NCBI GenBank assembly: GCA_964588955.1
Contig: CAZPQJ010000006.1
Coordinates: 3,580-67,579 of the forward strand
Reading direction: 5' to 3'
Source of the DNA: an uncultured Gammaproteobacteria bacterium
GTDB lineage: Bacteria; Patescibacteriota; Patescibacteriia; UBA9934; CAMTUG01
Length of the DNA stretch: 64,000 nt
Shown here piece after piece: positions 1-64,000 of the stretch (positions within the stretch are counted from its first letter, which is position 1; the number at the start of each line of letters is the position of its first letter). The notes beneath the pieces are model-generated. The model searched no databases, was not told the DNA's origin, and worked only from the letters and a program-made list of their open reading frames with translations. The position numbers and the translations under genes were made by a program.

Positions 1-1041
1 ATTAAACGCGATCGTCACATGCAAGACGTCTACAAGTTTCAAGGGGCGTTTTACGCTGAAGTCTTAGCTCGTGTGCAAGGAACCAAGCCGGTGCAAGGTT
101 ACGTGATGTCTCCCGACGGCACGGTGCAAGAGTATTTTTTAGATGAAGTGGAGAGTGATTTTCGTTGGACGCTGGAAGAAATAGAAAAGATTTTGGCTGG
201 ACAAAAGCCCCCGCATTTTTTGACCAGCGGTTGCAAGCAATCCCCATGGTTTTCTACCTGTCGGGGAGATAGCATGGAGTGCGATGACTTGTCGCTCATT
301 AATCGCATTTGGCGCAGCGAAGTGGAAGCGCTCAAGCACGGTGGCATTCAAACCGTGCACCAACTCTCCGTGGCCGATCCAGATTTACTAGCGGCCAAAA
401 TCCCAACGATTACCCGCGACCGTTTTCACCATTTGCGCATGCAAGCCACCGCGCTTGCCGAAGGGCGCACGATTGTATTGCAGTCCGTACCGTTTCCGCC
501 GGCGCAGGTGGAATTGTATTTCGATATTGAAAGTTCGCCAGTGCGTGATTTGGAGTTTTTGTTTGGCGTGTTGATGGTGGACCATGGCCGCGAAGAATAC
601 AAAGCCTTTGTCGCCAAGAAACCAGAGGAAGAAGAAACGGCCTTTCGCGCTTGGCTAACGTTTTTGGAAGATTATCCGGAAGCGCCGATCTATCATTTTG
701 GTTGGTATGAAATTGAAGTCATGAAGCGACTGGGGGAGAAGTATGGGGTGTTGGAGACCGTTGAACAGGTGATTAAGCGTCAAATGCACGATGTGTTGAT
801 CATGATTCGTGACGCTGTATTGTTCCCGCTACATTTTTACTCGCTAAAAGACATTGCCAAGCTTTTGGGATTTACTTGGCGCGGCAAAGAAGCTTCCGGC
901 GTCAACGCGGTTGTTTGGTATGAGCAGTATTTGAAAACTCGACGAAAAGCCAAATTACAGGATATTATAGATTATAACGAAGACGACTGCCGGGCGACCT
1001 ACGTGGTGAAAAAATGGGTCGCGGAAAAAGCAGGAGAATAA
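1..1041 (+). CDS. RecB-family nuclease, TM0106-like (C-terminal RNase H-like exonuclease half); 5' end probably outside window
   Basis: The frame is open back to position 1, with no stop upstream of the Met at 19. The translation has the motif LYFDIESSP and a downstream YHFGWYEIEV region. These are typical of the YprB/RNase H-like 3'-5' exonuclease domain fused in TM0106-type nucleases. The family assignment is from remembered motif patterns. Confidence 0.5.
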   Translation: MKRDRHMQDVYKFQGAFYAEVLARVQGTKPVQGYVMSPDGTVQEYFLDEVESDFRWTLEEIEKILAGQKPPHFLTSGCKQSPWFSTCRGDSMECDDLSLINRIWRSEVEALKHGGIQTVHQLSVADPDLLAAKIPTITRDRFHHLRMQATALAEGRTIVLQSVPFPPAQVELYFDIESSPVRDLEFLFGVLMVDHGREEYKAFVAKKPEEEETAFRAWLTFLEDYPEAPIYHFGWYEIEVMKRLGEKYGVLETVEQVIKRQMHDVLIMIRDAVLFPLHFYSLKDIAKLLGFTWRGKEASGVNAVVWYEQYLKTRRKAKLQDIIDYNEDDCRATYVVKKWVAEKAGE

Positions 1042-1050
1042 TATATTTCT

Positions 1051-2130
1051 ATGGCACAGAAGGTCTCAACAAGAAAAATCATCGGTGCGCTCATGGCCTT
1101 TGTGCCGATTCCGCTTATTGTTACGGTCTTGGCCGGATACGCCATCGGTCAGTTTATTCTTAAGGATGTGCTGCGGGAACAAAGTGGATTGCTGATGACT
1201 GGTTTAGTGAGCGGGCGTTTTTTGTTGGGAATCATGGGTATTGTGGCTTTGGTGGGAATTATTTGTATTCCTATCGGCATCTATTTGTTAGTGAAGCGCG
1301 ACTCGGGATTTTTGATTGCCTTGCGGCGCTCTTCCTTGTACACGCAAATGCCGGAAGAACAGCTCGCGTTTGTGACGGGTCCTTCGTTCGGTGCGTTTTT
1401 GAATCCGTTTGTTTGGGCGATGGGTAACCACTTGTATTGGTGGGCAATGGGGATGTTTATTCCATTTTGGGGAATGTATGTGTGGGTGCGCATGATTGTG
1501 GATGGACGACGGTTGTCGTATGAAAAAGGTTGGGATACGTTCACGCATTTTCAACAAAGTCAGAAAACTCTCTTGCAGGTGATCGGTATTATGCTGTTGA
1601 TACAGCTGGTTATTCCCGTGATCTTTTTTATGCTGAGCGCCATGATTCCCGCGCTTCTTTTGTCGGGATTCCGTTCTTCCGTCAGCTCAACAACGCGTCA
1701 GACATCGACAGAGTCGTCATCGCTGGTTACCAACAGCACGGGTCGATCTTGCATCTTCTCGAAAGATACGGATCATGATTTGCTTTCAGATTTCGATGAG
1801 AAGTTATCGTTTTACACCGATGAACAAAAGGCGGACACCGACGGTGACGGATTCGACGACTTTTCGGAGTTGTTGCGCGGATACGATGCGGGGAGTACCA
1901 ATGGAAAAGTCATGACAGACACAGACAGTGATGGCGTCACAGATGCGGTGGAGAAAAAGATCTTCAAAAGTGATTATAAGCTCGTCGATACCGATGGTGA
2001 TGGAATACCTGATGGCGATGAAGTCAAAAACGGCGTTAATCCGGCGGCAACAGGAGAAACACTCGATGTCTTAAAAGAAGCCCGCGTGGCCGAATATGCA
2101 ACCTATGAACAACAATGTGCGCAAAATTAG
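1051..2130 (+). CDS. membrane protein with C-terminal thrombospondin type-3 (TSP3) Ca-binding repeats
   Basis: The N-terminus has several hydrophobic helices (LIVTVLAGYAIGQFIL, GIVALVGIICIPIGIYLLV). The C-terminus has repeated DTDGDGFDD, DTDSDGVTD and DTDGDGIPDGDE motifs. Confidence 0.55.
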   Translation: MAQKVSTRKIIGALMAFVPIPLIVTVLAGYAIGQFILKDVLREQSGLLMTGLVSGRFLLGIMGIVALVGIICIPIGIYLLVKRDSGFLIALRRSSLYTQMPEEQLAFVTGPSFGAFLNPFVWAMGNHLYWWAMGMFIPFWGMYVWVRMIVDGRRLSYEKGWDTFTHFQQSQKTLLQVIGIMLLIQLVIPVIFFMLSAMIPALLLSGFRSSVSSTTRQTSTESSSLVTNSTGRSCIFSKDTDHDLLSDFDEKLSFYTDEQKADTDGDGFDDFSELLRGYDAGSTNGKVMTDTDSDGVTDAVEKKIFKSDYKLVDTDGDGIPDGDEVKNGVNPAATGETLDVLKEARVAEYATYEQQCAQN

Positions 2131-3007
2131 TTGGCGCCTTCTTTTCCCACTCGCCCTTTTGGTTTTGGCTGTCGGTGTTTACGCCAAGCGTGGAGCTATT
2201 GAGGACGCCATTGCCAATTGGCAAAAACCCGATGTTGCCGAGGTGGCTTTTTCTGACGTTGGTACGGCGACGATTGTGCCTTTGGATGATGCCGGCGGAG
2301 CCGTGCCGGTGGAGGTGGAAGATGAAGACACGCCTGCCGCGTCGGACGAGGTAGATGATGTCGTCACTCCAACAACGCCGACTGACACCGAGGATGTTCC
2401 ACCGACGAAACCGACCACTCCCGCGACCACCTCGCTTCCCGCGGAATTCAACTTAGCTGTGCCATTTACTTCTCAAGCCCCTAAGAGCAATTGGGATGAA
2501 GTGCACGAAGAAACGTGCGAAGAAGCAGCGGCATTGATGGCTGCCTATTACTATCAAGGCAAGCCGGCTGGACAAATCAATTCCGATGAAGCCGACGCGG
2601 TACTCTTGAAAATTGTCGATTTTGAAAATAGCTTTTTTGGATTTTACAAAGACACCACCGCCGCCCAAACGGCCAGTCTGTTAGAAGCCTACTTTCAGTT
2701 AAACGCGGAATTGATTGTTGATCCAACGATCGAACAGATCAAGTCCGCACTCGTTGCTGGTCACCCCGTTATTGTTCCGGCCGCCGGGCAACAACTCGGT
2801 AACCCAAATTTTACTGGCGCGGGGCCGATTTATCACAACATTATTCTTAAGGGATACACCACCAAAGGCTTTATCAGCAACGATCCCGGCACGCGCCTCG
2901 GCGCCGATTATTTCTACTCCTACGACGTGCTCATGAACGCCATCCATGATTGGAACGGCGGCGACGTTCCTAACGGTCAAAAAATCGTGATTGTTGTGAC
3001 TCCTTAA
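2096..3007 (+). CDS. secreted C39-like (papain-fold) peptidase domain protein
   Basis: There is a signal-like N-terminus, a Pro/Thr linker, then VPFTSQAP..NW.E..CEEA with a later YHNIILKGY His. This is a Cys/His dyad pattern of the Peptidase_C39_2 type. A paralog lies at 42843..43502. The ORF overlaps the upstream ORF by 35 nt, so the true start may be an internal Met. Confidence 0.55.
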   Translation: MQPMNNNVRKISWRLLFPLALLVLAVGVYAKRGAIEDAIANWQKPDVAEVAFSDVGTATIVPLDDAGGAVPVEVEDEDTPAASDEVDDVVTPTTPTDTEDVPPTKPTTPATTSLPAEFNLAVPFTSQAPKSNWDEVHEETCEEAAALMAAYYYQGKPAGQINSDEADAVLLKIVDFENSFFGFYKDTTAAQTASLLEAYFQLNAELIVDPTIEQIKSALVAGHPVIVPAAGQQLGNPNFTGAGPIYHNIILKGYTTKGFISNDPGTRLGADYFYSYDVLMNAIHDWNGGDVPNGQKIVIVVTP

Positions 3008-3010
3008 TCT

Positions 3011-3469
3011 ATGACAGAAATTGCTCTTGGCGCGGCTATCTCGGGAATCATTGGCTTCCTTTTGGCGCTCCCTTCGATTGTGTTGGAGCCCAGCCGTCGG
3101 TTGAAACAATTACCGATGCTGTTAAATGTTCGAATTTTGTGGAATTGGAAGTTGAATGACCGTGAGGTGTTTAGTGTTTCCTTATTGTTTCACTTGATCA
3201 TTTCTACGCTTGTCGGTGGATTCTATGTGTGGTTCGCTAACAACGGCTGGTTGGTGATTACCCACGCGCCGTTTACCTTTCGTTCCGTGGTGATTTTTAC
3301 GGTAGCAACATGGATCGTTACCGGGCTGTTGGTGTATCCATTGTTGGGAATGGGTTGGTTTGCCAAGCGCGAAGGTAAACACATGTGGTTTGAAACGTTA
3401 GTGACCCATTTGCTGATCGGTGTTGGTTTTTGGCTTGGGGTGCAGTATTATCACCCGTTCTTTTTTTAG
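3011..3469 (+). CDS. small polytopic membrane protein, function unknown
   Basis: It is 152 aa, dominated by four hydrophobic segments, and tightly packed between neighbouring genes. Confidence 0.4.
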   Translation: MTEIALGAAISGIIGFLLALPSIVLEPSRRLKQLPMLLNVRILWNWKLNDREVFSVSLLFHLIISTLVGGFYVWFANNGWLVITHAPFTFRSVVIFTVATWIVTGLLVYPLLGMGWFAKREGKHMWFETLVTHLLIGVGFWLGVQYYHPFFF

Positions 3470-3472
3470 TGT

Positions 3473-4660
3473 ATGGACGCCGTTTTGAGCGTTACGGACT
3501 TTTTGAAGTTAGCCACCGAAGTGCTGCGCTTGAATATACAAAGTGGGGCGTTTGCTGTGGAGGGGGAGGTATCTGGCTATACGGTGAAAGATGGCAAGTG
3601 GATTATCTTTTCGTTGAAAGATGAGGCGGACGCGGCTTCGCGGTTGAAGTGTTTCGCTACCACCTTCAAGGTTTCTGGTTCTTTCGAGGATGGAATGAAA
3701 GTACGTGTTTGGGGATCACCAAGTGTGACCAAATGGAGCGAGTTGCAAATCAACGTCGAACGTATGGAGCCGGTGGGCGAAGGGGCGCTCAAGCGGGCGT
3801 ACGATTTGCTCAAAAGCAAACTTGAAGCGGAAGGATTATTTGACGCGGCGCGCAAGCGACCGATTCCTAAGTTTCCCGAACGGATTGGCTTGATTACTTC
3901 AAGCGATGCCGCCGCTTACGGAGACTTTTTGCGTATTTTGAATAATCGTTGGGGAGGAGTACGTGTCATCCACGCCGATGTGCGCGTCCAAGGTGCTTCG
4001 GCTGTTGAACAAATCCTCTCCGCCTTTTCGACCCTTTCCGCCCTTCCTATCGATCAACGTCCTGAAGTGATTGTCCTCACTCGCGGCGGTGGATCCCTGG
4101 AAGATTTGCACGCGTTTAACGACGAGCGGGTTGCGCGTGCTGTTTACGGTTCGACCATTCCCGTCGTTGTTGGTGTTGGTCACGAGCGGGACGAGTCGTT
4201 ATGTGATTTCGTCGCCGATGTGCGTGCCTCTACGCCGAGCAATGCCGCGGAGCGTGTGGTGCCCGATCGCCAGCAGATTTTGTATAGTTTGAAGATGATG
4301 GTGGAGCGACAGGGAGATACGTTGCATCGCGCCATCGACACGGGGCGCTCGGTGGTGCAAACCTACGATCGGGTGACGGGCTATTTTATGGATCGGCAGA
4401 AAACAAAAGTGGATGGCGTGGTTCAGCGTTTGCTCATGCAGTCTTCCAGTTGGATTGGGGGTATGGGCCAGCGCATCGATGGCTATGAACGTTTGTTGCG
4501 CAACCTAGATCCGACGCGCGTGCTGAGCCGTGGGTACTCGATTGTGACGTCTGGATCGAAGGTGGTGAAAGATGCGAGCAGCCTTGATCCGGGAGACGAC
4601 ATTACGGTACAATTCGCCCGTGGATCGGCTGAAGCGAGAGTTGAAAAGACGAAAAACTAA
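3473..4660 (+). CDS. xseA: exodeoxyribonuclease VII large subunit
   Basis: It has an OB-fold N-terminus. A central VIVLTRGGGSLEDLHAFNDERVARAV...PVVVGVGHERDESLCDFVADVRASTPSNAAE block is the conserved XseA catalytic region. The xseB gene follows. Confidence 0.85.
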   Translation: MDAVLSVTDFLKLATEVLRLNIQSGAFAVEGEVSGYTVKDGKWIIFSLKDEADAASRLKCFATTFKVSGSFEDGMKVRVWGSPSVTKWSELQINVERMEPVGEGALKRAYDLLKSKLEAEGLFDAARKRPIPKFPERIGLITSSDAAAYGDFLRILNNRWGGVRVIHADVRVQGASAVEQILSAFSTLSALPIDQRPEVIVLTRGGGSLEDLHAFNDERVARAVYGSTIPVVVGVGHERDESLCDFVADVRASTPSNAAERVVPDRQQILYSLKMMVERQGDTLHRAIDTGRSVVQTYDRVTGYFMDRQKTKVDGVVQRLLMQSSSWIGGMGQRIDGYERLLRNLDPTRVLSRGYSIVTSGSKVVKDASSLDPGDDITVQFARGSAEARVEKTKN

Positions 4661-4780
4661 TCTTTTAAAAACTAAACAAATACGAATGTCTAAAATCTAA
4701 ATCGGTTTAAACCCTTTAGAATTTAGTCTTTCCGATTTTGTTTGGACCTTCGTTTTTGAGATTTTAGTGTTTATAACTAT
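4661..4780. repeat. dispersed AT-rich modular repeat, self-complementary copy (modules ctttagaatttagtctttcc + gattttgtttggacctt)
   Basis: The same modules recur at 28705-28747 in swapped order, and related modules recur at 20761-20806 and 21964-22092. The two halves of the element are reverse-complementary (ctaaaatctaaatcgg ... ccgattttgtttgg...gattttag). It is inserted between xseA and xseB. Confidence 0.5.
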
Positions 4781-4984
4781 ATGCCATCAAAAAAAGAGAT
4801 CAATTTTGCTAAAGCGTTTGAGGAGCTCGAAGCCATCACCGAATGGTTTGAGCGCGACGGAGCTGACCTCGACGAAGGACTTAAAAAATTTGAGCGCGGC
4901 TTAGAGCTCGCCAAACAGTGCAAAGAAAAGTTGTCTGAAGTAGAGAACAAAGTCGAAACGATTAAGAAAAAATTTGTCGAATAA
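4781..4984 (+). CDS. xseB: exodeoxyribonuclease VII small subunit
   Basis: It is 67 aa with FEEALAELEAI-type helices (AFEELEAITEWFERDGADLDEGLKKFERGLELAKQCKEKL). It lies immediately downstream of xseA. Confidence 0.8.
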   Translation: MPSKKEINFAKAFEELEAITEWFERDGADLDEGLKKFERGLELAKQCKEKLSEVENKVETIKKKFVE

Positions 4985-5127
4985 TATGAAGGGCTATTCT
5001 AAAGCCGCGGCCCACAAAGGCAAAGTCGCTTATCGGACACCGTCGCGTATGCGACCGGTTACCATGAAGCCGATGAATAAGATCAAGATGTTCGATAATC
5101 AGAAGTTTGGTAAGTTGGATACATAAT

Positions 5128-5814
5128 ATGGCGACGTTTTTGCTGTCTGTTGGAGGATCAACGATTGTACCGGGAGGGAAAGTGAATGTGGAATTCTTAA
5201 AAGGGTTGCGTAAGCTTGTGGTGGAACGAGTGAAACTCGGAGATAAGTTTGTCATTATTTGTGGTGGCGGAGGAACATGTCGGGAGTATCAAGGGGGATT
5301 GAAGGAAATCATTAAACCGACAGCCAATGATCTTGACTGGCTGGGTATTTATACGACACATTTGAACGCGCAACTCGTTCGTTTCGTGTTTGGAAAGCTT
5401 GCGCATCCGGAGCTTGTGAATGATTACAAGACGTTCAATCCGAAAACGTGGAAGGGTGCCGTTGTCGTTGGTGGGGGGTTGAAGCCGGGTGGATCGACGG
5501 ATACAAACACAACATTGTTTGCGAAAAAGACGGGCGCCAAAATGATTATCAACATTTCCAACGTCGATTATTTGTACACCAAAGATCCACGCAAATTTAA
5601 AAATGCCGAACGCATTGGTGAAATTAGCTGGAAGAATTATCGCAAGATGATGGGCGGCAAATGGACTCCGGGGATGAACACACCGTTTGATCCAATTGCT
5701 TCCAAGCTGGCGGATCAAGCCAACATCGATGTTCTCCTTGTCGGATCGGACATTAAAAATTTGAGCAACGTGTTTTCTGATAAGCCGTTTAAGGGAACGG
5801 TTATTCATCGCTAG
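5128..5814 (+). CDS. pyrH: UMP kinase, archaeal/amino-acid-kinase type
   Basis: MATFLLSVGGS...VIICGGGGTCREY...VVVGGGLKPGGSTDTNTTLFAKKTGAKMIINISNVDYLYTKDP matches the carbamate-kinase-fold UMP kinase. The start is chosen at the second Met (5128); the ORF track starts at 5107. Confidence 0.7.
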   Translation: MATFLLSVGGSTIVPGGKVNVEFLKGLRKLVVERVKLGDKFVIICGGGGTCREYQGGLKEIIKPTANDLDWLGIYTTHLNAQLVRFVFGKLAHPELVNDYKTFNPKTWKGAVVVGGGLKPGGSTDTNTTLFAKKTGAKMIINISNVDYLYTKDPRKFKNAERIGEISWKNYRKMMGGKWTPGMNTPFDPIASKLADQANIDVLLVGSDIKNLSNVFSDKPFKGTVIHR

Positions 5815-5817
5815 GCT

Positions 5818-6573
5818 ATGTCGTTCATTCGCCCTCTTTCTACGCTTGGTCAACAGGATGTCGACGCAGTCGGTGGAAAAGGGGCGTCGCTCGGAGAGAT
5901 GATCCAGGCGGGTATCCCAGTGCCGCCTGGATTTGTGATTGTGGTGTCTGCGCACGAACAAGGCATGACCGATGATGTTGCGCGAGAGATTCTTCAAGCC
6001 TTCAAAACGTTGGGTGCGGACAAGGTTGCGGTGCGGTCGTCGGCGACGGCAGAAGATGGTGCCTCTGCCAGTTGGGCAGGGGAGCTGGAAACATATCTTA
6101 ACACCACGGAAGAGACCCTCCTTGACCGCGTCAACATGTGTTGGGATTCGCTTACCTCACCTCGAGCCGTGGCCTATCGTCAAGAACACGGGCAGCAAGA
6201 GGTCGCTATCTCCGTTGCGGTGGTTGTACAAAAGATGGTCAAGGCAGATGTTGCTGGGGTGGCCTTTACGGTGCACCCTGTTACGCACAGCCCAAATCAA
6301 ATCATGATCGAAGCCTGTTTAGGGCTTGGCGATAAGCTTGTGGGTGGGGAAGTTACTCCGAATAGTTACCTGGTAGACAAAGCCACCAAAGAGATTATTG
6401 AATGCGTTGTCATGGACGATGTGGTAGAACAAACACTGGCGGACGATACGGTGCAAGAACTCGCCCGATGGTGTGAACGCATCGAGAAGCATTATGGGCA
6501 TCCCTGCGACATTGAGTGGGCGATGGAGGGAGGGAAGTTGTATTTTTTGCAGTGTCGACCAATCACCGCGTGA
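5818..6573 (+). CDS. stand-alone PEP-utilising enzyme N-terminal (PPDK_N / ATP-grasp-like) domain protein
   Basis: GGKGASLGEM...VAVRSSATAEDGASASWAGELETYLN...LQCRPIT is the nucleotide-binding N-domain of PEP synthase/pyruvate phosphate dikinase. The protein ends where that domain ends, with no phosphohistidine or PEP domain. Confidence 0.6.
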   Translation: MSFIRPLSTLGQQDVDAVGGKGASLGEMIQAGIPVPPGFVIVVSAHEQGMTDDVAREILQAFKTLGADKVAVRSSATAEDGASASWAGELETYLNTTEETLLDRVNMCWDSLTSPRAVAYRQEHGQQEVAISVAVVVQKMVKADVAGVAFTVHPVTHSPNQIMIEACLGLGDKLVGGEVTPNSYLVDKATKEIIECVVMDDVVEQTLADDTVQELARWCERIEKHYGHPCDIEWAMEGGKLYFLQCRPITA

Positions 6574-6702
6574 TCGTATATTGCCAACAGGCTACAGCGA
6601 GCTGACGAGTTCTCTTTTCGCACGCAGGCTTCTCGCCAATGTGTGCCGAGTACGAAAAGAGGGGGTCAGCGAGCCTCAGCCTGTTTATTTGATAAACGAA
6701 AA

Positions 6703-6730
6703 GCGGGGCGTTGCGGCCCCGCTTATCGGA
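6703..6730 (-). terminator. rho-independent terminator downstream of rplL
   Basis: The plus strand reads aaaagcggggcgttgcggccccgcttatcgg. On the minus strand this is a GC-rich hairpin (aagcggggc/gccccgctt) followed by a U-run (ttttcgtttat). Confidence 0.5.
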
Positions 6731-6743
6731 TTGAATGGTGAGA

Positions 6744-7151
6744 TTATTTCAAGGTCACCGAAGCGCCGGCAGCTTCAAGTTTTCCCTTAATGTCGTCAGC
6801 CTCAGCCTTCTTGGCTCCAGCTTTGACCACTTTCGGAGCGCCGTCAACCATGTCTTTGGCTTCCTTCAAGCCCAAGCCGGTGATTTCGCGCACCACTTTA
6901 ATCACGTTGATCTTTTGTTCGCCAGCAGAGGTGAGCTCGACGTCAAAGGAATCTTTGGCTTCTGCAGCGCCAGCATCGCCACCAGCGACCGGAGCGGCCA
7001 TCATCATGGCAGGAGCGGCAGCGGACACACCGAACTTGTCTTCAAGGATTTTGACGAGTTCCGCAAGATCCAAGACGCTCATTTTTTCGATTTCGGAGAC
7101 GAGGCTCTGGAACTTGGCCGGAACCTCCACGTTTTTCATTTCATCTGACAT
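6744..7151 (-). CDS. rplL: 50S ribosomal protein L7/L12
   Basis: It has an Ala-rich hinge ([23 protein letters not shown]) and a C-terminal [50 protein letters not shown] domain. Confidence 0.9.
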
Positions 7152-7161
7152 AGGAGTTGTA

Positions 7162-7689
7162 TTAAACGGTTTTCTTATCTTTAACGGCGTTGAGTACGGT
7201 TACCAAGCCGCGGAGGTTGCCAGCAAGTACGTTGACAAAGCCAGAGACTGGCGCGTTGAGCGTACCCACGAGTTGTCCAAGCAATTGTTGCTTGCTCGGG
7301 AGTTTGGCAAGACTCTTGACCATGCTGGCATCAATGAATTTTCCTTCAAGGACACCGGCGCTGATCGACATTTTTTCACGGTCTTTCAGGAACTTGGCCA
7401 TGGTTTTGGCCGGAGTGACTTCGTCGCCGAAGCCGATCATGGTGAGAATCGATCCTTCGAGTTCGCGTGGCGCGAGGCCTTCGATGTTGGCCTCTTTGGC
7501 GGCGAGCTTGAGAAGAGTCTTCTTAGCCACGAACACTTTCATGTTCTCTTTTTTGGAGATGGCGCGCAGAGCGTTGGCATCGTCCATGGTGTAGCCGTTG
7601 ATCTGGGTAAAGACCGCGGACTTCATTCGTTTGAACATGTCGGTGACTTCGCTGACGACTTGTTCTTTTTGTTGGCGAGATTTTGCCAT
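7162..7689 (-). CDS. rplJ: 50S ribosomal protein L10
   Basis: [42 protein letters not shown]... is canonical L10. The start is set at the MAKS Met (minus-strand ATG at 7687-7689) rather than the upstream Met at 7755. Confidence 0.85.
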
Positions 7690-8037
7690 AGGTGATACCG
7701 CTGAAATTCCTTCATCTGCTGCGTTGCGGGGTCCCGCCACTTTGTCGACGTACATTTATGGTACGTCTCCAAAGCTGGCTTCCCCGCGCCTTGCAGCTGA
7801 AGTTTTTCAGCGGTCTCATTATGTTTCAGGTTAATCCTAGAAACAAAAATACGACCTTTAAAGCCGTGAGTTTCATCGAAAATCAAACCCGTAGGTCTGA
7901 AATTAAATGCCTCGACGGGACTTACTTGGCCTTTATCGGCCAAAACCCGTTGTCTACAGCTTGTGAGGGCAGTATAGGGGAAAGGCCGGATTTGGTCAAG
8001 AATTGGCGGGTCGAGCAATGGGAGTGGCTTTATAAAG

Positions 8038-9027
8038 TTACTTTTTAAAAATGTGTTCGCGATGGTAGGCAAGATATTCTTTCCTTTTGTTGCTTGGCGG
8101 CAGGGTAAACTTTCTTCCGTTCACAAGACTTAACTTCTTGATATTGAGAGGGGAGATGTATGGTGAAATAGCTATGATTCCATCATCCTGAAATGTAATA
8201 AATCCTTGATCAAATAGACGATCATAGGTAGGAGTCAAAAGTAACCCGTTGTTAAAATCAACTTTCTCGACATCGCTTGAGACGCTCCATGGTTTGATAT
8301 GACTTGCAACTAGGACACGTTCATCATTTACTCTCGTGATGACGCACTCAGAAGATTCGTCGAGCAACTTACGCCGGTACGTACCTTGTCCGATGCGTGC
8401 CTTAACGAGTTGTTCTTTTTCTTGAGCCGGGAGCACTTTCTCTTCAATCTCTTTTTCAACCTCACGTTCTTTTGCTGGATGATAATACGTGTTAAACGCG
8501 TAACTCAAGAGAGGTCTGAATAGAAAGAAAATAGTGCCGTCGGCAGCTTTAAGTTTGACAATAGAAACAAATGAGATGATTGGCAGAGCAATACCTCTAA
8601 AGTAGTCAAAAATACGCTCCTCAGACTTTATATAAAAACGTGAGGTATCCTGAGGCACTGCCCGTTCAAAGCTAAAGACTTCTCTATCAAGCAAATTCTG
8701 TAATTCTTGATAATATCCATCCCATGAACTAGAGATATCTTGACGATACTTTTGTTCTTGTTGCTCGTATTCGAATTTAGCGTCGTCTAGGTAATCAACC
8801 AAATCTCTTTTAAGAAATATTCCTTTCCCACTAAAATCCCCAAAGAAATCCCCGAAATCTTTCTTTTGCTGAGCACCTACATATAGCTTCGCCTCACCAT
8901 GTCCAGTTGTCCCCTCAAGTTTGTTATTTTTGACAAATGAATCTGCAATCGGAATGTTATCTACTTCATCGAGTACCTCAAATCGTTGTCCATCGATTTC
9001 TAGGAAGGTTGTTTCTTGATCAGTCAT
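8038..9027 (-). CDS. HNH-family endonuclease, putative type II restriction endonuclease
   Basis: The C-terminal RIGQGTYRRKLLDESSECVITRV...ASHIKPW block is the HNH_2-type nuclease motif. The N-terminal ~200 aa have no motif I recognise. The gene is AT-rich and co-oriented with, and 2 nt from, the C5-methyltransferase gene. Confidence 0.6.
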   Translation of the reverse strand: MTDQETTFLEIDGQRFEVLDEVDNIPIADSFVKNNKLEGTTGHGEAKLYVGAQQKKDFGDFFGDFSGKGIFLKRDLVDYLDDAKFEYEQQEQKYRQDISSSWDGYYQELQNLLDREVFSFERAVPQDTSRFYIKSEERIFDYFRGIALPIISFVSIVKLKAADGTIFFLFRPLLSYAFNTYYHPAKEREVEKEIEEKVLPAQEKEQLVKARIGQGTYRRKLLDESSECVITRVNDERVLVASHIKPWSVSSDVEKVDFNNGLLLTPTYDRLFDQGFITFQDDGIIAISPYISPLNIKKLSLVNGRKFTLPPSNKRKEYLAYHREHIFKK

Positions 9028-9029
9028 AA

Positions 9030-10127
9030 CTATAAATTCACTTTTGTTGAACTAACACCCATGTTTCTTAAAATGGCCATCAGAACATTGACCACGATAC
9101 TATTACCAGCTTGTTTATACATTTGCGTGTCGCTGACGACAATTTTAAAACTATCATCAAAGCCCATCAATCTCAAGCACTCTCGCGGTGACAGCTTTCG
9201 TATCCCCCCGCTGCGAGTAATATAGTTATCTACTCCAGCCCGATGCATTTTAGCCATTGTCGCCAGCAGCGGCCGAGCGATGGCTAGATCTGTTTCCGGT
9301 TTACTGTAAAACTTTTTTGTTCCGCTCGCCAAAACATACTTTGTTACTTTATCTGAAAGGAAATACTTATCATCAACTTTTCCTGCGGGTTGAAAAACAA
9401 AATCACCATGCCAATTAAATTGTTGATTTGCTTTTTGACAAAGTGCGACTCTCCCGTTTATTTGCGTATACTTCTTATCAAGATTTTTTTGACTCGTTAC
9501 AAACTTAATGCCTTTTTCAGGTAAAAAATACTTTTGGTCATACGCATCATCGAGCAAGTCGTGCATGGTTATTTTTAACTCAACAGGGTCGGGAAACTTG
9601 AAGTCTTTATTCTTCCGAAAGCCTACCACAAAGAGTCTCTCCCGATTCTGTGGAATTCCATAATCTTTTGCATTCAGAACCTGGGGAAAGTAGGTGTACC
9701 CAAGTTCATCAAATGTATTTTGAATAACTTCCCACGTTTTTCCGCTATCATGACTTAGTAAACCTTTAACATTCTCAAAAATAAATGCTTTCGGTTTTAT
9801 TTCGTCTATCAGACGAGCAAATTCATAAAATAAGGTACCTCGCGCATCCTTAAATCCTCGCCGTTTCCCGACCATTGAAAATGACTGACAGGGTGAACCA
9901 CCCACAAAAAGATCGACTTTCCCAGTAAACTTTTTTCCATCTATCTCCTGAACAAGATCAAACCAACGGGAGTTATCAACATGGTAGTTAGCAAAAAAAC
10001 TCTTTTTTACGTGCGGATCATTATCACAAGCAAAAACGAGCTCATGCTTTACACGCATGCGCTTTAAGGCATGTTCAATTGCACCTATTCCGCTAAATGC
10101 TGTAGCTAGTCTCAACATAGTGATCAT
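9030..10127 (-). CDS. DNA (cytosine-5)-methyltransferase
   Basis: Motif I is AFSGIGA. Motif IV is the PC motif GGSPCQSFS. Motif VI is ENV (FIFENVKGL). QNRERLFVVG and the target-recognition region follow. Confidence 0.85.
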   Translation of the reverse strand: MITMLRLATAFSGIGAIEHALKRMRVKHELVFACDNDPHVKKSFFANYHVDNSRWFDLVQEIDGKKFTGKVDLFVGGSPCQSFSMVGKRRGFKDARGTLFYEFARLIDEIKPKAFIFENVKGLLSHDSGKTWEVIQNTFDELGYTYFPQVLNAKDYGIPQNRERLFVVGFRKNKDFKFPDPVELKITMHDLLDDAYDQKYFLPEKGIKFVTSQKNLDKKYTQINGRVALCQKANQQFNWHGDFVFQPAGKVDDKYFLSDKVTKYVLASGTKKFYSKPETDLAIARPLLATMAKMHRAGVDNYITRSGGIRKLSPRECLRLMGFDDSFKIVVSDTQMYKQAGNSIVVNVLMAILRNMGVSSTKVNL

Positions 10128-10190
10128 TAAGACTCTGATCTTAACAGTTTTAGGGATCTCTTACCAGACCCTCTGTTTTTTATAGAGCAC

Positions 10191-10267
10191 TGGTGGATCC
10201 GACGAGATTCGAACTCACAACTTCGGGTGGTAATCTTGATGAGGTTGCCATTTACCTCCACGGACCT
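10191..10267 (-). pseudogene. degenerate tRNA-like sequence (tRNA-Val(TAC)-like), probable tRNA remnant or attachment-site scar
   Basis: The minus-strand sense is AGGTCCG-TG-GAGG-TAAATGGCAA-CCTC-A-TCAAG-ATTACCA-CCCGA-AGTT-GTGAG-TTCGAAT-CTCGT-CGGATCC-A-CCA. The T-arm, acceptor 3' strand, CCA and D-arm are perfect. Against this, the 1-72 pair is an A.C mismatch, the anticodon stem has two A.C mismatches, and position 37 is a pyrimidine. Confidence 0.35.
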
Positions 10268-10443
10268 GCTTCCTGTTTGAGTAAAACGAAAACAACGCCA
10301 GCACATTTCTGCACTGGCATTGTTTCAGCCACCTGAATTGTATTCGCGGAGCGAACCTCATCAAGGATGAATTTAGTAAATCACATTTAACTGACTTTGT
10401 CAATCGTCTTGTTGTGTATAAGCAGCCTTCTTGCTAGCATATC

Positions 10444-11001
10444 ATGCATATGATTCAATCCGTCACCGTTTTCTGTGCCTCTTCTCCCGCCGGTCCGCGC
10501 AAGGAAGAATACTTGGCACTGGCCGAACGCTTTGGTGCCTTGCTTGGCGAACATGGATTCACCTGTGTCAACGGAGGGAATCACGGCATGATGACGTCTG
10601 TCTCGCGTGGCGCGCATCAGGCGGGTGGAAAAGTGCACTGTATTCTTTTGAACGCTGAGCGATTTCCTTTGGAACATAACTTTCATCATCTTTTGGAAGA
10701 CTTTATTGAGTTGGTTCCACGCCAAGTGCGTTTGCTCGAGCTTGGCGATGCCTATGTGGCTTTGCCGGGAGGCGTCGGAACGTTGTATGAGGTGATGCAG
10801 GTGTTGGCCATGAAATCCTTAGACGAAATTGATCCGCAGAAGCTGTTGATTTGTGTCGGAGACACCTGGCGGCATTTTCAACAGCATCTACAGTCGATTG
10901 TCGAAAGTGGGCTGGTGTATCGTAATCCGCTCACGCATATCCACTTTGTCGACACGCCAGAAGAGGCGTTACAATTATTAGTTGCTCATCGTTCTTTGTA
11001 A
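10444..11001 (+). CDS. LOG-family protein (cytokinin riboside 5'-monophosphate phosphoribohydrolase-like)
   Basis: It has a Rossmann GxGxxG-like N-terminus and the LOG signature PGGVGTLYEV (PGGxGTxxE). Confidence 0.7.
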   Translation: MHMIQSVTVFCASSPAGPRKEEYLALAERFGALLGEHGFTCVNGGNHGMMTSVSRGAHQAGGKVHCILLNAERFPLEHNFHHLLEDFIELVPRQVRLLELGDAYVALPGGVGTLYEVMQVLAMKSLDEIDPQKLLICVGDTWRHFQQHLQSIVESGLVYRNPLTHIHFVDTPEEALQLLVAHRSL

Positions 11002-11069
11002 CCTGCTCTTGTTTTTCGGGGTAGAGAGAGCTAAGCTTTCCGTATCATTTTATTCTTGATCTGTCGTTT

Positions 11070-12032
11070 ATGCTTCGACGTTCACTGCTCGCTTTTGTTC
11101 TTCTCGCGCTTGTTGGTGCTGGCTGCACTTCTTCGCCAGTCTCTCCAAATACCGCAGGAGTGACCCCTCCCTCCAATGTGGCCACAAATACTGTTGTCCC
11201 GTCGACATTGGTTCCAACGAACACGGCTCCAACGACTCCAACGTCTTCTGCCTGCGCCACGCCCGTTTCTCCAAAAAATTTGAAAACCGGCGATGTGCTG
11301 GCGCTTGCCAAAGCGCAGCGCGCGTCGTCGTTTAGTGTCATTGATCAAGCGAACGCCTCGGTTATTTCTTTGGACGGAGGAAAATCTTATGCCGTATGGT
11401 GGGCGCCGCAAGGGTTTGACCCAAAGACAGGCCTCGTGTTAGTGGATTTGCATGGCCATGGAGAATTTGCTGCCAAAGCCTTTGAGGTATGGTATCCGGA
11501 ATTGAAGAAGAGAAACAACATGGCAATTCTGGCCGTCGAGTGGTGGTTTGGACGTTCACTTGAAAGCAATGGATATTATGAGCCGGAGATGATCGCCAAG
11601 GTTATGGAGGAAGGGTTGACCGCAGAGGGGGTCACTTCGCCGAATATTATTTTGCAAGGATTTAGCATGGGTTCCGCCCGGTCGTACGGCGTGACTGCTT
11701 GGGAACATGTTTGCGGCGCCGATCGCATTGCTGCCGTGATTTCCAACTCAGGTGAATGGCAAGACTCCTATCCGATCAATCAGGATATGATGAACGGGGT
11801 TTATGGAGAAAAGCCGTTAGCTTCCATTCCGTGGGTGTTGTTCTGTGGAGAGCAGGATTCAGAGCGCGAAGGAATTTGTGACAGTATGCGCACGCTCACA
11901 CAACCGCGTCTAGAGTCGTTGGGTGCCAATGTCTTGCAGCTCGTGACAGATCTGACAGGGAATCATGGTAGCTTTAATACCAATGCGTCCAATGCGGAAA
12001 AAGTTCTAGATATGGTTGTCGCGGCTTTGTAA
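11070..12032 (+). CDS. lipoprotein, alpha/beta-hydrolase fold esterase
   Basis: There is a signal peptide plus a lipobox (LVGAGC), then a Thr/Pro-rich linker. The nucleophile elbow is GFSMGS (GxSxG), and a DLHGHGE stretch lies upstream of it. Confidence 0.55.
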   Translation: MLRRSLLAFVLLALVGAGCTSSPVSPNTAGVTPPSNVATNTVVPSTLVPTNTAPTTPTSSACATPVSPKNLKTGDVLALAKAQRASSFSVIDQANASVISLDGGKSYAVWWAPQGFDPKTGLVLVDLHGHGEFAAKAFEVWYPELKKRNNMAILAVEWWFGRSLESNGYYEPEMIAKVMEEGLTAEGVTSPNIILQGFSMGSARSYGVTAWEHVCGADRIAAVISNSGEWQDSYPINQDMMNGVYGEKPLASIPWVLFCGEQDSEREGICDSMRTLTQPRLESLGANVLQLVTDLTGNHGSFNTNASNAEKVLDMVVAAL

Positions 12033-12045
12033 GATCTTTTCAGAA

Positions 12046-12076
12046 GAAAAAACTCCTCATTGCGGGGAGTTTTTTC
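12046..12076. terminator. bidirectional rho-independent terminator between convergent genes
   Basis: aaaaaactcctcattgcggggagttttttcg is a GC stem flanked by A-run and T-run. Confidence 0.55.
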
Positions 12077-12084
12077 GTTTCTGT

Positions 12085-14241
12085 TTATTTGATGTCAAAT
12101 TGGTAGACCGTATTGCCGGAGAGGACAGAGATTTTTTTGTTGGCTTCGTCAACGATCATCGATTTCAGGTCTGTGAACTGGTCGCTCATGTATTGGGTGA
12201 TCAGCGTTCCTTTTTCTTTGTCGAAGACGACGATGCGTTTTTCATTGGCGTCGAGAACGTAAAGACGGGTGGAGGTTTCGTTGGTCCAAAGATCTTTCGC
12301 GTTTAACAAGCTTGGTTCCACAATACCGGATTTCCACTCCGTTTCTTTGCCAGCCAAATAGCGTAAAATCGAACCGTCCGATTTTAAGATCCACACAAAG
12401 CCGTCAATCGTCATGGCTACGCCGTCGGAAACGGAAGAGACGCCGGAAATAATCCATCCGCTGCCGCCGTCAAAGCCGCTGGCCGTGCGTTGATGCTTAT
12501 AGATCTGCCCAGTTTCGGGGGAGAGGATGTACATTTTGGCACCGTAGTAGGCGAGGTCGATTCCTTTGCGGGCAGTAGAGAGGGGGGTGATTTCACCCGT
12601 GTCTGGCAAATAACGCACTAACCCTGTTTGATCGAGCCAATACATTGCCGTGTCGCTTACCGTAGTGGCGTTTGGCGCGCCAACGTCGCCCTTTTGGGTG
12701 TCGAGTTTGAGGAGGGATTGCGCGCCAGGATCAATAGCGTAGACGTCGCTCGTAGAAGTGACTCCGTACCACTTGCCGTTAAAGGACACCACGGTGGCGA
12801 GAGTTGTATCAGTCAATCCGGACGCGTCGGCAACCACGGTTGGTGTTACGGTAACCACATGACGCAGTTCGTTGCGCTTTTCGGTAATTTGTTGTTTGAG
12901 TTCATCGCGTTTCGTTTTGCGGGCGGAGGTGGTGTCGGAAAGCGTGTCGGCTAATTGCCAGGCTTCGTTCAAGAGCCCGCGCGCTTGTTCTTCGTCTCCA
13001 TAAATGAGGCTGGCAGAGGCGGTGTCAATTTTACTTTCCACGGCTTTGACCGACCCTTCGTAGGCCTGTTGTTCCGTCGCGTGCGCTTGCTGCCGATTTA
13101 TAAGTATAATTCCGCCTAAAAATACGGATCCCACTACGAGCAGGCCTAGTAGGGCGTACTTGCTGGTGCGGGGCAAGGCATTGAAGCGTTCGATGCTTGC
13201 ACGGATACTGCGATCCATCCGGGTTTGCAAATGTTTAATTCCTTCGGTGGCGCGTTTGGGATTTTTGACTGCGTAGACTGCCCCACGCGCGAGAGTGTGA
13301 AAGAATCCTAGAAGGATTTTCCCCGCGGTGACGATAACGACCATGATAAATCGCCAAAGAAAGCGTGCCATTTGTTTCAGCATTTTACGCCGGTCAGCAG
13401 AACCGCGCTTAGGAAACAGCATGAGCCAGAGTTTCATGGCAATGCTTTTGACCTCGGGCTTTTGATCGCTTAGCAAGCGGTCGGTGGTAGCACCAACGCG
13501 GTCAAGTTTTTTTATGGAAGCGTCGGCCGTGCGTTCGCTAACGAGTTTTGGTGTGTCCAGACTGTCGCATTTCACAACAACGGCTGCGAAGACTGTTTCG
13601 ATAGGTAAATATTGTCGCAATCGGCTGACGGAGCTTTGCGGTGGCAACGTCGTGATCACTTCGTTCAGCGTTGCTGCCGGTAAATCGTGACGGCTCATGC
13701 GCGTGCCTACGTAGAGCACGTCGCCGCGTTTTAGCTCACCGTCGAGCACGGTTAAATACGGTTTTTTCCAGCTTGGCGCTTCTTCTTCCACGCGCATGCC
13801 ACGGGTGAGATCATAAATATCGAATTGCTCTTTTTGGCTTTTATGCATGAACTGGGAGAGCAGGTTGCCAAATCCACTTAGCACTACCGAACCATTGCTC
13901 GCCACGCCAATGACACTCCCTGCATCGGCGATGGGGATGGCAAAATTACCTTCCTCACAAGCACGAGCGATGTCTTCATTTAACGCTTGCAGGAGTTGTT
14001 CGAAACGGTGGGTCAGATTGGTACCTGGCTCAATGGTGCTCGCCAAGCGTTCTAAGTGATTCTGCAGGATACCGGTGAACAGCTCGAACGCTTCTTTGGT
14101 GCCGAGCGCGTGGCTGACACCAAAAACAAAGCCGTTTTGCCCTTCCAACGGCAAAAGAACGGCGTGGGCGTGTTCCGACCCGCTTGAACCTTCTTCGCAG
14201 TATTGCGCCCCCTTCAAGATCTCCTGTTGTGAATCAGCCAT
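12085..14241 (-). CDS. multidomain membrane protein with a cytoplasmic N-domain, TM helices and a C-terminal beta-propeller-like domain
   Basis: At 718 aa it has normal composition. There are two hydrophobic helices (FIMVVIVTAGKILLGFF, YALLGLLVVGSVFLGGIIL). The C-terminal ~280 aa have periodic Y/W-rich strands (YAID, YWLD, YIL, VWIL, YVLD). No named family could be assigned. Confidence 0.5.
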   Translation of the reverse strand: MADSQQEILKGAQYCEEGSSGSEHAHAVLLPLEGQNGFVFGVSHALGTKEAFELFTGILQNHLERLASTIEPGTNLTHRFEQLLQALNEDIARACEEGNFAIPIADAGSVIGVASNGSVVLSGFGNLLSQFMHKSQKEQFDIYDLTRGMRVEEEAPSWKKPYLTVLDGELKRGDVLYVGTRMSRHDLPAATLNEVITTLPPQSSVSRLRQYLPIETVFAAVVVKCDSLDTPKLVSERTADASIKKLDRVGATTDRLLSDQKPEVKSIAMKLWLMLFPKRGSADRRKMLKQMARFLWRFIMVVIVTAGKILLGFFHTLARGAVYAVKNPKRATEGIKHLQTRMDRSIRASIERFNALPRTSKYALLGLLVVGSVFLGGIILINRQQAHATEQQAYEGSVKAVESKIDTASASLIYGDEEQARGLLNEAWQLADTLSDTTSARKTKRDELKQQITEKRNELRHVVTVTPTVVADASGLTDTTLATVVSFNGKWYGVTSTSDVYAIDPGAQSLLKLDTQKGDVGAPNATTVSDTAMYWLDQTGLVRYLPDTGEITPLSTARKGIDLAYYGAKMYILSPETGQIYKHQRTASGFDGGSGWIISGVSSVSDGVAMTIDGFVWILKSDGSILRYLAGKETEWKSGIVEPSLLNAKDLWTNETSTRLYVLDANEKRIVVFDKEKGTLITQYMSDQFTDLKSMIVDEANKKISVLSGNTVYQFDIK

Positions 14242-14336
14242 ATGATGAGTTGACCAGACGCCTAAGAGTTTAGTACATTATACAGCACGGAGGACACCAG
14301 GCAATACACAAGCTGAATACATTTTTTATTCGCCCT

Positions 14337-14969
14337 ATGGCCAAGGAATCCTCAGCAAAGGGAGAGAAGGGAACAAGCTTTAAAATCGAGCGTATTTTTG
14401 GTTCCCAAACCCGAGCACGGCTGCTCCACCTTTTTTTGCATAACCCCAATGAGCAATTCTTTGTCCGTGAGATCGCCAGAAAGATCGATGCACAATTGAA
14501 TTCTGTTCGAAGAGAATTGGATAATTTGGTCGATTTCGGCATTTTGAAAGAAATGGTTAACCCCGACGATAAGGACAAGAAAAAGTTTTATACGGCGGAT
14601 CAAGAATTTGTGCTGTTTTCTGATCTGCGATCGCTGATGAAAAAAGTTCAGCTGATGATGAAACAAAATCTTGTTCATGAAATCGACGAAAACGGTAAGA
14701 TTGAATTATTGATTCTGACCGGTCAATTTGTGGATAACACCTCCATCCCGGTAGATATGTTGGTAGTTGGGCAAATGGAAGAGGAGACGTTGCAGAAGGT
14801 GTTAGTGGAATTTGAAAAAGAAGTTGGTCACGAGGTAAACTATACCGTAATGCCAAAGGAGGAGTACGTGTACCGCAAACAAGTTTCCGATCGGTTCCTT
14901 TATAGCATTTTAAATGCCGAGCACGTAACCATGATCGACCGTTTTTCGGGGAAGACCCCCGCACGTTAA
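14337..14969 (+). CDS. winged-helix DNA-binding domain protein, putative regulator
   Basis: The N-terminal RARLLHLFLHNPNEQFFVREIARKIDAQLNSVRRELDNLVDFGILKE is a wHTH pattern. The C-terminal domain is unknown. Confidence 0.45.
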   Translation: MAKESSAKGEKGTSFKIERIFGSQTRARLLHLFLHNPNEQFFVREIARKIDAQLNSVRRELDNLVDFGILKEMVNPDDKDKKKFYTADQEFVLFSDLRSLMKKVQLMMKQNLVHEIDENGKIELLILTGQFVDNTSIPVDMLVVGQMEEETLQKVLVEFEKEVGHEVNYTVMPKEEYVYRKQVSDRFLYSILNAEHVTMIDRFSGKTPAR

Positions 14970-14976
14970 AGGTGGT

Positions 14977-15366
14977 ATGAAATTGCTCCTACGAGCGCAA
15001 GATATTACTTGGACAACCATCGGTTTTGATGACGGTCATGGAGAGCCCGTTTTTTTTCGTTTGGACACGCGGCCGGAAACAATTTTGAACACTGTGGTTA
15101 AATCGCTTGCAGATCGTGCCATTCCTTGGGATCATATAGAGAGTATCGCCGCGGTAGATGGTCCAGGGTCTTTTACGGCTTTGCGTTCTGCCATGACGAT
15201 CGTTGATGCAATCGCTTTCGCGCGAGGTATTCCTCTTGCGAAAGCCCACGCCCAACCGGACGAAGGAGACGCGCTCGTTATGCGGCGCCTCTCGAAGGCT
15301 CGACTTCGTCGTGGATGGATTGTGCCGCATTACGGACGCGCGCCGCACATTACGCGTCCACGTTAA
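14977..15366 (+). CDS. tsaB: TsaB/YeaZ-like protein (short form)
   Basis: IAAVDGPGSFTALRSAMTIVDAIAFARGIPL matches the TsaB GPGSFTGLR region. At 129 aa it is shorter than typical TsaB. Confidence 0.45.
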   Translation: MKLLLRAQDITWTTIGFDDGHGEPVFFRLDTRPETILNTVVKSLADRAIPWDHIESIAAVDGPGSFTALRSAMTIVDAIAFARGIPLAKAHAQPDEGDALVMRRLSKARLRRGWIVPHYGRAPHITRPR

Positions 15367-15405
15367 AACTCACTTATTCGTCCGTTAATTCGTTAAACAT
15401 TTTTT

Positions 15406-16086
15406 ATGCCCGACGCTCTTACGATCGTCCAAACCGCTTTTGCGGATCTTTGGAGTTCCGTCCTCGGTTTCCTGCCACGTTTCCTTGGTGCGTTGATCAT
15501 CTTTTTGATCGGTGCGATCGTTGCCTCGTTGTTGAAGAAGTTAGTGATGCGTGTCGCTGATCTTCTGAAACTCGACATGTTGACCGAAAAGTTGGAAGTG
15601 AAACAAATGTTCCAAAAGGCCGGCATTCGTTTGCATGTTGGCGCTTTGCTTGGTTGGATTGTGAAGTGGTTTACCGTGGTGGTGTTTTTGATTGCCGCTA
15701 CGGACATTCTTGGTTGGAACGAAGTTACCAGCTTCTTGCAAGAAGTGGTCTTCTACTTGCCAAACGTGATCATCGCGGTGATCATTTTGTTGGTCGGTAT
15801 TTTGCTTGCTAACTTTACCCGCCGGGTGGTTAAGTCTGCTGTGGAAGCTGCCAAACTTGAGGCGGGAGACTTTTTGGCCAGCATCAGCCGCTGGGCGATT
15901 CTCATCTTCAGCTTCATGGCAGCCTTGGTGCAATTGCAGATTGCCGAAGATTTGATTCGTATTTTGTTCACTGGCTTGGTAGCCATGCTCGCCATCGCTG
16001 GTGGACTGGCCTTTGGTCTTGGAGGTAAAGAACATGCCGCACAAACGTTGACGAAGTTGCGCAAAGAGATGACCTCGGGAGAATAA
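15406..16086 (+). CDS. membrane protein with TM-helix repeats (MscS N-terminal-like)
   Basis: It has four to five hydrophobic helices with amphipathic linkers. The pattern resembles the 'conserved TM helix' repeat family, and the assignment is tentative. Confidence 0.45.
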   Translation: MPDALTIVQTAFADLWSSVLGFLPRFLGALIIFLIGAIVASLLKKLVMRVADLLKLDMLTEKLEVKQMFQKAGIRLHVGALLGWIVKWFTVVVFLIAATDILGWNEVTSFLQEVVFYLPNVIIAVIILLVGILLANFTRRVVKSAVEAAKLEAGDFLASISRWAILIFSFMAALVQLQIAEDLIRILFTGLVAMLAIAGGLAFGLGGKEHAAQTLTKLRKEMTSGE

Positions 16087-16165
16087 CGCCACATCTTGAT
16101 CGGACCGTCAAAATAGACTAGGATCAGGGCCTCGTGAAAACGGGGCCCTATCGCTACCCATTCTT

Positions 16166-17644
16166 ATGAATCACCAATACGGTCAGCATCGATGGCTAGA
16201 AATCATCCCCGGAGGATTGGTTTGGTTAACCTTTGTTTTGGCAATCGTTTGTTCATTCGTGGCTCCGCAAACGGCCATGGCGTTCATTATCATTTTTGAT
16301 TTATATTGGTTGTTCCGTGTCGTGTACTTTGTTTTTTACTTGCTTTGGTCGTGGCGCCGCTACCAGCATGATGTGGCTGTGGACTGGTTTGCGGAGTTGG
16401 AAAAGATCCCCAACTGGCGACGGGTGCATCATGTGGTGTTTTTACCAACATACAAAGAAGGCTACGAGATTTTGCGGTCTTCACTCACGGCTCTTACGGC
16501 CGTTCGTTATCCAAATGACCGAATGATTGTGGTGTTGGCCGGGGAGGGAAGAGACCATGCGAATTTTCAGCGCCACATTGAACGCTTGCGTCGCGAATTT
16601 GGCTCGCGGTTTTTGCGCTTGATCGTGACGGAACACCCGGTAGGATTGCCAGAAGAAATTCCCGGCAAAGGCTCTAATTTAAACTGGTCGGCGCGTCAGG
16701 TGCAGCCATTGTTGGAAGAGATGGGGATTCCGGTCGACGATATTATTGTTTCGGCATTTGATATCGACACGGTCGCCCATCCACAATACTTTGCCAGGCT
16801 GGCACAGTTGTATTTGACCGTGCCTAATCCCACCCGTTCTTCCTATCAACCGGTCACCACGTTTGCTAACACGATTTGGAGTGCCACCGCGCCCGTGCGT
16901 GTGGCGTCTTTTGGTACCACATTTTGGATGCTCACCGAACTCTCCCGCGCCGAGCGTATGTGGACTTTTTCTTCGCACAGCATGAGTTGGCGGATGCTGA
17001 TCGATGTGGGATTTTGGGAGAAAGATATGGTTAGTGAAGACAGCCGCATTTTTTTGCAAGGGTTGTTGAAATATCATGGTGATTATCGCGTGACTCCAAT
17101 TTTTTTGCCGGTAGCCATGGACGCAGTTTCTGGACCTACCTACGCGAAAAGTTTAATCGCTTTGTACAAACAACAACGGCGCTGGGCGTGGGGAGTGGAG
17201 CACTTTCCCTATATGGTGCCGCGCATGATGGCAGACAAACAGATGCCGCGGCGCGTCAAAATCAAATACATCTTTAATCATTTGGAGGGGATGTATACCT
17301 GGGCCACCGCTCCGATCCTCATTTTCATTTTGGGTTACCTGCCGCTGTATGTGGTGGGTCAGCAGCAAAGCGTGCTCACGGCGGCTACGCCGTTCACTTT
17401 GCAGTGGATTATGCGTTTCGCCATGGTGGGAGTGTTTGCTTCTGGTTTGCTGTCGATGACCATGTTGCCAGAACGTCCCAAGCATATTGGCTGGAAATCG
17501 TGGATTGTGATGATCGCTCAGTGGGGGTTGTTGCCGTTCACCTTTATTCTTTTTGGCTCCTTGCCAGCCATTGAATCCCAGACGCGGTTGATGTTGGGGA
17601 AATACTTGGGATTTACCGTTACCAAAAAAGATCGCAAAGTGTGA
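16166..17644 (+). CDS. membrane glycosyltransferase, family 2 (cellulose-synthase-like topology)
   Basis: N- and C-terminal TM clusters flank a GT-A domain. That domain carries the DxD-like VSAFDIDTV motif and the EDSRIF motif characteristic of processive GT2 enzymes. Confidence 0.6.
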   Translation: MNHQYGQHRWLEIIPGGLVWLTFVLAIVCSFVAPQTAMAFIIIFDLYWLFRVVYFVFYLLWSWRRYQHDVAVDWFAELEKIPNWRRVHHVVFLPTYKEGYEILRSSLTALTAVRYPNDRMIVVLAGEGRDHANFQRHIERLRREFGSRFLRLIVTEHPVGLPEEIPGKGSNLNWSARQVQPLLEEMGIPVDDIIVSAFDIDTVAHPQYFARLAQLYLTVPNPTRSSYQPVTTFANTIWSATAPVRVASFGTTFWMLTELSRAERMWTFSSHSMSWRMLIDVGFWEKDMVSEDSRIFLQGLLKYHGDYRVTPIFLPVAMDAVSGPTYAKSLIALYKQQRRWAWGVEHFPYMVPRMMADKQMPRRVKIKYIFNHLEGMYTWATAPILIFILGYLPLYVVGQQQSVLTAATPFTLQWIMRFAMVGVFASGLLSMTMLPERPKHIGWKSWIVMIAQWGLLPFTFILFGSLPAIESQTRLMLGKYLGFTVTKKDRKV

Positions 17645-17659
17645 TAAACTGGTGGGTAC

Positions 17660-19669
17660 ATGACCCACACAGCCAATTTTCTCGAAGAGCATGGTGGAAC
17701 TGGCCATCATCACCATGCCCACCATCATCCGCGACGACGTTTGAAGAAACGTCTTGTTGGCGTTTTGCTTGTCGTGCTTATTGTCTATGCGGGCGTGGCC
17801 GCTCTTGGGGCGGGGCGGGTGATTGCCGCTTCGCTGGACGCCAAAGACGCCATGGATCGTGCCATTGTTGCCGCGAAAGATTTGAATTTTCCCGCCGCGA
17901 CAACGGAATTAGACACGGTGTCGCAAGATATTGCTCGAGCGAAACGCGGATTGGTTTGGTTGAGTCCCTTGAAGATTATTCCTTACGTTGGCGATCAGGT
18001 GCGCGCGGCAAGTGACGTATTGTCGGCGAGTGAGCGTTTGATGCCTTCGTTGCAAGACGCGGTGCGTATCGCCGCCGACGTTGTTGAAGTTGTGGCTCGC
18101 GCCCAAGCGTTGACGACCACGCCAACTGACGCGTCGCTGAGTTATCTTTCCATGTCCGACGATTTGCGCCACGACGTGTTGTTGAAGTTGCATCAATCCG
18201 AACCGCAGTTGAAATTGATGCGTACCCGTTTGGCGTTGGCCGAAGCTGATGTGCAGGAACTGGATCAGCTCACCTTATTGGAACCATTGCGCCAAGCGGT
18301 GGAGCCGTTTCGTCAGCTGATTCCGGAACTTTCTTCGGCGGTGCAATTTTTGGTGCCTGTGGCAGAGATTGTTCCAGAGTTCGGGGGGCTCGATACGGTC
18401 AAGCGGTATTTAGTGCTTTTTGAAAATAACACCGAGTTGCGTCCGGGCGGAGGATTTGTCGGCAACTACGTTGGGTCGATGACTATCGCCGACGGGGCGA
18501 TCAAAGGGATCAATACCGAAGACTCGTATTCCATTGACGGCGCGGTTGAAGGGCTGGTTACAACGCCTCCTCCCGCTCCGTTACAAAAATACTTAGGGGT
18601 TAACGCCTGGTATTTCCGTGACGCCAACTGGTCGCCGGATTTTTCGGTGTCGGCGCGACAGTCATTGGCATTGTTGAATGACGAAGAAGGTTTACTCGGT
18701 CGGACGCGGGCCGTTTACGACGGCGTGATTGCTTTAACTCCAACGTTTGCCGCGGACTTGTTAGAGCTTGTGGGTCCTGTTGCGATCGACGGTCAAACCT
18801 TCACTTCAGAAAATATCGCCGACACCTTGGAGTATCAGGTCGAGTTTGGATTCGCAGAACAAGGGTTGCCAAGAGATCAGCGCAAGGAGATTGTGGATCA
18901 GCTTTCGGAAGAGGTGATGAATCGATTGTTTCATTTGCCGCTCAGCGCGTGGCTTTCCGTGAGCGATGTGGCCATGCAAGCGATTGCCGAAAAACAACTG
19001 CTGGTCTACAGCGCCAATACAGATACGGAACAAGCGTTGGTTGATGCTGGTTGGGCGGGGACGCTGGTTGTGAACGAAGGGCATGACTTTTTGTCGGTGG
19101 TTGATGCTAACCTTGCCAGTTTGAAATCCGATCCCGCGGTGGCGCGAACAATCACCTATGGCGTGAAGGAACAAACAGACGGTACGCTTCTGGCCGACGT
19201 GTCCATCGCCTACACGCACAATGGATCTTTCGATTGGAAAACAACGCGTTATCGCACGTACACTCGCGTTTTTGTTCCGCTTGGCAGTACGCTTGTGAGC
19301 GCAGATGGTATGTTGGAAAACGACAAATTGTTGAATCCCTCGCGCAAGCCAGGCGTTGTGGATGTGGCTGATGAATCGGGTTTCACCACCTTCGGCGCTT
19401 TTATTTCGATCGAACCGGGAGACACAGGGGTGCTACACTTTACTTACACGCTCCCCGAGACGCTTAGCCAAACCATCAAACAAGGAACATATCAACTCGA
19501 TGTTGCCAAACAGCCGGGAGCGCAAAATAACAAGTTGACGGTGGCGGTCGATTTTGGTAAACCTCTGACGTCTGCCACGCCTGCGGAAGACCCATCGCAG
19601 TTTGGGAATAGTCAGTATGTGGTCAATACTGTGTTGGATCGAGATCAGCAGTTTATCGTTAGATTCTAG
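17660..19669 (+). CDS. membrane-anchored extracytoplasmic protein, DUF4012-like
   Basis: The N-terminus is His-rich (HHHHAHHH), followed by a single TM. Conserved ENNTELRPGGGFVGNYVGS and NAWYFRDANWSPDF blocks are remembered from the DUF4012 family, which often neighbours glycosyltransferases. Confidence 0.45.
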   Translation: MTHTANFLEEHGGTGHHHHAHHHPRRRLKKRLVGVLLVVLIVYAGVAALGAGRVIAASLDAKDAMDRAIVAAKDLNFPAATTELDTVSQDIARAKRGLVWLSPLKIIPYVGDQVRAASDVLSASERLMPSLQDAVRIAADVVEVVARAQALTTTPTDASLSYLSMSDDLRHDVLLKLHQSEPQLKLMRTRLALAEADVQELDQLTLLEPLRQAVEPFRQLIPELSSAVQFLVPVAEIVPEFGGLDTVKRYLVLFENNTELRPGGGFVGNYVGSMTIADGAIKGINTEDSYSIDGAVEGLVTTPPPAPLQKYLGVNAWYFRDANWSPDFSVSARQSLALLNDEEGLLGRTRAVYDGVIALTPTFAADLLELVGPVAIDGQTFTSENIADTLEYQVEFGFAEQGLPRDQRKEIVDQLSEEVMNRLFHLPLSAWLSVSDVAMQAIAEKQLLVYSANTDTEQALVDAGWAGTLVVNEGHDFLSVVDANLASLKSDPAVARTITYGVKEQTDGTLLADVSIAYTHNGSFDWKTTRYRTYTRVFVPLGSTLVSADGMLENDKLLNPSRKPGVVDVADESGFTTFGAFISIEPGDTGVLHFTYTLPETLSQTIKQGTYQLDVAKQPGAQNNKLTVAVDFGKPLTSATPAEDPSQFGNSQYVVNTVLDRDQQFIVRF

Positions 19670-19672
19670 CGT

Positions 19673-20677
19673 ATGTTCTCAAAAAAAATTGCCATCGACT
19701 TAGGCACCACCACGGTCCTCGTTTACATGCCCAAACGAGGCATTATTATCCATGAGCCAAGCGTGGTGGCTATTTCGACGATTGATAAAAAAGTTTTGGC
19801 GGTGGGCAAAGAGGCCAAAGATATGCTCGGCCGCACGCCAGACACGATCGTTGCCAAGCGTCCGCTCAAAGACGGCGTGATCGCTGATTATCGCACCACC
19901 GAAGCCATGCTGCGCTATTTTATTAACAAGGCGCTCGGCGGCATTCGTTTGTTGCGTCCAGAAGTGATGGTGGCCGTGCCGGGTGGGATTACTTCCACCG
20001 AACGTCGCGCGGTGATTGATGCCACGGTGGCAGCGGGAGCTAAAGCGGCTTATATTATTAAAGAGCCAATTGTGGCGGCGATCGGCGCCAACATTCCCAT
20101 TGGTTCGCCGTCGGGGCACATGGTAGTAGACATTGGCGGAGGAACGGCAGAGATGGCGGTGCTATCTTTGGGAGGTATTGTCTCCTCGGCTTCGGTGCGT
20201 ATTGGTGGAGTCAAAATCGACGCGGCCATTCAGGAATTTATTCGTCGCAAATACGGCTTGGCCATTGGCGAGCGCACCAGCGAGGAAATCAAAATTCAAA
20301 TCGGTTCGGCCATGTATATGGCCGACAAGTTGACGATGGAAATTAAAGGCCGCGACATGGTGACGGGCTTGCCGAAGTTTTTAGAAGTGACTTCCGACGA
20401 CGTGACCGAAGCGATTCAAAATGAACTAGAAGGAATTGTGGCCACGGTGAAAGAAGTGCTTCATAAAACCCCGCCAGAACTATCTGCCGATGTGATGGAG
20501 AAGGGGATCGTGCTGACAGGCGGTTCCTCGCAGCTGCGTAATTTGGATCAATTGATCGCTGAAGCCACGGGGGTGCCGACCTATGTGGCCGATGAGCCGC
20601 AAATGTGCGTGGCCAAAGGAACGGGAATTGCTCTTGAAAACCTTGAGGCCTACAAACGCAGCATTTTTAGTAGTTAA
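19673..20677 (+). CDS. mreB: rod shape-determining actin homolog MreB
   Basis: IAIDLGTTTVLVYMP, the DGVIADY phosphate-2 region, the VVDIGGGTAEMAVLSLGG adenosine motif and LTGGSSQLRNLDQLI are all present. Confidence 0.85.
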   Translation: MFSKKIAIDLGTTTVLVYMPKRGIIIHEPSVVAISTIDKKVLAVGKEAKDMLGRTPDTIVAKRPLKDGVIADYRTTEAMLRYFINKALGGIRLLRPEVMVAVPGGITSTERRAVIDATVAAGAKAAYIIKEPIVAAIGANIPIGSPSGHMVVDIGGGTAEMAVLSLGGIVSSASVRIGGVKIDAAIQEFIRRKYGLAIGERTSEEIKIQIGSAMYMADKLTMEIKGRDMVTGLPKFLEVTSDDVTEAIQNELEGIVATVKEVLHKTPPELSADVMEKGIVLTGGSSQLRNLDQLIAEATGVPTYVADEPQMCVAKGTGIALENLEAYKRSIFSS

Positions 20678-20806
20678 ATTCGAAATTCTAAATCACAAAT
20701 CCGAAACAATAGGAAAATCCTAATCGGAAAAGGTGAAAACAGTTTGTGGATTTCTTTTTTAGATTTTAGAATTTGTTTGGTACTTCGGATTTAGAATTTA
20801 GTATTT
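20678..20806. repeat. left arm of ~125-bp inverted repeat flanking the GT4 gene (AT-rich modular repeat family)
   Basis: Its reverse complement matches 21964-22092. About the first 73 nt are identical and the remainder is ~90% identical. It ends 1 nt before the ATG at 20807. Confidence 0.6.
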
Positions 20807-21958
20807 ATGAAAACGTACGGCATTGACGCCAATCCGGCGGCGCGCAGCGAGCGCACCGGCACGGAACAATACGCCTTCAATCTGATTGAAGCGATGAAAC
20901 AAATACCGCTTGCCGATGGCGAGCGGGTTGTTTTGTATTCCGCGCAGACGCTGACGGGAGAGTTGGCGGAGATGCCGCAAGGCTGGTCGTCGCACGTGTT
21001 GGGTTGGCCAATCAAGCGTTTGTGGACTCAAGGACGATTGAGTTGGGAAATGTGGCGTCGAGCGCCAGACGTGTTGTTTGTGCCGGCGCATGTCGTGCCG
21101 AAGGTGCATCCCAAGCGGACGGTCACAACAGTGCACGATGTCGGTTTTCATCGCTATCCGTCTTTGTACACAACAAAAGCTCGCCGTTATCTTGAAGCGT
21201 CGACGAAGTTTGCCATTAAAACCTGCGCGGCGATTCTCACCCCGTCGGCCTTTACCAAACAAGAATTAGTCGAGCTGTATCACGCCAAGGCAGAAAAGAT
21301 CTTTGTGACTCCGCTGGCTCCGGGGAGTGTTTTCGTTCAAGCGCGTTCCGATCGAAGCGGGGACGTGTTGCAAGAGAACTTGCTTCCTCACGAAGCGCCA
21401 CCGTCGGCCGCTTACGGCGGCCACTACTTTTTGACCGTCAGCCGTATGGAGGCCAAAAAAAATATCGCCACATTGATTCGCGCGTTTGAAATGTTTAAAG
21501 AGCGCCGGGGGATTGGTGATCCGTTTCAATTGCTTCTGGTCGGTAAACCGGGATTTGGATTTGAGCAGATTCGTTTGCTGATCGATCGCTCGCCGTTTAA
21601 AGATGCTATTCGTTTGTTGGGATTTGTCGATGACGCGCCGTTGCTTGCGCTCATGCGTGGAGCGACGGCGTATGTGTATCCATCGTGGTACGAGGGATTG
21701 GGGATTTCGGCGATCGAGGCGCTGTCTGTTGGTACGCCGTTGATTGCCTCGAACATTCCCGCCTTGCGCGAAGCGGCGGAGGACGCGGCGTTGTATTTCG
21801 CGCCGTCCTCACCAGAAGAGTTGTCGGCACGATTGCGCCAAGCGGCCGACGGTGATGGCGTAGAAGTGATGCGTCAAAAAGGATTGGCGCGAGCGGCGGC
21901 GTTTGATTGGAATAAAACGGCGGAAGCCACCTGGAGCGTTTTGCGAGAACCTATTTAG
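20807..21958 (+). CDS. glycosyltransferase family 4 (GT-B, group 1)
   Basis: The C-terminal EGLGISAIEALSVGTPLIASNIPALRE is the GT4 E-x7-E region. The gene is bracketed exactly by inverted repeats. Confidence 0.75.
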   Translation: MKTYGIDANPAARSERTGTEQYAFNLIEAMKQIPLADGERVVLYSAQTLTGELAEMPQGWSSHVLGWPIKRLWTQGRLSWEMWRRAPDVLFVPAHVVPKVHPKRTVTTVHDVGFHRYPSLYTTKARRYLEASTKFAIKTCAAILTPSAFTKQELVELYHAKAEKIFVTPLAPGSVFVQARSDRSGDVLQENLLPHEAPPSAAYGGHYFLTVSRMEAKKNIATLIRAFEMFKERRGIGDPFQLLLVGKPGFGFEQIRLLIDRSPFKDAIRLLGFVDDAPLLALMRGATAYVYPSWYEGLGISAIEALSVGTPLIASNIPALREAAEDAALYFAPSSPEELSARLRQAADGDGVEVMRQKGLARAAAFDWNKTAEATWSVLREPI

Positions 21959-21963
21959 CGCAT

Positions 21964-22092
21964 TAAATACTAAATTCTAAATCCGAAGTACCAAACAAAT
22001 TCTAAAATCTAAAAAAGAAATCCACAAACTGTTTTCACTTTTTCCGATTAGGATTTCCCGATTGTTTCGTATTTCGTATTTAGATTTTAGAA
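21964..22092. repeat. right arm of ~125-bp inverted repeat flanking the GT4 gene
   Basis: It starts 6 nt after the stop codon: aatactaaattctaaatccgaagtaccaaacaaattctaaaatctaaaaaagaaatccacaaactgttttcac... It is the reverse complement of 20678-20806. Confidence 0.6.
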
Positions 22093-22129
22093 TTTAAATT
22101 TCCCCCCTCGTCTGTTATACTAAAACTCT

Positions 22130-22900
22130 ATGGATCACTTGTCCCGTGAGCTCATCCATTTGGGGCTCTCTGAAAAAGAAGCGGCGGTGTACACGGCCGC
22201 GCTGCAGCTTGGACCCGCCCCGGTGCAAGACATTGCCGAGCTCTCGCAAGTGAATCGCGCCACCACCTACGTGATGATCGAGATGTTGGAGAAGCGCGGG
22301 CTCATTTCTAGCAGTCAAAAAGACAACAAACGCATTTTTATTGCCGAAGCGCCGGAACGCTTGCTCTCCCTTTTGCGCGTACAGAAAAAAGAGTTGGAGG
22401 AACAGGAACAAGAGTTGGTGCAATTGCTGCCCAAGTTGAATGCCTTGTTTAACCGTGCTGGTGAAAAACCGGAAGTGCGCTATTTGGAAGGTCCGGAAGG
22501 ATTAGAAATGTTGCGCCGTGGGTTTGAAGGGCTGGAAGGGGAGACGGTGCAGATGATCGGCTATGATGCGTTTGTGAAAAGCATGGCCTTTGACGAAACG
22601 GTGCAGCACCGCGAAACACTGAAGAAAAAAGAAGCGCCGATTCGCGCTTTGCTAATTACCGAACGCTCGCGTGAAGAATTAGCGCCGCAGTTTTTGGAAA
22701 CGCTTGGCGCGGGATTTGATTTTCGCTTGGTGCCACCGAGTACCTTTCCGTTTTCTGTGCAAGGCGAAGTAACCGTGCGTGCCGATAAAATTGATTTGTT
22801 TACCTACGCCGCCACGCCACTAGCCATTGAAATCCGTTCGTCCATGTTGGCCGATGTCCTGCGCGCGTTGTTTGAAGTGGCTTGGATGGGAGTGAAATAG
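22130..22900 (+). CDS. TrmB-family transcriptional regulator
   Basis: The N-terminal wHTH is LGLSEKEAAVYTAALQLGPAPVQDIAELSQVNRATTYVMIEMLEKRGLI, followed by a coiled coil and a C-terminal sensor-like domain. Confidence 0.6.
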   Translation: MDHLSRELIHLGLSEKEAAVYTAALQLGPAPVQDIAELSQVNRATTYVMIEMLEKRGLISSSQKDNKRIFIAEAPERLLSLLRVQKKELEEQEQELVQLLPKLNALFNRAGEKPEVRYLEGPEGLEMLRRGFEGLEGETVQMIGYDAFVKSMAFDETVQHRETLKKKEAPIRALLITERSREELAPQFLETLGAGFDFRLVPPSTFPFSVQGEVTVRADKIDLFTYAATPLAIEIRSSMLADVLRALFEVAWMGVK

Positions 22901-22926
22901 CTCGCTTTTTTATGCGTTCTGAAATA

Positions 22927-22964
22927 CAAAAATCTCTGCTGGGGAGAACAGAGATTTTTGTTGT
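22927..22964. terminator. rho-independent terminator
   Basis: caaaaatctctgctggggagaacagagatttttgttg is a perfect 11-bp palindromic stem with A-run and T-run on both sides. Confidence 0.55.
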
Positions 22965-23055
22965 CTTAGAGACCATGAGTCAAATCGTAATTGTCTAACT
23001 CACGGCCTCAGTTGATGCTGGTGGGAGAGTGTCCCATCCGGCGGTCGGAAGGCGT

Positions 23056-23274
23056 TCAACGGCCTTGGTGTTTTCGTTCCAAGTAGCCGTCCGCGTAGAT
23101 CACCACCAGGTCAAGCGTTTGGCAGGTCTTCTGCCAAAACGACTGGTCGGGTTTTTTCCACGCGGCACGGACGAGGCTCACGAAGAGCGCGATCCGACTC
23201 GGGTACTTTCCCGGTACGAACACTTCATGATGTGTGTACTCGGGGTTCTCGGCGAGAGGTATCTCTTTTTTCAT
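23056..23274 (-). CDS. hypothetical protein (72 aa) in high-GC islet
   Basis: MKKEIPLAENPEYTHHEVFVPGKYPSRIALFVSLVRAAWKK... It has sensible composition, lies in tandem with the preceding small gene, and has no recognisable family. Confidence 0.4.
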   Translation of the reverse strand: MKKEIPLAENPEYTHHEVFVPGKYPSRIALFVSLVRAAWKKPDQSFWQKTCQTLDLVVIYADGYLERKHQGR

Positions 23275-23290
23275 TTGTCCTCTTGGGTGT

Positions 23291-23434
23291 TTCAGAGCAC
23301 CCGATCGGCCAGGCTGATCAGCAGGGCGATGGTGAAGCCGAGACCAAGGAACCTCGGCCAGCGGCGAGGCTTCTGATCCTCAACCTCCACGGGGTGGTTA
23401 AAGTGAGGGACTTTCACGTACCGAACGCGATCCA
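23291..23434 (-). CDS. hypothetical small membrane protein (47 aa)
   Basis: MDRVRYVKVPHFNHPVEVEDQKPRRWPRFLGLGFTIALLISLADRVL was found by hand because it is below the ORF-track cut-off. It is preceded by a conserved leader that is shared with the gene at 23590..23979. Confidence 0.35.
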
Positions 23435-23520
23435 TGAGATTTCTCGTGGTTGAGGGAGATATGCTTCGTCCCGAACGATTCGAGCTTCCGCGAAAGAAGT
23501 GGCGATGGTGTCGTCAGTTC
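23435..23520 (-). promoter_or_regulatory. conserved leader/operator-like module (copy 1 of pair)
   Basis: The minus-strand sense is ttcgcggaagctcgaatcgttcgggacgaagcatatctccc...ATG. It contains the near-palindrome cgaacgattcg. Its paralog is 23980..24060 (~80% identical over ~60 nt). Confidence 0.35.
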
Positions 23521-23589
23521 TTTTGCGGAGGGGATCGATGTTCTCGATCCCCGCCATGACCGTCAGCTCGGCCGAGACGTCTTGCTGAA

Positions 23590-23979
23590 TTAGAACGGAT
23601 CCCGGGGGAGCCTGCAACGGTCCTCGAAGAACCTTGCCGTCTTCCCGTACTCGAACGGATTTGTACGCAGGGCGCACAGAATCCGCTGGAAGACCATCCA
23701 TTTGGTCTCCGGGACCCAAATCTCCCATTCCTGGTTCCACAGGATGAGCCTACAGGGGATCCGCAGTTCATCCGCGTACTGAACCAGATAGTGCCACTGC
23801 ACTTCATGCTGTGCGAATTCCCGACCATCTCGGGTCGGGCGGACGTCGCCACCGCGCGCCGCTTGCGCACGGGTCTCCTGTTGGAGCCTCGTTGTGGCGA
23901 ACTCGACGCTGTCCCCCTTCTTGAAAGGGGTGACGAGCTCCTTGATCCAGTTCGGGGCATCGAAAAGAGGGTGGGCCAT
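23590..23979 (-). CDS. hypothetical protein (129 aa) in high-GC islet
   Basis: The start is set at MAHPLFDAPNWIKEL, preceded by caggagtctgacATG, which has a good AGGAG ribosome-binding site. The upstream extension to 24108 lies inside the repeated leader. Confidence 0.45.
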   Translation of the reverse strand: MAHPLFDAPNWIKELVTPFKKGDSVEFATTRLQQETRAQAARGGDVRPTRDGREFAQHEVQWHYLVQYADELRIPCRLILWNQEWEIWVPETKWMVFQRILCALRTNPFEYGKTARFFEDRCRLPRDPF

Positions 23980-24060
23980 GTCAGACTCCTGTGGGGGGAG
24001 AGGTGCTTCCGCTCGAAGGGTTCGAGTTTCCGCGAATGAAGCGACGATCTGTGGGGTGAG
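23980..24060 (-). promoter_or_regulatory. conserved leader/operator-like module (copy 2 of pair)
   Basis: ttcgcggaaactcgaacccttcgagcggaagcacctctccccc...ATG is paralogous to 23435..23520. Confidence 0.35.
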
Positions 24061-24199
24061 ATCTTCGACTCGTTCGCGGTGAGGTCTATCAGAATTGATG
24101 GACCTCACGTTGAGACGTTGGATGACGCAAGGGAGTTTTCACTGCTACCTCACTCATCCGCGAAATCCGCATTTTTACCGGTTGCGGTTCCGGAGCCTT

Positions 24200-24952
24200 T
24201 CAGGCGGCGAGGCGGGCGAGTTCGGCCGCGATGACCCGCTTGACCTCGTTGGCGCGCGGGTGGCGCTCGACCATGGCCTTCAGGTCCTTGCTGGTCGCCG
24301 GCAGGGTGGCGCCCAGCTGGTGCCCCTTGGCCTTGACGGCCATGAACACCTGGGACACCTGGTGGCGGTTGCTGAGGCGCGTCCAGGCGACCTCGACCTG
24401 TGTCGTCAGGGGCTCGACGACCGCCTCCTCGATGATGAAGTCGGCGTCGTTGGGCACCGGCGCGCACATGGCGATCGGCGCCTCGACCTCGAGGTCGGCC
24501 ACGGTCGGCTGGCGCTTGAGGACGTTGAGCCCGAGCTTGCGCTCGCAGGTGATCCGCAGGTTGCGGATCGACCGCTCGGCCTTGGGGTCGGTGCCGCTGG
24601 CCTTGAGGAGCCAGACGGCCACGCGACCCTTGCCGATGAACTCGAGCCCGAGGACGTCGCGGCGGATCGCCACGACCCAGGTGGGGTTCCGCCTCCCCGA
24701 CGCCATGGCGCCGAGGATCTGGAAGCCGTCGCCCATGACGGCGGCCATCCAGGGGCGGTTCGAGAACTCGCTCTCGATCACCATCCCCGGCGCCTTCTGC
24801 TCGGCGTCGAACTCCCGCAGGGCGAGCTCACGCCGTCGGTCGGCCACGAAGGCCTCCTTGGCCCGCTCCGTGGCCATCGGGTTCGTGCGGACGAACCGGC
24901 TGAGGGCGGCGGCGAGGGACGGGGTGAGGGACTTGATGATGCTGGAACGCAC
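24200..24952 (-). CDS. hypothetical protein (250 aa), largest gene of the high-GC islet
   Basis: The composition is balanced (K/E/R/A) with a coiled-coil-like N-terminus (ATERAKEAFVADRRRELALREFDAEQKA). The overlapping plus-strand ORFs are R/G/D/H-rich antisense artefacts. No family is recognised. Confidence 0.45.
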   Translation of the reverse strand: MRSSIIKSLTPSLAAALSRFVRTNPMATERAKEAFVADRRRELALREFDAEQKAPGMVIESEFSNRPWMAAVMGDGFQILGAMASGRRNPTWVVAIRRDVLGLEFIGKGRVAVWLLKASGTDPKAERSIRNLRITCERKLGLNVLKRQPTVADLEVEAPIAMCAPVPNDADFIIEEAVVEPLTTQVEVAWTRLSNRHQVSQVFMAVKAKGHQLGATLPATSKDLKAMVERHPRANEVKRVIAAELARLAA

Positions 24953-25092
24953 GGGGGACTCCTGGATGGGGGGGCTTTGGTGTCTATGTCCGGACCTACA
25001 GATTGCTTTCCGGATCTTAGTACCGAATCACGTGTTCATAATTCGATCCTTAGATGCGGAGGGGACCGAGTGCCAGTCCCCTCGAAGCGCGT

Positions 25093-25281
25093 TCAAAAGC
25101 CGGGGCGGTGGGAAGCCCGAGCGATCTCCTGGCGGCGAACCGCCTCGGAGAACTCCCGGCTTCCTACGTGTCGCCGACCAAGGAGATCTTGGATCTCCCG
25201 ATCGGCGACACGCTCATCCCGCGATCCTCTTCCGGCTCGATCGAGCCGGTCGAGAATCGTGTTCTCGATGTTCCAATTCAT
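25093..25281 (-). CDS. hypothetical protein (62 aa)
   Basis: MNWNIENTILDRLDRAGRGSRDERVADREIQDLLGRRHVGSREFSEAVRRQEIARASHRPGF has its start at ggagggaccATG, a strong ribosome-binding site. The longer track ORF starts inside the conserved leader. Confidence 0.4.
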   Translation of the reverse strand: MNWNIENTILDRLDRAGRGSRDERVADREIQDLLGRRHVGSREFSEAVRRQEIARASHRPGF

Positions 25282-25372
25282 GGTCCCTCCGGGATCGGTG
25301 ATTGAGGAGCGAAATTGCTGCCTCACCGAATGACACAATCTTTTGGATTCTGTCTTTTGGTGAAGGGCAGCG
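25282..25372 (-). promoter_or_regulatory. conserved ~90-nt leader with 10-bp inverted repeat (copy 1)
   Basis: The minus-strand sense is gctgcccttcaccaaaagacagaatccaaaagattgtgtcattcggtgaggcagcaatttcgctcctcaatcaccgatcccggagggaccATG. It pairs cttcaccaaa/ttcggtgagg. Its paralog is at 25537..25628. Confidence 0.35.
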
Positions 25373-25413
25373 CGTTGAGTTCGCGCCGCCCGACGAAGGT
25401 CAGGCCCTGGGTC

Positions 25414-25536
25414 CTACCAACCCTTGGGAGGCTTCACGAGAAGCCTCCACAGGATGATTGCGAGTGCCGTCGCGATCGCGAAGTCCAGGAACGGGGAGCA
25501 GAAGCTCCCCCAAAAGATATCGTAAATCGTCTGCAT
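25414..25536 (-). CDS. hypothetical small membrane protein (40 aa)
   Basis: MQTIYDIFWGSFCSPFLDFAIATALAIILWRLLVKPPKGW starts at cctggagggatcATG. The long upstream extension in the ORF track is G/R/P-rich junk. Confidence 0.35.
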   Translation of the reverse strand: MQTIYDIFWGSFCSPFLDFAIATALAIILWRLLVKPPKGW

Positions 25537-25628
25537 GATCCCTCCAGGATCTGTGGTTGAGAGAGCTGAAGTGCTCCTCACCAAATGACAGAATCGTTTT
25601 TGATTATGTTCTTTGGTGAGGGGCGGCT
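25537..25628 (-). promoter_or_regulatory. conserved ~90-nt leader with perfect 10-bp inverted repeat (copy 2)
   Basis: gccgcccctcaccaaagaacataatcaaaaacgattctgtcatttggtgaggagcacttcagctctctcaaccacagatcctggagggatcATG pairs cctcaccaaa/tttggtgagg perfectly, with a 27-nt spacer. Confidence 0.35.
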
Positions 25629-25661
25629 GTGAAGCAGCCGCCTCAGAGAGTCGGGGACCGA

Positions 25662-25868
25662 TCAGGCCGCGCGGCTCGTCGATCGGGATTTGTACGGCGC
25701 GAACGGTCGCGCCGACTGGGTCGCCACGGTCGGCCGGTGGCGGGTTGTCGGCATCGGCGCATTGCGCACGATGCCGATGATGTACGCGACGAGGCCGAGC
25801 CCCACCGCGGTGAACAGGACAGCGACCAGGCCGTCCCCAAAAGCCGACATCCATTGCTGGACTTCCAT
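25662..25868 (-). CDS. hypothetical small membrane protein (68 aa)
   Basis: MEVQQWMSAFGDGLVAVLFTAVGLGLVAYIIGIVRNAPMP... has one TM helix and a GC3-rich minus-strand frame. Confidence 0.35.
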   Translation of the reverse strand: MEVQQWMSAFGDGLVAVLFTAVGLGLVAYIIGIVRNAPMPTTRHRPTVATQSARPFAPYKSRSTSRAA

Positions 25869-26347
25869 TCGATACCCCCGAAGGAGTTCTACTGAGCGAA
25901 GGGATTCCGCTCATGCATCTGGAGGGTAGGGCCTCAGTGACCTGCCCGAAGGCTGGTGTGGGGCATGACCGACGAGGGTGTAATGAGTGAGCGAGGCCCA
26001 GTCATTACATTCGCCGATCGATCCTCCTTCGCTCTTTGCAGAGCTTCGGAAGGACTTACTCTCTCCTCCATGTGCATGAACGCAAAACCGCTTGTCTGCC
26101 TTGATCTGTTCTAGAGAGATCAAGTCAAACAAGCGGTAACGAACGGGCACTTGGCTTACCTAAAGATAGATAGCCGTAGCCGTTCGTGTTGACTCTCTCC
26201 CCAGAGAATATATTCAGTTTTGAAGCCGCGTTGATGAGCTCGTAACTCATCTTCGCGAGGGATTACTCTACCACTTTTTTGCCCTTTTGTCAAGAGTTCA
26301 GCGCCACTTCATAGCTAATATTAGCCACTTTTTTCCACCCTCTTTTT

Positions 26348-27202
26348 GTGCTATACTTAGTCAATATGACGGAATCCGCCCATCAGCTGATTGGACACGC
26401 TCGAGCACTCGATGTGCTTAACCGTCTGCAAACCAACGGCCGGTTGGGGTCAGCTTTGTTGATTGTGGGAGCCAATGGGGTTGGCAAGCGCGCGTTAGTG
26501 GAAATCGTTTTCGGCTCACTCGCGACTAATCCCAATGCCATGGTGATTGAACGGGCGTTGAACGATAAAGACGAACTGAAAAAGAATATCAGCATTGATC
26601 AAGTGCGTGATCTGGTTGCTCGCATGGGTTTGAGTACTTTTGGGACGGGAAAAAAGATCGGCTTGATTGACGGCGCGGAATTCTTGTCGATGGATGCTTC
26701 AAACGCCTTGTTAAAAACGTTAGAAGATCCTACCGGCGACACGCTCATGATTTTGCTGGCCACGTCGACGCAAACGATTCCCGCGACGGTTTTGTCGCGT
26801 TGCCAAACAATCTATTTGCCGTTAGTCGCTCGTGCCGAAATTGTTCGCGCGCTCACGGAGCGTGGAGCGAGCGCGACCGTGGCGAACGAGATCGCCGAGT
26901 CTGCCTGCGGCCGTCCGGGACTGGCGCTGCGACTTCTTCAGAACCCCGAGTTGTTGGCACAACGTCGCGAGCAGGCGCAGCAAGTCAAACAATTGATCTC
27001 TGCACCACTCGCGGTGAAACTCGGACGTATTGGCGAATATACAAAAGCAGACAAAGCGGAACTGGAAGCTACACTCGATACGTGGGAAACAACCCTTCAT
27101 GCCGACGGTCAACATCTGCTACTGAAGAAGTTGATCCGCGCCCGTGCCGCCATTCGTCAAAACGTTCATCCAACCCTGGCACTTGAACACGCCTTTCTTT
27201 AA
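26348..27202 (+). CDS. holB: DNA polymerase III delta' subunit
   Basis: It has an AAA+ box (LIVGANGVGKRAL), LLKTLEDP (sensor-1 region, consensus LLKTLEEP) and SRCQ (arginine finger / box VII). Confidence 0.75.
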   Translation: MLYLVNMTESAHQLIGHARALDVLNRLQTNGRLGSALLIVGANGVGKRALVEIVFGSLATNPNAMVIERALNDKDELKKNISIDQVRDLVARMGLSTFGTGKKIGLIDGAEFLSMDASNALLKTLEDPTGDTLMILLATSTQTIPATVLSRCQTIYLPLVARAEIVRALTERGASATVANEIAESACGRPGLALRLLQNPELLAQRREQAQQVKQLISAPLAVKLGRIGEYTKADKAELEATLDTWETTLHADGQHLLLKKLIRARAAIRQNVHPTLALEHAFL

Positions 27203-27213
27203 TTATTTTTTGT

Positions 27214-28260
27214 ATGAAAAAAATCATTCTTCTTTTCGTTGCCTTGTCCTTAACTGGCGCCGGTTGTCTAAACGTCAAAACAAAGTCGGTCGACAATGGT
27301 GGTGTGTATGTTACGAACAACGCGGGTGCCAAGTGGTCGGCTAAATCCTTATTGCCAACGGCAAGTGGCGTGGCTTCCATTGATTCAGCCAACGTCGAAG
27401 CGATCACCTTTGATCCGCAAGATCCAGACACGCTGTATTTGGGAACGAGCGCCAACGGCATGTTGGTTTCGTACGACAACGCGGAGAGCTGGCAGTTGAT
27501 TAAAGAGCCAGAAATGCGCAGTGGAACGGTAAAAAGTATTGCCGTGGATCCAAAAGACGTCTGCACTGTGTACGTGGCCAAAGGAGCGAACCTTATGAAA
27601 ACCACCGATTGTCTGCGTTCGTTCGACACGCAAGCGTTTGTGGAAACGAATGGTAAGGCGGTCGATGTGGTGCGTACGGACTGGTATAACGATCAAAACG
27701 TTTGGCTCGGAACGGCCGCTGGAGACATTGTCAAAAGCACTGATGGTGGAAAAAGTTGGTCAACGCTTGGGCGCCCCAAAGATGCGTTGGTCGATATTCT
27801 GGTTAGCAATGGTGACAGCCGCGTGGTCTTTGCGGTGACTGAAAGCAAAGGCATTTGGCGCACCACCGACGGCGGAGCCTTTTGGCATGTGTTGACCGAC
27901 GAGTTAGCGGCGGTCGGAGACTTGGGCAAAGGACGATTCATGACCCAGTCTAAAGACGGCAGCATTTTCTACTACGTTTGCGAGTACGGCATTTTGCGTT
28001 CGGTCGACCAGGGCGCCAGCTGGTCCGCGCTGACCTTGCTCACCAAGCCAAAGAGCACGGTGATTTATTCCATGGCGGTGAGCCCGTTTGATGCCAATGT
28101 GTTGTACTACAGCACGGCTAACACCTTTTATTCTTCCACCGACGGCGGAGCCACCTGGAACACCCGCGAACTGCCTAGCACCCGCACAGCGACGGTGATG
28201 ACGGTGGATCCAAACGATGCTTCGCTGTTGTTGGCAGGATTTGCGACGATAGAAAAGTAG
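27214..28260 (+). CDS. lipoprotein with BNR/Asp-box repeats (Ycf48-like beta-propeller)
   Basis: The lipobox is LTGAGC. There are at least five SxDxGxxW repeats (YDNAESW, STDGGKSW, TTDGGAFW, SVDQGASW, STDGGATW). Confidence 0.6.
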   Translation: MKKIILLFVALSLTGAGCLNVKTKSVDNGGVYVTNNAGAKWSAKSLLPTASGVASIDSANVEAITFDPQDPDTLYLGTSANGMLVSYDNAESWQLIKEPEMRSGTVKSIAVDPKDVCTVYVAKGANLMKTTDCLRSFDTQAFVETNGKAVDVVRTDWYNDQNVWLGTAAGDIVKSTDGGKSWSTLGRPKDALVDILVSNGDSRVVFAVTESKGIWRTTDGGAFWHVLTDELAAVGDLGKGRFMTQSKDGSIFYYVCEYGILRSVDQGASWSALTLLTKPKSTVIYSMAVSPFDANVLYYSTANTFYSSTDGGATWNTRELPSTRTATVMTVDPNDASLLLAGFATIEK

Positions 28261-28261
28261 T

Positions 28262-28334
28262 AGTTAAAAACTAAAAACAAAAAGTCTAAGGTCCAAACAA
28301 AGCCTAAAGACGAAAGTCTAATGCATAAAACGGT
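28262..28334. repeat. AT-rich repeat, left arm flanking the four-helix-bundle gene
   Basis: It contains agtctaaggtccaaacaaa (28283-28301). The reverse complement of this is at 28705-28723. Confidence 0.45.
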
Positions 28335-28676
28335 ATGTACGAACTAGAAGGTCGTTGTTTGCAGTTCGCTAAAGACGTTAGACTTTTTGTAAAATCTTTA
28401 CCGAAAACCATTGCCAATGCAGAAGACGGCAAACAGCTCATTCGTTCTTCTGGATCCGTAGGAGCGAATTATATTGAAGCCAATGAATCTGTCGGTAAGA
28501 AGGATTTTGTCTTTCGTCTGAAGATTGCCAAAAAAGAAGCTAAGGAGTCCGGGTATTGGTTAAAGTTGATTGATTGCGGATCTGATTCTGCGTTCGTGCA
28601 GCGTGCTGATGCGTTAGTGCAAGAAGCGACAGAGTTGATGTTGATTCTTGCTTCGGTTATTAGAAAGTGTGAATAG
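28335..28676 (+). CDS. four-helix-bundle protein (23S rRNA intervening-sequence protein family)
   Basis: At 113 aa, it has FAKDVRLFVKSLPKTIANAEDGKQLIRSSGSVGANYIEANESVGKKDFVFRLKIAKKEAKESGYWLKL. This matches the remembered TIGR02436 pattern (GANYxEA ... K.E..E..YWL). Confidence 0.6.
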   Translation: MYELEGRCLQFAKDVRLFVKSLPKTIANAEDGKQLIRSSGSVGANYIEANESVGKKDFVFRLKIAKKEAKESGYWLKLIDCGSDSAFVQRADALVQEATELMLILASVIRKCE

Positions 28677-28680
28677 TTTT

Positions 28681-28760
28681 CGCATTCGTTTTTAGTAATT
28701 AGATTTTGTTTGGACCTTAGACTTTAGAATTTAGTCTTTCCTACTTGGCAATTAAGACTT
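28681..28760. repeat. AT-rich repeat, right arm flanking the four-helix-bundle gene; shares modules with 4661-4780
   Basis: gattttgtttggaccttagactttagaatttagtctttcc carries the same two modules as 4726-4760, in swapped order. Confidence 0.45.
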
Positions 28761-28782
28761 TTCGAGCTAAACTAGCCCCACT

Positions 28783-29340
28783 ATGCCAACAACCTATATT
28801 GCCAGTAAAAAACCGGAGTTCGACAAGGTGATTGATCATTTGCGCCAGGATTTGTCGAGTTTGCGTACCGGCCGTGCCAACGCCGCGATTTTGGATTCGG
28901 TTAAAGTCGAAGCCTACGGGGCGATGATGGATTTGAAAGGCGTCGGTTCTATTAGCGTGCCGGACGCCAAGACGATCGTGATTGATCCGTGGGATAAATC
29001 GTTGCTCCACGCCATTGAACAAGCGATTCAAAAGTCTGACGTCGGCATCAACCCGGTCAACGACGGAAAGATTATCCGTTTGACCATGCCGCAAATGACC
29101 GAAGAGAGCCGCATGAAGTTAGTGAAAGTGATGAAAGAAAAAGTAGAAGACGCTCGCGTGGCCATGCGCCAGGTGCGTGAAGCCGTGCGCGATGAGATCG
29201 CCCAACAAGAGAAAGAAAAAATGATTGCCGAAGACGAGCGTTTCAAGTTGCAGGATGATTTGGAGAAGTTTGTGAAAGAGATGGGGGGAGAGATCGACGC
29301 GATTGTCAGCAAGAAAGAAGATGAAATAATGACGGTGTAA
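28783..29340 (+). CDS. frr: ribosome recycling factor
   Basis: It is 185 aa, with the canonical RRF arm (LRTGRANAAILD, DPWDKSLLHAIEQAI), an L-shaped fold signature and a C-terminal coiled coil. Confidence 0.85.
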   Translation: MPTTYIASKKPEFDKVIDHLRQDLSSLRTGRANAAILDSVKVEAYGAMMDLKGVGSISVPDAKTIVIDPWDKSLLHAIEQAIQKSDVGINPVNDGKIIRLTMPQMTEESRMKLVKVMKEKVEDARVAMRQVREAVRDEIAQQEKEKMIAEDERFKLQDDLEKFVKEMGGEIDAIVSKKEDEIMTV

Positions 29341-29341
29341 T

Positions 29342-30667
29342 ATGGCAGACGTGACGATGGAGAAACTGGTGAATTTGTGCAAAGCTCGGGGGTTTGTTTT
29401 CCCGGGCTCTGACATTTATGGTGGATTGGCGAACTCCTGGGACTACGGTCCGCTGGGGGTTGAGTTGAAAAAGAATATTGTCGACGCCTGGTGGAAGCGC
29501 TTCGTGCAGTCGCGTACCGACATGGTCGGCATCGACGCGGCGTTGGTGATGAATCCAAAAGTATGGGAAGCGTCGGGACACGTGGCCACGTTCACGGATC
29601 CCTTGGTGGAATGCAAACAGTGCCATGAACGCTATCGCGCGGATCAAATTGATTTGAACGCAGCTTGTCAAAAATGTGGAAACAAAGGCATGTTCACTGA
29701 GCCAGCGGCGTTTAACATGATGTTGAAAACGTGGTTGGGTCCTAAGGAAGACGCAAGCGCGGTTGCTTATTTCCGTCCGGAAACGGCGCAAGCGATGTTT
29801 GTGGATTTCCCCTTTGTATTGCAAAGTTCGCGCAAGCGCGTGCCCTTCGGCATTGCTCAAGTCGGCAAAGCGTTTCGTAACGAGATTACTCCCGGTAATT
29901 TTATTTTCCGCACCCGTGAGTTCAATTTGATGGAGTTTGAATTCTTCGTTCATCCATCGGAATGGGAGAAGTGGTTTGAGTATTGGTTAGAGGAAATGAA
30001 AGCGTGGTTGAAGTTTCTGGGAGTCAAAGACGGTGAGGTAGTTTTCCACGAAATTGAAGATGGCGAGCGCGCGCATTATTCCAAACGCACCGTCGACATT
30101 GAATATCACTATCCGTTCGGTTTGAAAGAACTATATGGCTTGGCCTATCGTACCGATTTTGATTTGAAACTTCACATGGAAGCGACAGGGAAGGACTTGC
30201 GTTATACCGATCCAAAGACCAACGAGAAATATCTGCCGCACGTTATTGAACCAGCGTTTGGCGTCGATCGATCTGTTCTCGTGACGCTTCTTTCAGCCTA
30301 CACCGAAGAAGAAGCGCCGACGGCGGAAGAAGGTGAGTCGGCGACGCGTGTTGTCTTGAAGTTACCGAAGTCGCTTGCGCCGTACAAAGTTGCGGTCTTG
30401 CCGCTCTCCAAAAAAGAGGAGCTCTCTGGCAAGTCCAAAGAAGTGTTGGATTTACTCTTGCCTAAATTCGCTTGCGACTACGACGAAACGCAGTCGATTG
30501 GCAAGCGCTATCGCCGACAAGATGAAATTGGTACGCCCTACTGCGTGACAGTGGATTTTGAAACCCTCACCGACCAGGCCGTCACCGTCCGCGACCGCGA
30601 CACCATGGCCCAAGAACGCGTGCCCATCGCCGATCTCCCCGCTTACTTCAACAACAAATTGGCTTAA
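29342..30667 (+). CDS. glyQS: glycine--tRNA ligase, alpha2 (archaeal/eukaryote-like) type
   Basis: The N-terminal GFVFPGSDIYGGLANSWDYGPLG, class II motif 2 (FRNEITPGNFIFRTREF) and the anticodon-binding C-terminus identify it. Confidence 0.85.
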   Translation: MADVTMEKLVNLCKARGFVFPGSDIYGGLANSWDYGPLGVELKKNIVDAWWKRFVQSRTDMVGIDAALVMNPKVWEASGHVATFTDPLVECKQCHERYRADQIDLNAACQKCGNKGMFTEPAAFNMMLKTWLGPKEDASAVAYFRPETAQAMFVDFPFVLQSSRKRVPFGIAQVGKAFRNEITPGNFIFRTREFNLMEFEFFVHPSEWEKWFEYWLEEMKAWLKFLGVKDGEVVFHEIEDGERAHYSKRTVDIEYHYPFGLKELYGLAYRTDFDLKLHMEATGKDLRYTDPKTNEKYLPHVIEPAFGVDRSVLVTLLSAYTEEEAPTAEEGESATRVVLKLPKSLAPYKVAVLPLSKKEELSGKSKEVLDLLLPKFACDYDETQSIGKRYRRQDEIGTPYCVTVDFETLTDQAVTVRDRDTMAQERVPIADLPAYFNNKLA

Positions 30668-30669
30668 CT

Positions 30670-32073
30670 ATGGAACGCATTGCGCCGCAGTTTGAACGCC
30701 GCGTCGTTCCAGAGGACGAAGAAAAGACAGAGGTGGAAGCACCCCACCAACCTCGTGGTCTTTTACAAGACTCCTGCGTTGCGAGTTCTCGTTGGACACG
30801 TCGTGAATTGACGATGTTGCTTGCGTTCGCTTTGGGTACACCAACTGTCTTGGGAGCGGAATATGTGGGAGTGACGGAATATAATAAGGATGTCGCAGAA
30901 AAGCGCGAAGAACAAGAAACAATGGAAAGTCTTACTGAGGCGTTCCAAGCATCGGCGGAGATCGCGCAAGAGACCCCGTCCATTCGCACCTTGTTTGGAG
31001 AGGAAGCGTCTCATGCCCTCACGGAGGCCGTTCGCGAATTTCCTATTGAGGCGGTGATGCATGCCTTGTCGGAGAAAAGTGGTATTCCTGTTTCGGAACT
31101 CGTGAAGCGTACGCAGTTCAAAGGGGTGCGCTTGCATACGGATGCGGATTTGCATGAAATGCGACAAATGGCGGATCAGATTGCCGACGAAGAAACGCGT
31201 CGTCAACGCCAACATGATTTAGAAAATATTGGATTCAATATTTTAGGCCAAGGATTGTTTTTGAATGTGTCACGTTTGGCGGATGCAACGGCGAGTCCAC
31301 AAGAATTACAAGAACGTTTGCAGGATGTATTGATGCACGAATTCAACCACAGTTGGGTGGGGAGCGAGGGGTTGTATGCCGACGCACGTACAAAAAATCT
31401 TTATGAAGGATTGACGGAAGCTATTGCCACGCGTGTGACAACGGCCGTCCATGGCGGTTCTACATCGTACGATCCGGTCGCTGGGTACATGTACGGTTCA
31501 ACGGCGTTAGCGGAAGTGCTTTTTGCTTCTTTGGGGGAGAGGGTCGTATTCCACGCGTATGTCACGGGAAATCTGAAAGAGATTCAGGAAACCTTTGATG
31601 AGAAGTACGGGACGAAGGCGTTCGACCGGTTGTTGCAAAATGGCGCGACCTCGGACAAAGAACAGGAAAGTAAATACGGTCTCATTGCTCCGTTGGCGAT
31701 GGTGGCGGATGTGTTTGGTGACAAAGCGCCAACATTGGTTGAGGAAGCAAATCGTCATTTAACGGCAGAGCAAATTCATCTGTTTAAACAAGGAGATATG
31801 CGAGGTGTTTTTCTTGTTTCCGATCTGTCCGAAACCGGATTTACGAACGGCTTGTTACGCGTGGAAGGAAGCGACAAGGTTGCGTTATTCGACAATGAGA
31901 ATAAAAATGTCGCGTCGTTGACGGATCAGGCGAGTGGAGTCGTTTACGTGTTTGCTGATCTTCATTCTTCTGGTTTTACCTCGGCACATCAAGAGCCTGG
32001 AACGGTTGATGCCCAAATCACTGATTTAATCACGCAGCGTGAATCGGAACTTCGCACCCAGCTTGGTTCATAA
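30670..32073 (+). CDS. hypothetical protein with HExxH-like motif (HEFNH)
   Basis: At 467 aa it has an acidic low-complexity N-terminus and a possible signal/TM (LTMLLAFALGTPTVLGA). The motif LMHEFNHSW suggests a zinc-metalloprotease-like fold. No family is assigned. Confidence 0.45.
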   Translation: MERIAPQFERRVVPEDEEKTEVEAPHQPRGLLQDSCVASSRWTRRELTMLLAFALGTPTVLGAEYVGVTEYNKDVAEKREEQETMESLTEAFQASAEIAQETPSIRTLFGEEASHALTEAVREFPIEAVMHALSEKSGIPVSELVKRTQFKGVRLHTDADLHEMRQMADQIADEETRRQRQHDLENIGFNILGQGLFLNVSRLADATASPQELQERLQDVLMHEFNHSWVGSEGLYADARTKNLYEGLTEAIATRVTTAVHGGSTSYDPVAGYMYGSTALAEVLFASLGERVVFHAYVTGNLKEIQETFDEKYGTKAFDRLLQNGATSDKEQESKYGLIAPLAMVADVFGDKAPTLVEEANRHLTAEQIHLFKQGDMRGVFLVSDLSETGFTNGLLRVEGSDKVALFDNENKNVASLTDQASGVVYVFADLHSSGFTSAHQEPGTVDAQITDLITQRESELRTQLGS

Positions 32074-32079
32074 AAGTCT

Positions 32080-33363
32080 ATGATGAAATCCCATCTTTTA
32101 AAAAACGGCGCGCGCGTGCACGTGGTGCCGGTGGAAGGAACCGCGGCGACGACGTTGTTGGTGTTGTTTAAAGTTGGATCGCGTAATGAGCAGCTCAAGG
32201 TGTGGGGCGGGTCGCATTTTGTGGAGCACCTCATGTTCAAGGGCACCAAGCGCCGGCCGAAGACGCTGGATATTAGTCGCGAGTTGGATCGTTACGGCGC
32301 CGAGTACAACGCCTACACGGGCAAAGATTTAACCGGCTATTACGTGAAGATTGAAAGTGGGAAAATTGACGTGGCCGTGGATTTGTTGCACGACATGTTG
32401 TTTCATTCGAAATTTGACGCCAAAGAAATGGCGCGCGAGAAGCAGGTGATTATTGAGGAGATCAAAATGTACGAGGAGAATCCGATCATGCATATTGAAG
32501 ATTTGTTGGAAGAGGCGATGTTTGACGGTCACGTGCTTGGACGCAACATTGCTGGTACGGCTAAATCGATGATCGACATGAAGCGGGAAGACGTGATCAG
32601 CTATCACAAAAATTATTACGTCCCGGAAAACATGGTGGTGGTGATGGCCGGCGCGGTGCCTAGGGGGGCGCTCAAAAAGATTGAACGTAGTTTTGGTTCC
32701 GTGGCCAAACGCTCCATCAAGCGTCTCGATGAGCCGTTCGCTGGTAAACGCCCGCCGAACCGTTTGCGGGTACGGGTGCAAAATAAACCAGTGGAGCAGA
32801 TTCAGGTGGCGATCGGTTTCCCCACTCCTGGACGTGCGCACAAAGACGCTGAGGCCTTGAAATTACTTGGGGCAATTTTGGGCGGTACGATGAGTTCGCG
32901 ATTGTTTGTGGAGGTGCGGGAAAAACGCGGCTTGTGTTACACCGTTCGTGCTGGAGTGGACAGCTACGACGATGTGGGAATGTTCACGGTGCGTGCCGGG
33001 CTCGACGCCAAGCGTTTGAGCGAGGCGATGAAAGTGATTATGAGTGAGTTGAAAAAGGTGGTGCGTTCGGGCGTAACCGCCAAAGAGTTGCGCATGGCTA
33101 AAGATAATATTAAAGGTGGAATGCTCTTGCAGTTGGAAGATTCGTCTGCCAGCGCGGAGTTCGTGGCTCGCCAAGAATTGTTTTTGGGCGAAGCGATGAC
33201 GGCCGAAGAACGCATGAAGCGCTTTGAAGCGGTGAAGGGGAGTGATGTGTTGCGCGTTGCTCGCGCGGTGATCGATTTCACGCAAATGAGCGCCGCGGCG
33301 ATCGGGCCGTACAAAACCCCGGCGGAGTTTGTAAAACATTTTCCTAAATCCTCTTTCGCTTAA
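32080..33363 (+). CDS. M16-family (pitrilysin-like) zinc peptidase
   Basis: The inverted zinc motif is HFVEHLMFKGT (HxxEH), with a downstream E (EE in EIKMYEENP). Confidence 0.75.
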   Translation: MMKSHLLKNGARVHVVPVEGTAATTLLVLFKVGSRNEQLKVWGGSHFVEHLMFKGTKRRPKTLDISRELDRYGAEYNAYTGKDLTGYYVKIESGKIDVAVDLLHDMLFHSKFDAKEMAREKQVIIEEIKMYEENPIMHIEDLLEEAMFDGHVLGRNIAGTAKSMIDMKREDVISYHKNYYVPENMVVVMAGAVPRGALKKIERSFGSVAKRSIKRLDEPFAGKRPPNRLRVRVQNKPVEQIQVAIGFPTPGRAHKDAEALKLLGAILGGTMSSRLFVEVREKRGLCYTVRAGVDSYDDVGMFTVRAGLDAKRLSEAMKVIMSELKKVVRSGVTAKELRMAKDNIKGGMLLQLEDSSASAEFVARQELFLGEAMTAEERMKRFEAVKGSDVLRVARAVIDFTQMSAAAIGPYKTPAEFVKHFPKSSFA

Positions 33364-33364
33364 T

Positions 33365-34114
33365 ATGAAATGGATTGTCGCCAACTGGAAGATGCAACTT
33401 GGACATTGTGCCGCGGTTGATTTGACCAAGACGCTCAAGAAATCGCTTGGAAAAGCCAAGGCGCAGATTGTGCTCTGCCCATCGTTTACGGCGATCGAGG
33501 CCGTGGGTGCCGTACTCGACACAAGTTCTCTCGCTTTGGGAGCGCAAAACGTGTGCGCGGAAATGGTTGGCGCGCGCACGGGGGAGATTTCGCCACTGCA
33601 TTTAGGTGAGCTTGGCGTGCAGTATGTGATTGTTGGTCATTCCGAGCGCCGTGCCCATGGCGAAACCGATGCGGAGGTCAATCAAAAAGTTATTTCCGTC
33701 TTGTCTGCGGGCATGACTCCGATCATCTGCGTTGGCGAAACAAAGGCGCAGCGCAAAGCGGGAAAAACTAACGCGATCGTAGCGGCGCAAGTTAAAGCCG
33801 CGCTCAAAGGATTGCACACCCGCCATCGCGAGCGATTGATCTTTGCCTACGAGCCCGTGTGGGCCATCTCCTCACAAGCGGGGAGCAAGCCCGCCATTCC
33901 CTCCGACGTCGTCCCGGTGCACCAGATGATTCGCCGCACCGCCCTTGCCGCCATCAAAGGGATCAAAGCTTCACAAATCTCCGTGCTCTACGGCGGCAGT
34001 GTCGACGCCAAAAACGCCCGTGCCTTCCTTAGCGAGAAGGAAATCGATGGTGCGTTGGTTGGTGGAGCCAGTCTTGACGCCGTGGCCTTTAAGCGTATTG
34101 TCGAGAGCCTATGA
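33365..34114 (+). CDS. tpiA: triosephosphate isomerase
   Basis: ANWKM at the N-terminus, VIVGHSERR (catalytic His), AYEPVWAIS (catalytic Glu) and YGGSV are present. Confidence 0.85.
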   Translation: MKWIVANWKMQLGHCAAVDLTKTLKKSLGKAKAQIVLCPSFTAIEAVGAVLDTSSLALGAQNVCAEMVGARTGEISPLHLGELGVQYVIVGHSERRAHGETDAEVNQKVISVLSAGMTPIICVGETKAQRKAGKTNAIVAAQVKAALKGLHTRHRERLIFAYEPVWAISSQAGSKPAIPSDVVPVHQMIRRTALAAIKGIKASQISVLYGGSVDAKNARAFLSEKEIDGALVGGASLDAVAFKRIVESL

Positions 34115-34950
34115 TACTCATCTTGATTCCTTGGATCCTGATCGGCATCTGCGCGGTGGTGTTATTGATTGTGGCCTTGCGCAAGATTCCGTATTTGCGA
34201 GCGTTGGATGTATTGAGTATTCCTAAAACCCGCGCCGCGGCGCTCAAGAATAGTTTGGTCGCCAAACGTTTGGAGCGCGCCGGCGCCAAATGGGGCAAAG
34301 CCGTTAAGGTGGTGCTCACCCCTGTCGCTTTTGTAGGTAAAGTGGGCGTTCATTCGTTGAAAGCCAAAGTGATGAGTTTGGAAGAGCGATATCAGCGGTT
34401 GAAAAAAGAAGCGGTTGATCCGAGCATGACCGATCCAGCGCTTGTGAAACGCATGCTCGCGGAAGCGGAGACGCTGGGTAAAGAAGGACGTTACGGTGAA
34501 GCGGAGAAAAAACTGATTGAGGTGCTGAGTCATGATCCTAAAAATATGGGGATCTATGAAGAACTCGGCCGCTTGTACATGCTCACCAAAAATTACGATC
34601 AAGCCGAAGAAACATTGTCGTTTATTTTGAAGACCAACCCCAATGACGCTTCGGTATTGGTGAGTCTTGGAGAAGTGGAGTTGAAGCGCGAGAATCCCAA
34701 AGCGGCGGCGATTTATTTTGTGAAGGCCACTCGCAAGCGCCCGAAAAATCCTAAGTACTTGGATTTCCTGGTGGAAGCGAGTATTCAAGCGGGAGATTTA
34801 GAATTGGCTAAAAAGACCTTGGCACGGTTGTCGCTTGTTAATCCAGAAAATCAAAAGATTGGCGAATTCCAAGAGCGGATTGAGGCAAAAGAGACGGTGG
34901 GGCAGGAAAAGGAGAAAGAGGTAAAGCAGGAGAAAATCTTGGATAATTAG
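34111..34950 (+). CDS. TPR-repeat membrane-anchored protein
   Basis: One N-terminal TM is followed by three to four TPR-like units (YEELGRLYMLTKNYDQAEETLSFILKTNPNDASVLVSLGEVEL...). Confidence 0.55.
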   Translation: MILILIPWILIGICAVVLLIVALRKIPYLRALDVLSIPKTRAAALKNSLVAKRLERAGAKWGKAVKVVLTPVAFVGKVGVHSLKAKVMSLEERYQRLKKEAVDPSMTDPALVKRMLAEAETLGKEGRYGEAEKKLIEVLSHDPKNMGIYEELGRLYMLTKNYDQAEETLSFILKTNPNDASVLVSLGEVELKRENPKAAAIYFVKATRKRPKNPKYLDFLVEASIQAGDLELAKKTLARLSLVNPENQKIGEFQERIEAKETVGQEKEKEVKQEKILDN

Positions 34951-35025
34951 ACTGTGGGTGAACGCTCTTGCCAACCATCGGTCAATCCGTTATATTAACG
35001 CCGCCCCAGGTTGGATCGGAAGCGA

Positions 35026-35146
35026 GGTTTGCTTATTTTGAGAACAGTACAAGGCGCGGGTGGCGAGTTCGGAGACGTACTGATTCAAGTACGTTGAGGA
35101 ATGAGCCGGGACCCGCAACGCCGTAATGTTCCAAAATAAGCAAACC
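35026..35146 (+). other. ~120-nt layered stem-loop immediately upstream of tRNA-Thr (candidate structured leader or small RNA)
   Basis: The outer 19-bp stem pairs ggtttgcttattttg(a)gaac with gttccaaaataagcaaacc. The inner pairings are gcgggt/acccgc and acgtac-tgattcaa-gtacgt. It ends 9 nt before the tRNA. Confidence 0.3.
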
Positions 35147-35154
35147 TTAATCCA

Positions 35155-35230
35155 GCCGCGGTAGCTCAGTTGGTAGAGCGCATCCATGGTAAGGATGAGG
35201 TCGCCAGTTCAATCCTGGCCCGTGGCTCCA
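35155..35230 (+). tRNA. tRNA-Thr (anticodon GGT)
   Basis: It folds by hand: acceptor GCCGCGG/CCGTGGC, D-arm GCTC-AGTTGGTA-GAGC, anticodon arm CATCC-ATGGTAA-GGATG, T-arm GCCAG-TTCAATC-CTGGC. CCA is encoded. Confidence 0.85.
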
Positions 35231-35487
35231 TCAGAACGTCGTCCCAACGGGCGATGTTTTGTTTTGGGCCCTAGAAAAAAGACAAACCTCGCGTCGAGAA
35301 TGGCAGCATCCAAGAGTTGGAGTTTGTCGTCTCGCGCGGGGCGAGAGTTGGTCACGGCTTGCGTCGAGTCAGCGGAACGACCGCACTATGTAGGATGATT
35401 CCCTGAACGGGATAGAAAAGATCTGTCCAGTGTCCGCTCCAGTCTTTTTCTTTACCTTTTTCCGTGTCGGGGTTATCCTATTGGTAC

Positions 35488-35871
35488 ATGAAACGCGTCG
35501 TTCTCGCCTCTATTCTTGCCAGTGTATTGCTTACCTTTTCCAGCTTGGGCGGAATGGCCTTGTTTGGCATGCGGGGAGATATGCACATGGCTCCTGTCGT
35601 TTGTGCCGACCAGGTTTGTGCTCCAACCGCACACGTCGTTCCAACAGGAACGGAATGTCTCGATCATTGTTTGACGGTTGCTTCTGTCTTTAACACGGTT
35701 GTCGCTCCCTTGCCGTTCGTCGCTCTATTGATCGTTTTTTTCTCTTTTCTCCTTTTTTCTTCATCTTTCTCTTTTTCTTTTCTCTCTCCCCAAATCATTT
35801 ACCGCTTTCGCGAAGGGATAGGAAAATTATTGCTGCGTCGACAGTTAGCCACGGTGGTGTTGCGTAATTAA
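35488..35871 (+). CDS. small Cys-rich membrane protein preceding copA
   Basis: It has an N-terminal TM, then VVCADQVCAPTAHVVPTGTECLDHC (five Cys, His), then a C-terminal hydrophobic helix. It may be a metal-binding accessory protein. Confidence 0.4.
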   Translation: MKRVVLASILASVLLTFSSLGGMALFGMRGDMHMAPVVCADQVCAPTAHVVPTGTECLDHCLTVASVFNTVVAPLPFVALLIVFFSFLLFSSSFSFSFLSPQIIYRFREGIGKLLLRRQLATVVLRN

Positions 35872-35926
35872 TTCCAAGCACTCTTCCGCCCGTTTGCGGT
35901 TTGCTTGGTTTTATTTTTCACGCTTT

Positions 35927-38221
35927 ATGGAAACATCAACGTATAAAATTAAAGGGATGCACTGCGCTTCCTGCGCCGGCATGATTGAAAAGACGTTCAA
36001 GAAAGTCGACGGGGTCACTTCTGCCGAAGTTAATTACGGCACCGAAGCGGCGAAGATCGCGTTTGACGCGTCCAAAACAAGTCCAGAACAATTGTCCAAA
36101 ACGATCGAACCCCTTGGCTATTCCCTGATCGTGGAAACGGCGGAGTCGATGCATATGACCCCGAGCGAACATGCCGCTCATACGGGAATTGGGCAATCGA
36201 AAAAAGAGAAGCTGATGGAGATTGCCGAGATGCGCCGCAAGGTGTTATCGATGATCCCGTTGGCGGCTATCAGTGTTGTTGTGATGGTTTGGGACATTTT
36301 GTCGGAGGTGCGTTTAGTCGCTGAAATGCCAGTTGTCTTCGAGGAATTTGTTCATCATTTGTTACCGCTCATGGCGCTGTACGCGTTGGCGGTTGTGGGT
36401 AAACCGTATTTACTCGGTGTGTACCGATTCTTGCGTTACGGCACAGCAAACATGGACACGTTGATTGGTATCGGTACATTGGCGGCCTTTTTTTACAGTT
36501 TTGTTGTCACGGCTTTTGAAGAAGCATTGCGACCGTTTGTGAACGTCGATCAAACTTATTACGACGTGACCATTGTCGTGATTGCGTTCATTGCTTTGGG
36601 GAAGTACCTGGAGGCGCGGTCAAAAGTAAAGACCGGCGACGCGATTGAGAAGCTGCTGAACTTGCAAGCCAAAACGGCACGGGTGATGCGCGGCGGAGTG
36701 GAGATGGATGTGACGGTCAACGAGGTGGTGCATGGAGATTTGGTGATGGTAAAGCCGGGCGAGCGCGTTCCGGTTGATGGTGTGTTAACCGAAGGCGCGT
36801 CGTATGTGGATGAGGCGGTGGTGACCGGGGAGCCGATGCCGGTCAAAAAAGTGGTTGGCGACACGGTGATTTCTGGAACAATGAACACGAGTGGAGCGTT
36901 TACCTTTCAGGCCACCAACGTGGGCGCGGAAACGATGCTCTCGAGAATCATTAAAATGGTGGAAGAAGCGCAGGGGAGTCGCGCGCCGATTCAGGCATTG
37001 GCAGACAAAATATCGGCAGTGTTTGTGCCGATCGTTTTGGTGATCGCTTTTTTGACCCTGGCGGTTTGGTTAATCGTCGGCAGCCAGTATCTTGGATTCT
37101 CTCAAGCGCTTTCTCGTGGTTTGGTCTCGTTTGTTGGCGTACTGGTTATTGCTTGCCCGTGCGCGCTTGGACTAGCTACTCCGACGGCGATTATCGTCGG
37201 GGTGGGCAAGGGGGCGAGAGAGGGGATTTTGGTGAAGGACGCGGCCACGCTGGAGAAACTGTATAAAGTAAACACCGTGGTGGTCGATAAAACCGGAACG
37301 CTTACGCGTGGGAAGCCGGAGCTTGTTTCTGTGCGTCCATTGGCCGACATGTCCGAGCAAGAGCTTGTGACCATCCTTGCCGCCTTGGAAAAAACATCGG
37401 AGCATCCGATTGCCCACGCCATTGTAGGTTACGCGGAAACGCAAGCACTTGCATTGCCATCTGTTGTCGGTTTTGAGGCGATCAAGGGGCAAGGGCTGAA
37501 AGGTGTTATTAACGGCGTGGAATATTACGCGGGAAATTCTAAGCTCGTCGCTTCGCTTAACCTTTCCGTCGACACGACTTCGTTAGACAAGGAAACGACC
37601 GAGGGCAAGACGCCGGTGATTCTCGCGACAAAAGATAAACTCCTCGGCATCATCATGGTCGCCGATGCTATCAAGCCGGAAGCGGTCGAAGCCGTGGCTC
37701 ACTTGCATAAACTCGGCATCAAGGTGGTGATGTTGACCGGAGACAACAAAAACACGGCGGAGTTTATTGGTCGTCAGATTGGCGTTGATGAAGTGGTGGC
37801 GGAGGTGTTGCCGGAAGGGAAGTTACAAAAAATCACCGCGTTACAAGCGGAAGGGAAGATTGTCGCCATGGCCGGCGATGGTGTTAACGATGCTCCTGCC
37901 CTAGCAAAAGCCGATGTCGGCATCGCTATGGCAACTGGTACCGACGTGGCTATTGAATCCGCCGGCATCACCTTGCTGCACGGCGACATAAGCAAACTCG
38001 TGAGCGCCATTATGCTCTCCAAGTTGACCATGCGCGGGATCAAACAAAATCTTTTCTGGGCTTTTGCCTACAACGTGATTGGCATTCCCTTGGCCGCGGG
38101 TCTTTTTTACCCCATTTTTGGCTGGCTCCTAAGCCCTATTTTTGCCGGTATGGCCATGGCCTTTTCCAGTGTCTCGGTTGTAGGAAACGCGTTGCGCCTC
38201 AAAACCAAATCTCTCTCCTAG
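35927..38221 (+). CDS. copA: copper-translocating P1B-type ATPase
   Basis: The N-terminal HMA domain has GMHCASCA. The TM6 motif is CPC (ACPCALGLATP). Phosphorylation site DKTGTLT and GDGVNDAPAL are present. The start is at the METSTYK Met. Confidence 0.85.
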   Translation: METSTYKIKGMHCASCAGMIEKTFKKVDGVTSAEVNYGTEAAKIAFDASKTSPEQLSKTIEPLGYSLIVETAESMHMTPSEHAAHTGIGQSKKEKLMEIAEMRRKVLSMIPLAAISVVVMVWDILSEVRLVAEMPVVFEEFVHHLLPLMALYALAVVGKPYLLGVYRFLRYGTANMDTLIGIGTLAAFFYSFVVTAFEEALRPFVNVDQTYYDVTIVVIAFIALGKYLEARSKVKTGDAIEKLLNLQAKTARVMRGGVEMDVTVNEVVHGDLVMVKPGERVPVDGVLTEGASYVDEAVVTGEPMPVKKVVGDTVISGTMNTSGAFTFQATNVGAETMLSRIIKMVEEAQGSRAPIQALADKISAVFVPIVLVIAFLTLAVWLIVGSQYLGFSQALSRGLVSFVGVLVIACPCALGLATPTAIIVGVGKGAREGILVKDAATLEKLYKVNTVVVDKTGTLTRGKPELVSVRPLADMSEQELVTILAALEKTSEHPIAHAIVGYAETQALALPSVVGFEAIKGQGLKGVINGVEYYAGNSKLVASLNLSVDTTSLDKETTEGKTPVILATKDKLLGIIMVADAIKPEAVEAVAHLHKLGIKVVMLTGDNKNTAEFIGRQIGVDEVVAEVLPEGKLQKITALQAEGKIVAMAGDGVNDAPALAKADVGIAMATGTDVAIESAGITLLHGDISKLVSAIMLSKLTMRGIKQNLFWAFAYNVIGIPLAAGLFYPIFGWLLSPIFAGMAMAFSSVSVVGNALRLKTKSLS

Positions 38222-38222
38222 T

Positions 38223-39242
38223 ATGCAAACTTACACCTTTCACATTGCCGGCACGCACTGCCAGGCTTGTGTCCTGTTAACCGAAAGTACCCTTCTCGAT
38301 GTCCCGAAGATCACGCAGGCAAAAACCCGTCTTCACGAACAAACCGTGGAAGTAACCGGAGAGTTTGGCGATGAAGAACCGGCAGCTATCGCAGCGGAGT
38401 TAACGCGCGTCCTCGCCAAGCATGGTTATACGTTATCGGTCGAAAAACAGCGCCAGAAAAAACAATGGGGAGAGTTCAAACGGGCTGTCCCGATCGCCAT
38501 GGCGCTGATTATTGCCTTTGTTCTTTTGCAAAAAGCGGGAATCGTCAACGTGATCGGAGCGGGGGAGACGTCGTACCTTACCGCCTTCTTGGTTGGTGTT
38601 GTCGCTTCGCTTTCTACCTGCATGGCGATTGTTGGCGGATTGGTGCTCTCGATGTCGGCGACGTTTGCCAAGAATGGCGACGCGGTGAAACCGCAGGTGA
38701 TGTTTCATGTTGGGCGCATCGTCTCGTTCTTTATCCTTGGGGGAGTGATCGGCATGCTCGGTTCCGCTTTTCGTTTGAGCGGTTTGGGATCCCTTATTAT
38801 TGGTGTTGTGATTGGACTGGTGATGGTGATTCTTGGAGTCAACTTGCTCGACGTCACCGACTGGACTAAACGTCTTCAGCCGTCTATGCCCAAGGTTTTC
38901 TCTAAACACGCCATGGGAGTCTCTGCCTTGAATCATACCTTGACGCCGTTGTTGGTCGGCATCGCTACCTTCTTCTTGCCCTGCGGCTTTACGCAGTCGA
39001 TGCAGTTATACGCCCTTTCCACGGGGAGCTTTTTGACCGGCGGACTCACCATGCTCGCGTTCGCGTTAGGGACGCTGCCCGTGTTGGCGTTGATTAGCGT
39101 TAGTTCGTTCAGTGTGGAGAAGAGTCCACACAGAGGGGTCTTCTTTAAGACGGCCGGATTAATTGTTATTCTCTTCGCCCTGTTCAACATCGTGAATGCT
39201 TTGGCCGCTGCTGGGTATATTGCCCCTGTCTTTAGTTTCTAA
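38223..39242 (+). CDS. HMA-like domain fused to a polytopic membrane domain (DsbD/TauE-like), putative metal-handling protein
   Basis: The N-terminal ferredoxin-like domain has GTHCQAC, a variant of MxCxxC. Six to eight TM helices follow, with conserved Cys in helices (SLSTCMAIV, FFLPCGF). Confidence 0.55.
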   Translation: MQTYTFHIAGTHCQACVLLTESTLLDVPKITQAKTRLHEQTVEVTGEFGDEEPAAIAAELTRVLAKHGYTLSVEKQRQKKQWGEFKRAVPIAMALIIAFVLLQKAGIVNVIGAGETSYLTAFLVGVVASLSTCMAIVGGLVLSMSATFAKNGDAVKPQVMFHVGRIVSFFILGGVIGMLGSAFRLSGLGSLIIGVVIGLVMVILGVNLLDVTDWTKRLQPSMPKVFSKHAMGVSALNHTLTPLLVGIATFFLPCGFTQSMQLYALSTGSFLTGGLTMLAFALGTLPVLALISVSSFSVEKSPHRGVFFKTAGLIVILFALFNIVNALAAAGYIAPVFSF

Positions 39243-39255
39243 TTGTCTTGGTTCT

Positions 39256-39663
39256 ATGAAGTCTAATCTTGCCTTTCCTGTTGTCATGGCTATTCTTGTT
39301 TTGGGAGTCATCTTTATTTTTCGTGGAGCTCTTGGAGGGGGAGCAAACACAGCGGTTGCTCCCGCGGTCGACGGCTCAAACGTGACGGTCGTCGATGGTC
39401 AACAAATCGTAACGATTACGGTTAAAGGCGGCTATCAACCACAGACAACCGTGGTGCAAGCCGGTTTGCCAACCACTCTACGTTTTGTAACCAGTGGAAC
39501 GTACGACTGCTCTTCTTCCATGCGCATCCCGAGTTTAAACATCAGTAAAAACTTGCCGGCGACAGGTCAAACAGACGTTGACCTCGGTGTTTTGTCCGCG
39601 GGAACAGTGCAAGGCACCTGTAGCATGGGCATGTATCGATTCACGCTCACCGCGCAAGGATAA
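39256..39663 (+). CDS. secreted cupredoxin-like metal-binding protein
   Basis: Signal/TM, then ITVKGGYQPQTTVVQAGLPTTLRF...DCSSSMRIPSL...GTCSMGMYRF. This resembles the Cupredoxin_1-type proteins (CxxGMxxG) found beside P-type ATPases. The start is at the MKSNLAF Met. Confidence 0.5.
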   Translation: MKSNLAFPVVMAILVLGVIFIFRGALGGGANTAVAPAVDGSNVTVVDGQQIVTITVKGGYQPQTTVVQAGLPTTLRFVTSGTYDCSSSMRIPSLNISKNLPATGQTDVDLGVLSAGTVQGTCSMGMYRFTLTAQG

Positions 39664-39736
39664 GGAGACTCAGGTGAGGACAAAATGGTAAACGATCATT
39701 ACGAATCTTTGTAAGATAAAAGCAGCCACGTGTACT

Positions 39737-40057
39737 ATGAAAAAGCCATCTCTTTATCCGCAGCCGCTAGATCTTTTAGTAGATTGTTTGCGCAGCAAAG
39801 ATCCCGCAGACCTGGCTACCTGGTTTGCGCCTGAAGGGGAGGGGATCTTTTTGCAGGAAGTGGTGGATGCCGCCCGCGTGCGGACGATGGAAGAGCTGAT
39901 GGACGCCTTTTCGATAGATACGGAAGATCCTCATTGCCCCAAGCCAGAAACGGAGGAGTGGTGGATGATTTACGAGTGGCATCCCGTGCGTAAACAGCTC
40001 ATTCGTGGGGAGGAATTGCGAGAACGGCTTAAACGAGAACGGTTGCTCTTGGCCTAA
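39737..40057 (+). CDS. hypothetical protein (106 aa)
   Basis: It is an acidic small protein with no recognised motif. Confidence 0.35.
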   Translation: MKKPSLYPQPLDLLVDCLRSKDPADLATWFAPEGEGIFLQEVVDAARVRTMEELMDAFSIDTEDPHCPKPETEEWWMIYEWHPVRKQLIRGEELRERLKRERLLLA

Positions 40058-40084
40058 AAGACACAAGGGGATTATACTCGCGTC

Positions 40085-41212
40085 ATGCATTACGTTTCTT
40101 TGGTGTTTGGATGCGGATACCGCCGGCTCATGAAGCCTGTGCTTTTTCGGTTAAATCCCGAACGGGTGCATGACGCGTTTACGCTCCTTGGGCGTGCGCT
40201 CGGCGCGACGGTGTTGGGGCGATTTGTTGTGAAGCAGCTATTCGCTTTTGAACATCCCATGCTCGCGCAAACCGTTCTTGGAATGCGTTTCCAGAATCCC
40301 ATTGGGCTCAGCGCGGGTTTTGATAAAAATGCCGTGCTCACCAACATACTTCCGTCGGTGGGTTTTGGATTTGCGGAAGTCGGATCTGTTACGGGGGAGC
40401 CGTGCCAAGGAAATCCGAAACCGCGCTTGTGGAGACTGCCGAAATCACGGGCGCTCGTGGTGCATTATGGACTCCTTAATGATGGTTGCGTGGCGATTGC
40501 TAAACGGTTGCGCGGACGTGCCTTTACTATTCCTGTGGGGGTGAGCGTGGCAAAAACGAATAGTCCGCAGACGGTGGATCTTCTGGCGGGAATCGCGGAT
40601 TACGAGAAAGCATTTCGCGAGACGCATGCGTTGTTTGCCTATGTAACGGTGAATATAAGTTGCCCCAACGCCTTTGGGGGAGAACCGTTCGCGCAGCCGG
40701 ATCGGTTAGAGCCGTTGTTGGCACGATTAGATACGATCCAGACAACGAAACCTGTTTTTGTAAAGTTGCCCGTGGATTTGTCGATCGAGGCTGTGGATGA
40801 GATCGTTGCCGTGCTTATGCGTCATCGGGTTCATGGCGTGGTTGTGGCGAATTTGACCAAGCGTCGTGACCGCCCAGAAATTCAAAAAGAGGAACTTGCG
40901 CGTGTTGGATCTGGGGGGATAAGCGGAAAACCTACCTACGACGCCTCCAATCGATTGATCGCCCATCTTTACCAAACAGTGGGGGATCGGCTGGTTATTA
41001 TCGGGTCTGGCGGGGTGTTCACGGCCAACGATGCTTACGAGAAGATTCGTGCCGGCGCCACGCTTGTACAACTGATTACCGGGATGATTTTTGAGGGGCC
41101 GCAGGTTATAGGGCAGATCAACCGCGGGTTGGTGGATCTTTTGAAAAAAGATGGGTTTTCTTCTGTTGCGGAGGCGGTGGGAAGTGGGGAAAAACAAAAA
41201 CATCACGCGTAA
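40085..41212 (+). CDS. pyrD: dihydroorotate dehydrogenase, class 2 (quinone-dependent)
   Basis: LFRLNPERVHDAF aligns with E. coli PyrD LFQLDPERAHEF. GLSAGFDKN, the NISCPN active-site loop and GSGGVF are present. An alternative start is the Met at 40130. Confidence 0.8.
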   Translation: MHYVSLVFGCGYRRLMKPVLFRLNPERVHDAFTLLGRALGATVLGRFVVKQLFAFEHPMLAQTVLGMRFQNPIGLSAGFDKNAVLTNILPSVGFGFAEVGSVTGEPCQGNPKPRLWRLPKSRALVVHYGLLNDGCVAIAKRLRGRAFTIPVGVSVAKTNSPQTVDLLAGIADYEKAFRETHALFAYVTVNISCPNAFGGEPFAQPDRLEPLLARLDTIQTTKPVFVKLPVDLSIEAVDEIVAVLMRHRVHGVVVANLTKRRDRPEIQKEELARVGSGGISGKPTYDASNRLIAHLYQTVGDRLVIIGSGGVFTANDAYEKIRAGATLVQLITGMIFEGPQVIGQINRGLVDLLKKDGFSSVAEAVGSGEKQKHHA

Positions 41213-41228
41213 TGGCGTGATAGTTTTG

Positions 41229-41314
41229 GTGGGCAGGGATGGGTTCGAACCATCGAAGGCGTGAGCCAGGAGATTTACAGTCTCCCCCGTTTGACCACTT
41301 CGGTACCTGCCCTT
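41229..41314 (-). tRNA. tRNA-Tyr (anticodon GTA), long variable arm
   Basis: The minus-strand sense is GGGCAGG-TA-CCGA-AGTGGTCAAAC-GGGG-...GGAGA-CTGTAAA-TCTCC-long V-arm-GATGG-TTCGAAC-CCATC-CCTGCCC-A-CCA. Confidence 0.8.
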
Positions 41315-41366
41315 AGTGGTTGGAACGTCGTTATACTAACCAAGTTTTGACAACCTGTAAAGGGCG

Positions 41367-41395
41367 TTGACACGATAGGTTTTTTCTATTAGTAT
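41367..41395 (+). promoter_or_regulatory. candidate sigma70-type promoter for tRNA-Thr/rpmG/tRNA-Trp
   Basis: TTGACA, then a 17-nt spacer, then TAGTAT. The -10 element ends ~30 nt upstream of tRNA-Thr. Confidence 0.35.
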
Positions 41396-41425
41396 TGCCA
41401 CTGCGGATCGTCGAGAAAGGCGTTT

Positions 41426-41500
41426 GCCGCCTTAGCTCAGCGGTAGAGCAACACTTTTGTAAAGTGAAGGTCCCCGGTTCAAATCCGGGAGGCGGCTCCA
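41426..41500 (+). tRNA. tRNA-Thr (anticodon TGT)
   Basis: The acceptor GCCGCCT/AGGCGGC is perfect. The anticodon arm is ACACT-TTTGTAA-AGTGA with an A.A mismatch at 27-43. The T-arm is CCCGG-TTCAAAT-CCGGG. CCA is encoded. Confidence 0.8.
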
Positions 41501-41670
41501 GCAAGCTTTCCCGACAGACTGCGCTTAGGCTCATGGCCATTCGCCTTGCGCTGTCGTCTGTCGGTCGCTTGCTTTGCCCAGCTCTGCTGGGCACCGGCGA
41601 CGGGGTGGGACAAGAATCCATTGACAAAATACCCCTGTTTTGATACCCTCCAGCAATCAAATAAACCACT

Positions 41671-41826
41671 ATGTCTCAAGATAATCGCGTCAAATTGGAG
41701 TGCACGGAGTGTAAGAAGGTCGGCTACAACACCAAGAAGAACAAGAAGACCATCAAGGAACGTTTGAAACTTAGCAAGTTCTGCAAGTGGTGCCGGTCTC
41801 ACACCGAACACAAAGAAACCAAGTAA
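41671..41826 (+). CDS. rpmG: 50S ribosomal protein L33
   Basis: It is 51 aa, below the ORF-track cut-off, and was found by hand. [51 protein letters not shown] has the C4 zinc ribbon CxxC...CxxC. Confidence 0.8.
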
Positions 41827-41830
41827 ATCA

Positions 41831-41857
41831 AAACCGCCTTCGGGCGGTTCTTGATTT
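41831..41857 (+). terminator. rho-independent terminator after rpmG
   Basis: aaaccgccttcgggcggtt is a hairpin with a UUCG-type loop, followed by cttgatttt. Confidence 0.55.
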
Positions 41858-41889
41858 TCCTAAGCGGAATCGTTATAGTGTCGCGGCAT

Positions 41890-41964
41890 AGGGGTGTAGT
41901 GAAATGGCTATCACTAGGGTCTCCAAAACCCTCATTCAGGGTTCGAATCCCTGCGCCCCTGCCA
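41890..41964 (+). tRNA. tRNA-Trp (anticodon CCA)
   Basis: AGGGGTG-TA-GTGA-AATGGCTA-TCAC-T-AGGGT-CTCCAAA-ACCCT-CATT-CAGGG-TTCGAAT-CCCTG-CGCCCCT-G-CCA. Confidence 0.85.
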
Positions 41965-42023
41965 CAAATAATCCTGCTCTCGAGCAGGATTATTTGTATT
42001 TACTTTCTCAAAGTAAACTATCC

Positions 42024-42518
42024 ATGTATCCTAACGGCAATATGTTTCAAGACTTTTCCATTAAGGCCGCCAAGAGCCAGGCGAAGTCCAATGGTCTGGA
42101 TACATGGGCGTATGATTTCCTCAACGGCCCTGGGAAAAATAAAGAAATGGCCCGGGGCATGCAAAAACGAAGAAAGAAGGACAAGCTTTTTTGGTTGGGT
42201 CCAATCTTCTTCCCACTCAAAGAAATGGAAAGATGTTGTGGACCAGAAGCAAAAATGGAATTTGTTGAATCGCAAAAAGATTGGGAGAAGCGTGTTGGTA
42301 AACTTGTCGTAGCGTTAAAAAAGGGTTGGGAAGCTCCTGTCCTTATTGTGAATCCTCGCCCGTGGCCCGTGTTGTCTGTTCGAGATGGCAACCATCGTCA
42401 TGAGGCTCTCAAACGCATGAAGAAAAGAAAGTATTGGACACTCTTTTGGTTTGATAGCGAAAAAGACCGTGTAAAATTTATAAGAAAATACAAAATCAGC
42501 CATTCATCACCATTTTGA
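42024..42518 (+). CDS. hypothetical protein with ParB/Sulfiredoxin-like DGNHR motif
   Basis: VLSVRDGNHRHEALKRM resembles the DGxHR catalytic/binding loop of ParB-N/Srx/DndB-like folds. The gene is AT-rich and starts 60 nt after tRNA-Trp. The start is at MYPNGN; the ORF track extends it back over the tRNA. Confidence 0.4.
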   Translation: MYPNGNMFQDFSIKAAKSQAKSNGLDTWAYDFLNGPGKNKEMARGMQKRRKKDKLFWLGPIFFPLKEMERCCGPEAKMEFVESQKDWEKRVGKLVVALKKGWEAPVLIVNPRPWPVLSVRDGNHRHEALKRMKKRKYWTLFWFDSEKDRVKFIRKYKISHSSPF

Positions 42519-42604
42519 TTTTGTCGCGTTGTGTGGATAACTTAGTTGCTCTATTTCCTGAGAGAGGGATACTTAAGATAGGCCTTATTATTAAGCAAAC
42601 CTAT

Positions 42605-42757
42605 ATGCTCATGACTATTGCCATCGTTCTCGTCCTACTTTGGCTCCTGGGAGTCATTGGATTTCATGTGGTTGCTTGGTTTATCCATCTTTTGCTCGTA
42701 TTGGCCGTTATCCTTGTGCTCGTCCGCATCATCCAAGGACGCAACCCTGTCGCGTAG
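42605..42757 (+). CDS. small two-helix membrane protein (lmo0937-like)
   Basis: MLMTIAIVLVLLWLLGVIGFHVVAWFIHLLLVLAVILVLVRIIQGRNP follows the typical pattern of that small-protein family. Confidence 0.4.
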   Translation: MLMTIAIVLVLLWLLGVIGFHVVAWFIHLLLVLAVILVLVRIIQGRNPVA

Positions 42758-42842
42758 GGATTGTTTTTTATCAAAATTCTCGCCTGCAAACACTCCGCTT
42801 TGGCGGAGTGTTTGTTATGAGCGATTTTCAGGAATAGGTGCG

Positions 42843-43502
42843 TTAGTTGAACCAATCCCATCCGCTCTGTTGACGGGTAAAGAGAACAGCTTTTTTCCCA
42901 GCCAGATAATCGCGGGGATTTAAGTCGTGGATGGCGTTCATGAAGGTGTCGTAGGCGACGCGCAGACTTTCGCCGCTCGATCGACCAGGGTCGTTGATGA
43001 TGAAGACGCCATCCGTGTCGTCGTAACCTGTGAGCACGATCACGTGATAGTCCGCCCCTTCGGCAGCCGAGTAGGTGGAAGAAAGCGCTGGGGCGTAGAC
43101 GGGAACGATGATGGGATTATTTTGTGCCAGTTCGGTTTTCAAATCTTCCACGCTGGGATCATAAACGATCTCTGTTTTCCAGGGGAGTCCCAAGGCATCG
43201 ATCAATTGAGCGATTGATTGTAAGGATTCATCTTTACTTACCGTTAAATCTGTTTTCTTGACCGCTAGAATTTCTCGAATGTGTGTAATCGCATCCGCTT
43301 GTTTGATTTCGTCGCCGGCGTAAAAACTGGCAATCATGTAAATAGACGTTTCTTCACAAGCATTTTGCCACGGCTCCGACCAATCGCCAGAAGGCGCTTG
43401 CGAAGTGAATGGTACGTTGATCGTTGTTTCAGTCGGCAAGGTTTGACCGCATCCGCTAAGCAGGAGAGAGACAACCGCCAGTGAGGGGAAAAGATACTTC
43501 AT
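42843..43502 (-). CDS. lipoprotein, C39-like peptidase domain (paralog of 2096..3007)
   Basis: The lipobox is LLSGC. VPFTSQAPSGDWSEPWQNACEET and HVIVLTGYDD...MNAIHDLN align with the 2096..3007 product. Confidence 0.6.
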   Translation of the reverse strand: MKYLFPSLAVVSLLLSGCGQTLPTETTINVPFTSQAPSGDWSEPWQNACEETSIYMIASFYAGDEIKQADAITHIREILAVKKTDLTVSKDESLQSIAQLIDALGLPWKTEIVYDPSVEDLKTELAQNNPIIVPVYAPALSSTYSAAEGADYHVIVLTGYDDTDGVFIINDPGRSSGESLRVAYDTFMNAIHDLNPRDYLAGKKAVLFTRQQSGWDWFN

Positions 43503-43597
43503 ACAGGAGTCATCATACCGCGTGCATATCTTTTGTCGATTTTCTTTGCATCTTCCTGTATACTTCTTTGCAAGTGTTCAATGTTTTTTTCTTAATG

Positions 43598-46237
43598 GAT
43601 TGTATGCATCGCATGACCATGTTCCGTTTTGCCACCGTGCTCGGCGTGTTTGGATTATTCCTGTTTGTTGCGGGGCTGACACCGCATCAGGTTCGGGCGG
43701 TGGCCGGAGACGGAGCCACCAGCAACATTCGTTTGTTGGACACCGACGAAGATGGTTATCCCAACCGCATCACCTTTGATATTGCTAACCCCAACGGGGA
43801 AACGTGGACGCGCACCGGGGCCTCTCCATATGGATTGAGTGTGACCCAAGGCGGGGCGGCGATTACGATTAGTTCCGTGACGTTGACGACCGCCGCTACG
43901 GCAAACCCAGTGGGTATTCAAGTTGATTTGGATACAGGTGACGCGGATTTGGTGCAAAACACTGATGGTGTCAACGACAGCCCGATTGAGCTTATCTACA
44001 CGCAGCAGACGGGTGATCAAACGTGTACGACCTGTTTGACCGATACGGTTGATGAAGAGTTGAACACCATGGCGACGGGCGATAGTGGTGCCACGAACAC
44101 GGAAACGGATCATATGAATCCGGTGTTGACCGCCGCTCGCGTGACGCTTTCGAGCACGGTTGGTTTGGATTTTAATACCATTGCTTTGGATTACACGGAA
44201 CGCATGTTTATTTCCTTAGACGGCGATGGCGGGGTTGATTTGTCGCGCGCGGGAACCTTGCTAGGCGCGTCTACCGCCACGGTTGGAGCAATGACGACCG
44301 CAAGAACGCTTGCAGGTTTAGGTAGTTGGGGAGCAGGGAGTGGAGGAGATTTGGTTACAAGTGGCGCTACCGTGAATGAGGTGGTCACAGAAGTTGGTCA
44401 AAATAGCGTCGACGTGATCATGAACTTTTCCTCGGCAGGATATTTTTCTGCTGGTTCTGTTGCGCCGACCACGGCAACATTTACTCCAGTAGCCAATGCG
44501 TTGATTCTGTTCGATGCCGCGGGAAACGCCCAAACGACAAATCCCGTGACGATGTCTGTGACCGCGGGTTGGGATGTAACGGCACCAACCGTAGCCAACA
44601 CCTATTCCTGCGATCCTTCGTTGACCGGAAAGATTCAGCGCATGCAGGTGAACTTTAGTGAAGAGATTTTTGATTCCGCGTTGGCTGTAGGGATTTTGGA
44701 AGCAGATAATGACACCACCAACGACGGTACGGGTGAAGAAACGGCGGCGAGCCTATCTACGGAAACTGGCGGCTGTGATGGTGCAGCCAACGACACAGAT
44801 ACCAATGATGAAAAAATGCGTTTCGATGTGACGACGGGAATTGCCGGCACTGATTTGGCCTACTTCAATTATACGGGCAACACTTCGAACTTTGTGCGCG
44901 ACGGAGCAGGTAATCGATTGGTGAACGGGGCCGCTCTTGGTACGGAAAACGATAAGGCTGTTCCGCTCTTGAGCGCTTCCACCCCCGTTGACGGGGCAAC
45001 ATCTGTTTCTCGTTCGGGCTCAATCGTTCTTACCTTTACAGAACCAATGGATACGGGATCATTCAGCGGAAGTCTTTCCTCTTTTAGTGGTACATTTACA
45101 AGCGCTTGGGCGAGTGGAAGTAATGGAAGTAACTCCGTGTTGACCTTGTCGCACGCGGCGCAGTTTGTTTCCGGAAGTCATACCTATACGATTGCTGCCG
45201 CACCAGACGTGAGTGCAAACGCATTTGGTGGGGCCACGAGCACTGCGGATGAACCGTTCTCTTTCCGCGTACGGGCTGCCAGTTCCTCTAGCGGCAGCAG
45301 TTCCGGATCAGTAACATCGACCACGCCAACAATCACCCTTGACGACGTTTCTCCCGCCCCTGTTGGCGGCGAAGAAGAAACGCTCGCTTGGACCATTGGT
45401 GGGTCGGGCGCGCGCACGATTCATTTGGATTACAGCCTCGACGAGGGGGACACGTACATCGACATTATTGATAATCTTTCCACTACGGAAACGTCGTATG
45501 TATGGACGGTTCCTGTGGTGTTAACGGCTGACGCGATTGTTCGCGCTCGGGTTCTTGATAGCGGCAAGGCGGTGATTGCCACCGATACGACGGAACCATT
45601 TGCGATTGTGATGTTAGCGAGCTCGAGCACAGACGCGGAAGATGAAGAAACAGACACGGAAACCGATAGCGATACCTCTTGCCCCTTGGCCACAAGCGCT
45701 GATTTCACCAAAGACGCCTGGGGAAACCGTTGGGCTAACGACGCGGACGAACAAGGTGTTTCCCCGTTTGACGGTTCGACCGAGAACATTTCTTCGGTAG
45801 TCTGTGGATGGTTTGTGCGCGGCGAGCACTACGCCACAGTGTACTATCTTGCTGCCGACGGCACTCGTCGAGCCTTTTGGAACGCGGCAACCTTCTTAAC
45901 CTACGGAGGGGATTGGAGTGATGTGGTGTGGGTAACGGATGCCACTCTTGCCACCATGCGCCTTGGACAACCCATGTTACCGAAAGCAGGCACGGTGTTT
46001 GTAAAAACGCCGTCGAGCCCCTCCGTGTATTGGGTCACCGATGACGGATCCGGTCCTGTGTTGCACAACATTCGTTCCGAAGAAGACGCGCGTTCCGCCT
46101 TTGGCAGCGCCTGGGCCGACAGCGTGATTGATTTGGACGCTTCGCAATTCACGCACTACACGCACGGTGACGACTTTGATCCTTCAGAATCGGTGGATGT
46201 TTCCGCGATGCGATCACGTTCTTCCCTTTTCGAGTAA
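43598..46237 (+). CDS. large secreted/surface protein (~880 aa), Thr/Ser/Gly-rich with Ig-like regions
   Basis: It has a signal/TM (MTMFRFATVLGVFGLFLFVAGL), low-complexity T/S/G/A-rich domains and poly-Ser linkers. It is divergent from the C39-like lipoprotein gene. The start is set at an internal Met to avoid overlap with the divergent gene. Confidence 0.55.
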   Translation, partial: DCMHRMTMFRFATVLGVFGLFLFVAGLTPHQVRAVAGDGATSNIRLLDTDEDGYPNRITFDIANPNGETWTRTGASPYGLSVTQGGAAITISSVTLTTAATANPVGIQVDLDTGDADLVQNTDGVNDSPIELIYTQQTGDQTCTTCLTDTVDEELNTMATGDSGATNTETDHMNPVLTAARVTLSSTVGLDFNTIALDYTERMFISLDGDGGVDLSRAGTLLGASTATVGAMTTARTLAGLGSWGAGSGGDLVTSGATVNEVVTEVGQNSVDVIMNFSSAGYFSAGSVAPTTATFTPVANALILFDAAGNAQTTNPVTMSVTAGWDVTAPTVANTYSCDPSLTGKIQRMQVNFSEEIFDSALAVGILEADNDTTNDGTGEETAASLSTETGGCDGAANDTDTNDEKMRFDVTTGIAGTDLAYFNYTGNTSNFVRDGAGNRLVNGAALGTENDKAVPLLSASTPVDGATSVSRSGSIVLTFTEPMDTGSFSGSLSSFSGTFTSAWASGSNGSNSVLTLSHAAQFVSGSHTYTIAAAPDVSANAFGGATSTADEPFSFRVRAASSSSGSSSGSVTSTTPTITLDDVSPAPVGGEEETLAWTIGGSGARTIHLDYSLDEGDTYIDIIDNLSTTETSYVWTVPVVLTADAIVRARVLDSGKAVIATDTTEPFAIVMLASSSTDAEDEETDTETDSDTSCPLATSADFTKDAWGNRWANDADEQGVSPFDGSTENISSVVCGWFVRGEHYATVYYLAADGTRRAFWNAATFLTYGGDWSDVVWVTDATLATMRLGQPMLPKAGTVFVKTPSSPSVYWVTDDGSGPVLHNIRSEEDARSAFGSAWADSVIDLDASQFTHYTHGDDFDPSESVDVSAMRSRSSLFE

Positions 46238-46254
46238 TCCAGGAAAAAGACAAA

Positions 46255-46287
46255 ACGACACCCATACGCGGGTGTCGTTTTGGTTTT
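46255..46287. terminator. bidirectional rho-independent terminator
   Basis: aaaacgacacccatacgcgggtgtcgttttggtttt lies between convergent genes. Confidence 0.5.
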
Positions 46288-46292
46288 GCTTG

Positions 46293-46850
46293 CTAGGTAT
46301 CTGATTGTTCGGCGAGCAACGTAGCAAATTGTTTTTTGGCTTTTTCCAGTTTGGGATTGATGACGATTTGGCAATAGGGGGCGTTAGGGTTTTGTTGAAA
46401 GTAATTTTGGTGATAGTCCGCGGCAGGATAAAAGGCGTTGAGCGGTTTCACTTCCGTCACAATGGGTTTACCCGCCTCGGTAGAAGCGTTGAGTTCGGCA
46501 ATGAAGCGTTCGGCCGCTGCTTTCTGTTGTTCGGTGGTATAAAAAATCGCCGAGCGATATTCTTCGCCAACGTCGTGCCCTTGGCGGTTGAGCGACGTTG
46601 GATCATGGCTTGAAAAAAAGACGCTCAACAGATCATCAAGGCTAATCACGTGCGGATCATATTCCAAGCGAATGACTTCCGCGTGCCCGGTGGTTCCGCT
46701 GTAGACTTGGGTGTCTGTGGGGTGAGGCGTGGATCCTCCGGCGTAACCAGCGGTGACGGAAACGACGCCGCGGATCATCTTAAACACCGCCTCGGTGCAC
46801 CAAAAACATCCGCCGCCAAGCACGATCGTTTCTGTTTGTGTGTTGGTCAT
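46293..46850 (-). CDS. msrA: peptide methionine-S-sulfoxide reductase
   Basis: The active site is GGGCFWCTEAVF, followed by ...GYAGG...HDPT. Confidence 0.85.
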   Translation of the reverse strand: MTNTQTETIVLGGGCFWCTEAVFKMIRGVVSVTAGYAGGSTPHPTDTQVYSGTTGHAEVIRLEYDPHVISLDDLLSVFFSSHDPTSLNRQGHDVGEEYRSAIFYTTEQQKAAAERFIAELNASTEAGKPIVTEVKPLNAFYPAADYHQNYFQQNPNAPYCQIVINPKLEKAKKQFATLLAEQSDT

Positions 46851-46958
46851 AAAATAGATGAAAAGCGGGTAGAGTCAGTATAAAGCATCTTTGCGCATTG
46901 GCCAAAATGAAACCGCCCACCAGAGTGAGCCAGCGGGCGGCTCGCGATCCCGAGGGGA

Positions 46959-48506
46959 TCAGAGGTGGGCGGAAGATTTCTCAGTGGGAAGTCGACGGTT
47001 GTCGCAGCGGCCGCGACTGGCGAAGTCGTGCCAGATTTGTTCGCGTGTTGCGTCCATCGTACTGCCGATGTAGTAGAAGTGTCGGACGTTCTTGAGGCGT
47101 TTGCTGAGCATTTGCCAGTCGGCGAGCTTGCCGCACATGTCGGTGGTGGGCGCTTCGCGGTGCTGGTAGATGGCGAGAAGGATGACGTAGTTGGTGAAGA
47201 GCCGGAATTCATCCGGGGTCTTACCGTCCAGCTGCCATTCGCTCGCCAAACGCATCTCTTCATCCAGCAAGACGCTTTCTGCGGTGTAGAAGGGCACGCG
47301 ATCAATGCTGCTCTTCACCCACATACCGCTCGCGCAAAGGGCGAGGGCGCTGAGAACGTAGGCGTACGTATTGATACGGGAGGTGGGAATGTGTTCCTTC
47401 AGGAGAGGGGCGGTGGCGTTGAACCAGATGGCGGCGACGGTCATGGTACAGATCGCGGGCATCAGGCAGTAACGAACACCAATTGCGGCATTGTGCATGG
47501 CGTAGAGGGTTCCGGGCAGGTTGCCAAGAATCCAGCCAGCCGCGATTCCGGCGAGCCCGAGCGACAGGCGACGATTGGTACTCCACATGGCTCCGGCTGC
47601 GATCAAGACAGCGCCAGTTCCGACGTAACCGAGCGTGGCAATGTGCCAAACAATACTGTCGGGTACATAGACCATCCGCGAGTAACGCGGTCCGATCGTT
47701 TGTCCGATTTGAAAGAGCTGGGTTCCGAGTTGGGCGCAGAAGAGCGCGATGTTCTGCGGGTCCTGGATGAGGCGTCCAAGCGCCAAGCGGACGACCGGAA
47801 TCGGCATGATCGACGCGTAGAGGCACCAGTGGATCACAGCTCCCACGCCTGCCGCGCATCCGATCGTGAGAACCGCGCGCTTGGGTTGTCCGAGAAGGAG
47901 AACCACGACGGGAAACCACAGGCCGTTGATCGTTGCCGTCGGTTTGGCAAAGCCCGCGCACAGGGTGAAGGCGAGCGCGGTAAGCGCCATGCCACGAGGG
48001 GTGTTGCGCGACGTGAGCACGTTGAGTCCGATGATCAGCAGAAACGTACCGAGAATGTCGGACAGATCCGACGCCCAGGGAACGCTATCGGCGAACAGTG
48101 GATGGGTGGCAACGAGGGTGGCGCACCCCAGACTGTAGACCGGCTTGCCGCTCACCCGTTTCACGCAGGCGTAGACACCGAAGATCGTTCCGATGAATAC
48201 GCCGACGTTGAGCAGGCGAAACGGAACGATGCTCGTACGTCCGAACATCCAGGCCGTCAGATCGTGCAAGGTTGCCGCGAGCGGCGACCAAGGCACCGGA
48301 TTGCGGGCATACCCCGGAACCGTATAGGTCCCCGCGGACCATTCCTGCAAAATGCGCGAGAGCGGATGGGGATCGTTTGTGGGGGCGATGATGGCCGTGA
48401 CGTCGTCGAGCACGCCGCTCGGAACCGCGGTGTAGGCACCGGCGGCGTAGACACAGACGATACAGACGAGCACCAGCCAACAAAACCGGGTGGCATTCTT
48501 GGACAC
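46959..48506 (-). CDS. polytopic membrane protein, GT-C-type glycosyltransferase-like (ArnT/PMT-like)
   Basis: It has ~12 hydrophobic helices and an early extracytoplasmic loop with acidic residues. The opposite-strand 519-aa ORF is R/G/D-rich junk. The family call is tentative. Confidence 0.5.
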   Translation of the reverse strand: MSKNATRFCWLVLVCIVCVYAAGAYTAVPSGVLDDVTAIIAPTNDPHPLSRILQEWSAGTYTVPGYARNPVPWSPLAATLHDLTAWMFGRTSIVPFRLLNVGVFIGTIFGVYACVKRVSGKPVYSLGCATLVATHPLFADSVPWASDLSDILGTFLLIIGLNVLTSRNTPRGMALTALAFTLCAGFAKPTATINGLWFPVVVLLLGQPKRAVLTIGCAAGVGAVIHWCLYASIMPIPVVRLALGRLIQDPQNIALFCAQLGTQLFQIGQTIGPRYSRMVYVPDSIVWHIATLGYVGTGAVLIAAGAMWSTNRRLSLGLAGIAAGWILGNLPGTLYAMHNAAIGVRYCLMPAICTMTVAAIWFNATAPLLKEHIPTSRINTYAYVLSALALCASGMWVKSSIDRVPFYTAESVLLDEEMRLASEWQLDGKTPDEFRLFTNYVILLAIYQHREAPTTDMCGKLADWQMLSKRLKNVRHFYYIGSTMDATREQIWHDFASRGRCDNRRLPTEKSSAHL

Positions 48507-48646
48507 GGAACCTCCGAACAGTAAGGGAATTTTACCTTATCAACTTTTTCCTCATCTGGCAACAGTGAGGGGTGAGGGGGCGAGTGCGACGTCCTCTTTT
48601 TTCTGGTACAGTTCTCTTAAGTTGTAAATAGGATAATCTTTTTTCT

Positions 48647-48868
48647 ATGGCAGACGACTTTGACCGCGATCAGGCAGGGGAGCGGCACCGGGCGGTGATT
48701 CAGGAAGCGCAGCGTATTCGCGACGGGATCACGACAGATGTGATCGATTATTATTACAACGCACCGGAGTCCGAGGAACAGGATCGCGAGTATCGGGAGG
48801 GTATGCGCAAATTTTTACGCATCGCCGCCGAGCGGATCGATGCGTTGTTACAAGGAAGACTTGGGTAG
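48647..48868 (+). CDS. hypothetical small protein (73 aa)
   Basis: It is acidic and followed by a terminator, and coding status is uncertain. Confidence 0.25.
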   Translation: MADDFDRDQAGERHRAVIQEAQRIRDGITTDVIDYYYNAPESEEQDREYREGMRKFLRIAAERIDALLQGRLG

Positions 48869-48875
48869 TAAAACA

Positions 48876-48908
48876 AAAAACGGCGCTTAGCAATAAGTGC
48901 CGTTTTTG
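48876..48908. terminator. bidirectional rho-independent terminator
   Basis: aaaaaacggcgcttagcaataagtgccgtttttg. The stem includes the stop codon of the minus-strand gene. Confidence 0.5.
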
Positions 48909-49891
48909 TAGATGGTCTCTCCATCAATCTGTACCGTTTCCACATCGACAAAGACGTCTACGTGGTAGCGGCTTTGGCGTTTGGGAAATCCTGGCTTGCC
49001 GTAAATGGTATGTTTTTGTCCAAGAGAAAGGTGAATACCGCACATCCGTTCGTAACTGCCGATGTCGGTGAGTCGTCGGTTTTTCGTAAGAGCGCGGTTC
49101 ATACCGAATCCTAATTCACGCACCCACAGTGGTTCAGTGGCCGAGATTTGATCAAGCACGGCTTGAAAGGCGGGGGTTGGATTGATGACGTTACTGATGA
49201 GTCCGTTGGTAATCTCGACTTCGATTGGTTCTTCGGGAACAATCACTCGGAATCCCGCGTCACCAAAGGCGAATAACTTGACGCGCCCGTTTACCTGAGC
49301 GATATCGGCCGCTTCGGTGAACACTTCGCCAATGGGAAATTGTCCGCCAACGTTTTTCATGGCGCGGTAATCGCCGATGTTTAACTTGGCCGGCTCGAAG
49401 GGGGCTTGATAGACAAGTTCCGTTCCGGCGCAGGCGACAATGATCTGTTTGGCATTGTCGATTTTAGATTTGATGGTCGGACCAAGCGTACGATAGTAAT
49501 CGGCGTCGTAAGCCAAAGAATCGATATAGGTCACAATTTCGTCATCGGGCATGCGGCCGAGGTGTGGATGTTCAATCGTAGCGAGTGAACGGGTAAATAA
49601 CTCCAAGCGAAAACGGAATTCATTCAAACGAAAACTGGTCGATTGCACCAGCACCACTAAATCTCCGGCAGACAGCGCTTCGATCGCGCCGCGCACATCT
49701 CCTGGGGAAGCTTCCGAGAAATCGATCATCTGCGCCTGCGGCAACACTGTTCGATAGCCCTCGGTTAACAGATTGGCTAGCGGAGACAAGGTGTCGTACA
49801 CAACCAGCGCCCGCTTTTCTTGTGTGTATCCAATCGCCGAAAAAACCGTGTCGTGCAGATTTTTGGCAGTCGTGTTTTTGAGATCTATCAT
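48887..49891 (-). CDS. aminopeptidase-like protein (M29/AmpS-like), tentative
   Basis: The 334-aa soluble protein has the overall size and pattern of thermophilic-type aminopeptidases. The family assignment is tentative. Confidence 0.4.
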   Translation of the reverse strand: MIDLKNTTAKNLHDTVFSAIGYTQEKRALVVYDTLSPLANLLTEGYRTVLPQAQMIDFSEASPGDVRGAIEALSAGDLVVLVQSTSFRLNEFRFRLELFTRSLATIEHPHLGRMPDDEIVTYIDSLAYDADYYRTLGPTIKSKIDNAKQIIVACAGTELVYQAPFEPAKLNIGDYRAMKNVGGQFPIGEVFTEAADIAQVNGRVKLFAFGDAGFRVIVPEEPIEVEITNGLISNVINPTPAFQAVLDQISATEPLWVRELGFGMNRALTKNRRLTDIGSYERMCGIHLSLGQKHTIYGKPGFPKRQSRYHVDVFVDVETVQIDGETIYKNGTYC

Positions 49892-49972
49892 AACGCCGGG
49901 ATGGTAGCGTGTTTGCAGGGGAAAATCAACCGCCTTGTATTATCTGCGTCATTTTCTTGCTATACTCATTTT

Positions 49973-50485
49973 ATGTCTATGCAAAAAAGAACCTTTTATG
50001 GATTCCTTGGGATCGTGATTCTCGTTTTGGCTCTTGGGTCGTTGCTGTTGTTACGGGTGACGACACGGCAAACGGCATTGCCTGTAACTCCACCGGCAGA
50101 TTTTCTTCTCACCTGGAGCGAGGGAGGGGGAATGGAGCAGTCGGGTTCGACGGTCGTGCTCAACGGACACCAAGGTACGGTCGAGACATGGAATTCTGAG
50201 AACGCGGCGCAACAGAAAACAACATCAACGTTTACGTTAAGCGATCAAGAATTCGCCGAGCTGTATGCCTTTTTGCGATCGCGTGCCGCCGACACCGTTG
50301 GACAAGACGTGTCATCGCGGATCTTTGATGGCGACAATGCAGGGTATGACCTTTCATGGGATGACCGCAACGTACACGTGTGGGGAATGATTGTTCCTCA
50401 AGTGGATGTGCAACGGTACAGAGATGTTTATATGTATCTTAGTCAACTGTTTGCAAAAAAGGTTTCCGTTGGTTCATCATCTTAA
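49973..50485 (+). CDS. membrane-anchored hypothetical protein
   Basis: MSMQKRTFYGFLGIVILVLALGSLLLL has an N-terminal TM. The start is set at an internal Met because the track ORF overlaps the divergent gene. Confidence 0.35.
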   Translation: MSMQKRTFYGFLGIVILVLALGSLLLLRVTTRQTALPVTPPADFLLTWSEGGGMEQSGSTVVLNGHQGTVETWNSENAAQQKTTSTFTLSDQEFAELYAFLRSRAADTVGQDVSSRIFDGDNAGYDLSWDDRNVHVWGMIVPQVDVQRYRDVYMYLSQLFAKKVSVGSSS

Positions 50486-50490
50486 CGTCT

Positions 50491-50841
50491 ATGAAGAAGA
50501 AATACTTTATCTTGAGCGTGGTGTCGATCCTGATGGTGATTGTCGCCGCGATACTGTTTTGGCCGCAACCGTTTCAGGGCACGTGGAAGCAATCTGGTGG
50601 CGACGGAGAATTTACCTGGTACCGTAATACAACGTACCAATGGCATCACTATCGCGCAGAAGGGTATCCATCGTTTAAAGAATCTGGGTGGTATTGGGTA
50701 GAAAAACACGATGGCAATATCTATACGCTCAAGGTATGGGTTGCTGGGGTCAACGGAGAGTCTGGACGCTGGGAACAACAAACGATTGAATTGACGGGAA
50801 AAGATCAAGCAAATCTTCAGGGATCAGCAGCGCAACGGTAA
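50491..50841 (+). CDS. membrane-anchored hypothetical protein (116 aa)
   Basis: An N-terminal TM is followed by a W/Y-rich domain. It lies directly upstream of the giant surface protein gene. Confidence 0.35.
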   Translation: MKKKYFILSVVSILMVIVAAILFWPQPFQGTWKQSGGDGEFTWYRNTTYQWHHYRAEGYPSFKESGWYWVEKHDGNIYTLKVWVAGVNGESGRWEQQTIELTGKDQANLQGSAAQR

Positions 50842-50939
50842 AGATTTCAGTTATCCACAAAAACAAAATAGCGCTGAGTATCGCGCAATTCTGTTTTTGT
50901 GTACAATAGTAACACTTTCTTAGTCCTGGCTTTGTTTTT

Positions 50940-53900
50940 ATGCTATCTTTTTTGCGTGGCAGAGGTTCTCAGCATATCGCGGGTGTCTTTTTCGTCTGCG
51001 TTTTTTTATTTTTTGGGAACTTGTTCTTTACCCATCAGGCCCATGCCGCGGTTGTTACCTGGACAGGTTTAGGGCTCGATGGACAATGGAATACCGGCAC
51101 GAACTGGAGCACGGGATCAAAACCAGCAGCAGCAGATACAGCGACTTTTGATGGAACCTGCGGAGTTAACTGTGCAGTAACCATCAACACCAACGTCAGT
51201 ATTACCGCCATTAACATGGCTTCTGGATACACGGGAACAATCACGCAAAGCAATACAAACACCGTGGCGTTAACGGGGTCGTTTACTCTTACGGCGGGAA
51301 CCTATGTGGGTTCGACGCAAACTTTATCGATTGCTACAACGTATACACAGACAGGAGGAACGTTTACAGGGGGTTCCGGAACGGTGACGCATACAGGGGC
51401 GTTTACCTTAAGCGGCGCGGGTGCTGTTTACACTGCTTCCAGCGGCACAACCATTTTTAGTAGTAACTTTACCCATTCAGCTGGTACGGGAACATTTACG
51501 CATAACAGCGGTTTGGTCAGTATTACCGGAGGAAGCACAAGGACATTTGATTTTGCTACCAGCGAAACGTTTGGTAGCGTTACTTTGAATAAAACAACGG
51601 CCACGAGTTTAACCATTGCTTCTGGTGACACCATGATCGTGACAGGCACGAGTACGCTTACGGACGGAAATCTTACGACTGGTACATGGGACGCACGGGG
51701 AACGACGAGTTGGGCCTCAACATTTGACGGTGGAACTGGGACGCTGCTCCTGGGAGGTTCGGCGGTTGTTGCAGCGACACTAAACTCCGGGAACACCGCT
51801 GTCAACTTGAGCATCACGAACGCCAACGTCACTGTTGATACCGCGGGTTCGGGAACAGTCGCGGTGGGCGCATTAACCATGTCTGCCGGTGTTCTGAACG
51901 CGAATGCGGCAACCATGACCTATTCTGGCGCCGTGGCACTCAGCGGGGGAACGTATAACGCGCCAACGTCCGGAGCAGGAACAACGACGTTTAGTTCGAC
52001 ATTTGACCAAACATTGACGGGTGTGTTTGCGGGCGGTACGAATGCAGTCACGCACACGGGTGCGTTTACGCTGAGCGGTGCGGGGGCGACCTATACGGCA
52101 ACAAGCGGTACAACAACATTTAGCGCGGGGTTTACACATACAGCCGGTACAGGCACATTCACTCACAATAATGGTTCCGTAAAGTTTTCCGGTTCAGCAT
52201 CAACCACCAACGTCGCTACAAGCGAAGCGTTTTATAACGTGGAGCTGGCGAAGAATAACGCTACCTTGTTGACTGTTTCTTCCGGAGATACTTTGGTGGT
52301 AAATAACACACTCACACTTACCAATGGTGGCTTTGGGACGGGAACCGTCGAGGCGCTTAATACGATTTCGTTGAACGCGGGTTGGGACGGGGGAGGCGGA
52401 ACGTTGTTAATTGATGGCGTCAATACGCAAACCCTTGCTCTCAACGGAGGTGGTGCGGCTATCGCGAGTACAGTTACCTTAAACAACGCGAATTTTACGT
52501 TTAGTGGTACCGGTGCTGGAACATTGACCTTTAGCGCCGTAAACCTCCAAGCTGGAACCATTGATGCCACGGGATACAGCATGACGTTTAGTGGCGCCTA
52601 TAACCAATCCGGCGGAACGTTTACGGGAGGAAGCGGAACGGTGACGCATTCCACGTTCACCCTTTCAAATGGTACATACACCGCAACAAGCGGTACAACA
52701 AACATTTCAACAACATGGACGCACTCAGCCGGAACATTTAATCACGGGAGCGGAACGATTTCTTCTACCGGCGGCACGTTCACCATGACAATTGTTGATC
52801 AAGACGTGTTTTATAACGCCACATTTACTGTAACGAATGCAAACACACGAACCATTTCTGGAGGAACGTTGATCGTTGCCAACACATTCTATTTCAGCAG
52901 CGGTGGCGGTGCGCTCACAGGAACGTTTGATCTGCGCGGTGACATTACGGGAGGTGGGACAACATTTCCTGGGACAAGAACTATCTCCATTACGGGAACT
53001 GCAGATCAAACGTGGAGTATTCCTTCTGGATTCAGTGGAACATTTACTGTTGATAAAAGTGCGGGGACAGTGAATCAAACAACCGCTATTACAACAGGAA
53101 CTTGGACCTTTACAGCAGGGACCTGGAACGCGAATGATTCCGGATTCACCCCTAACTCAACTTACACCCACAATGGAGGAACGATGAATTTTGGAGGATC
53201 CACGGTCACTTTAGGAAACTTTACTTTTTCCGCTGGGACAGTTAATGCGACAACGGCAACCATGACGGTTAATGGAAACTGGACGCACACAGCGGGCGGT
53301 ACGTTTAACCACAACAATGGAAGCGTGAGTATCTCTACGGGGACAACCGCTGTTGATGTCGCGAGCACAGAGACGTTTTATAATTTGACAGTATCTCCAT
53401 CGAGTACAAGAACGATTACGATTGCCAACGGTGATTCTTGTATCGTGTTAGGAACGCTTACGCTAAGTGGAAGCAATGGAACGATCGCACAAACAACAAA
53501 ACCAGCCGAGGGAAGTTTTCAATTATATGGCGACCTAACGTTAGGCGCGAGTTTTGCTAATGCGACGACAACATTTGGTTTTTATGGTAGCGCTACGCAG
53601 CACCTCACGGAGGGGGCTGCAAAGGCGATTGGAAATATTACCATTGATAAATCGGGCGGATCAGTCATTTTGGATTCTACGCTCGACGACGGGAATACCA
53701 TGACCGTAACGGTAACGAATGGGACGCTCGACCTGAATGGCAACGCCATCTCCATGAACGCCACGAGCTCAAAATTGATCATTAATGCGGGCGGCACGCT
53801 CAAACTTCAGGGTGGCGAAACGATCACCACCACGGGCGCCTCCTATCCACAATGGGACGCGGGAAGCACAATCTATTATTACGGTACGGGAGCCGCTTAT

Positions 53901-56900
53901 ACGCTCAAAAATTATTCCGGATATAAAAATGTTGTCCTCGACGGCACGGCGGCAACGACGGTATTTACCTTGCCTGCTACTACATCGATCGCGGAGAATC
54001 TCACCATCACCAACGGTATACTTTCTCTCGCGGGCTTTGGTCTTACCGTAAGCGGCACGTTTAGTAATAATGATAACGTCCGTCAAATCGGATCGGAAAC
54101 TGTTTCTTTAACGCAAGATGTCGATTCAGGAACGTGGACGTATCTTGGGGATGGCGACGCCGCAGCAGATACCTACACGCTGGTAGATTTTGGGGTGACA
54201 GACTATTATAACCTGATTGTTGCGACGACTGATGCAGTGGACATCATTCAATCCGCTGGCGCAAAAGCTATTGCCGGTACGTTGGTTATTTCGTCGGGAA
54301 CGTACGATGCCAATGGACAAACAACCGCCACGACGGGGCTCGTCACGCTTTCGGGGGGAACGTATACGGGGGGATCCGCGACGCAAACATTTAACGCGGG
54401 GTTAACCCTTACAGGCGGAACATACACCGGAAGTTCAGGTGCAGCCGACGTCAATGGAACACTGACGCTTACTACCGGAACTTTTACCGCACCAACGTCG
54501 ACGACCATCTCCGGTGATTTTGTGAAAGGAGCGGCGACGTTTACTCACAATAGCGGTACGGTGACGTTCGATGCGAATACTAATCACAGCATTACCGGAA
54601 GTCCAAGTTGGAATTCGCTAACCTTACAGGACAGCAACGATAACGCCACCGACGTTGTTTTGACCATTGAAGCTGGATCCACGCAGACGATCAACGGAAC
54701 GTTAACGCTGGATGGACTTGATGCTTCGGATCGATTGAATATTGTTTCCTCATCACCAACGACAGCGTCGACGTTTGATTTTGAAGGCGCTTCAACGTTC
54801 AGTGGTGATTTTCTCGATATCACGGACAGTGTGGTAACAGATAATTCATCGGGCGTCAGCGCGCCGATCAACCCGTCGAATTCCGTAGAGGGTACGAATA
54901 CGACGAACTGGTTTTCTTCCACTCCCGCCGGCATTACGGTCTCCGCCATTTCCGGCAACACCACAGAAGCCGGCGGCACGGCGACGTTTACGGTCGTGCT
55001 AGACTCTCAGCCCTCTAACGACGTGGTCATCGGCATTTCTTCCAGCGACACCAGTGAGGGAACGGTTTCCGCCGCTTCGCTTACCTTTACCAACGGAAAC
55101 TGGAGCACGCCGCAAACGATTACCGTCACGGGTGTGAATGACGACTTGGACGACGGCGACATTGCTTACACGGTTATAACGGCCGCCGCCACCTCGGCCG
55201 ACGGCAACTACAACGCCATCAATCCCGCCGACGTCGCGGTTACCAACACCGACAACGATACTTCTGGCTTCACTGTTTCCGCGATCTCGGGAAACACCAC
55301 GGAAGCGGGTGGAACAGCCACCTTCACGGTCGTGTTGACCGCCCAGCCAACCGCGGACGTTTCTATTGGCATTACGTCTGATGATACGACGGAAGGTACT
55401 GTCTCCGCGCCAAGCCTCACGTTTACCGCAGGAAATTGGAGCACGCCGCAGACTGTTACGGTTACTGGTGTCAATGACGATTTGGATGATGGAGACATTG
55501 CCTACAATATTATTACGGCTGCCGCTACCTCGGCCGACGGCAACTACAACGCCATCAATCCCGCCGACGTCGCGGTTACCAACACGGACAATGACGCCTC
55601 GGGCTTTACGGTTTCGGCAATCTCGGGAAACACCACAGAAGCCGGCGGTACGGCAACAGCAACGATTGTGTTGACCGCCCAGCCAACGGCCGATGTCACC
55701 GTCGGCATTACCAGTTCAGACACCACCGAAGGTACGGTGTCGCCCGCGTCGGTTACGTTCACGAGCGGTAATTGGTCAACACCGCAGACAATCACTGCTA
55801 CGGGTGTAAATGACGATCTTGATGATGGAGATATTGCCTATTCCTTAGTCACGGCTGCGGCGAGTTCTGCCGACGGGAATTACAACGGTATCAACCCTGC
55901 TGACGTAAACGTCACCAACACCGACAACGATACTTCTGGCTTCACTGTTTCCGCGATCTCGGGAAATACCACGGAAGCGGGTGGAACAGCTACCTTCACG
56001 GTCGTGTTGACCGCTCAGCCAACCGCGGATGTTTCTACGGGTATTTCTTCAAATGACACAACCGAGGGTACAGTTTCGGTGGCCAGTCTCACGTTCACGA
56101 GCGGCAACTGGGCAACGCCACAAACCGTCACGGTTACCGGCGTGGATGATTTGGTCGACGATGGCGATGTTGCTTATGCGATTGTAACGGCCGCTGCAAG
56201 TTCGGCCGACGGCAACTACAACGCCATCAATCCCGCCGACGTCACGGTTACCAACACGGACAACGACACAGCTGGCGCAACAGCAAGCGCTATTTCCGGT
56301 CACACCACAGAAGCGGAAGATACAGCGACATTTACGGTCGTTTTGACGGCGCAGCCAACGGGCGACGTGAGTATTCCACTTTCGTCTTCGGACGCGACGG
56401 AAGGCGCCGTGAGCCCTGCGAGTCTTACCTTCACTAACCTCAATTGGGACACGCCGCAAACGGTGACGGTGACTGGGGTTGATGATTCACTTGATGATGG
56501 CGATGTTGCGTTCAGTGCCTTGCTCGGGGCGATCACTTCGACCGATGGGGCGTACAGCGGTTTGAATCCTGCCGACGTAACTGTCATCAACGACGATAAC
56601 GACACTTCCGGCTTCACCGTTTCCGCCATTTCCGGTAATACCACGGAAGCCGGCGGCACGGCTACATTTACCATCGTGTTGACCGCTCAGCCAACCGCGG
56701 GCGTCACCATTGGGCTCAGCAGCTCGGACACGACAGAGGGTACGGTTGCGGCGAGTACATCGTTTACCACGGTGAACTGGAACACTCCAAAAACGATTAC
56801 CGTGACGGGTGTTGATGATGTTATTGACGACGGCACGGTTGCCTATTCCATTATTACCGCCGCCGCCAGTTCTGCCGATACCAACTACAACGGTTTGAAC

Positions 56901-59900
56901 CCTGCCGACGTTTCTGTCTCCAACACCGATGATGATGCGGCTGGATTTACTGTCTCGGCGATTTCTGGCAACACCACGGAAGCAGGAGGAACGGCAACCT
57001 TCACGGTGGTGTTGAATACGCAGCCGGTGGCGGACGTCATTATTCCGTTGTCCTCCAACGACACCACGGAAGGTACGGTCAGTCCATCGAGCCTCACGTT
57101 TACAAATCTCAATTGGGACACGCCACAAACAGTAACGGTTACGGGGGTGAATGATAATCTTGACGATGGAGATATTGCCTATTCCATTATTACCGCTGCG
57201 GCGACATCTGATGATGCTCCATACAGTGGTTTGAATCCTGCCGACGTCGCGGTTACCAACACGGATAATGACGCCTCCGGCTTTACGGTTTCGGCGATCT
57301 CAGCAAATACGACAGAAGCTGGTGGCACGGCTACCTTCACGGTCGTCTTGACTGCCCAGCCGACTGCAGACGTATCCGTTGGTTTGTCTTCCAACGACAC
57401 GAGCGAAGGCACGGTTTCTCCCGCATCGCTCACGTTTACGAGCGGTAACTGGTCAACACCGCAGACGGTAACGGTTACCGGTGCTAATGATGATCTGGAC
57501 GACGGCGATATTGCTTACTCCGTCGTCACGGCGGCAGCCAGTTCGGCCGACGGCAACTACAACGCCATCAATCCCGCCGACGTCGCAGTTACCAACACGG
57601 ACAATGATGTTTCTGGCGTCACAGTCTCCGCGATCTCTGGTAACACCACGGAAGCCGGCGGCACGGCAACCTTTACGGTGGTTCTGGATGCTCAGCCAAC
57701 AGGGGACGTGGTTATTGATTCCGCTACGGATGACGCAACGGAAGGCGTTGTTACTTCTGGGGCAATTCTGACCTTCACTAGTGGTAACTGGTCAACGCCG
57801 CAAACGGTTACGGTTACCGGTCAAGACGACACGCTCGACGACGGCAACATCGCCTATCATATTGTGGTGACCACAGACACTGTCGCCACCAATGATGATT
57901 TGTACGATGCTGTTAATCCAAGTGACGTAAACGTAACAAATACGGACAACGACACTTCAAGCGTCACGGTTACCCAAAGCGGCGGTACGACTTTGCTAAC
58001 GGAAGGGGGAGCCACAGACAGCTATACCCTTGTTTTGACCGCGCAACCTACCGACGATGTTGTCGTAACAATCACACCAAATGCGCAAGTGGAGATAAGT
58101 GTTCCTACGGTTACCTTTACGAATGCTAATTGGTCGACCCCGCAAACGGTTACCGTCACTGCGGTGGATGATGCCGATATTGAAACGTCTCCGCATAGCG
58201 GCGTGGTAAGCCACACGGTGGCTTCGACGGATCTTAATTACAACGGGGCTGTCGTCGCTTCAGTGAGCGCTTCCATTACCGACAACGACCATGTTGGTGT
58301 CACGGTTTCCGTTATCTCTGGTGACACCACGGAAGCCGGCGGCACGGCAACGTTTACCGTTGTACTGCAAAATATTCCTACCGATGACGTGGTGGTTGCT
58401 TTGGCAAGTTCTGACGAAGGGGAGGGAATCCTTGACCAAACGACTCTTACATTCACCATGGCTAACTGGGACACGCCGCAGACAGTTACAGTTACCGGTG
58501 CGGATGATTTCCTGGATGATGGCGACGTAGGGTATACCGTGCTGGTTGGTCTGATCACTTCTGCTGATTTTCGGTATAACGGATTTGATCCAGGTGACGT
58601 CGCCGTCACTAACACAGATAATGACACCTCTGGTTTCACGGTCTCTGCCATCTCTGGTAACACTACGGAAGCTGGAGGTACGGCAACCTTTACAGTGGTG
58701 TTGACTGCGCAACCAACCGCGGATGTGTCTATTGGCATTTCGTCCGATGATACGACAGAAGGTACAGTCTCTGCGGCAAGTTTGACGTTTACAAGTGGTA
58801 ACTGGTCGACACCGCAGACAATTACGGTGACAGGTGCCAACGACGACCTCGATGATGGCGATATCGCCTACAATATTATTACCGCTGCCGCTACCTCTGC
58901 TGACGGCAACTACAACGGTATCAATCCCGCCGACGTCGCCGTCACTAACACAGATAATGACACCTCTGGTTTCACGGTCTCTGCCATCTCTGGTAACACT
59001 ACGGAAGCTGGAGGTACGGCAACCTTTACAGTGGTGTTGACTGCGCAACCAACCGCGGATGTTTCTTTCAGTGTCACATCTTCGTCTCTTGATGATGGGA
59101 CGGTTTCGACGGCTAGTCTCACGTTTACCAGTGGTAACTGGTCAATACCGCAAACCGTCACCGTTACTGGCGTGGATGATTTGATCGACGACGGCGACAC
59201 AGATTACGTGATTATGTTGTCCGCGGCCGTTTCCGACGATCTACTCTATAATGGACAAGATCCGAACGATGTAAGTGTCACGAACACCGACAATGACACA
59301 GCGAGCGTAAGTATTACGCAACCGGGTGGTATTACTTCAGTGGCGGAAGGCGGTCCCACCGATACCTATTCCGTTGTTTTGACCTCGCAGCCGACCGCAG
59401 ATGTCTTTATTGATGTCATACCGAATGATCAAATTACAACCAATACGCTCTTTCTGACGTTCACGCCAGGCGACTGGAATGTCCCGCAAACCGTGACCGT
59501 CACTGCTGTTGATGATGATGTTGCCGAAGGATCCCACACGGGATTGATTGATCATAGTCCTGCCTCTGGCGACGCCCTGTACGGCACCATGCTGATTGAT
59601 TCAGTTACCGTGTCTATTGCCGATAATGACACAGCGGACGTGTTTGTAGATGGTGATCCGGGTAACACCACAGAAGCTGGGGGAACAACAACGTTTACGG
59701 TTGTCTTAACATCTTCGCCCACAGCAGACGTGATTATTTCTGTGACTAGTGCAGATGTGACGGAAGCGACGGTTAATCTTTCCAGCCTTACGTTTACTTC
59801 TGGAAACTGGTCGACGCCGCAAGTCGTAACGATTACCGGGGTAGATGATTTAATCGATGATGGAGATGTTGCTTACACGATCGAACTTGGTTCAACCGTC

Positions 59901-61847
59901 TCTGACGACCCACTCTATAATGGATTGATACCAGCTTCTGTTAATCCGTTGAACATCGACAACGATACTGCGTCTGTTGCTGTAACGGTTTCGGGTGGCA
60001 CCACCGATGTGACTGAAGGTGGAGCGACAGACACGGTGGATGTTGTTTTGCAAACCCAACCGTTGGCTTCCGTGGTTGTTTCGTTGACCGTTGGCGCGCA
60101 GATCACGACGTCTGCCTCGGCTCTTACGTTCACAACCGACAATTGGAGTACCCCGCAAACGGTGACGATTTCGGCTGTCGATGACTCGGTGGATGAAACA
60201 TCCCCAGTATCGGTAACGGTGAGTTGGGCAACCGCTTCGGATGATAGTGCCTACAACGCCCTTGTTGTTGTGAATACAACCGTCGCTGTGACCGATAACG
60301 ACACAGCCGCGGTAACCGTCACGCAATCTGGGGGCACAACCAATGTTACGGAGGGGGGAGACAGTGACGCCTATGCCGTCGTCTTGGTGACGAAACCAAC
60401 AGCATCAGTAACCATTTCTGTGGTTCCTGATAGTGAGTTGACGACAGACGTTTCTACACTCACTTTTACGGTGGATAATTGGGATACTCCACAGGTTGTG
60501 GTGGTAACTGCGGTAAATGATTCTGTTGTGGAAAGTTCAGAAGTGCACAGCGTGATTCATATTAGTACGTCGGCGGATCCATTTTTCAACGGCTTGTCCG
60601 TTTCCAGTGTCTTGGTGACGGTGACGGATAATGATACAACTGGCGGCGGGGGTGATTCTGGCGGTGGTGGCGGCGGGTCATCTTCGGGATCGGAAACGAT
60701 CGATTTAACCATCACCAATCCGGTAGAGGGAGCAACGTATCCAACGGGTTATAGTTTGCCGGTGCGTTGGGGATGGACGGGAACGATTCCAGCCGTCAAC
60801 GTCTACATTTCTCGCGACGACGGTGCTACCTGGACACTTCTGCGCTACGCGGAAACAAACGATGGATCGACAACGATTGGAGCCGTGGAAACAGAAGGAC
60901 AGGCATTGATTAAAGTTGAGGGGACGAACTACATTCGTGTTTTGGCGACAGATACCGTTGGGCCGTTCTTGTACAGCGCGTCGGTGGATGCGCCGACGGA
61001 TGAAACGGGGGCGGGGAGTGGAAGCGGTTCTACGACAGATACGGAAAGTTCTGTTGCTGATCGCGTCGACGCTCTCCCGGATGGGGTTTCTGTTCACGGT
61101 TTGGTGAAGTTGGCCGACGACGGTAATCTTGCCACGGCTACGGATTCGGTCGTGTACTACATTGGCGCCGATGGTCGTCGTCACGTCTTCCCCAACGGCA
61201 AAGTGTTCTTGAGTTGGAATTGTGACTTCGGTCAGGTGAAGACCATTGCCCCGGCTACCTTGGCGATGATTCCACTTGGCAAAAACGTTACGTATCGCCC
61301 TGGTTACAAAATGGTCAAGTTCCAAACGGATCCACGCGTCTTCGCCGTAGATAAAGACGGATCCTTGCGATGGGTGTTAGATGAAGCCTCAGCGACGGCG
61401 CTGTATGGTGATCAATGGAACCAGCACATCGACGACATTTCCGACGCCTTCTATACCAACTATGTTTTCGGAGACATTTTGTCTGATCCCAGCTGGAGCG
61501 CCGATACAGTGGCAGTGGACGTTTCCTATCCGAGCGATATTATGAACGTGCCTGGGTATATGGTTGTGCCAAGTGGTTCTTTCTGCCCCGATGTTTCTTC
61601 TGCGCCGTCGACAGTGGATACTACCACTGACACCGACGGTGATGGGCTGACTGACGCGGAAGAACAGACATTAGGCACGAATCCCATTGTGGCCGATACC
61701 GATGCCGACGGTCTCTCCGATGGCGACGAAGTCCATCTCTACATTACCGATCCATCAAACCTTGACACAGACGGTGATGGGTATTTAGATGGAGTGGAAG
61801 TGAAGAGCGGGTATGATCCTAAAGGTTCGGGAAGATTAGTGACCTAG
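50940..61847 (+). CDS. giant surface protein (3635 aa): signal peptide, ~1300-aa Thr/Gly-rich beta-helix-like region, at least 17 tandem ~112-aa Calx-beta/cadherin-like repeats, C-terminal TSP3 repeats
   Basis: It is a single uninterrupted frame. The N-terminal region has periodic GGTFTGGSGTVTHTGAFTLSGAG units. The repeats read SGFTVSAISGNTTEAGGTATFTVVLTAQPTADV...GNWSTPQTVTVTGVNDDLDDGDIAY...NPADVAVTNTDND. The C-terminus has DTDGDGLTDAEE, DTDADGLSDGDE and DTDGDGYLDG. Confidence 0.7.
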   Translation: MLSFLRGRGSQHIAGVFFVCVFLFFGNLFFTHQAHAAVVTWTGLGLDGQWNTGTNWSTGSKPAAADTATFDGTCGVNCAVTINTNVSITAINMASGYTGTITQSNTNTVALTGSFTLTAGTYVGSTQTLSIATTYTQTGGTFTGGSGTVTHTGAFTLSGAGAVYTASSGTTIFSSNFTHSAGTGTFTHNSGLVSITGGSTRTFDFATSETFGSVTLNKTTATSLTIASGDTMIVTGTSTLTDGNLTTGTWDARGTTSWASTFDGGTGTLLLGGSAVVAATLNSGNTAVNLSITNANVTVDTAGSGTVAVGALTMSAGVLNANAATMTYSGAVALSGGTYNAPTSGAGTTTFSSTFDQTLTGVFAGGTNAVTHTGAFTLSGAGATYTATSGTTTFSAGFTHTAGTGTFTHNNGSVKFSGSASTTNVATSEAFYNVELAKNNATLLTVSSGDTLVVNNTLTLTNGGFGTGTVEALNTISLNAGWDGGGGTLLIDGVNTQTLALNGGGAAIASTVTLNNANFTFSGTGAGTLTFSAVNLQAGTIDATGYSMTFSGAYNQSGGTFTGGSGTVTHSTFTLSNGTYTATSGTTNISTTWTHSAGTFNHGSGTISSTGGTFTMTIVDQDVFYNATFTVTNANTRTISGGTLIVANTFYFSSGGGALTGTFDLRGDITGGGTTFPGTRTISITGTADQTWSIPSGFSGTFTVDKSAGTVNQTTAITTGTWTFTAGTWNANDSGFTPNSTYTHNGGTMNFGGSTVTLGNFTFSAGTVNATTATMTVNGNWTHTAGGTFNHNNGSVSISTGTTAVDVASTETFYNLTVSPSSTRTITIANGDSCIVLGTLTLSGSNGTIAQTTKPAEGSFQLYGDLTLGASFANATTTFGFYGSATQHLTEGAAKAIGNITIDKSGGSVILDSTLDDGNTMTVTVTNGTLDLNGNAISMNATSSKLIINAGGTLKLQGGETITTTGASYPQWDAGSTIYYYGTGAAYTLKNYSGYKNVVLDGTAATTVFTLPATTSIAENLTITNGILSLAGFGLTVSGTFSNNDNVRQIGSETVSLTQDVDSGTWTYLGDGDAAADTYTLVDFGVTDYYNLIVATTDAVDIIQSAGAKAIAGTLVISSGTYDANGQTTATTGLVTLSGGTYTGGSATQTFNAGLTLTGGTYTGSSGAADVNGTLTLTTGTFTAPTSTTISGDFVKGAATFTHNSGTVTFDANTNHSITGSPSWNSLTLQDSNDNATDVVLTIEAGSTQTINGTLTLDGLDASDRLNIVSSSPTTASTFDFEGASTFSGDFLDITDSVVTDNSSGVSAPINPSNSVEGTNTTNWFSSTPAGITVSAISGNTTEAGGTATFTVVLDSQPSNDVVIGISSSDTSEGTVSAASLTFTNGNWSTPQTITVTGVNDDLDDGDIAYTVITAAATSADGNYNAINPADVAVTNTDNDTSGFTVSAISGNTTEAGGTATFTVVLTAQPTADVSIGITSDDTTEGTVSAPSLTFTAGNWSTPQTVTVTGVNDDLDDGDIAYNIITAAATSADGNYNAINPADVAVTNTDNDASGFTVSAISGNTTEAGGTATATIVLTAQPTADVTVGITSSDTTEGTVSPASVTFTSGNWSTPQTITATGVNDDLDDGDIAYSLVTAAASSADGNYNGINPADVNVTNTDNDTSGFTVSAISGNTTEAGGTATFTVVLTAQPTADVSTGISSNDTTEGTVSVASLTFTSGNWATPQTVTVTGVDDLVDDGDVAYAIVTAAASSADGNYNAINPADVTVTNTDNDTAGATASAISGHTTEAEDTATFTVVLTAQPTGDVSIPLSSSDATEGAVSPASLTFTNLNWDTPQTVTVTGVDDSLDDGDVAFSALLGAITSTDGAYSGLNPADVTVINDDNDTSGFTVSAISGNTTEAGGTATFTIVLTAQPTAGVTIGLSSSDTTEGTVAASTSFTTVNWNTPKTITVTGVDDVIDDGTVAYSIITAAASSADTNYNGLNPADVSVSNTDDDAAGFTVSAISGNTTEAGGTATFTVVLNTQPVADVIIPLSSNDTTEGTVSPSSLTFTNLNWDTPQTVTVTGVNDNLDDGDIAYSIITAAATSDDAPYSGLNPADVAVTNTDNDASGFTVSAISANTTEAGGTATFTVVLTAQPTADVSVGLSSNDTSEGTVSPASLTFTSGNWSTPQTVTVTGANDDLDDGDIAYSVVTAAASSADGNYNAINPADVAVTNTDNDVSGVTVSAISGNTTEAGGTATFTVVLDAQPTGDVVIDSATDDATEGVVTSGAILTFTSGNWSTPQTVTVTGQDDTLDDGNIAYHIVVTTDTVATNDDLYDAVNPSDVNVTNTDNDTSSVTVTQSGGTTLLTEGGATDSYTLVLTAQPTDDVVVTITPNAQVEISVPTVTFTNANWSTPQTVTVTAVDDADIETSPHSGVVSHTVASTDLNYNGAVVASVSASITDNDHVGVTVSVISGDTTEAGGTATFTVVLQNIPTDDVVVALASSDEGEGILDQTTLTFTMANWDTPQTVTVTGADDFLDDGDVGYTVLVGLITSADFRYNGFDPGDVAVTNTDNDTSGFTVSAISGNTTEAGGTATFTVVLTAQPTADVSIGISSDDTTEGTVSAASLTFTSGNWSTPQTITVTGANDDLDDGDIAYNIITAAATSADGNYNGINPADVAVTNTDNDTSGFTVSAISGNTTEAGGTATFTVVLTAQPTADVSFSVTSSSLDDGTVSTASLTFTSGNWSIPQTVTVTGVDDLIDDGDTDYVIMLSAAVSDDLLYNGQDPNDVSVTNTDNDTASVSITQPGGITSVAEGGPTDTYSVVLTSQPTADVFIDVIPNDQITTNTLFLTFTPGDWNVPQTVTVTAVDDDVAEGSHTGLIDHSPASGDALYGTMLIDSVTVSIADNDTADVFVDGDPGNTTEAGGTTTFTVVLTSSPTADVIISVTSADVTEATVNLSSLTFTSGNWSTPQVVTITGVDDLIDDGDVAYTIELGSTVSDDPLYNGLIPASVNPLNIDNDTASVAVTVSGGTTDVTEGGATDTVDVVLQTQPLASVVVSLTVGAQITTSASALTFTTDNWSTPQTVTISAVDDSVDETSPVSVTVSWATASDDSAYNALVVVNTTVAVTDNDTAAVTVTQSGGTTNVTEGGDSDAYAVVLVTKPTASVTISVVPDSELTTDVSTLTFTVDNWDTPQVVVVTAVNDSVVESSEVHSVIHISTSADPFFNGLSVSSVLVTVTDNDTTGGGGDSGGGGGGSSSGSETIDLTITNPVEGATYPTGYSLPVRWGWTGTIPAVNVYISRDDGATWTLLRYAETNDGSTTIGAVETEGQALIKVEGTNYIRVLATDTVGPFLYSASVDAPTDETGAGSGSGSTTDTESSVADRVDALPDGVSVHGLVKLADDGNLATATDSVVYYIGADGRRHVFPNGKVFLSWNCDFGQVKTIAPATLAMIPLGKNVTYRPGYKMVKFQTDPRVFAVDKDGSLRWVLDEASATALYGDQWNQHIDDISDAFYTNYVFGDILSDPSWSADTVAVDVSYPSDIMNVPGYMVVPSGSFCPDVSSAPSTVDTTTDTDGDGLTDAEEQTLGTNPIVADTDADGLSDGDEVHLYITDPSNLDTDGDGYLDGVEVKSGYDPKGSGRLVT
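54900..60650 (+). repeat. in-frame tandem coding repeats, unit ~333-339 bp, including near-identical copies
   Basis: The 47-mer ggcaactacaacgccatcaatcccgccgacgtcgcggttaccaacac recurs at ~55201, 55540, 56206 and 57552. A ~113-bp block at 58614 is repeated exactly at 58952. Confidence 0.7.
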
Positions 61848-61852
61848 CATCT

Positions 61853-62449
61853 ATGGAACGACTACGATCTGAATGCCCGTTGTGTGGCGGTGTGGAACTC
61901 CCCACGGGAAAATTGGAATTGCGTGAAGACGGCAAAGAATATGCTGAGTTTTCCTGCCACTCCTGCGGATCTACAGGTTGGGAATGGGCGATTGGACGAG
62001 AAAACATGGTGTTGATGGAAAGTCCGATTCCGTGGCTGCATTGGTTGGCGATACGATTGAGCGTCGTGTTGTTTCTCGCTGTATTTTTCTTGGTATTCGT
62101 ATCGTTGGGTGATACGCGGTTTATTGGATGGATTTCGGCATTCGTTTTGAGCGGGGGAGTGCTGCTTTTTCTCGGCCAGCGTGTTCGTACGGTCAAACGG
62201 CATCCAGTAACAGGAGAGGTAACCATTATTTGGGGGAAACGTTTTCCTGTCACCTATGCACGTTTTTCTGCGGATGCGTGGGCGGAGATTATTCTGGAAG
62301 AGAAAAAGCGACCGCGACCCGCATACGCGTTGTATGGGATTACCAAAGACCAACAAACGGTACTTCTCTGTAGATCATCTTCATTAAGTGATGTACAATC
62401 GTGGAACGATGTCATGAACGAATCCTTAGATATTCAAACTCATCCGTAA
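61853..62449 (+). CDS. zinc-ribbon plus two-TM hypothetical protein
   Basis: The N-terminal CPLCGG...CHSCGS are two CxxC pairs, followed by two hydrophobic helices. Confidence 0.4.
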   Translation: MERLRSECPLCGGVELPTGKLELREDGKEYAEFSCHSCGSTGWEWAIGRENMVLMESPIPWLHWLAIRLSVVLFLAVFFLVFVSLGDTRFIGWISAFVLSGGVLLFLGQRVRTVKRHPVTGEVTIIWGKRFPVTYARFSADAWAEIILEEKKRPRPAYALYGITKDQQTVLLCRSSSLSDVQSWNDVMNESLDIQTHP

Positions 62450-62458
62450 CCTATCTTT

Positions 62459-63133
62459 ATGAAGCAGCTGTTTTTCTTAGTCGTCGGAATTGTGGTCGGC
62501 GCGGGCGCAATTTATTATTATGGCGGGCAGATCCGTGCGGTGTTGCCGATTACCTTGCCAGCGCAGACCGAGAGCGTGGCCGGCGTCGCCTATGCCACGA
62601 CCGATTGGAAAGTCTTACAGGCGGGAATGGTGAGTGGTGCAAATAGTGATCAGTATTGGGGGTACAAAATTTCTTATCCACGGGATTTTGAATCGCGTCC
62701 CGACGAAACGCACATGACCGGTTTGTTAAACAACGCGGGTTGGAAAATGATGTTTCCCACGGATGCCTTTGCCGACAAGAAGACAAATTTTAATGAGGCG
62801 TGGATGACGGTCGATTTTGACACGAACAAGACAGGCGAACAGTGTGCGGATGTTAGCGCCGATCCAAACGCCAAAGCGTTGCCAGATGAGACCATCAACA
62901 ACGCTACCTATCGTGTGTATCAAACGTCTGATGCTGCCGCTGGGAATTTGTATAACACCAAAATCTATCGCGCCATGGTTAACAGTGTCTGTGTGGAAGT
63001 AGCGCAAACAGTGCATACCGGCAACATTGGCAACTATGATCCCGGCACGGTTAGTGAGTTTGACACCAAACAGACCGATGCGATTTTCGCCGAGATGTTC
63101 AAGGGGTTAACATTCACGCAAGTGCAACCGTAA
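62459..63133 (+). CDS. secreted/membrane-anchored hypothetical protein
   Basis: It has an N-terminal TM/signal (LFFLVVGIVVGAGAIYYY) and no recognised motif. Confidence 0.4.
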   Translation: MKQLFFLVVGIVVGAGAIYYYGGQIRAVLPITLPAQTESVAGVAYATTDWKVLQAGMVSGANSDQYWGYKISYPRDFESRPDETHMTGLLNNAGWKMMFPTDAFADKKTNFNEAWMTVDFDTNKTGEQCADVSADPNAKALPDETINNATYRVYQTSDAAAGNLYNTKIYRAMVNSVCVEVAQTVHTGNIGNYDPGTVSEFDTKQTDAIFAEMFKGLTFTQVQP

Positions 63134-63154
63134 GACGGATCGATAAATAAAGAA

Positions 63155-63195
63155 GCGCCCCGCTGTCGACGTGCTCGACAGCGGGGTTTTTAGCG
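63155..63195. terminator. bidirectional rho-independent terminator
   Basis: gcgccccgctgtcgacgtgctcgacagcggggtttttagcgc is a 10-bp GC stem between convergent genes. Confidence 0.55.
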
Positions 63196-63212
63196 CAAGG
63201 CCTGGGGCGGGG

Positions 63213-64000
63213 CTAGATCTGGGAGAATGACTGGAAGAAGGTGAAGTTCTCTTGAACGACCTGCCGTCGATGAACATCCTTGATCATGTCGGTGATCGGG
63301 TTCTCATTTTGGATGAGTTGCCAGATCGGTTCCGGCGCTCCAAGCTCGCCGACCGGAGCCATGTACCACTCTCCGACAGATCCGCGACCTTTCCAACGGA
63401 GGCGCTGGCCGTTTTCTTCGACAGCGAATTCAGCTTCCTGGTGCCACGGCGCAACGTCCGTCTTGAAGTGAGATTGCCAGATCACCGGCTGAGCCCGTTC
63501 AAGATCGCGTAGGAGGCTCGGCGCGTCGGGGCGGATGCCGGCTTCTCGCAGAATGGTGTGGAACAGATCGACGGTCGAGACCGGGGTCTGCACGGTTCGC
63601 GGGCTCAGGTTGGGGCCGAGGATCCACAGGGGGACACGGATGCAGGCATCACTCACGGTCTGCACGTGATAGGCGTCGCCTTGTTCGCCGTGGGCGTCAC
63701 CGTGATCGGAGCAGATGATCAGCAAAGTGTCTCCAGCCTCGTTGACCGTGTTGGCGAAGGTGTCGATCAACGATGCCAAACGTTTCCAGGCCACCTGCTG
63801 ACGGCACCGAAGTACGGAGAGCATGTCCGGAGTGATGGTCATGTGGTCGGTTTTCAACCATCCTTCGTCCACGAAGCGGAACAGCGCCTGAATTTCGCGA
63901 AGCTTGTCCACGAAGTTAGTGCTCACCGTGCCTTCGCCGAAGAGCAGGTTGGAGAGCGTGGTCTCGTGGGTGGTATGGTACGGAAAGTGTCCGTCCATTA
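63213..64000 (-). CDS. sulfatase / alkaline-phosphatase-superfamily protein, N-terminus beyond window edge
   Basis: LIICSDHGDAHGEQGDAYH is the C-proximal metal-binding SDHG motif of sulfatases. The N-terminal C/S-x-P-x-R region would lie beyond 64000. Confidence 0.5.
   Translation of the reverse strand, partial: MDGHFPYHTTHETTLSNLLFGEGTVSTNFVDKLREIQALFRFVDEGWLKTDHMTITPDMLSVLRCRQQVAWKRLASLIDTFANTVNEAGDTLLIICSDHGDAHGEQGDAYHVQTVSDACIRVPLWILGPNLSPRTVQTPVSTVDLFHTILREAGIRPDAPSLLRDLERAQPVIWQSHFKTDVAPWHQEAEFAVEENGQRLRWKGRGSVGEWYMAPVGELGAPEPIWQLIQNENPITDMIKDVHRRQVVQENFTFFQSFSQI

Follow-up and report, generated by a model that had tools for sequence, protein, structure and literature searches.

Hairpins in the transcripts of Correia elements are cleaved by RNase III, and Correia elements can donate promoter boxes. 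Cyanobacterial STRR sequences consist of intergenic tandem 7-nt units, and the pneumococcal BOX elements are modular with subunits variable in number and order. Proteins of the PF05635 family are homopentamers in solved structures, and we know of no catalytic activity of these proteins. In the intervening sequence (IVS) of the Coxiella 23S rRNA gene, the S23p ORF is located within an inverted-repeat stem that is cut by RNase III, and three to four tandem heptamers (GACAGAT) reside just upstream of the ORF (PMC4990558). As the last arm pair of the repeat family described here brackets a PF05635 gene, the family is linked to the 23S rRNA IVSs.

Repeat copies of two forms are present in the window, i.e. 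the whole 64-kb stretch of DNA analyzed: copies A, B and C are self-complementary hairpins (120-134 nt each), and D and E are the two halves of a split arm pair enclosing a gene (Table 1). All five repeat stretches of the preliminary description were present, and its assignment to a dispersed, modular and palindromic MITE/REP-like family was borne out by modules shared beyond chance and by presence or absence at exact gene junctions. The proposed self-complementarity was found as well, since A, B and C are hairpins, copy C is the reverse complement of copy B (a 134-nt inverted repeat, 93% complementary) and 28281-28329 in D is 80% complementary to 28677-28725 in E. The right-hand copy had been extended to 28760; the copy itself was verified, but it ends at about 28745, the first position of the native frr promoter (28745-28773). 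Not contained in the preliminary description are the 7-nt units, the link to PF05635, the spread across phyla and the ancestry of the GT4 gene.

Table 1. Positions of the repeat copies and of the enclosed gene in the window.
Feature	Position	Strand	Evidence
Hairpin copy A, ORF-less	4661-4780		sequence, fold, arm-profile match at 4717-4775
Hairpin copy B, ORF-less, mreB/GT4 junction	20674-20807		inverted repeat, fold, arm profile
Hairpin copy C, ORF-less, GT4/trmB junction	21964-22097		inverted repeat, fold, arm profile
5′ arm D of gene-carrying copy	28261-28334	+	inverted repeat; arm profile at 28325-28265, minus orientation
PF05635 gene, cargo of the full element	28335-28676	+	Pfam, TIGR02436
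3′ arm E of gene-carrying copy	28677-28745	+	inverted relative to D; arm profile at 28682-28743, plus orientation

The basic arm may be described as five 7-nt units, namely four units AAAnnnn (here AAATTCT, AAATCCG, AAGTACC and similar) followed by AAACAAA (reverse complement TTTGTTT), and the arms of the window resolve into four units plus AAACAAA. The left arm of copy B reads AAATTCG, AAATTCT, AAATCAC, AAATCCG and AAACAAT, its right arm being the mirror image with additional inner units. Arm D contains heptad units around CCAAACAAA, and the reverse complement of arm E is composed of AAAGACT, AAATTCT, AAAGTCT, AAGGTCC and AAACAAA plus inner units. This periodicity was evident from the base identity at a lag of 7 nt (0.499 versus 0.308 ± 0.019 in shuffled sequences, ~10 sd above). 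Arms D/E share with hairpin A the exact 20-mer CTTTAGAATTTAGTCTTTCC (at 4714 and 28722) and the exact 17-mer GATTTTGTTTGGACCTT (at 4734 and 28702), whose order is swapped between the loci. The swap had already been proposed for 4726-4760 and 28705-28747, of which the bounds 4726-4760 were a few bases off. The core pattern TTTGTTTGGNNCTTNGNNTTTN{4,7}TTTAG gave five matches in the window versus 0.00 expected, and TTAGAATTTAG with up to two mismatches gave 30 matches versus 12.8 ± 3.5 expected. Copies B and C as well as three hairpins of the relative L155 possess a common conserved centre, GGAAAAGG(T/G)GAA..TTTG, which is not derived from an ORF.

The copies occupy exactly the interval that separates the stop codon of a gene from the start codon or promoter of the gene that follows, in agreement with the earlier statement that they adjoin start and stop codons. 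From the stop codon of xseA (4658-4660) to the start of xseB (4781), the spacer consists entirely of copy A. The TAA stop of mreB falls within the TTAAAT terminus of copy B, which reaches the ATG of GT4 (A at 20807); the Logan contigs L066 and L067 terminate within this copy. With its right end, copy C places TTTAAA where a -35 hexamer would be expected for the native trmB -10 box (TGTTATACT). Arm D spans the interval from the stop codon of the BNR gene (28258-28260) to the PF05635 start codon. Folding, suggested as a check, revealed long hairpins for A, B and C with z values of -2.7 to -5.9 compared to shuffles. Copy A (-25.3 kcal/mol, z = -3.3) forms a stem in which ~4666-4705 pairs with 4733-4773, and copy C reached z = -5.9. 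When 28255-28750 was folded as a whole, the minimum-energy structure contained a long-range stem of D and E that encloses the ORF (z = -5.8).

Presence or absence of a copy at the same junction varies among genomes related to this Patescibacterium. At xseA/xseB, empty sites were found in relatives in which the genes overlap by 17 nt (L150, L151) or are 2 nt apart (L152), and hairpin A recurs with one substitution in a second strain (L148). The mreB/GT4 junction is empty in L154 (spacer of 2 nt) and L156 (1 nt) and filled with the same termini in L155; GT4/trmB shows a 10-nt spacer in L154 and is likewise filled in L155. In a second strain (L149), copy C differs at five central positions and its flanks are identical. 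L154 and L156 lack the PF05635 gene between the BNR gene and frr. L155 has it, with a protein only 56% identical to that of the window. At this site L154 possesses a possible short heptad-like relic, TAAAAACGAAACAAAATTC, and the native frr promoter (TTGGCA-17-TAAACT) is conserved in relatives without the element. L154, the relative with the highest protein identity, is devoid of copies, whereas the more distant L155 has them. That the same three junctions are filled in L155 could mean old, stable residence followed by precise loss rather than recent movement. Because relatives have empty sites at both GT4 junctions, the GT4 gene is ancestral and not cargo. The flanking positions of copies B and C were therefore correctly described, but there is no GT4 cassette; each junction received its own hairpin insertion. 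No clear target-site duplication was detected at the three filled/empty junctions, whose boundaries are ambiguous by 1-3 nt. The termini TAAAT...ATTTA would allow a TA duplication at mreB/GT4, but not at GT4/trmB in L155.

The gene bracketed by D and E encodes a four-helix-bundle protein of 113 aa, annotated as 23S rRNA intervening sequence protein (S23p/Avd-like; PF05635, 2.4e-12; TIGR02436, 8.8e-19), with 2RLD as the nearest solved structure. Thousands of homologues with 60-70% identity exist, those named coming from Kaiserbacteria, Planctomicrobium and Desulfobacterales. The similarity of the protein across phyla exceeds that of housekeeping proteins within the host lineage. Eighty independent metagenome loci, selected solely by a PF05635 homologue of the window gene, were analyzed with an arm profile derived from the matches of the core pattern in genomes. 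The profile gave 36 matches, all but two of them (34/36) at most 300 nt away from the gene. Apart from a few exceptions, upstream matches lay on the minus strand and those downstream on the plus strand. The score of the flanking inverted repeats was above all shuffles in 55 of the 69 testable loci. Heptad arms were recognized in 68 of 74 units (CGAAA type, 43; ACAAA type, 23; CTAAA type, 2), the window harboring one of the two CTAAA-type units. Among upstream arms with at least one AAnnnCG unit, 30 of 34 exhibited exactly four of them before AAACAA, while 32 of 39 downstream arms with at least one CGnnnTT unit showed four after the TTGTTT-type core. In 32 of 49 cases, the distance from the start of AAACAA to the ATG is 12 nt. 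The five-unit array stops 12 nt short of the PF05635 start codon, and its mirror image follows downstream. In these loci, which had been chosen for PF05635, the arms always enclosed a gene for a PF05635 protein of 113-122 aa, and this gene was co-oriented with its neighbours by 49 to 4 upstream and 40 to 8 downstream. The identity of the proteins tracks the arm type (reached by 0 of 1000 permutations), and the homologue of Owenweeksia (L059) is surrounded by arms in a like layout. In 60 gene-flanking stems, A·C mismatches (217) outnumbered G·U pairs (145; p = 2e-4), so that selection for RNA pairing was not apparent on the sense strand. As G·U pairs are not in excess on this strand, the sequences lend no independent support to excision by RNase III.

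Copies were also sought in other and related genomes, as had been recommended, and were found there, with presence or absence at the same junctions. In contigs representing one genome per species, the core pattern marked 63 stretches, compared to a chance expectation of ~1-6 by simple arithmetic; four of the matches look like chance. The record titles comprised Patescibacteria, Planctomycetes, Bacteroidota, Chloroflexi, Gammaproteobacteria and Acidobacteriota, and some single MAGs contained 6-12 loci. These copy numbers and the host range are biased samples because the scan used one exact pattern, and some of the hosts are named from the binning of MAGs. The family is found in many phyla and is not specific to one lineage, which the preliminary description had considered as an alternative. 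Copies form genome-specific subtypes: arm identity was 0.539 within and 0.442 between genomes (0 of 1000 permutations), and in Owenweeksia, where arms occur in tandem arrays, the gene-flanking arms are of the GGTTCTT type like the other copies. The gene is present at 1 of about 60 genome loci, so that arms vastly outnumber gene-carrying units. Copies elsewhere reside mostly between co-directional genes (40), less often between convergent (11) and rarely between divergent ones (3). Viral contigs did not contain the core pattern. A search of Rfam yielded tRNAs only, and neither there nor in the literature searched did we find a description of the repeat family, which agrees with the initial impression of an unrecognized family. 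Nor did that literature disclose an account linking a heptad-arm element to a PF05635 gene.

Taken together, the five stretches probably constitute one family of selfish, horizontally spreading, IVS-like palindromic intergenic cassettes with MITE-like derivatives. The full element consists of two inverted arms around the PF05635 gene, in the layout of an ORF-bearing 23S rRNA IVS and situated between protein-coding genes, and the hairpins of 120-134 nt would be ORF-less derivatives of the type arm, short centre, arm. The copies are presumably co-transcribed with the host operon and may fold into long stems, D with E and each hairpin on itself, which would bring the upstream stop and the downstream start together. 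By analogy with the 23S IVS stems, they are plausible substrates of RNase III. We infer a selfish behaviour with MITE-like, non-autonomous copies; transposase, integrase and reverse transcriptase domains were not found in the 64-kb window.

It is unlikely that each ORF-less hairpin is instead a PF05635 unit decayed in situ at its junction and never mobile. The relic in L154, at the position of the full unit in the window and L155, would suit such a decay, as would the coexistence of ORF-less and ORF-bearing IVSs in the 23S rRNA of different bacteria (PMC4990558), but the centre common to hairpins at different loci (B, C and three in L155) does not stem from the ORF, B and C are 93% identical, arms far outnumber genes and Owenweeksia possesses tandem arm arrays. 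Ordinary MITEs, i.e. deletion derivatives of a conventional IS (e.g., IS630/Tc1-like, TA-duplicating) moved in trans with PF05635 as a passenger, likewise appear rather improbable. Several non-coding copies of 120-134 nt with terminal inverted repeats, insertion polymorphism and genome-specific subtypes are what this explanation predicts, and a TA duplication would be consistent with the termini seen at filled sites. However, this duplication is not demonstrable at GT4/trmB in L155, a transposase domain is absent from the window and the core pattern from viral contigs. Moreover, the constant gene and its fixed 12-nt distance from the arm in the loci chosen for PF05635 do not fit a random passenger.

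We regard it as very unlikely that the copies are host regulatory cassettes, either promoter/terminator modules, as the preliminary description had considered, or selected operon insulators kept for the benefit of the host. Their position next to stop and start codons, the similarity of TAGAAT to a -10 box, the TTTAAA offered to trmB by copy C and the rarity of copies between divergent genes would be in line with such a function. But terminator-like sites were found in none of the copies, nor promoter-like sites toward xseB or GT4. The frr -35/-10 and the trmB -10 lie outside the repeats, and these real promoters are conserved in relatives lacking the elements. The closest relative manages without any element at junctions of 1-10 nt or overlapping genes, and the fact that phyla differing in promoter type have almost the same architecture speaks against a lineage-specific signal. 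A chance similarity of AT-rich, low-complexity spacers has practically no probability left: the copies are ~70% A+T and short motifs such as TTAGAATTTAG (two mismatches) occur elsewhere, yet this explanation is refuted by the shared exact 17- and 20-mers, the 134-nt inverted repeat, the core pattern, the lag-7 signal and the arm-profile matches adjoining the same gene in independent metagenomes.

Within the favoured reading of IVS-like cassettes, we tentatively suggest, as a possibility that is open to considerable doubt, that the PF05635 protein itself recognizes the arms, each subunit reading one heptad of the five-unit array. Protein and arms might then be a self-contained module that regulates its own translation and/or marks the termini of the element so that host enzymes can copy it; the hairpins would depend on this module as non-autonomous clients, and the classical 23S rRNA IVSs members that landed in rRNA. 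If true, this would explain both the origin of the IVSs and the role of S23p, which have been open since the early 1990s.

Comparison with known systems separates the family from several of them. An integron gene cassette (attC) was rejected, as the window lacks an integrase domain, the junctions at which copies are dispersed belong to unrelated operons, and GT4 is an ancestral gene at its position. STRR and BOX, compared by description only, differ in unit sequences and hosts, and the descriptions of both do not include inverted 4+1 arrays around a PF05635 gene. Like the copies of the window, Correia elements (CREE/NEMIS, Neisseria) are 100-155 bp long and gene-adjacent with terminal inverted repeats; they are co-transcribed, as presumed for the window copies, and their donation of promoter boxes resembles the -35-like TTTAAA of copy C. 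Unlike them, the family is unrelated in sequence, has no IHF-site layout and no demonstrable TA duplication, is built from 7-nt units, includes a gene-carrying form and extends beyond a single genus. Copies A, B and C resemble MITEs in their length, their complementary arms of 35-40 nt and the multi-copy sets of other genomes; in place of a transposase-encoding parent with the same termini, only PF05635 was found between arms at the loci analyzed. REP/REPIN sequences are also short extragenic palindromes with many copies, genome-specific types, doublets and arrays, and a single-copy gene bracketed by inverted repeats; here, too, repeat types are common to dispersed copies and gene-flanking arms of a genome. 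However, REP hairpins are GC-rich and 20-40 nt long, whereas the arms of the family are heptad arrays of 35 nt occurring across phyla, and RAYT is a Y1 (IS200/IS605-like) transposase, a domain that the 113-aa helical bundle lacks. The logic of the suggested protein-repeat module would nevertheless be comparable to RAYT/REPIN. The 23S IVSs (Leptospira, Coxiella burnetii) occupy helix 25 or helix 45 of their rRNA gene, the element of the window a BNR-repeat gene/frr junction; blastn with E. coli rrl and rrs revealed no 23S/16S rRNA similarity in the window, the 80 homologue loci or the other fetched loci. The element further differs by its unit types (AAATYCG, AAATTCT, ACAAATA) and its fixed 4+1 arm layout, and the RNase III excision known for the IVSs is for the element only suggested by analogy. 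In both, an inverted-repeat stem surrounds a small PF05635 ORF that is immediately preceded by tandem 7-nt repeats; both have short ORF-less versions and a patchy, horizontally transferred distribution, and both are inserted into a region known or presumed to be transcribed.

The five AT-rich stretches of the preliminary description were all found where it had placed them, and the neighboring genes were those named there: xseA/xseB, the mreB/GT4/trmB-like genes, and the BNR-repeat gene, the PF05635 gene and frr. No AT-rich island at the co-directional gene junctions of the window is longer than these stretches, and its other junctions are tight (median 13 nt). Folding revealed that the three ORF-less copies (A, B and C) form long hairpins, and that the two arms D and E base-pair with each other and enclose the ORF (see table). 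Hairpins B and C constitute an inverted repeat of 134 nt with 93% complementarity. The segments 28281-28329 and 28677-28725 of the two arms are 80% complementary, and other pairs reached 80-81% across 35-55 nt. A core pattern with 21 specified bases matched five times in the window, compared to 0.00 expected matches.

The copies exhibit a 7-nt period (lag-7 identity 0.499 versus 0.308 ± 0.019 in shuffles). Each arm consists of four AAAnnnn units followed by AAACAAA, a 4+1 rule to which the arms of the window adhere. The left arm of hairpin B reads AAATTCG AAATTCT AAATCAC AAATCCG AAACAAT, and its right arm, in reverse complement, AAATACT AAATTCT AAATCCG AAGTACC AAACAAA, followed by inner units. 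The swapping of modules reported earlier was confirmed exactly, as a 20-nt module (4714/28722) and a 17-nt module (4734/28702) occur in exchanged order. It is explained by the fact that these modules are unit combinations of the 4+1 array: the "TTTGTTTGGACC module" corresponds to the fifth plus the fourth unit, and "TAGAATTTAG" to two outer or inner units. Between near-identical strains, hairpin C disclosed five central differences, while the adjoining trmB sequence was identical. Some bases of the second strain equal those of hairpin B, a hint that the inverted copies B and C may have undergone gene conversion.

Coordinates of the repeat elements and of further features in the window and in the fetched loci (L numbers)
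Feature	Sequence	Position (nt)	Strand	Remark
Hairpin A	window	4661-4780		xseA/xseB
Hairpin B	window	20674-20807		mreB/GT4
Hairpin C	window	21964-22097		GT4/trmB
Arm D	window	28261-28334		5' of PF05635 gene
PF05635 gene	window	28335-28676	+	113 aa; between BNR gene and frr
Arm E	window	28677-28745		3' of PF05635 gene
Hairpin C, strain comparison	window; L149	21984-22100; 1-120		second strain
trmB promoter	window	22111-22129		extended -10 TGnTATAMT
frr promoter	window	28745-28782		boxes TTGGCA-17-TAAACT at 28745-28773
HNH_2 endonuclease and C-5 cytosine DNA methylase genes	window	8041-10127	-	GC 0.39-0.40 vs about 0.50
GC-rich island	window	23000-26300	both	trmB to holB; GC up to 0.67; ORFs without Pfam match
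Giant ORF	window	50940-61847	+	3635 aa; repeats at roughly 54.9-60.6 kb
HicB/HicA toxin-antitoxin pair	L153	4214-4670		at xseA/xseB in place of the hairpin
BNR/frr spacer with TAAAAACGAAACAAAATTC	L154	11930-11999		TAAAAACGAAACAAAATTC directly 3' of BNR-gene stop; PF05635 unit missing
Head-to-tail arms	L030; L049	1221-1500; 1083-1298		Owenweeksia MAG; three copies at 108-nt, five at 41-nt period
rpsL (ribosomal protein S12) between two ORF-less hairpins	L051	2293-2995		another Patescibacteria MAG; as GT4 in the window
Assembly end at element	L066	8534
Assembly end at element	L067	4840
Assembly end at element	L002

The ORF between D and E encodes a four-helix-bundle protein (PF05635/TIGR02436, "23S rRNA intervening sequence protein"). 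Thousands of homologues share 60-70% identity with it, some of them named Kaiserbacteria, Planctomicrobium sp. SH661 and Desulfobacterales. Housekeeping proteins of the window and its relatives are less similar (holB 44-58%, BNR 52-66%, GT4 55-69%), and the PF05635 protein is thus more conserved across phyla than these proteins are within the lineage. An arm profile built from genome matches was applied to 80 metagenome loci, which had been fetched on the sole criterion that they encode a PF05635 homologue. It gave 36 matches, 34 of which lay within 300 nt of the gene. Apart from a few exceptions, upstream matches were on the minus strand and downstream matches on the plus strand. At 55 of 69 loci the flank-to-flank inverted-repeat score was above every shuffle. 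Direct reading of the loci disclosed, almost everywhere, the order (AAATCCG/AAATTCG/AAGCACG/AATATCG)x4, AAACAAA, 5 nt and ATG, and a mirrored array 3' of the gene. Of the arms with one or more such units, 30 of 34 upstream of the gene and 32 of 39 downstream of it had exactly four, and the distance from the start of AAACAA to the ATG was 12 nt in 32 of 49 cases. Three unit dialects were distinguished (CGAAA, 43; ACAAA, 23; CTAAA, 2), the window belonging to the rare CTAAA type. The identity of the PF05635 proteins tracks the dialect of their arms (0 of 1000 permutations). The gene mostly points in the direction of its neighbors (49 to 4 upstream, 40 to 8 downstream) and typically starts at a distance of one arm length (65-85 nt) from the upstream stop.

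No match to the PF05635 protein was obtained in libraries of defence and phage proteins. Its nearest solved structure is 2RLD, deposited with five chains, and a Xanthomonas homologue is a homopentamer according to work cited in PMC4990558. That five subunits face five units in each arm is a striking coincidence, and we offer a possible correspondence between them as a novel reading beyond the main claim. A structural relative is Avd, known from diversity-generating retroelements, and it is to Avd only that the review of these retroelements ties PF05635 (PMC10053308).

Copies also exist in other genomes. A scan of genomes, each representing a different species, gave 63 stretches that match the core pattern, while by our own arithmetic about one match (uniform composition) or about six (AT-rich genomes) would be expected by chance. 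Four of the 63 lack the heptad context and look like chance matches. The others contain TTTAGAA/TTTCGAA/TTTAGGA units around TTTGTTTGGnnCTT and usually a mirrored arm 20-60 nt upstream. According to the record titles they stem from Microgenomates, Shapirobacteria, Roizmanbacteria, Saccharibacteria, WWE3, Planctomicrobium, Pirellulales, Owenweeksia, Bacteroidota, Chloroflexi, Dehalococcoidales, Acidobacteriota, Gammaproteobacteria and others; the window itself belongs to a Patescibacterium near Candidatus Uhrbacteria, whose names the best xseA homologues bear. The same arm grammar in so many phyla contradicts the suggestion that the repeats are lineage-specific. The proposed MITE- or REP-like family is a real repeat family, larger and more ordered than had been suspected. 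Three MAGs contain 6-12 loci each. When only the positions left free by the pattern are compared, arms are more similar within a genome (0.539) than between genomes (0.442), a difference reached by none of 1000 permutations, and genomes have their own subtypes (GGACCTT/GGTACTT in the window, GGTTCTT in Owenweeksia and Planctomicrobium, GGAGCTT in JALVIH01). Among about 60 genome loci found via the arm pattern, only one, in Owenweeksia, contains the gene, in the same layout of arm, gene and inverted arm (L059). Hence, ORF-less copies are the majority. Matches in other genomes lie mainly between co-directional genes (40; convergent 11, divergent 3), and ORF-less arms show a weak bias relative to the direction of neighboring genes (27 to 13). 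Viral contigs did not contain the core pattern, and no phage vector was found. The head-to-tail copies in the Owenweeksia MAG indicate that arms can expand as tandem arrays. In two MAGs, JALVIH01 and WFRL01, a G+C-rich palindrome, CCTGCCTGCCGGCAGGCAGG, directly adjoins the arms (L004, L008, L022, L032, L047); this palindrome may represent another repeat module, located within the heptad elements or next to them.

Empty counterparts of the filled junctions were seen in relatives whose gene order is the same. The 120-nt hairpin between xseA and xseB is present in the window and the second strain; in the relatives the two genes instead overlap by 17 nt (L150, L151), are separated by 2 nt (L152) or enclose the HicB/HicA pair (L153). 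This tight junction has received insertions repeatedly. The closest relative by protein identity (L154; frr 88%, GT4 69%) possesses spacers of 2 nt (mreB/GT4) and 10 nt (GT4/trmB), and 70 nt without a PF05635 gene between BNR and frr, where TAAAAACGAAACAAAATTC may be the scar of a lost element. In L156 the mreB/GT4 spacer measures 1 nt, the GT4/trmB spacer of 84 nt has no heptad arm, and the frr promoter follows immediately after the BNR stop. In L155, which is more distant, a hairpin occupies each of the two junctions of GT4 and a PF05635 unit precedes frr, all of the CGAAA dialect. By these comparisons, the copies are insertions (or deletions) at exact gene junctions. At filled sites the upstream gene ends on a TAA that belongs to the TTAAAT terminus of the element, whose opposite end adjoins the ATG; a target-site duplication could not be read from the comparison. 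The window and L155 encode PF05635 proteins with only 56% identity, less than the window protein has with homologues from other phyla, so that the shared site is either an old residence with turnover or a junction used repeatedly. The hairpin center GGAAAAGG(T/G)GAA..TTTG is common to B, C and three L155 hairpins at different loci, and this argues that hairpins were copied as such.

Two other readings of the copies were weighed. A promoter/terminator cassette, the alternative raised in the preliminary description, would require such signals in the copies, and copy C does place TTTAAA at the -35 position of the trmB -10 box TGTTATACT. The window copies contain no terminator-like site and no promoter-like site facing xseB or GT4, and the boxes of frr and trmB are native, near-leaderless and also present in element-free relatives. 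Thus, this reading is ruled out. Both promoters lie only 9-10 nt before the start codon and are conserved in L154, L155 and L156, which suggests near-leaderless mRNAs in the lineage. It was also considered that GT4 is the cargo of a composite element. This was rejected, since the order mreB-GT4-trmB is kept in three relatives, two of which have mreB/GT4 spacers of 1-2 nt; this makes GT4 an ancestral gene with one separate insertion, B or C, at each of its junctions.

In the intervening sequence (IVS) of 23S rRNA, the ORF of the PF05635 protein S23p lies in an inverted-repeat stem that is cut by RNase III and has tandem heptamers before the ORF (PMC4990558). By this precedent, the copies would be transcribed together with the operon, the transcript would fold so that the upstream stop and the downstream start come to lie at the foot of one stem, and the stems may be cut by RNase III. 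In sense-strand stems, A.C mismatches (217) outnumber G.U pairs (145; p = 2e-4), which has the opposite sign to selection at the RNA level, so that the sequence lends this RNA step no support. Both arms are equally regular, and this is explained no less well by recognition at the DNA level, or of the arms one at a time. The distribution of the elements suggests that they are mobile; no transposase, integrase or reverse transcriptase was detected in the 64-kb window.

The elements part genes whose translation is coupled in relatives, and supply stop codons and -35-like boxes. They also break short-read assemblies, and spurious small ORFs in MAG annotations are likely. In independent short-read assemblies that represent this strain or one very close to it, contigs terminate 49-85 nt inside hairpin B or shortly outside the PF05635 unit, as expected of repeats that break assembly graphs. 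Besides the elements, the window contains a giant ORF with about 17 tandem repeats of 336 nt (112 aa), 60-80% identical to one another and with faint Pfam matches only. The HNH_2 and methylase genes are probably an acquired restriction-modification pair. The region between trmB and holB is variable, as L154-L156 carry different small minus-strand ORFs there.

Rfam searches yielded only four tRNAs in the whole window (gathering threshold), only chance matches to plant-microRNA hairpins far below threshold at 20600-22200 (E-value mode), and only tRNAs in twenty related loci; no described Rfam RNA family fits the elements. No description of the arms was found in the literature, in which subscription journals were mostly outside coverage, so that an earlier mention is possible. 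The most fitting description of the elements is that of an IVS-like, heptad-repeat palindromic cassette with MITE-like derivatives. The origin and function of the ORF-bearing 23S IVS and S23p have been open for about 30 years (PMC4990558). This IVS would sit in a much larger multi-phylum family located mainly between protein-coding genes, and an old unexplained element as well as an uncharacterised, very widespread protein family would be tied to a precise repeat architecture. The strict 5 x 7-nt arm design and the very conserved pentameric protein make up a testable protein-repeat system, for which a cultured carrier, Planctomicrobium sp. SH661, exists for bench work.

Cyanobacterial STRR repeats have the 7-nt unit length in common with the elements. 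Correia elements are of similar size, likewise lie at junctions and may be alike in RNase III processing, but their sequence and build differ, while REPIN/RAYT systems are alike in population logic, except that the elements described here are without the defining transposase. Since none of the elements in the window and the fetched loci lies in rRNA, they are not members of the 23S IVS class, whose ORF-bearing type is the closest match in architecture.

Follow-up and report, generated by a model that had tools for sequence, protein, structure and literature searches.

A conserved locus of a CPR lineage and its probable variable cargo, a G+C-rich islet beside holB

We analysed a 64,000-nt stretch of DNA (the window) in which a first-pass annotation had marked a compositionally foreign islet of small minus-strand genes. 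The islet is a genuine anomaly, yet no one-off foreign insert. It is probably, though far from certainly, part of a lineage-specific, hypervariable, cassette-like operon with a single promoter: the locus as such recurs throughout a CPR lineage, and the islet is its variable cargo. In all 11 genomes compared (the window and ten relatives, several on short contigs), a promoter and a structured RNA of ~380 nt adjoin holB, reaching as far as Candidatus Uhrbacteria, and downstream of the RNA, wherever sequence exists, co-oriented small orphan genes follow on the minus strand. On the other side, where contigs extend that far, trmB is found in the window and in the relatives L006, L008 and L010.

Over 23000-26050 the G+C content is 61.6% compared to 50.8% in the rest, the highest of any 3-kb segment of the 64 kb. 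The enrichment seen by eye is therefore real, but the level of 65–70% given for it was too high, with 67–71% reached solely at 24150-24900. Sliding G+C and tetranucleotide usage, both named earlier as checks, single out the same region: 23017-25880 (61.8% G+C vs. 50.8% in the remaining window) is the strongest tetranucleotide outlier, at a distance of 0.487 from the rest (z = 3.9; reference of 111 other windows, mean 0.233, sd 0.065, maximum 0.397). The composition switches abruptly at the edges, and the real extent of the islet is about 23017-25880. The right boundary first placed at ~26250 had to be given up, since 25880-26293, at 52% G+C, is not foreign DNA but the conserved promoter and structured RNA gene, and two ORFs read inside this region (25934-26077 and 26125-26250) are spurious. 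Coding sequence of the islet has 64% G+C, spacers inside the array just 56%, and GC1 and GC2 of the genes are raised too. Native genes have a GC3 of 0.36–0.65, bar two exceptions at 0.74–0.75. Composition and codon usage of the islet are indeed foreign to the host chromosome. Extreme GC3, however, which had been attributed to all seven genes, applies to the 250-aa gene (0.97) and not to the other six (0.65–0.84).

These seven minus-strand genes of 40–250 aa are real; an independent gene caller run on Logan contigs returned the same seven (72, 47, 129, 250, 62, 40 and 68 aa):

23056..23274, minus strand: gene A, 72 aa; GC3 0.68
23292..23435, minus strand: gene B, 47 aa; C-terminal transmembrane helix; GC3 0.75
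23590..23979, minus strand: gene C, 129 aa; GC3 0.75
24200..24952, minus strand: gene D, 250 aa; the islet's G+C-rich core with 70.5% G+C; GC3 0.97
25093..25281, minus strand: gene E, 62 aa; highly charged; GC3 0.65
25414..25536, minus strand: gene F, 40 aa; single transmembrane helix; GC3 0.80
25662..25868, minus strand: gene G, 68 aa; GC3 0.84

Their ribosome-binding sites were found as described before, with ggaggg preceding the 40- and 62-aa genes and caggag the 250- and 129-aa genes. Likewise, no recognisable family emerged: the cargo proteins gave zero matches in Pfam, PHROG (none passing E 0.01), NCBIfam and PADLOC, and none in GenBank phages, PLSDB plasmids or IMG/VR. Gene C is without matches anywhere searched and its AlphaFold2 model is of low confidence (pLDDT 48). 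Gene D uses A- or T-ending codons at 6 of 250 positions, a codon usage typical of ~70% G+C genomes. In a leave-one-out HMM test (0, 0, 2 and 0 of 5000 shuffles scored as well for this family), its N-terminus proved homologous to same-position proteins in L010, L006 and L008, which supports the GTG start; beyond this N-terminal domain, common to four genomes, gene D is an orphan. The product of gene E is, by eye, a candidate ribbon-helix-helix-like protein, which we give as a lead. Gene G encodes a single transmembrane helix with a basic, Pro-rich tail behind it, and its Shine-Dalgarno sequence sits within a small CUCC-UUCG-GGGG hairpin.

Upstream of the array, the conserved part of the locus comprises two elements:

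26265..26293, minus strand: sigma-70-type promoter; TTGACA, 17-nt spacer, TAGAGT, TG extended -10; scan 10/12
25880..26258, minus strand: conserved structured RNA, ~380 nt; invariant motifs UUCUCUGGGGAGAGAGU and UGGAGGAGAGAGUA

The TTGACA and TG/-10 positions are invariant in eight relatives, and the scan finds this promoter as the sole minus-strand promoter-like site upstream of or inside the array, the other minus-strand site (22983-22954) lying beyond the last gene. The RNA shows 69–81% nucleotide identity in all relatives and is recovered by nhmmer in 10 other genomes with E-values of 1e-100 to 1e-27. Matches by tblastx occur in several frames and on either strand, the pattern that non-coding DNA would give. 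The structure comprises 89 pairs; 92.8% of its cells pair, compared to 35–41% with slid partners, and compensatory changes affect 36 of the 89 pairs compared to 4–10. Its 3' domain disagrees with the holB tree, and in L019 the RNA contains an insertion of 87 nt, to which that of the distant L013 is 90% identical; judged by such sequence comparisons, the RNA is a mosaic of segments common to distant lineages.

The RNA gave zero matches against Rfam, and it may be a divergent housekeeping RNA that merely flanks the variable region. CPR RNase P RNAs can escape Rfam thresholds (PMC8172020). The window RNA resembles such divergent RNAs in its size of ~380 nt, its own strong promoter, its lineage-wide conservation, and its helices of varying length with lineage-specific insertions. 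When the RNA of four lineages was searched, RNase P models were absent from the matches listed up to E = 1 or 10, among which unrelated ones stood at 12–22 bits, and neither the P4 long-range helix nor the conserved GGAAAGUCC motif was found in the window RNA. CR-IV and CR-V are universally conserved RNase P regions. Stretches resembling them by eye (AGAUGCAUGA, AGUAGAAC) occur at the 3' end of the window RNA, but the AGAUGCAUGA stretch, unlike in RNase P, sits within a covarying helix.

Nearly every spacer examined opens with two abutting hairpins, and the array ends at a terminator:

25573..25644, minus strand: twin abutting hairpins, G-F spacer; MFE -39.0 kcal/mol, z = -8.0
25317..25392, minus strand: twin abutting hairpins, F-E spacer; MFE -38.3 kcal/mol, z = -6.5
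25005..25085, minus strand: twin abutting hairpins, E-D spacer; conserved junction TCCCCTCCGC; MFE -37.1 kcal/mol, z = -4.8
23980..24199, minus strand: D-C spacer; several hairpins; 58-nt leader repeat, second copy at 23991-24048
23484..23555, minus strand: twin abutting hairpins, C-B spacer; junction GATCCCCTCCGC; MFE -34.4 kcal/mol, z = -6.6
22920..23016, no strand assigned: conserved end element; bidirectional intrinsic terminator hairpin at 22926-22961

All 11 modules tested share one fold (z -4.8 to -8.0), and more twin hairpins are present in L022 and L023. The G-F and F-E spacers are 81% identical across 95 nt. The C-B module recurs in L006, L008 and L010 at 79–91% identity and, by inspection, in L022, and a copy of the leader repeat (23449-23506) follows the C-B twin hairpins. 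Since the two strands allow equally good folding of the hairpin pairs (summed MFE -551 vs. -535 kcal/mol), roles at the RNA and the DNA level are not separable, and since the internal hairpins carry no U-tracts, they are perhaps no terminators at all. The end element, 80–83% identical in L006, L008 and L013, is converged upon by trmB, so that array and trmB have the bidirectional terminator in common.

Equivalent G+C-rich minus-strand arrays stand in syntenic position in related CPR genomes. Clear homologues of all seven genes in such positions had been named as evidence against a foreign islet; the correspondence holds for the array and, in four genomes, for the N-terminal domain of the ~250-aa protein, but not for most of the cargo. 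G+C is raised at the locus in every relative across host G+C contents of 49–60%, and GC3 of the array genes, where measured, is 0.74–0.99, far above the flanks. In L006 and L008 synteny is conserved and a G+C-rich array of orphans is present, the islet of L013 has 62.5% G+C vs. 50.9%, and in the Uhrbacteria L022 and L023 GC3 is 0.74–0.95 vs. 0.61–0.72 in the flanks. L010 encodes genes of 63, 39, 92, 252 and 48 aa; GC3 is 0.968 for the 252-aa gene, and the 39-aa transmembrane gene occupies the position equivalent to gene B. Gene D, a spacer module, a gene, another spacer module and a small transmembrane gene follow one another both in this array and in the window. Most cargo genes are non-homologous between genomes, which still allows a foreign or exchanged origin. 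L004 and L010, sisters with 84% identical holB, have a single 56-nt module in common (89% identity; nothing by tblastx) and carry unrelated first cassettes (a 56-aa soluble protein vs. a 48-aa membrane peptide), the first cassette of L007 is unlike that of the window, and the match to a 97%-identical relative ends at the trmB stop codon. Cargo that differs between sisters, together with the mosaic RNA, suggests that the content turns over by recombination.

Could the islet be an artefact or a recent arrival? A chimera joining a high-G+C contig to a CPR contig would fit the abrupt change of composition but has a practically negligible probability and is refuted at the assembly level: independent Logan contigs from two runs (L001, SRR16481186, window 22903-27308; L002, SRR16481187, window 23021-24986) cross both junctions and reproduce the islet at 100% identity, and the same architecture recurs in ten further assemblies from other samples. 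Very improbable, too, is the recent import from a high-G+C organism that had been suggested, e.g. from an actinobacterial host of an epibiotic CPR bacterium or its phages or plasmids. It would account for the codon usage of gene D and for orphan genes without native-like composition. However, no homologue of gene D or its family profile was found in 5.8 billion clustered proteins, nor of gene D by exhaustive phmmer search of 1.84 billion representatives, and gene C returned nothing from phages and IMG/VR; Actinobacteria and their phages rank among the most thoroughly sampled groups. Moreover, the locus is a conserved lineage feature, and the premise of an actinobacterial host lacks support, as the nearest named relatives are Candidatus Uhrbacteria, for which we know of no such host, and not Saccharibacteria.

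It is unlikely that the islet is what remains of a prophage or a degraded integrative element that targeted the RNA 3' end, supplied a replacement 3' part and lost its integrase, even though islands target tRNA and tmRNA genes and the 3' end of a stable-RNA-like gene directly precedes the array. The mosaic, tree-incongruent 3' domain, the foreign composition and the small orphans in one orientation, single-pass membrane peptides among them, point the same way. On the other hand, Pfam tables and scans of the genomes examined list neither an integrase or recombinase nor any other gene recognisable as a mobility gene inside or close to the arrays, an absence that also speaks against exchange of cargo. 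As the first-pass annotation had stated, integrase, transposase and flanking tRNA are missing, the closest tRNA being at 35155. Border repeats, direct or inverted, are at chance level (score 19 vs. a shuffle mean of 18, maximum 26), att repeats were not found at the islet borders, the phage, plasmid and IMG/VR searches were empty, and the arrays measure just 0.8–4.8 kb, in a locus spanning holB identities from ~39% to 84%. Native, vertically inherited and very fast-evolving genes, with G+C raised locally, e.g. by GC-biased gene conversion at a recombination hotspot or by selection of G/C-ending codons in a highly expressed, structured transcript, are a quite unlikely origin. The elevation in every relative and at GC1 and GC2 would be explained, and vertical descent combined with very rapid divergence would likewise fit the D family, which is partly continuous between genomes, and the gene order, which is similar in the window and L010. 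Yet the sisters with 84% identical holB show no nucleotide similarity outside the hairpin module, and the gap between spacers and coding sequence together with a GC3 of up to 0.97 makes a purely mutational or conversion drive insufficient. In addition, the Pfam-annotated RRF gene (GC3 0.62) and the gene adjoining tRNA-Trp (0.44), both likely highly expressed native genes, lack such a codon bias.

As variable cargo of a conserved locus, the whole unit would be one transcript from the conserved promoter through the RNA, as the consensus scan suggests. The hairpin pairs might act on this transcript (processing, stabilisation, attenuation), anchor recombination, or both. Cargo would be replaced by recombination between related lineages, with the conserved RNA, hairpins and terminator providing homology, and could be drawn from a G+C-rich gene pool distinct from the resident chromosome, although the databases searched yielded no source for it. 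Of the predicted products, three are membrane peptides with a single pass, three are small and soluble proteins, and the one of ~250 aa has a conserved helical domain at its N-terminus; they may serve accessory, fast-turnover functions, e.g. as membrane-active, host-interaction or conflict genes.

Several known systems offer comparisons. The HK022 put RNA and the Bacillus EAR element are cis-acting leaders that make RNA polymerase terminator-resistant, and by analogy the window also has a conserved structured RNA that opens a long operon with many internal hairpins. However, its RNA is 3–5 times longer, without sequence or Rfam similarity to these leaders, and its internal hairpins lack U-tracts. 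Early regions of T7-type phages are polycistronic with RNase III hairpins between genes, and they resemble the window in a strong promoter followed by many small, fast-evolving orphans in one direction and in stable, irregular hairpins without U-tracts between cistrons. In contrast, the window has no phage genes or PHROG matches, its locus is chromosomal across a whole class-level bacterial lineage, and processing of its hairpins is putative.

Flexible or hypervariable islands adjoin stable RNA genes, as in tRNA/tmRNA-linked islands and the SAR11 region by the rRNA genes. With these, the locus has in common a fixed place between core genes directly after a structured RNA gene, content that varies between related genomes, deviant composition and mostly function-unassigned genes. 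It differs in its very small arrays, in a G+C content above rather than below the core, in the regular gene-hairpin-gene order under a single promoter, in the lack of integrase and att repeats and in an RNA that matches no known class. Chromosomal integron cassette arrays and CALINs, which are clusters of attC sites lacking an integrase, differ from the window in other respects: no IntI integrase is nearby, the elements are two abutting hairpins instead of one attC hairpin and lack the core sites RYYYAAC / GTTRRRY, a structured RNA of ~380 nt stands between promoter and array, and the cargo reaches extreme GC3. Any excision or insertion of cassettes is hypothetical here. What both have in common are co-oriented, mostly promoterless small orphans behind one upstream promoter (predicted here), an imperfect palindromic element after nearly every gene, and the conservation of these elements while the intervening genes differ among related genomes.

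The G+C-rich islet between trmB and holB proved to be a genuine compositional anomaly. In a sliding window, G+C climbs from about 50% at 22950 to 67–71% at 24150–24900 and falls back to 45–50% by 26100, and the interval 23000–26050, the top 3-kb window of the 64 kb, contains 61.6% G+C vs 50.8% in the remainder. The first-pass annotation had recognised this islet by eye and put it at 65–70%; the anomaly itself stands, with the mean being lower at 62%. After refinement of the borders, the tetranucleotide distance between 23017–25880 and the remainder amounted to 0.487 (z = 3.9), compared with a mean of 0.233 (sd 0.065, maximum 0.397) for 111 other windows of equal size. Position-specific G+C picked out seven minus-strand reading frames, and an independent gene caller run on the Logan contigs returned the identical seven, bearing out the earlier gene calls. 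Together with the structured RNA and its promoter, the locus reads as follows:

23056–23274, minus strand, gene A, 72 aa
23292–23435, minus strand, gene B, 47 aa
23590–23979, minus strand, gene C, 129 aa
24200–24952, minus strand, gene D, 250 aa
25093–25281, minus strand, gene E, 62 aa
25414–25536, minus strand, gene F, 40 aa
25662–25868, minus strand, gene G, 68 aa
25880–26258, minus strand, structured RNA
26293–26265, minus strand, promoter

An extreme GC3 had been ascribed to all of these genes. This holds fully for gene D, with G+C of 0.67, 0.47 and 0.97 at the three codon positions and A/T-ending codons at 6 of 250 positions, while genes A–C and E–G reach only 0.65–0.84; native genes of the window lie at 0.36–0.65, save two at 0.74–0.75. 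Plus-strand ORFs overlying gene D (412 and 356 aa) display the wrong GC1/GC2 pattern and were rejected as by-products of high G+C. Genes B, F and G encode one hydrophobic helix apiece. Elsewhere in the window, a second G+C-rich stretch (~60% G+C, GC3 0.75) at 46959–48506 (minus strand) encodes a 515-aa multi-pass membrane protein, with an antisense ORF of equal length on the opposite plus strand, and a 261-aa ORF at 63213–63998 (minus strand, GC3 0.74) has the top native-looking value besides it. Two neighbouring genes at 8038–10127 (minus strand, 329 and 365 aa) form a low-G+C outlier (39–40% G+C, GC3 0.36), and a giant ORF of 3635 aa occupies 50940–61847 on the plus strand.

Relatives were collected via the holB protein and then compared by blastn; a holB scan of GTDB species representatives did not retrieve the lineage, and the corresponding scan of JGI metagenomes yielded only the contig L004. 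The window shows the gene order DUF4012, mreB, GT4 glycosyltransferase, trmB, array, RNA, holB, BNR-repeat protein, RRF, ProRS. From trmB to holB this order is kept in the relatives' contigs L006, L008 and L010 (holB 60, 54 and 53% identical), and from the array through the RNA and holB onwards it is kept in L022 (holB ~45%) and L023 (39%), the latter from a genome that bears the label Candidatus Uhrbacteria. The affinities of the lineage are with Uhrbacteria rather than Saccharibacteria. Using nhmmer, we found the RNA beside holB in these five contigs and additionally in L004, L007, L012, L013 and L019. Every relative whose contig reaches downstream of the RNA possesses an equivalent locus, and in each genome the stretch from the RNA to the left flank carries minus-strand genes without a Pfam family. 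Arrays range in size from ~0.8 kb (L013) to ~4.8 kb (L008), and the compositional contrast recurs among them.

G+C content and GC3 of arrays and flanks in relatives' contigs
L006: array G+C 0.553 vs flanks 0.491; GC3 0.74–0.87 in the array, 0.48–0.51 in the flanks
L008: array G+C 0.629 vs flanks 0.547; GC3 0.72–0.99 in the array (6 of 8 called genes, omitting two plus-strand calls that look like mis-calls), 0.57–0.58 in the flanks
L010: array G+C 0.615 vs flanks 0.560; GC3 0.78–0.97 in the array
L013: array G+C 0.625 vs flanks 0.509; GC3 0.78 in the array (one gene)
L022: GC3 0.74–0.92 in the array, 0.61–0.71 in the flanks
L023: GC3 0.91–0.95 in the array, 0.66–0.72 in the flanks

The two plus-strand calls in L008 (6768–7385 and 6349–6603) have a codon-position G+C atypical of coding sequence (GC1 up to 0.93), and the true genes seem to be those on the minus strand of the same intervals, which encode a globular-looking orphan of ~190 aa and a membrane protein of 85 aa. 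In contrast to the conserved frame, the cargo is not conserved: between genomes, no cargo proteins could be aligned by blastp, with the sole exception of the ~250-aa protein, which has a common N-terminal domain in the window, L010, L006 and L008. In leave-one-out HMM searches of this family, 0, 0, 2 and 0 of 5000 composition-matched shuffles, respectively, reached the true score. The HMM of the domain detected no member in L004, L013, L022 and L023, and since the D-like motif seen there by eye goes unseen by the HMM, we restrict the claim of homology to four genomes. L006 (9404–9988) and L007 (815–1588) carry an extra plus-strand gene between RNA and holB, encoding 194 and 257 aa, respectively; the two are homologous to each other (E ~1e-5), and the gene is missing from the window. 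A homologous 63–66 aa ORF (36% identity, E = 1e-13) right after trmB on the minus strand of L008 (4064–4264) and L010 (7422–7613) is likewise missing from the window and lies, in L008, outside the conserved terminator element. In L022 the RNA is broken by a ~320-nt insertion (2349–2666), inside which a 36-aa ORF was called. Upstream of holB, contig L011 (GCA_964357265.1, 1–3361; holB 56% identical) has two plus-strand orphans of 272 and 808 aa and lacks the RNA.

The interval 25888–26305 retains 69–81% nucleotide identity in every relative by blastn, and tblastx matches fall in several frames and on both strands, a pattern typical of conserved non-coding DNA. The eight-sequence RNA alignment (A1) opens with an invariant promoter consisting of TTGACA, a 17-nt spacer and TG-n-TAnnnT. 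Our promoter scan returned this site at 26293–26265 as the sole sigma-70-like site on the minus strand from which the array could be transcribed, and on this basis we infer a single transcription unit, presumably comprising promoter, RNA, seven genes and terminator. RNAalifold predicted 94 pairs, of which 89 were scored after a helix involving the −35 box, which is not transcribed, had been removed. With these 89 pairs, 92.8% of cells are paired vs 35–41% if partners are slid by 1–3 columns, compensatory double changes occur at 36 pairs vs 4–10 in the slid controls, and none of the observed measures was reached in any of 500 column shuffles. Invariant G–U pairs are consistent with transcription of the RNA off the minus strand; it is about 380 nt in length and runs from ~26258 to 25880. 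This RNA gene makes up the right end of the interval marked out in the first-pass annotation, and two ORFs located within it (25934–26077 and 26125–26250) are spurious.

Searched at gathering threshold, Rfam matched only four tRNAs in the entire window and left the RNA unmatched; with E up to 1 or 10, the islet, the RNA and four relatives including the Uhrbacteria genome gave chance matches only, among them a truncated 22.8-bit SgrS within gene C and microRNA hairpins. ARAGORN reported no tmRNA, and bacterial RNase P covariance models returned no match at gathering threshold, at E up to 1, or at E up to 10 (four lineages). In CPR bacteria, RNase P RNAs can fall below the Rfam thresholds, and score cut-offs as low as 5 bits are needed for them (PMC8172020). 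At the 3′ end of the RNA, stretches resembling CR-IV and CR-V, two of the universally conserved RNase P regions, can be made out by eye, one of them within a covarying helix; inspection of A1 revealed neither a P4 pairing partner nor the conserved GGAAAGUCC. The RNA, for which covariation support is strong, may represent a new family; alternatively, it may be a housekeeping RNA, for instance RNase P RNA, that has diverged very far. A1 allows it to be modelled.

Almost all spacers of the arrays, read on the gene strand, carry two abutting hairpins immediately after the stop codon, the first G+C-rich with 8–11 bp and the second interrupted with 20–25 bp, followed by another 30–40 nt and the next gene's Shine-Dalgarno sequence. 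This twin-hairpin fold is common to 11 of 11 modules from four genomes (z −4.8 to −8.0), with additional examples in L022 and L023. Stem sequences vary among copies, while the architecture and the junction, such as GATCCCCTCCGC, are kept. In the window, the G–F and F–E spacers are 81% identical over 95 nt, and the D–C and C–B spacers have a 58-nt leader in common. All array hairpins are devoid of a U-tract; the host terminator at 22926–22961 is canonical. Since the modules show no strand asymmetry and both strands fold equally well, folding does not distinguish a role in RNA from one in DNA. The hairpins may act in RNA, by processing, stability, attenuation or Shine-Dalgarno masking by the CCUCC junction, or in DNA as a recombination site.

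Cargo turnover is evident from pairwise comparisons of relatives. L004 and L010 are 84% identical in holB and 83% in the 5′ parts of the RNA, but downstream of it have only a 56-nt hairpin module in common (89%); tblastx of their cargo detected no further similarity, and the array of L004 starts with a soluble protein of 56 aa, that of L010 with a membrane peptide of 48 aa. L007 (holB 69%, RNA 5′ part 92%) begins with a 44-aa soluble protein vs the 68-aa membrane protein G of the window, and in the 97%-identical relative (SRR17347193) identity ends at the trmB stop codon. The RNA itself is mosaic. Its 5′ part and the long hairpin therein track the holB tree and its 3′ domain does not, identities of the latter being 82% for window/L010, 77% for window/L007 and 72% for L010/L004. 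A long-form hairpin occurs only in the window, L010 and L013, and the RNA of the 97%-identical relative contains a short hairpin of the L007 type as well as an 87-nt insertion 90% identical to that of the distant L013. Taken together, cargo differences, RNA incongruence and insertion sharing indicate recombination between lineages, with probable breakpoints within the RNA and at the hairpin modules. In SRR17347193 we additionally observed an inverted copy of the mreB/glycosyltransferase junction upstream of trmB (contig L020, 1–114, vs window 20674–20787); the GT4 gene may be absent or rearranged there, or the short contig misjoined.

We consider the locus best explained as a hypervariable operon of cassette-like build that is specific to the lineage and occupies a fixed place in the chromosome. 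It would be expressed from the conserved promoter through the conserved structured RNA, with a cargo of probably accessory function exchanged between lineages via recombination at conserved non-coding anchors. The anatomy, the conserved frame, the non-conserved cargo, the mosaic RNA and the contrast in composition are direct observations, whereas co-transcription, the part played by the hairpins, the exchange route and the accessory character of the products are deduced. Foremost among its rivals we rank an integrative element that would have targeted the RNA gene and since decayed; neither an integrase nor att-like repeats nor phage or plasmid genes accompany the array. No recombinase domain was detected within up to 10 kb or the contig end in the window, L006, L008, L010, L022 and L023. 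The initial impression that integrases and transposases are lacking was thereby confirmed, no recognisable mobility gene of any kind being present in or near any array. The best border-to-border local alignment scored 19, where shuffles averaged 17.9 and reached at most 26, and hence yielded no att-like direct repeats. PHROG gave no match with E < 0.01, NCBIfam and PADLOC gave no family, and tblastn of genes D and C against GenBank phages and PLSDB plasmids gave no match; a single marginal plasmid match (E = 0.02) concerned one cargo protein of L008. IMG/VR scans were empty or returned chance matches only, including RNA-motif matches (L015–L018, L021) in contigs none of which contains the RNA. 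An inovirus or Xer-dependent element was also considered and rejected, since neither a Zot-like ATPase nor a replication initiator is present and the GC skew does not switch at the site.

Ranked next is a local G+C drive acting on native genes. GC3 values of 0.9–0.99 in hosts of 49–60% G+C across deep divergence are hard to square with simple amelioration of foreign DNA, which makes the locus a natural system for weighing GC-biased conversion against codon selection. The intra-array spacers contain only 56% G+C, and this speaks against a drive due to mutation or conversion alone. Direct import from a high-G+C donor, placed third, would agree with the deviant composition, but no donor was found, which argues against simple import, and a recent transfer would be expected to leave homologues in the donor and sisters missing the locus, neither of which was observed. 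Among 5.8 billion clustered proteins and 1.84 billion representatives searched exhaustively, gene D has no homologue outside the lineage: word-indexed search, exhaustive phmmer and a 4-sequence profile returned only itself and the L008 member. One further candidate, P0002 (3534 aa), matched over a stretch of 27 residues that recurs 10 times in it and was read as spurious. PDB sequences gave no match for gene C or the D-family alignment, and AlphaFold2 models from single sequences (pLDDT 44.6 for D, 48.2 for C) were too low in confidence for fold searches. The import from actinobacteria or their phages suggested at first thus gained no positive evidence, gene D being without homologues and the lineage Uhrbacteria-related. 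An assembly chimera, likewise raised at first, ranks last, although abrupt shifts in composition could arise in this way. It is contradicted by contigs from two separate runs, each 100% identical to the window: L001 (SRR16481186; 22903–27308) extends from the trmB terminator across the entire islet into holB and past it, covering both borders, and L002 (SRR16481187; 23021–24986) was assembled independently, with gene D lying on both at 100% identity.

It is conceivable, though rather unlikely, that RNA, twin hairpins and orphan cassettes constitute an undescribed integrase-free cassette system of CPR bacteria related to Uhrbacteria. The RNA would then be a functional part, which might serve as guide or scaffold when cassettes are exchanged at the hairpins or, alternatively, license RNA polymerase read-through of them, and the G+C-saturated cassettes would be drawn from a pool of their own that spans the lineage. 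Little is understood of how CPR bacteria, whose genomes are tiny, acquire and turn over accessory genes. The locus provides a fixed promoter-driven slot with different orphan genes per lineage and regular hairpin punctuation. Should the hairpins be exchange sites, a cassette system would operate here with no integrase of its own; should they be signals for processing, the locus would constitute a conserved expression route for fast-evolving small membrane proteins, which may mediate episymbiont–host interaction.

Compared with known systems, the 40–68 aa membrane peptides would be candidates for the small hydrophobic toxin of type I toxin–antitoxin modules, whose hallmark further includes an overlapping antisense RNA transcribed from a separate promoter; our scan found no plus-strand promoter-like site in the islet. 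Of the hallmarks of prophages and integrative elements, namely a mobility gene, an att duplication and phage or plasmid genes, the islet displays none. Integrons are defined by an adjacent tyrosine recombinase IntI, which CALINs lack by definition and which was not found at the array. Their attC sites are single imperfect hairpins with RYYYAAC/GTTRRRY core sites, in contrast to the two abutting hairpins of the array spacers with the junction TCCCCTCCGC or equivalents, and inspection of 21 spacers gave no attC core-site pair. With IntI and attC core sites both absent, we do not class the array as an integron or CALIN, although it resembles these in its co-oriented cassettes, single upstream promoter and content unrelated between relatives. 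With flexible (hypervariable) islands it has conserved flanks, variable content and deviant composition in common. We found no description of this locus in the literature. The known systems that come closest are the cassette arrays of integrons and CALINs and the flexible islands located next to stable RNA genes, and we regard it as a variant of the hypervariable island.

Follow-up and report, generated by a model that had tools for sequence, protein, structure and literature searches.

The islet between trmB and holB

The islet lies on the minus strand at 22926-26293 of the window, which is the whole 64-kb stretch of DNA that was analysed, and is flanked by trmB and holB. It carries seven small ORFan genes together with structured non-coding elements (Table 1). 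All seven islet proteins gave zero matches in Pfam, PHROG, NCBIfam, and PADLOC. For gene 1 there was no significant family match, whereby the Pfam family YiaAB appeared sub-threshold with an E-value of 0.062; the GC3 of this gene is 0.84 in the coding frame compared to 0.57-0.63 in the other two frames. The PDB gave neither a fold nor a sequence match for the 62-aa product of gene 3, and the model of the 250-aa product of gene 4 was unusable (pLDDT 44.6). Genes 6 and 7 are 17 nt apart and have no module between them.

Table 1. Features of the islet in the order of the gene strand (positions refer to the window).
Feature	Position	Strand	Remarks
Head promoter, TTGACA-17-(TG)gTAGAGT	26265-26293	-	sigma-70, 10/12 match, extended -10
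Head RNA domain 1, ~175 nt	26079-26258	-	RNA fold z = -7.6; conserved in 6 relatives
Hairpin with conserved loop UUACGAG, domain 1	26227-26257	-	
Invariant G-rich hairpin TTCTCTGGGGAGAGAGTCAAC, domain 1	26188-26208	-	
21-bp stem followed by T-tract, domain 1	26079-26137	-	intrinsic-terminator-like
Head RNA domain 2, ~190 nt	25889-26078	-	69-81% identity to relatives
Gene 1, 68-aa ORFan	25662-25868	-	one predicted membrane helix
Module A' (leader A')	25537-25642	-	CM R2 53.4 bits
A' hairpin 1, GGCGGCTG-cttca-CAGCCGCC	25622-25642	-	
A' hairpin 2	25576-25621	-	abuts hairpin 1; 20 stem positions: 17 pair, 3 internal mismatches; 6-nt loop
Gene 2, 40-aa ORFan	25414-25536	-	hydrophobic
Module A (leader A)	25282-25391	-	CM R2 53.9 bits
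A hairpin 1	25365-25391	-	
A hairpin 2	25321-25365	-	
Gene 3, 62-aa ORFan	25093-25281	-	charged, helical; AF2 model: three helices, pLDDT 69.7
Module C	25010-25083	-	CM R2 25.8 bits, E = 4e-4, outside training set
C hairpin 1, GAGGGGAC...GTCCCCTC	25059-25083	-	
C hairpin 2	25010-25059	-	
Gene 4, 250-aa ORFan	24200-24952	-	GTG start; GC3 0.97
Module B' (leader B')	24012-24108	-	CM R1 62.8 bits
B' hairpin 1	24079-24108	-	
B' hairpin 2	24031-24078	-	
B' small hairpin CTCGAAcccTTCGAG	24012-24026	-	RBS AGGAG next
Gene 5, 129-aa ORFan	23590-23979	-	
Module B (leader B)	23470-23552	-	CM R1 79 bits
B hairpin 1, GGGGATCGA-gaaca-TCGATCCCC	23530-23552	-	
B hairpin 2, TCCGCAAAAGAA...TTCTTTCGCGGA	23487-23529	-	
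B small hairpin	23470-23484	-	
Genes 6 and 7, 47-aa and 72-aa ORFans	23056-23435	-	47-aa product with C-terminal hydrophobic stretch
Conserved 3' border hairpin	22964-23016	-	together with the terminator 83% identical to L007 5044-5132 and L008 2553-2606
Bidirectional intrinsic terminator	22926-22961	-	conserved loop TTCTCCCCAG

At least six related CPR (Patescibacteria) genomes have a version of the operon in the same chromosomal position, between trmB and holB, and each version consists of a conserved sigma-70 promoter, a ~370-nt RNA, ORFan genes, and a conserved 3' border with terminator. A TrmB-family regulator gene adjoins the island in every genome. On first impression, the high GC content of the islet suggests a recent foreign insertion, but a one-off foreign insert was rejected, since the relatives hold an equivalent trmB-holB island that is equally GC-shifted. 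The island proteins are unrecognisably different between genomes with related module copies, and the genomes with shared modules have no conserved small island protein in common; MreB is 95-97% identical between genomes with unrelated island cargo. The family of the 250-aa protein is retained in four islands, with only the N- and C-termini still recognisable. Genomes whose B-type module copies are 79-91% identical have holB proteins of 46-61% identity, and the relative L014 has the lowest holB identity, yet the best module and domain-2 identity. Overall, the comparison of the islands indicates that the operon is fast-evolving and that its spacers are far better conserved than the proteins between them.

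The hexamers of the head promoter are invariant over seven genomes (alignment A3). The same promoter is present in L014 and L007. In these two genomes and in the window, the gene strand of the unit has no other consensus sigma-70 promoter. A consensus scan of the minus strand from 22800 to 26400 yielded, besides the head promoter, just one weak match, which lies at the 3' border, and no internal promoters were found by consensus scans in L014, L008, and L007. The status as a single-transcript operon is deduced from these consensus scans, whereby CPR promoters may differ from the consensus. In line with one transcript, the T-tract that both canonical terminators of the locus have is missing from the hairpin-1 stems of the modules. 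At the other end of the islet, the 3' border stem shows compensatory changes compared to L007 and L008.

The promoter is followed by the head RNA. Domain 1 additionally contains a variable hairpin, and its stems show compensatory changes; as its terminator-like structure sits between the promoter and the genes, read-through must be assumed. A long-range helix, CATGCAcaTGGAGG / CCTCCAgATGCATG, closes domain 2, in which the boxes TGGAGGAGAGAGTA and CAGCCTTCGGGCAGGTCACT are invariant. The whole 394-nt head stretch folds with a z of -8.4, and of the 90 pairs that RNAalifold predicted for the full head RNA, 32 show compensatory changes. At the gathering threshold, Rfam matched only tRNAs in the window and six related loci and left the head RNA unmatched, and in E-value mode nothing credible was found within 22800-26400, where the best hit was SgrS with 22.8 bits (threshold 37) within a coding region. 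On this sequence evidence, the head RNA of ~370 nt is an undescribed structured RNA that is supported by covariation.

Hairpin modules between the genes

An earlier note on this DNA had described two pairs of similar, palindrome-bearing leaders upstream of four small genes. The leaders A, A', B, and B' were found on the minus strand where the note had placed them, but the islet contains five related modules rather than two pairs, including a third type, module C, upstream of the 250-aa gene. The reported similarity of ~80% over ~90 nt between A and A' was reproduced by blastn (73/90, 81%, E = 4e-17) and by MAFFT (82% mean column identity, 120 columns). B and B' match at 42/53 positions in blastn (79%, E = 2e-8 to 3e-8), are 78% identical over a 58-nt ungapped core, and have a mean column identity of 77% in MAFFT, so that none of the identities (77-82%) falls below 60%. 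The similarity is also not explained by a coding duplication in a longer ORF. There are three indels between A and A', and no reading frame is open in all copies of the wider family, which excludes a coding origin; every frame is interrupted by stops in the window's third copy and in L008_C. The duplications are genuine: non-coding cis-modules that precede different cargo genes.

Two abutting hairpins are predicted in each of the five long intergenic regions of the window (z = -2.1 to -6.9), and the same arrangement was obtained for the folded island intergenic regions of L007, L008, and L014. Each module begins 3' of the preceding stop codon with hairpin 1, which is GC-rich, very stable, and lacks a U-tract. 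It is abutted by hairpin 2, which is roughly 20 bp long and imperfect, with fixed internal mismatches (2-3 over 20 stem positions), and is followed by a pyrimidine-rich spacer of 39-57 nt and the ribosome-binding site of the next gene. Concerning the leader anatomy, the repeats listed in the earlier note are thus real, whereas the GC-rich hairpin at the start of each module had been missed.

In the A-type modules, the 10-bp inverted repeat CCTCACCAAA...TTTGGTGAGG is perfect in A' and contains one A.C and one U.G position in A. It forms the base of a 20-pair imperfect hairpin, and the repeat is longer than first noted (23-nt arms, 83% complementary, 6-nt loop). A search for the repeat elsewhere returned one occurrence in 64 kb (25576-25621), with 0.00 expected in shuffles. 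A-type hairpin 2 has a weak, AU-rich upper stem. In both modules a 39-nt spacer with the RBS GGAGGG follows, which in A' also contains CTCTCTCAACCAC. Apart from the two A-type starts, the start-proximal box GATCCYGGAGGGAYCATG does not occur (0.13 expected), and a shared box GATCCYGGAGGGAYC-ATG at the A and A' starts is preceded by an inverted repeat with 20-nt arms and a 5-6-nt spacer. The motif TTCGCGGAARCTCGAA, described as shared by the B-type leaders, has exactly two occurrences (23479-23494 and 24021-24036). In B-type hairpin 2, the 5' arm is rich in A and the 3' arm in U, with a GC-containing upper stem in between, and parts of this hairpin were flagged as terminator-like on both strands by the terminator scan. 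Module B is 85-91% identical to copies in L008 and L014, the B1/B2 pair of L008 is 94% identical, and one B-type copy (L007 5130-5205) has no downstream gene. In module C, hairpin 2 is followed by the box TCCGGAAAGCAA and then by 57 nt up to the GTG start of the 250-aa gene. This module is homologous to modules upstream of 250-aa-family genes in L008, L014, and L007, and a C-type module precedes a ~250-aa-family gene in four genomes though the gene before it differs.

Searches of 139 kb (window and relatives) with the CMs R1 and R2 gave matches only inside the islands, whereby the gene strand always scored best and the R2 match on the untrained window copy spans 25007-25062. Pattern scans of viral and metagenome collections yielded chance matches only. 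In the lower stem of B-type hairpin 2, 88% of the cells are paired, double-sided changes occur in 4/11 pairs, and one stem position is mismatched in 5/7 copies; the covariation score exceeds that of 499/500 shuffles, and slid controls were 40-52% paired. For A/C-type hairpin 2 the paired fraction is 82.5%, with double-sided changes in 8/20 pairs (17 cells), two positions mismatched in 5/6 copies, a covariation above 500/500 shuffles, and slid controls at 30-48%. Since the alignments contain 6-7 related sequences, these statistics are indicative but not conclusive. The hairpin tips vary in length and sequence between copies. In a strand test with 17 modules, the summed minimum free energy was -667.5 kcal/mol for the sense and -676.8 kcal/mol for the antisense strand, G.U pairs numbered 22 and 28, respectively, and many fixed mismatches that read A.C in the sense orientation would be G.U on the antisense strand. 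This near-equal stability and the A.C/G.U pattern are compatible with folding of either strand and with both RNA and single-stranded DNA. The presence of related copies in syntenic islands whose proteins are unrecognisably different indicates that the modules are under constraint. A/A' and B/B' would then be within-operon paralogues of the module family that stay similar by constraint and possibly by gene conversion.

Proposed function and alternative explanations

We give a probability of about 0.5 to the reading that the modules are intercistronic elements of one long transcript, where they would fold as RNA and contribute to processing, stability, or attenuation. Transcription of this minus-strand operon would start at the promoter (26293-26265), pass through the ~370-nt head RNA and the seven small ORFan genes, and end at the terminator (22926-22961). 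The two-turn hairpin 2 could be a signal of the RNase III type, for processing or for protein binding, and hairpin 1 would stay behind on the upstream segment, where it would shield the 3' end from exonucleases, so that each cistron would obtain its own stability and translation level. It could also be that the hairpins attenuate transcription in a graded manner. The seemingly efficient terminator in the head RNA and the B-type copy of L007 that no gene follows speak against the reading.

Known counterparts include RNase III processing hairpins, which lie between the genes of phage early operons such as that of T7 (R0.3-R1.3), and intercistronic stem-loops that stabilise mRNA. The islet modules resemble them as paralogous imperfect hairpins of about two turns with internal loops, in their recurrence in intercistronic regions of one polycistronic transcript, and in the stable hairpin that is proposed to be left at the 3' end of the upstream segment; there is no sequence similarity, and the likeness is one of predicted structure. 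They differ in that the islet is a chromosomal CPR operon and not a phage, that the module is a fixed pair of abutting hairpins, and that the module family stays conserved across genomes next to genes that are no longer recognisably related. In bacterial RNase III substrates, the reactivity epitopes comprise two helical turns and internal loops that restrict cleavage, which leaves protective 3' hairpins (PMC1540722). The geometry of hairpin 2, with 20 stem positions and 2-3 fixed internal mismatches, agrees with this rule. An RNase III gene is absent from the 64-kb window, which is probably only a small part of the genome. In Cluster K mycobacteriophages, an RBS-containing box (SAS) is found just before the starts of a subset of unrelated genes, and an imperfect inverted repeat with a short variable spacer (ESAS) precedes the box, for which a role at translation initiation is suspected (PMC3203893). 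The 20-nt arms, the 5-6-nt spacer, and the shared box GATCCYGGAGGGAYC of A and A' are similar to this in layout only. The arms measure 17 nt in ESAS, islet hairpin 2 sits 39-57 nt from the start instead of immediately upstream, the islet is not a phage genome, and stem covariation is shown for the islet. With up to three mismatches allowed, the 13-bp SAS consensus GGGATAGGAGCCC has no match in the islet and six elsewhere in the window (10.2 expected by chance).

The earlier note had suggested a shared repressor, operator, or riboregulator circuit. The riboregulator part of this suggestion fits best, whereas the repressor/operator part is unsupported and such a circuit is less likely than the folded-RNA reading. 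It would require a dimeric repressor that binds the palindromes as double-stranded DNA, either an island protein such as the 62-aa product or the TrmB-family neighbour, with a promoter for each module, which we regard as decidedly unlikely. The elements are indeed palindromic and equally stable on both strands, A and A' precede a small charged helical protein and its neighbouring gene in a layout typical of autoregulation, and the TrmB-family gene lies beside the island in every genome. However, the stems covary as the sequence changes and keep their mismatches at fixed positions, which is the signature of a folded single strand and the opposite of what half-site recognition predicts. No consensus promoter overlaps or adjoins any module palindrome, and since hairpin 2 ends 39-57 nt before the start codon, there is no room for a promoter downstream of it. 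Moreover, a DNA-binding (HTH) protein was not detectable by family matches of the seven proteins or by fold matches of the 62-aa model in the PDB, and the genomes that share the module share no small island protein. Weak factor-independent termination at the modules, which would create a polarity gradient, with a head RNA that modifies RNA polymerase or permits read-through in another way, as in processive antitermination, appears unlikely as an explanation of its own, and it overlaps with and is inseparable from the folded-RNA reading here, as both act at the RNA level. The arms and the terminator-like flags of B-type hairpin 2 argue for it, and so does the conserved structured RNA behind the only promoter. 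Against it, hairpin 1 was never flagged as an intrinsic terminator, and a C/A-rich sequence follows each copy in place of the T-tracts present at 22926-22961 and 26079-26137; the weak upper stem of A-type hairpin 2 and a head RNA unlike any known antiterminator RNA in Rfam also do not fit.

The attC sites of integron cassettes are defined by an inverse core RYYYAAC at the 5' end and a core GTTRRRY at the 3' end of a palindrome. If hairpin 2 folded in single-stranded DNA as an attC-like site, the islet would be a cassette array that is integrase-less or served in trans, which would explain the wholly different cargo between close relatives at a fixed chromosomal site, also where MreB is nearly identical. 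Like attC/CALIN arrays, the islet has small promoterless ORFans in the same orientation behind one strong promoter, separated by imperfect palindromes of conserved structure, whose tips vary and whose unpaired bases are fixed. Repeats in one array are often most alike, as in L008 B1/B2, folding has no strand bias, and module similarity does not track host relatedness (L014). We nevertheless consider this reading unlikely. The hairpin-2 ends CCGCAAAAG.../...CTTTCGCGG (CCGC.../...GCGG) and CCTCACCAAA.../...TTTGGTGAGG (CCTCACC.../...GGTGAGG) contain neither R''/R' core sites nor an AAC...GTT pair, and no IntI tyrosine recombinase or other recognisable enzyme is encoded among the seven islet proteins beside the array, which is flanked by trmB and holB. 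Every islet module has an extra GC hairpin, the C-type module is linked to the downstream gene and not to the upstream one, and the partly conserved gene order, with the ~250-aa family and its upstream C-type module in four genomes, points to vertical descent with fast divergence instead of shuffling. A mobile-element control region or a toxin/immunity family, as the earlier note had proposed, found no support either: there was no integrase, transposase, or defence match, and the islet has the same position in six relatives. REP/BIME and Correia elements are palindromes between genes; they are transcribed together with the genes and influence the stability or processing of the mRNA, as is proposed for the islet modules. 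The islet modules are likewise short, palindromic, repeated, and intergenic, but they are confined to one operon instead of being dispersed, with zero copies outside the islands in 139 kb and only chance matches in the viral and metagenome scans, and their conservation with covariation across genomes shows that they are not neutral. It is therefore highly improbable, and largely refuted, that the modules are dispersed mobile palindromes of the REP, MITE, or Correia kind or neutral leftovers of a recent local duplication.

Meaning for CPR bacteria

CPR/Patescibacteria genomes are small, and gene regulation and non-coding RNAs are almost unexplored in them. At this locus, a non-coding architecture of promoter, ~370-nt RNA, two-hairpin junctions, and terminator loop is kept at 70-90% nucleotide identity, whereas the encoded proteins have diverged until no similarity is detectable between genomes with 95-97% identical MreB. 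This yields a new candidate RNA family and a new family of intercistronic structured elements. The locus is thus a place to ask how episymbiotic bacteria express, and perhaps generate, fast-evolving small proteins. It might even be, though we think it improbable, that the whole unit of invariant promoter, two-domain head RNA, tandem-hairpin junctions, and hypervariable ORFans is an undescribed CPR genetic system in which gene segments are exchanged or diversified at the hairpin junctions. The exchange could be attC-like, with no recognisable integrase, and might be directed by the head RNA or depend on it. In a weaker form of this improbable reading, the head RNA would belong to a new class of regulatory RNAs and act through its G-rich boxes on the operon downstream of it. 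If the full reading were true, the locus would be a dedicated generator of new small proteins.

A five-copy family of tandem-hairpin gene junctions

The earlier note had described two pairs of similar leaders within a GC-rich islet of small genes, A and A' (upstream of the 62-aa and 40-aa genes) and B and B' (upstream of the 47-aa and 129-aa genes). This observation holds, and the similarity is much greater than chance would give: A and A' show 82% mean column identity in a MAFFT alignment and 73 of 90 identical positions by blastn (E = 4e-17), B and B' show 78% over a 58-nt ungapped core and 42 of 53 by blastn (E about 1e-8), and the motifs quoted for them were found only in these leaders. 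A coding duplication was rejected as their origin, with no reading frame open in all copies. The 10-bp inverted repeat is present, but it forms only the lowest part of a longer hairpin, whose 23-nt arms are 83% complementary and enclose a loop of 6 nt. Likewise, the two pairs are real but belong to a larger set, as a fifth copy (C) had gone unseen. When each intergenic region of the islet was folded, the same layout was obtained five times, namely a GC-rich hairpin 1 with no U-tract after it, a longer, imperfect hairpin 2 directly adjoining it, a pyrimidine-rich spacer of 39-57 nt, and the RBS with the start codon. The only module-free junction is that of the 47-aa and 72-aa genes, which lie 17 nt apart. 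The finding is real and more interesting than first stated, and both leader pairs belong to one lineage-conserved family of tandem-hairpin gene junctions with five copies in the islet.

Conservation was followed in contigs of related CPR genomes (L007, L008 and L010 to L014). The B-type core consists of hairpin 1, GGGGATCGA..TCGATCCCC, and hairpin 2, CCGCAAAAGAG...CTCTTTCGCGG; further copies, 79-91% identical to those of the window, occur in L007 (one), L014 (two) and L008 (four). In a seven-copy alignment, 88% of the cells of the hairpin 2 lower stem are paired (40-52% in slid controls), double-sided changes affect 4 of 11 pairs, and 499 of 500 shuffles have a lower covariation score. The A/A' hairpin can be aligned with hairpins of three relatives, one that precedes the second gene of L008 and those that precede the ~250-aa-family genes (L008, L014 and L007); all share an apical GAATC-loop-GATTC. 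In this A/C-type alignment 82.5% of the cells are paired (30-48% in slid controls), 8 of 20 pairs carry double-sided changes (17 cells), the score exceeds all 500 shuffles, and two stem positions are mismatched in five of the six copies. A covariance model built from it recovered the untrained fifth copy of the window and also matches one B-type copy, so that the subtypes are related. With the models of both types, the gene strand always scored higher than the opposite strand.

Features of the operon and its surroundings (window and relatives' contigs)
Feature	Positions	Strand	Remark
Promoter and head RNA	window 25889-26293	minus	
Head RNA in relatives	L007 6840-7335; L008 7400-7830; L010 325-735; L012 85-510; L013 1085-1590; L014 7525-7945		
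Head-RNA hairpin with CTGGGGAGA	window 26188-26208		CTGGGGAGA invariant
Module C	window 25010-25083	minus	upstream of 250-aa gene; intergenic folding
Module C, covariance-model match	window 25007-25062		E = 4e-4
3' border hairpin and canonical bidirectional terminator	window 22926-23016		compensatory stem changes, conserved loop
Final terminator loop TTCTCCCCAG	window 22938-22947		kept in window, L007, L008, L013; TCTCCCC in L014
~250-450-aa ORFan family	window 24200-24952; L014 6498-7256; L007 5564-6373; L008 2830-4182	minus	
63-75-aa gene	L008 2064-2264; L014 5422-5613; L007 4402-4629	minus	between operon terminator and trmB
Two source gene calls	L008 4280-5367	plus	144 and 217 aa
Start codon	near L008 4605	minus	GGAGA before it
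Terminator-like antisense element	window 23500-23516; L008 4670-4684, 5862-5876	plus	B-type hairpin 2 tip, then CTCTTTTGCGG
Second GC-elevated stretch	window 46959-48524		0.60 at 47-48 kb
3635-aa ORF	window 50940-61847		

The operon and its counterpart in related genomes

The holB homologues place the host in Patescibacteria/CPR, and the contigs of the closer homologues were chosen for comparison; a holB search of species-representative genome contigs gave just one distant Prevotellaceae match. L007, L008 and L014 share the gene order DUF4012, mreB, glycosyltransferase, trmB, island, holB, BNR protein, frr and glyS, which L010, L012 and L013 match in part. Host proteins are well conserved across the relatives' genomes, where identity to the window is 95-97% for MreB, 68-89% for RRF, 56-71% for TrmB and 46-70% for holB. 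Between trmB and holB, every one of these six relatives has its own set of ORFans, unannotated and mostly on the minus strand, and the island proteins are unrecognisable between genomes apart from a ~250-450-aa family. This family is conserved only in its first ~40 residues (MR..LT...AAL...NP..TE..KEAF) and in a block at the C-terminus, and the middle between them is hypervariable and rich in P, E and A; searches of Pfam and PDB found no relative. The window lacks the 63-75-aa gene that the relatives have between the operon terminator and trmB (36% identical between L008 and L014, E = 1.5e-13); here the terminator directly borders trmB. The two plus-strand calls of the source annotation in L008 overlap three minus-strand B-type modules and are probably miscalls in GC-rich DNA.

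In the window, the islet is a 3.3-kb stretch of raised GC, about 0.60-0.67 (0.585, 0.668 and 0.599 in the 1-kb bins of 23001-26000) versus 0.51 in the rest of the window. Its seven ORFs (68, 40, 62, 250, 129, 47 and 72 aa) all lie on the minus strand, and third-position GC marks the frames as coding: GC3 is 0.97 in the 250-aa gene and, in the 68-aa gene, 0.84 in its own frame versus 0.57-0.63 in the two others. The islet is not a chimera, because independent Logan assemblies of two runs contain the identical islet joined to holB; the organism's source runs are SRR16481186/7. Island GC is also raised over that of the genome in L007 (0.55 versus 0.49, 4320-8000) and L008 (0.63 versus 0.535, 2006-8000). 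As every island measured has raised GC, the shift is a property of the locus and not a sign of recent foreign insertion. Recent acquisition from a high-GC donor was accordingly rejected as the main explanation, with GC-shifted islands at the same site in L007 and L008, the two relatives measured, and a same-layout island there in L014. Elsewhere in the window, a second GC-elevated stretch carries long overlapping ORFs on both strands, and a 3635-aa ORF is present.

No part of the operon matched curated families. None of the seven islet proteins has a significant match in Pfam, PHROGs, NCBIfam or PADLOC, the only sub-threshold matches listed being YiaAB (E 0.062) and phrog_5466 (E 0.28), and sequence searches of PDB gave nothing. 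Among 5.8 billion proteins, the 250-aa and 129-aa proteins matched none but themselves; the sole addition from a full HMMER scan against 1.8 billion representatives was a spurious repeat-protein match. The islet DNA was matched by nothing in the phage and plasmid collections searched. The 62-aa protein is predicted to form three helices; a fold search with this model gave no match, leaving a ribbon-helix-helix assignment made by eye unsupported. The model of the 250-aa protein (pLDDT 44.6) is unusable.

Head promoter, head RNA and 3' border

Three non-coding parts are common to the genomes: the promoter with its head RNA, the 3' border with its terminator, and the intergenic modules. The sigma-70 promoter (TTGACA-17-TGgTAGAGT) is divergent from holB and keeps its hexamers unchanged across seven genomes. 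Behind it lies an RNA-like region of ~370 nt (fold z = -8.4), and compensatory changes occur in 32 of the 90 pairs that RNAalifold predicts for it. Domain 1 (~175 nt, z = -7.6) ends in a 21-bp stem and T-tract, a long-range helix closes domain 2, and an intrinsic-terminator-like hairpin separates the two. Rfam has no match to it in the window or the relatives. Head RNA and variable island co-occur in six relatives and are both missing in L011. The head RNA is an undescribed, structured and conserved RNA.

The loop of the final terminator and an invariant sequence in a head-RNA hairpin, CTGGGGAGA, are complementary, a match that is suggestive but unproven. C-rich tracts resembling this loop (CTCTCCCC) stand before some start codons, and short complementary matches between head-RNA G-rich boxes and leader C-rich tracts are only about 3-fold enriched. 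Loop-loop or sRNA-target pairing between the head RNA and C-rich sequences would be possible. Pattern scans of viral and metagenome contigs with the head-RNA boxes and the A palindrome gave only chance matches (AT-rich phage, eukaryote-like contigs, a hydrolase gene).

Possible roles of the junction modules

The earlier note had suggested a shared repressor, operator or riboregulator circuit. Since the stems covary and retain fixed mismatches, they point to a folded single strand instead of an operator in double-stranded DNA, and the operator model is distinctly improbable. It might also be that the modules are attC-like cassette sites folding as single-stranded DNA. Consistent with this, folding energies and G.U counts favour neither strand, many of the fixed mismatches read A.C on the sense strand, the head RNA has a terminator ahead of the genes, no gene lies downstream of one B-type copy, and module similarity does not track host relatedness. 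However, neither attC core sites nor an integrase were found, and the ~250-aa gene and its C-type module are collinear in four genomes; we consider cassette sites quite unlikely. In the 139 kb searched, all matches of both module models lie within the islands, and that the copies are dispersed or neutral repeats is hardly credible.

Consensus promoter scans of four islands (window, L014, L008, L007) found no promoter inside them other than the head promoter, and the hairpin-1 stems, unlike the two canonical terminators of the locus, lack a T-tract. One long transcript with structured junctions would therefore be the simplest model; a variant in which the modules serve attenuation or antitermination is unlikely. 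Read in antisense, the tip of B-type hairpin 2 together with the CTCTTTTGCGG after it is flagged as terminator-like, and antisense transcription, too, might be stopped by the modules.

The start-proximal box with an inverted repeat before it recalls the SAS/ESAS elements of Cluster K mycobacteriophages, whose role is likewise unassigned (PMC3203893); the defining SAS sequence is absent here. Bacterial RNase III substrates comprise two helical turns, in which internal loops limit cleavage so that a protective 3' hairpin remains, and hairpin 2 has this quoted geometry (PMC1540722). By analogy, hairpin 1 may be the protective 3' barrier left after RNase III-type cleavage. A search of the 64-kb window for an RNase III signature found nothing, which says nothing on the rest of the genome. 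The operon of the tandem-hairpin junctions evolves fast and has at its head a structured RNA not described before, and the function of its elements we infer rather than show: given the RNase III-like geometry of hairpin 2 and hairpin 1 as a barrier, we favour that the modules act in RNA-level processing, stability or attenuation, with a probability of about 0.5.
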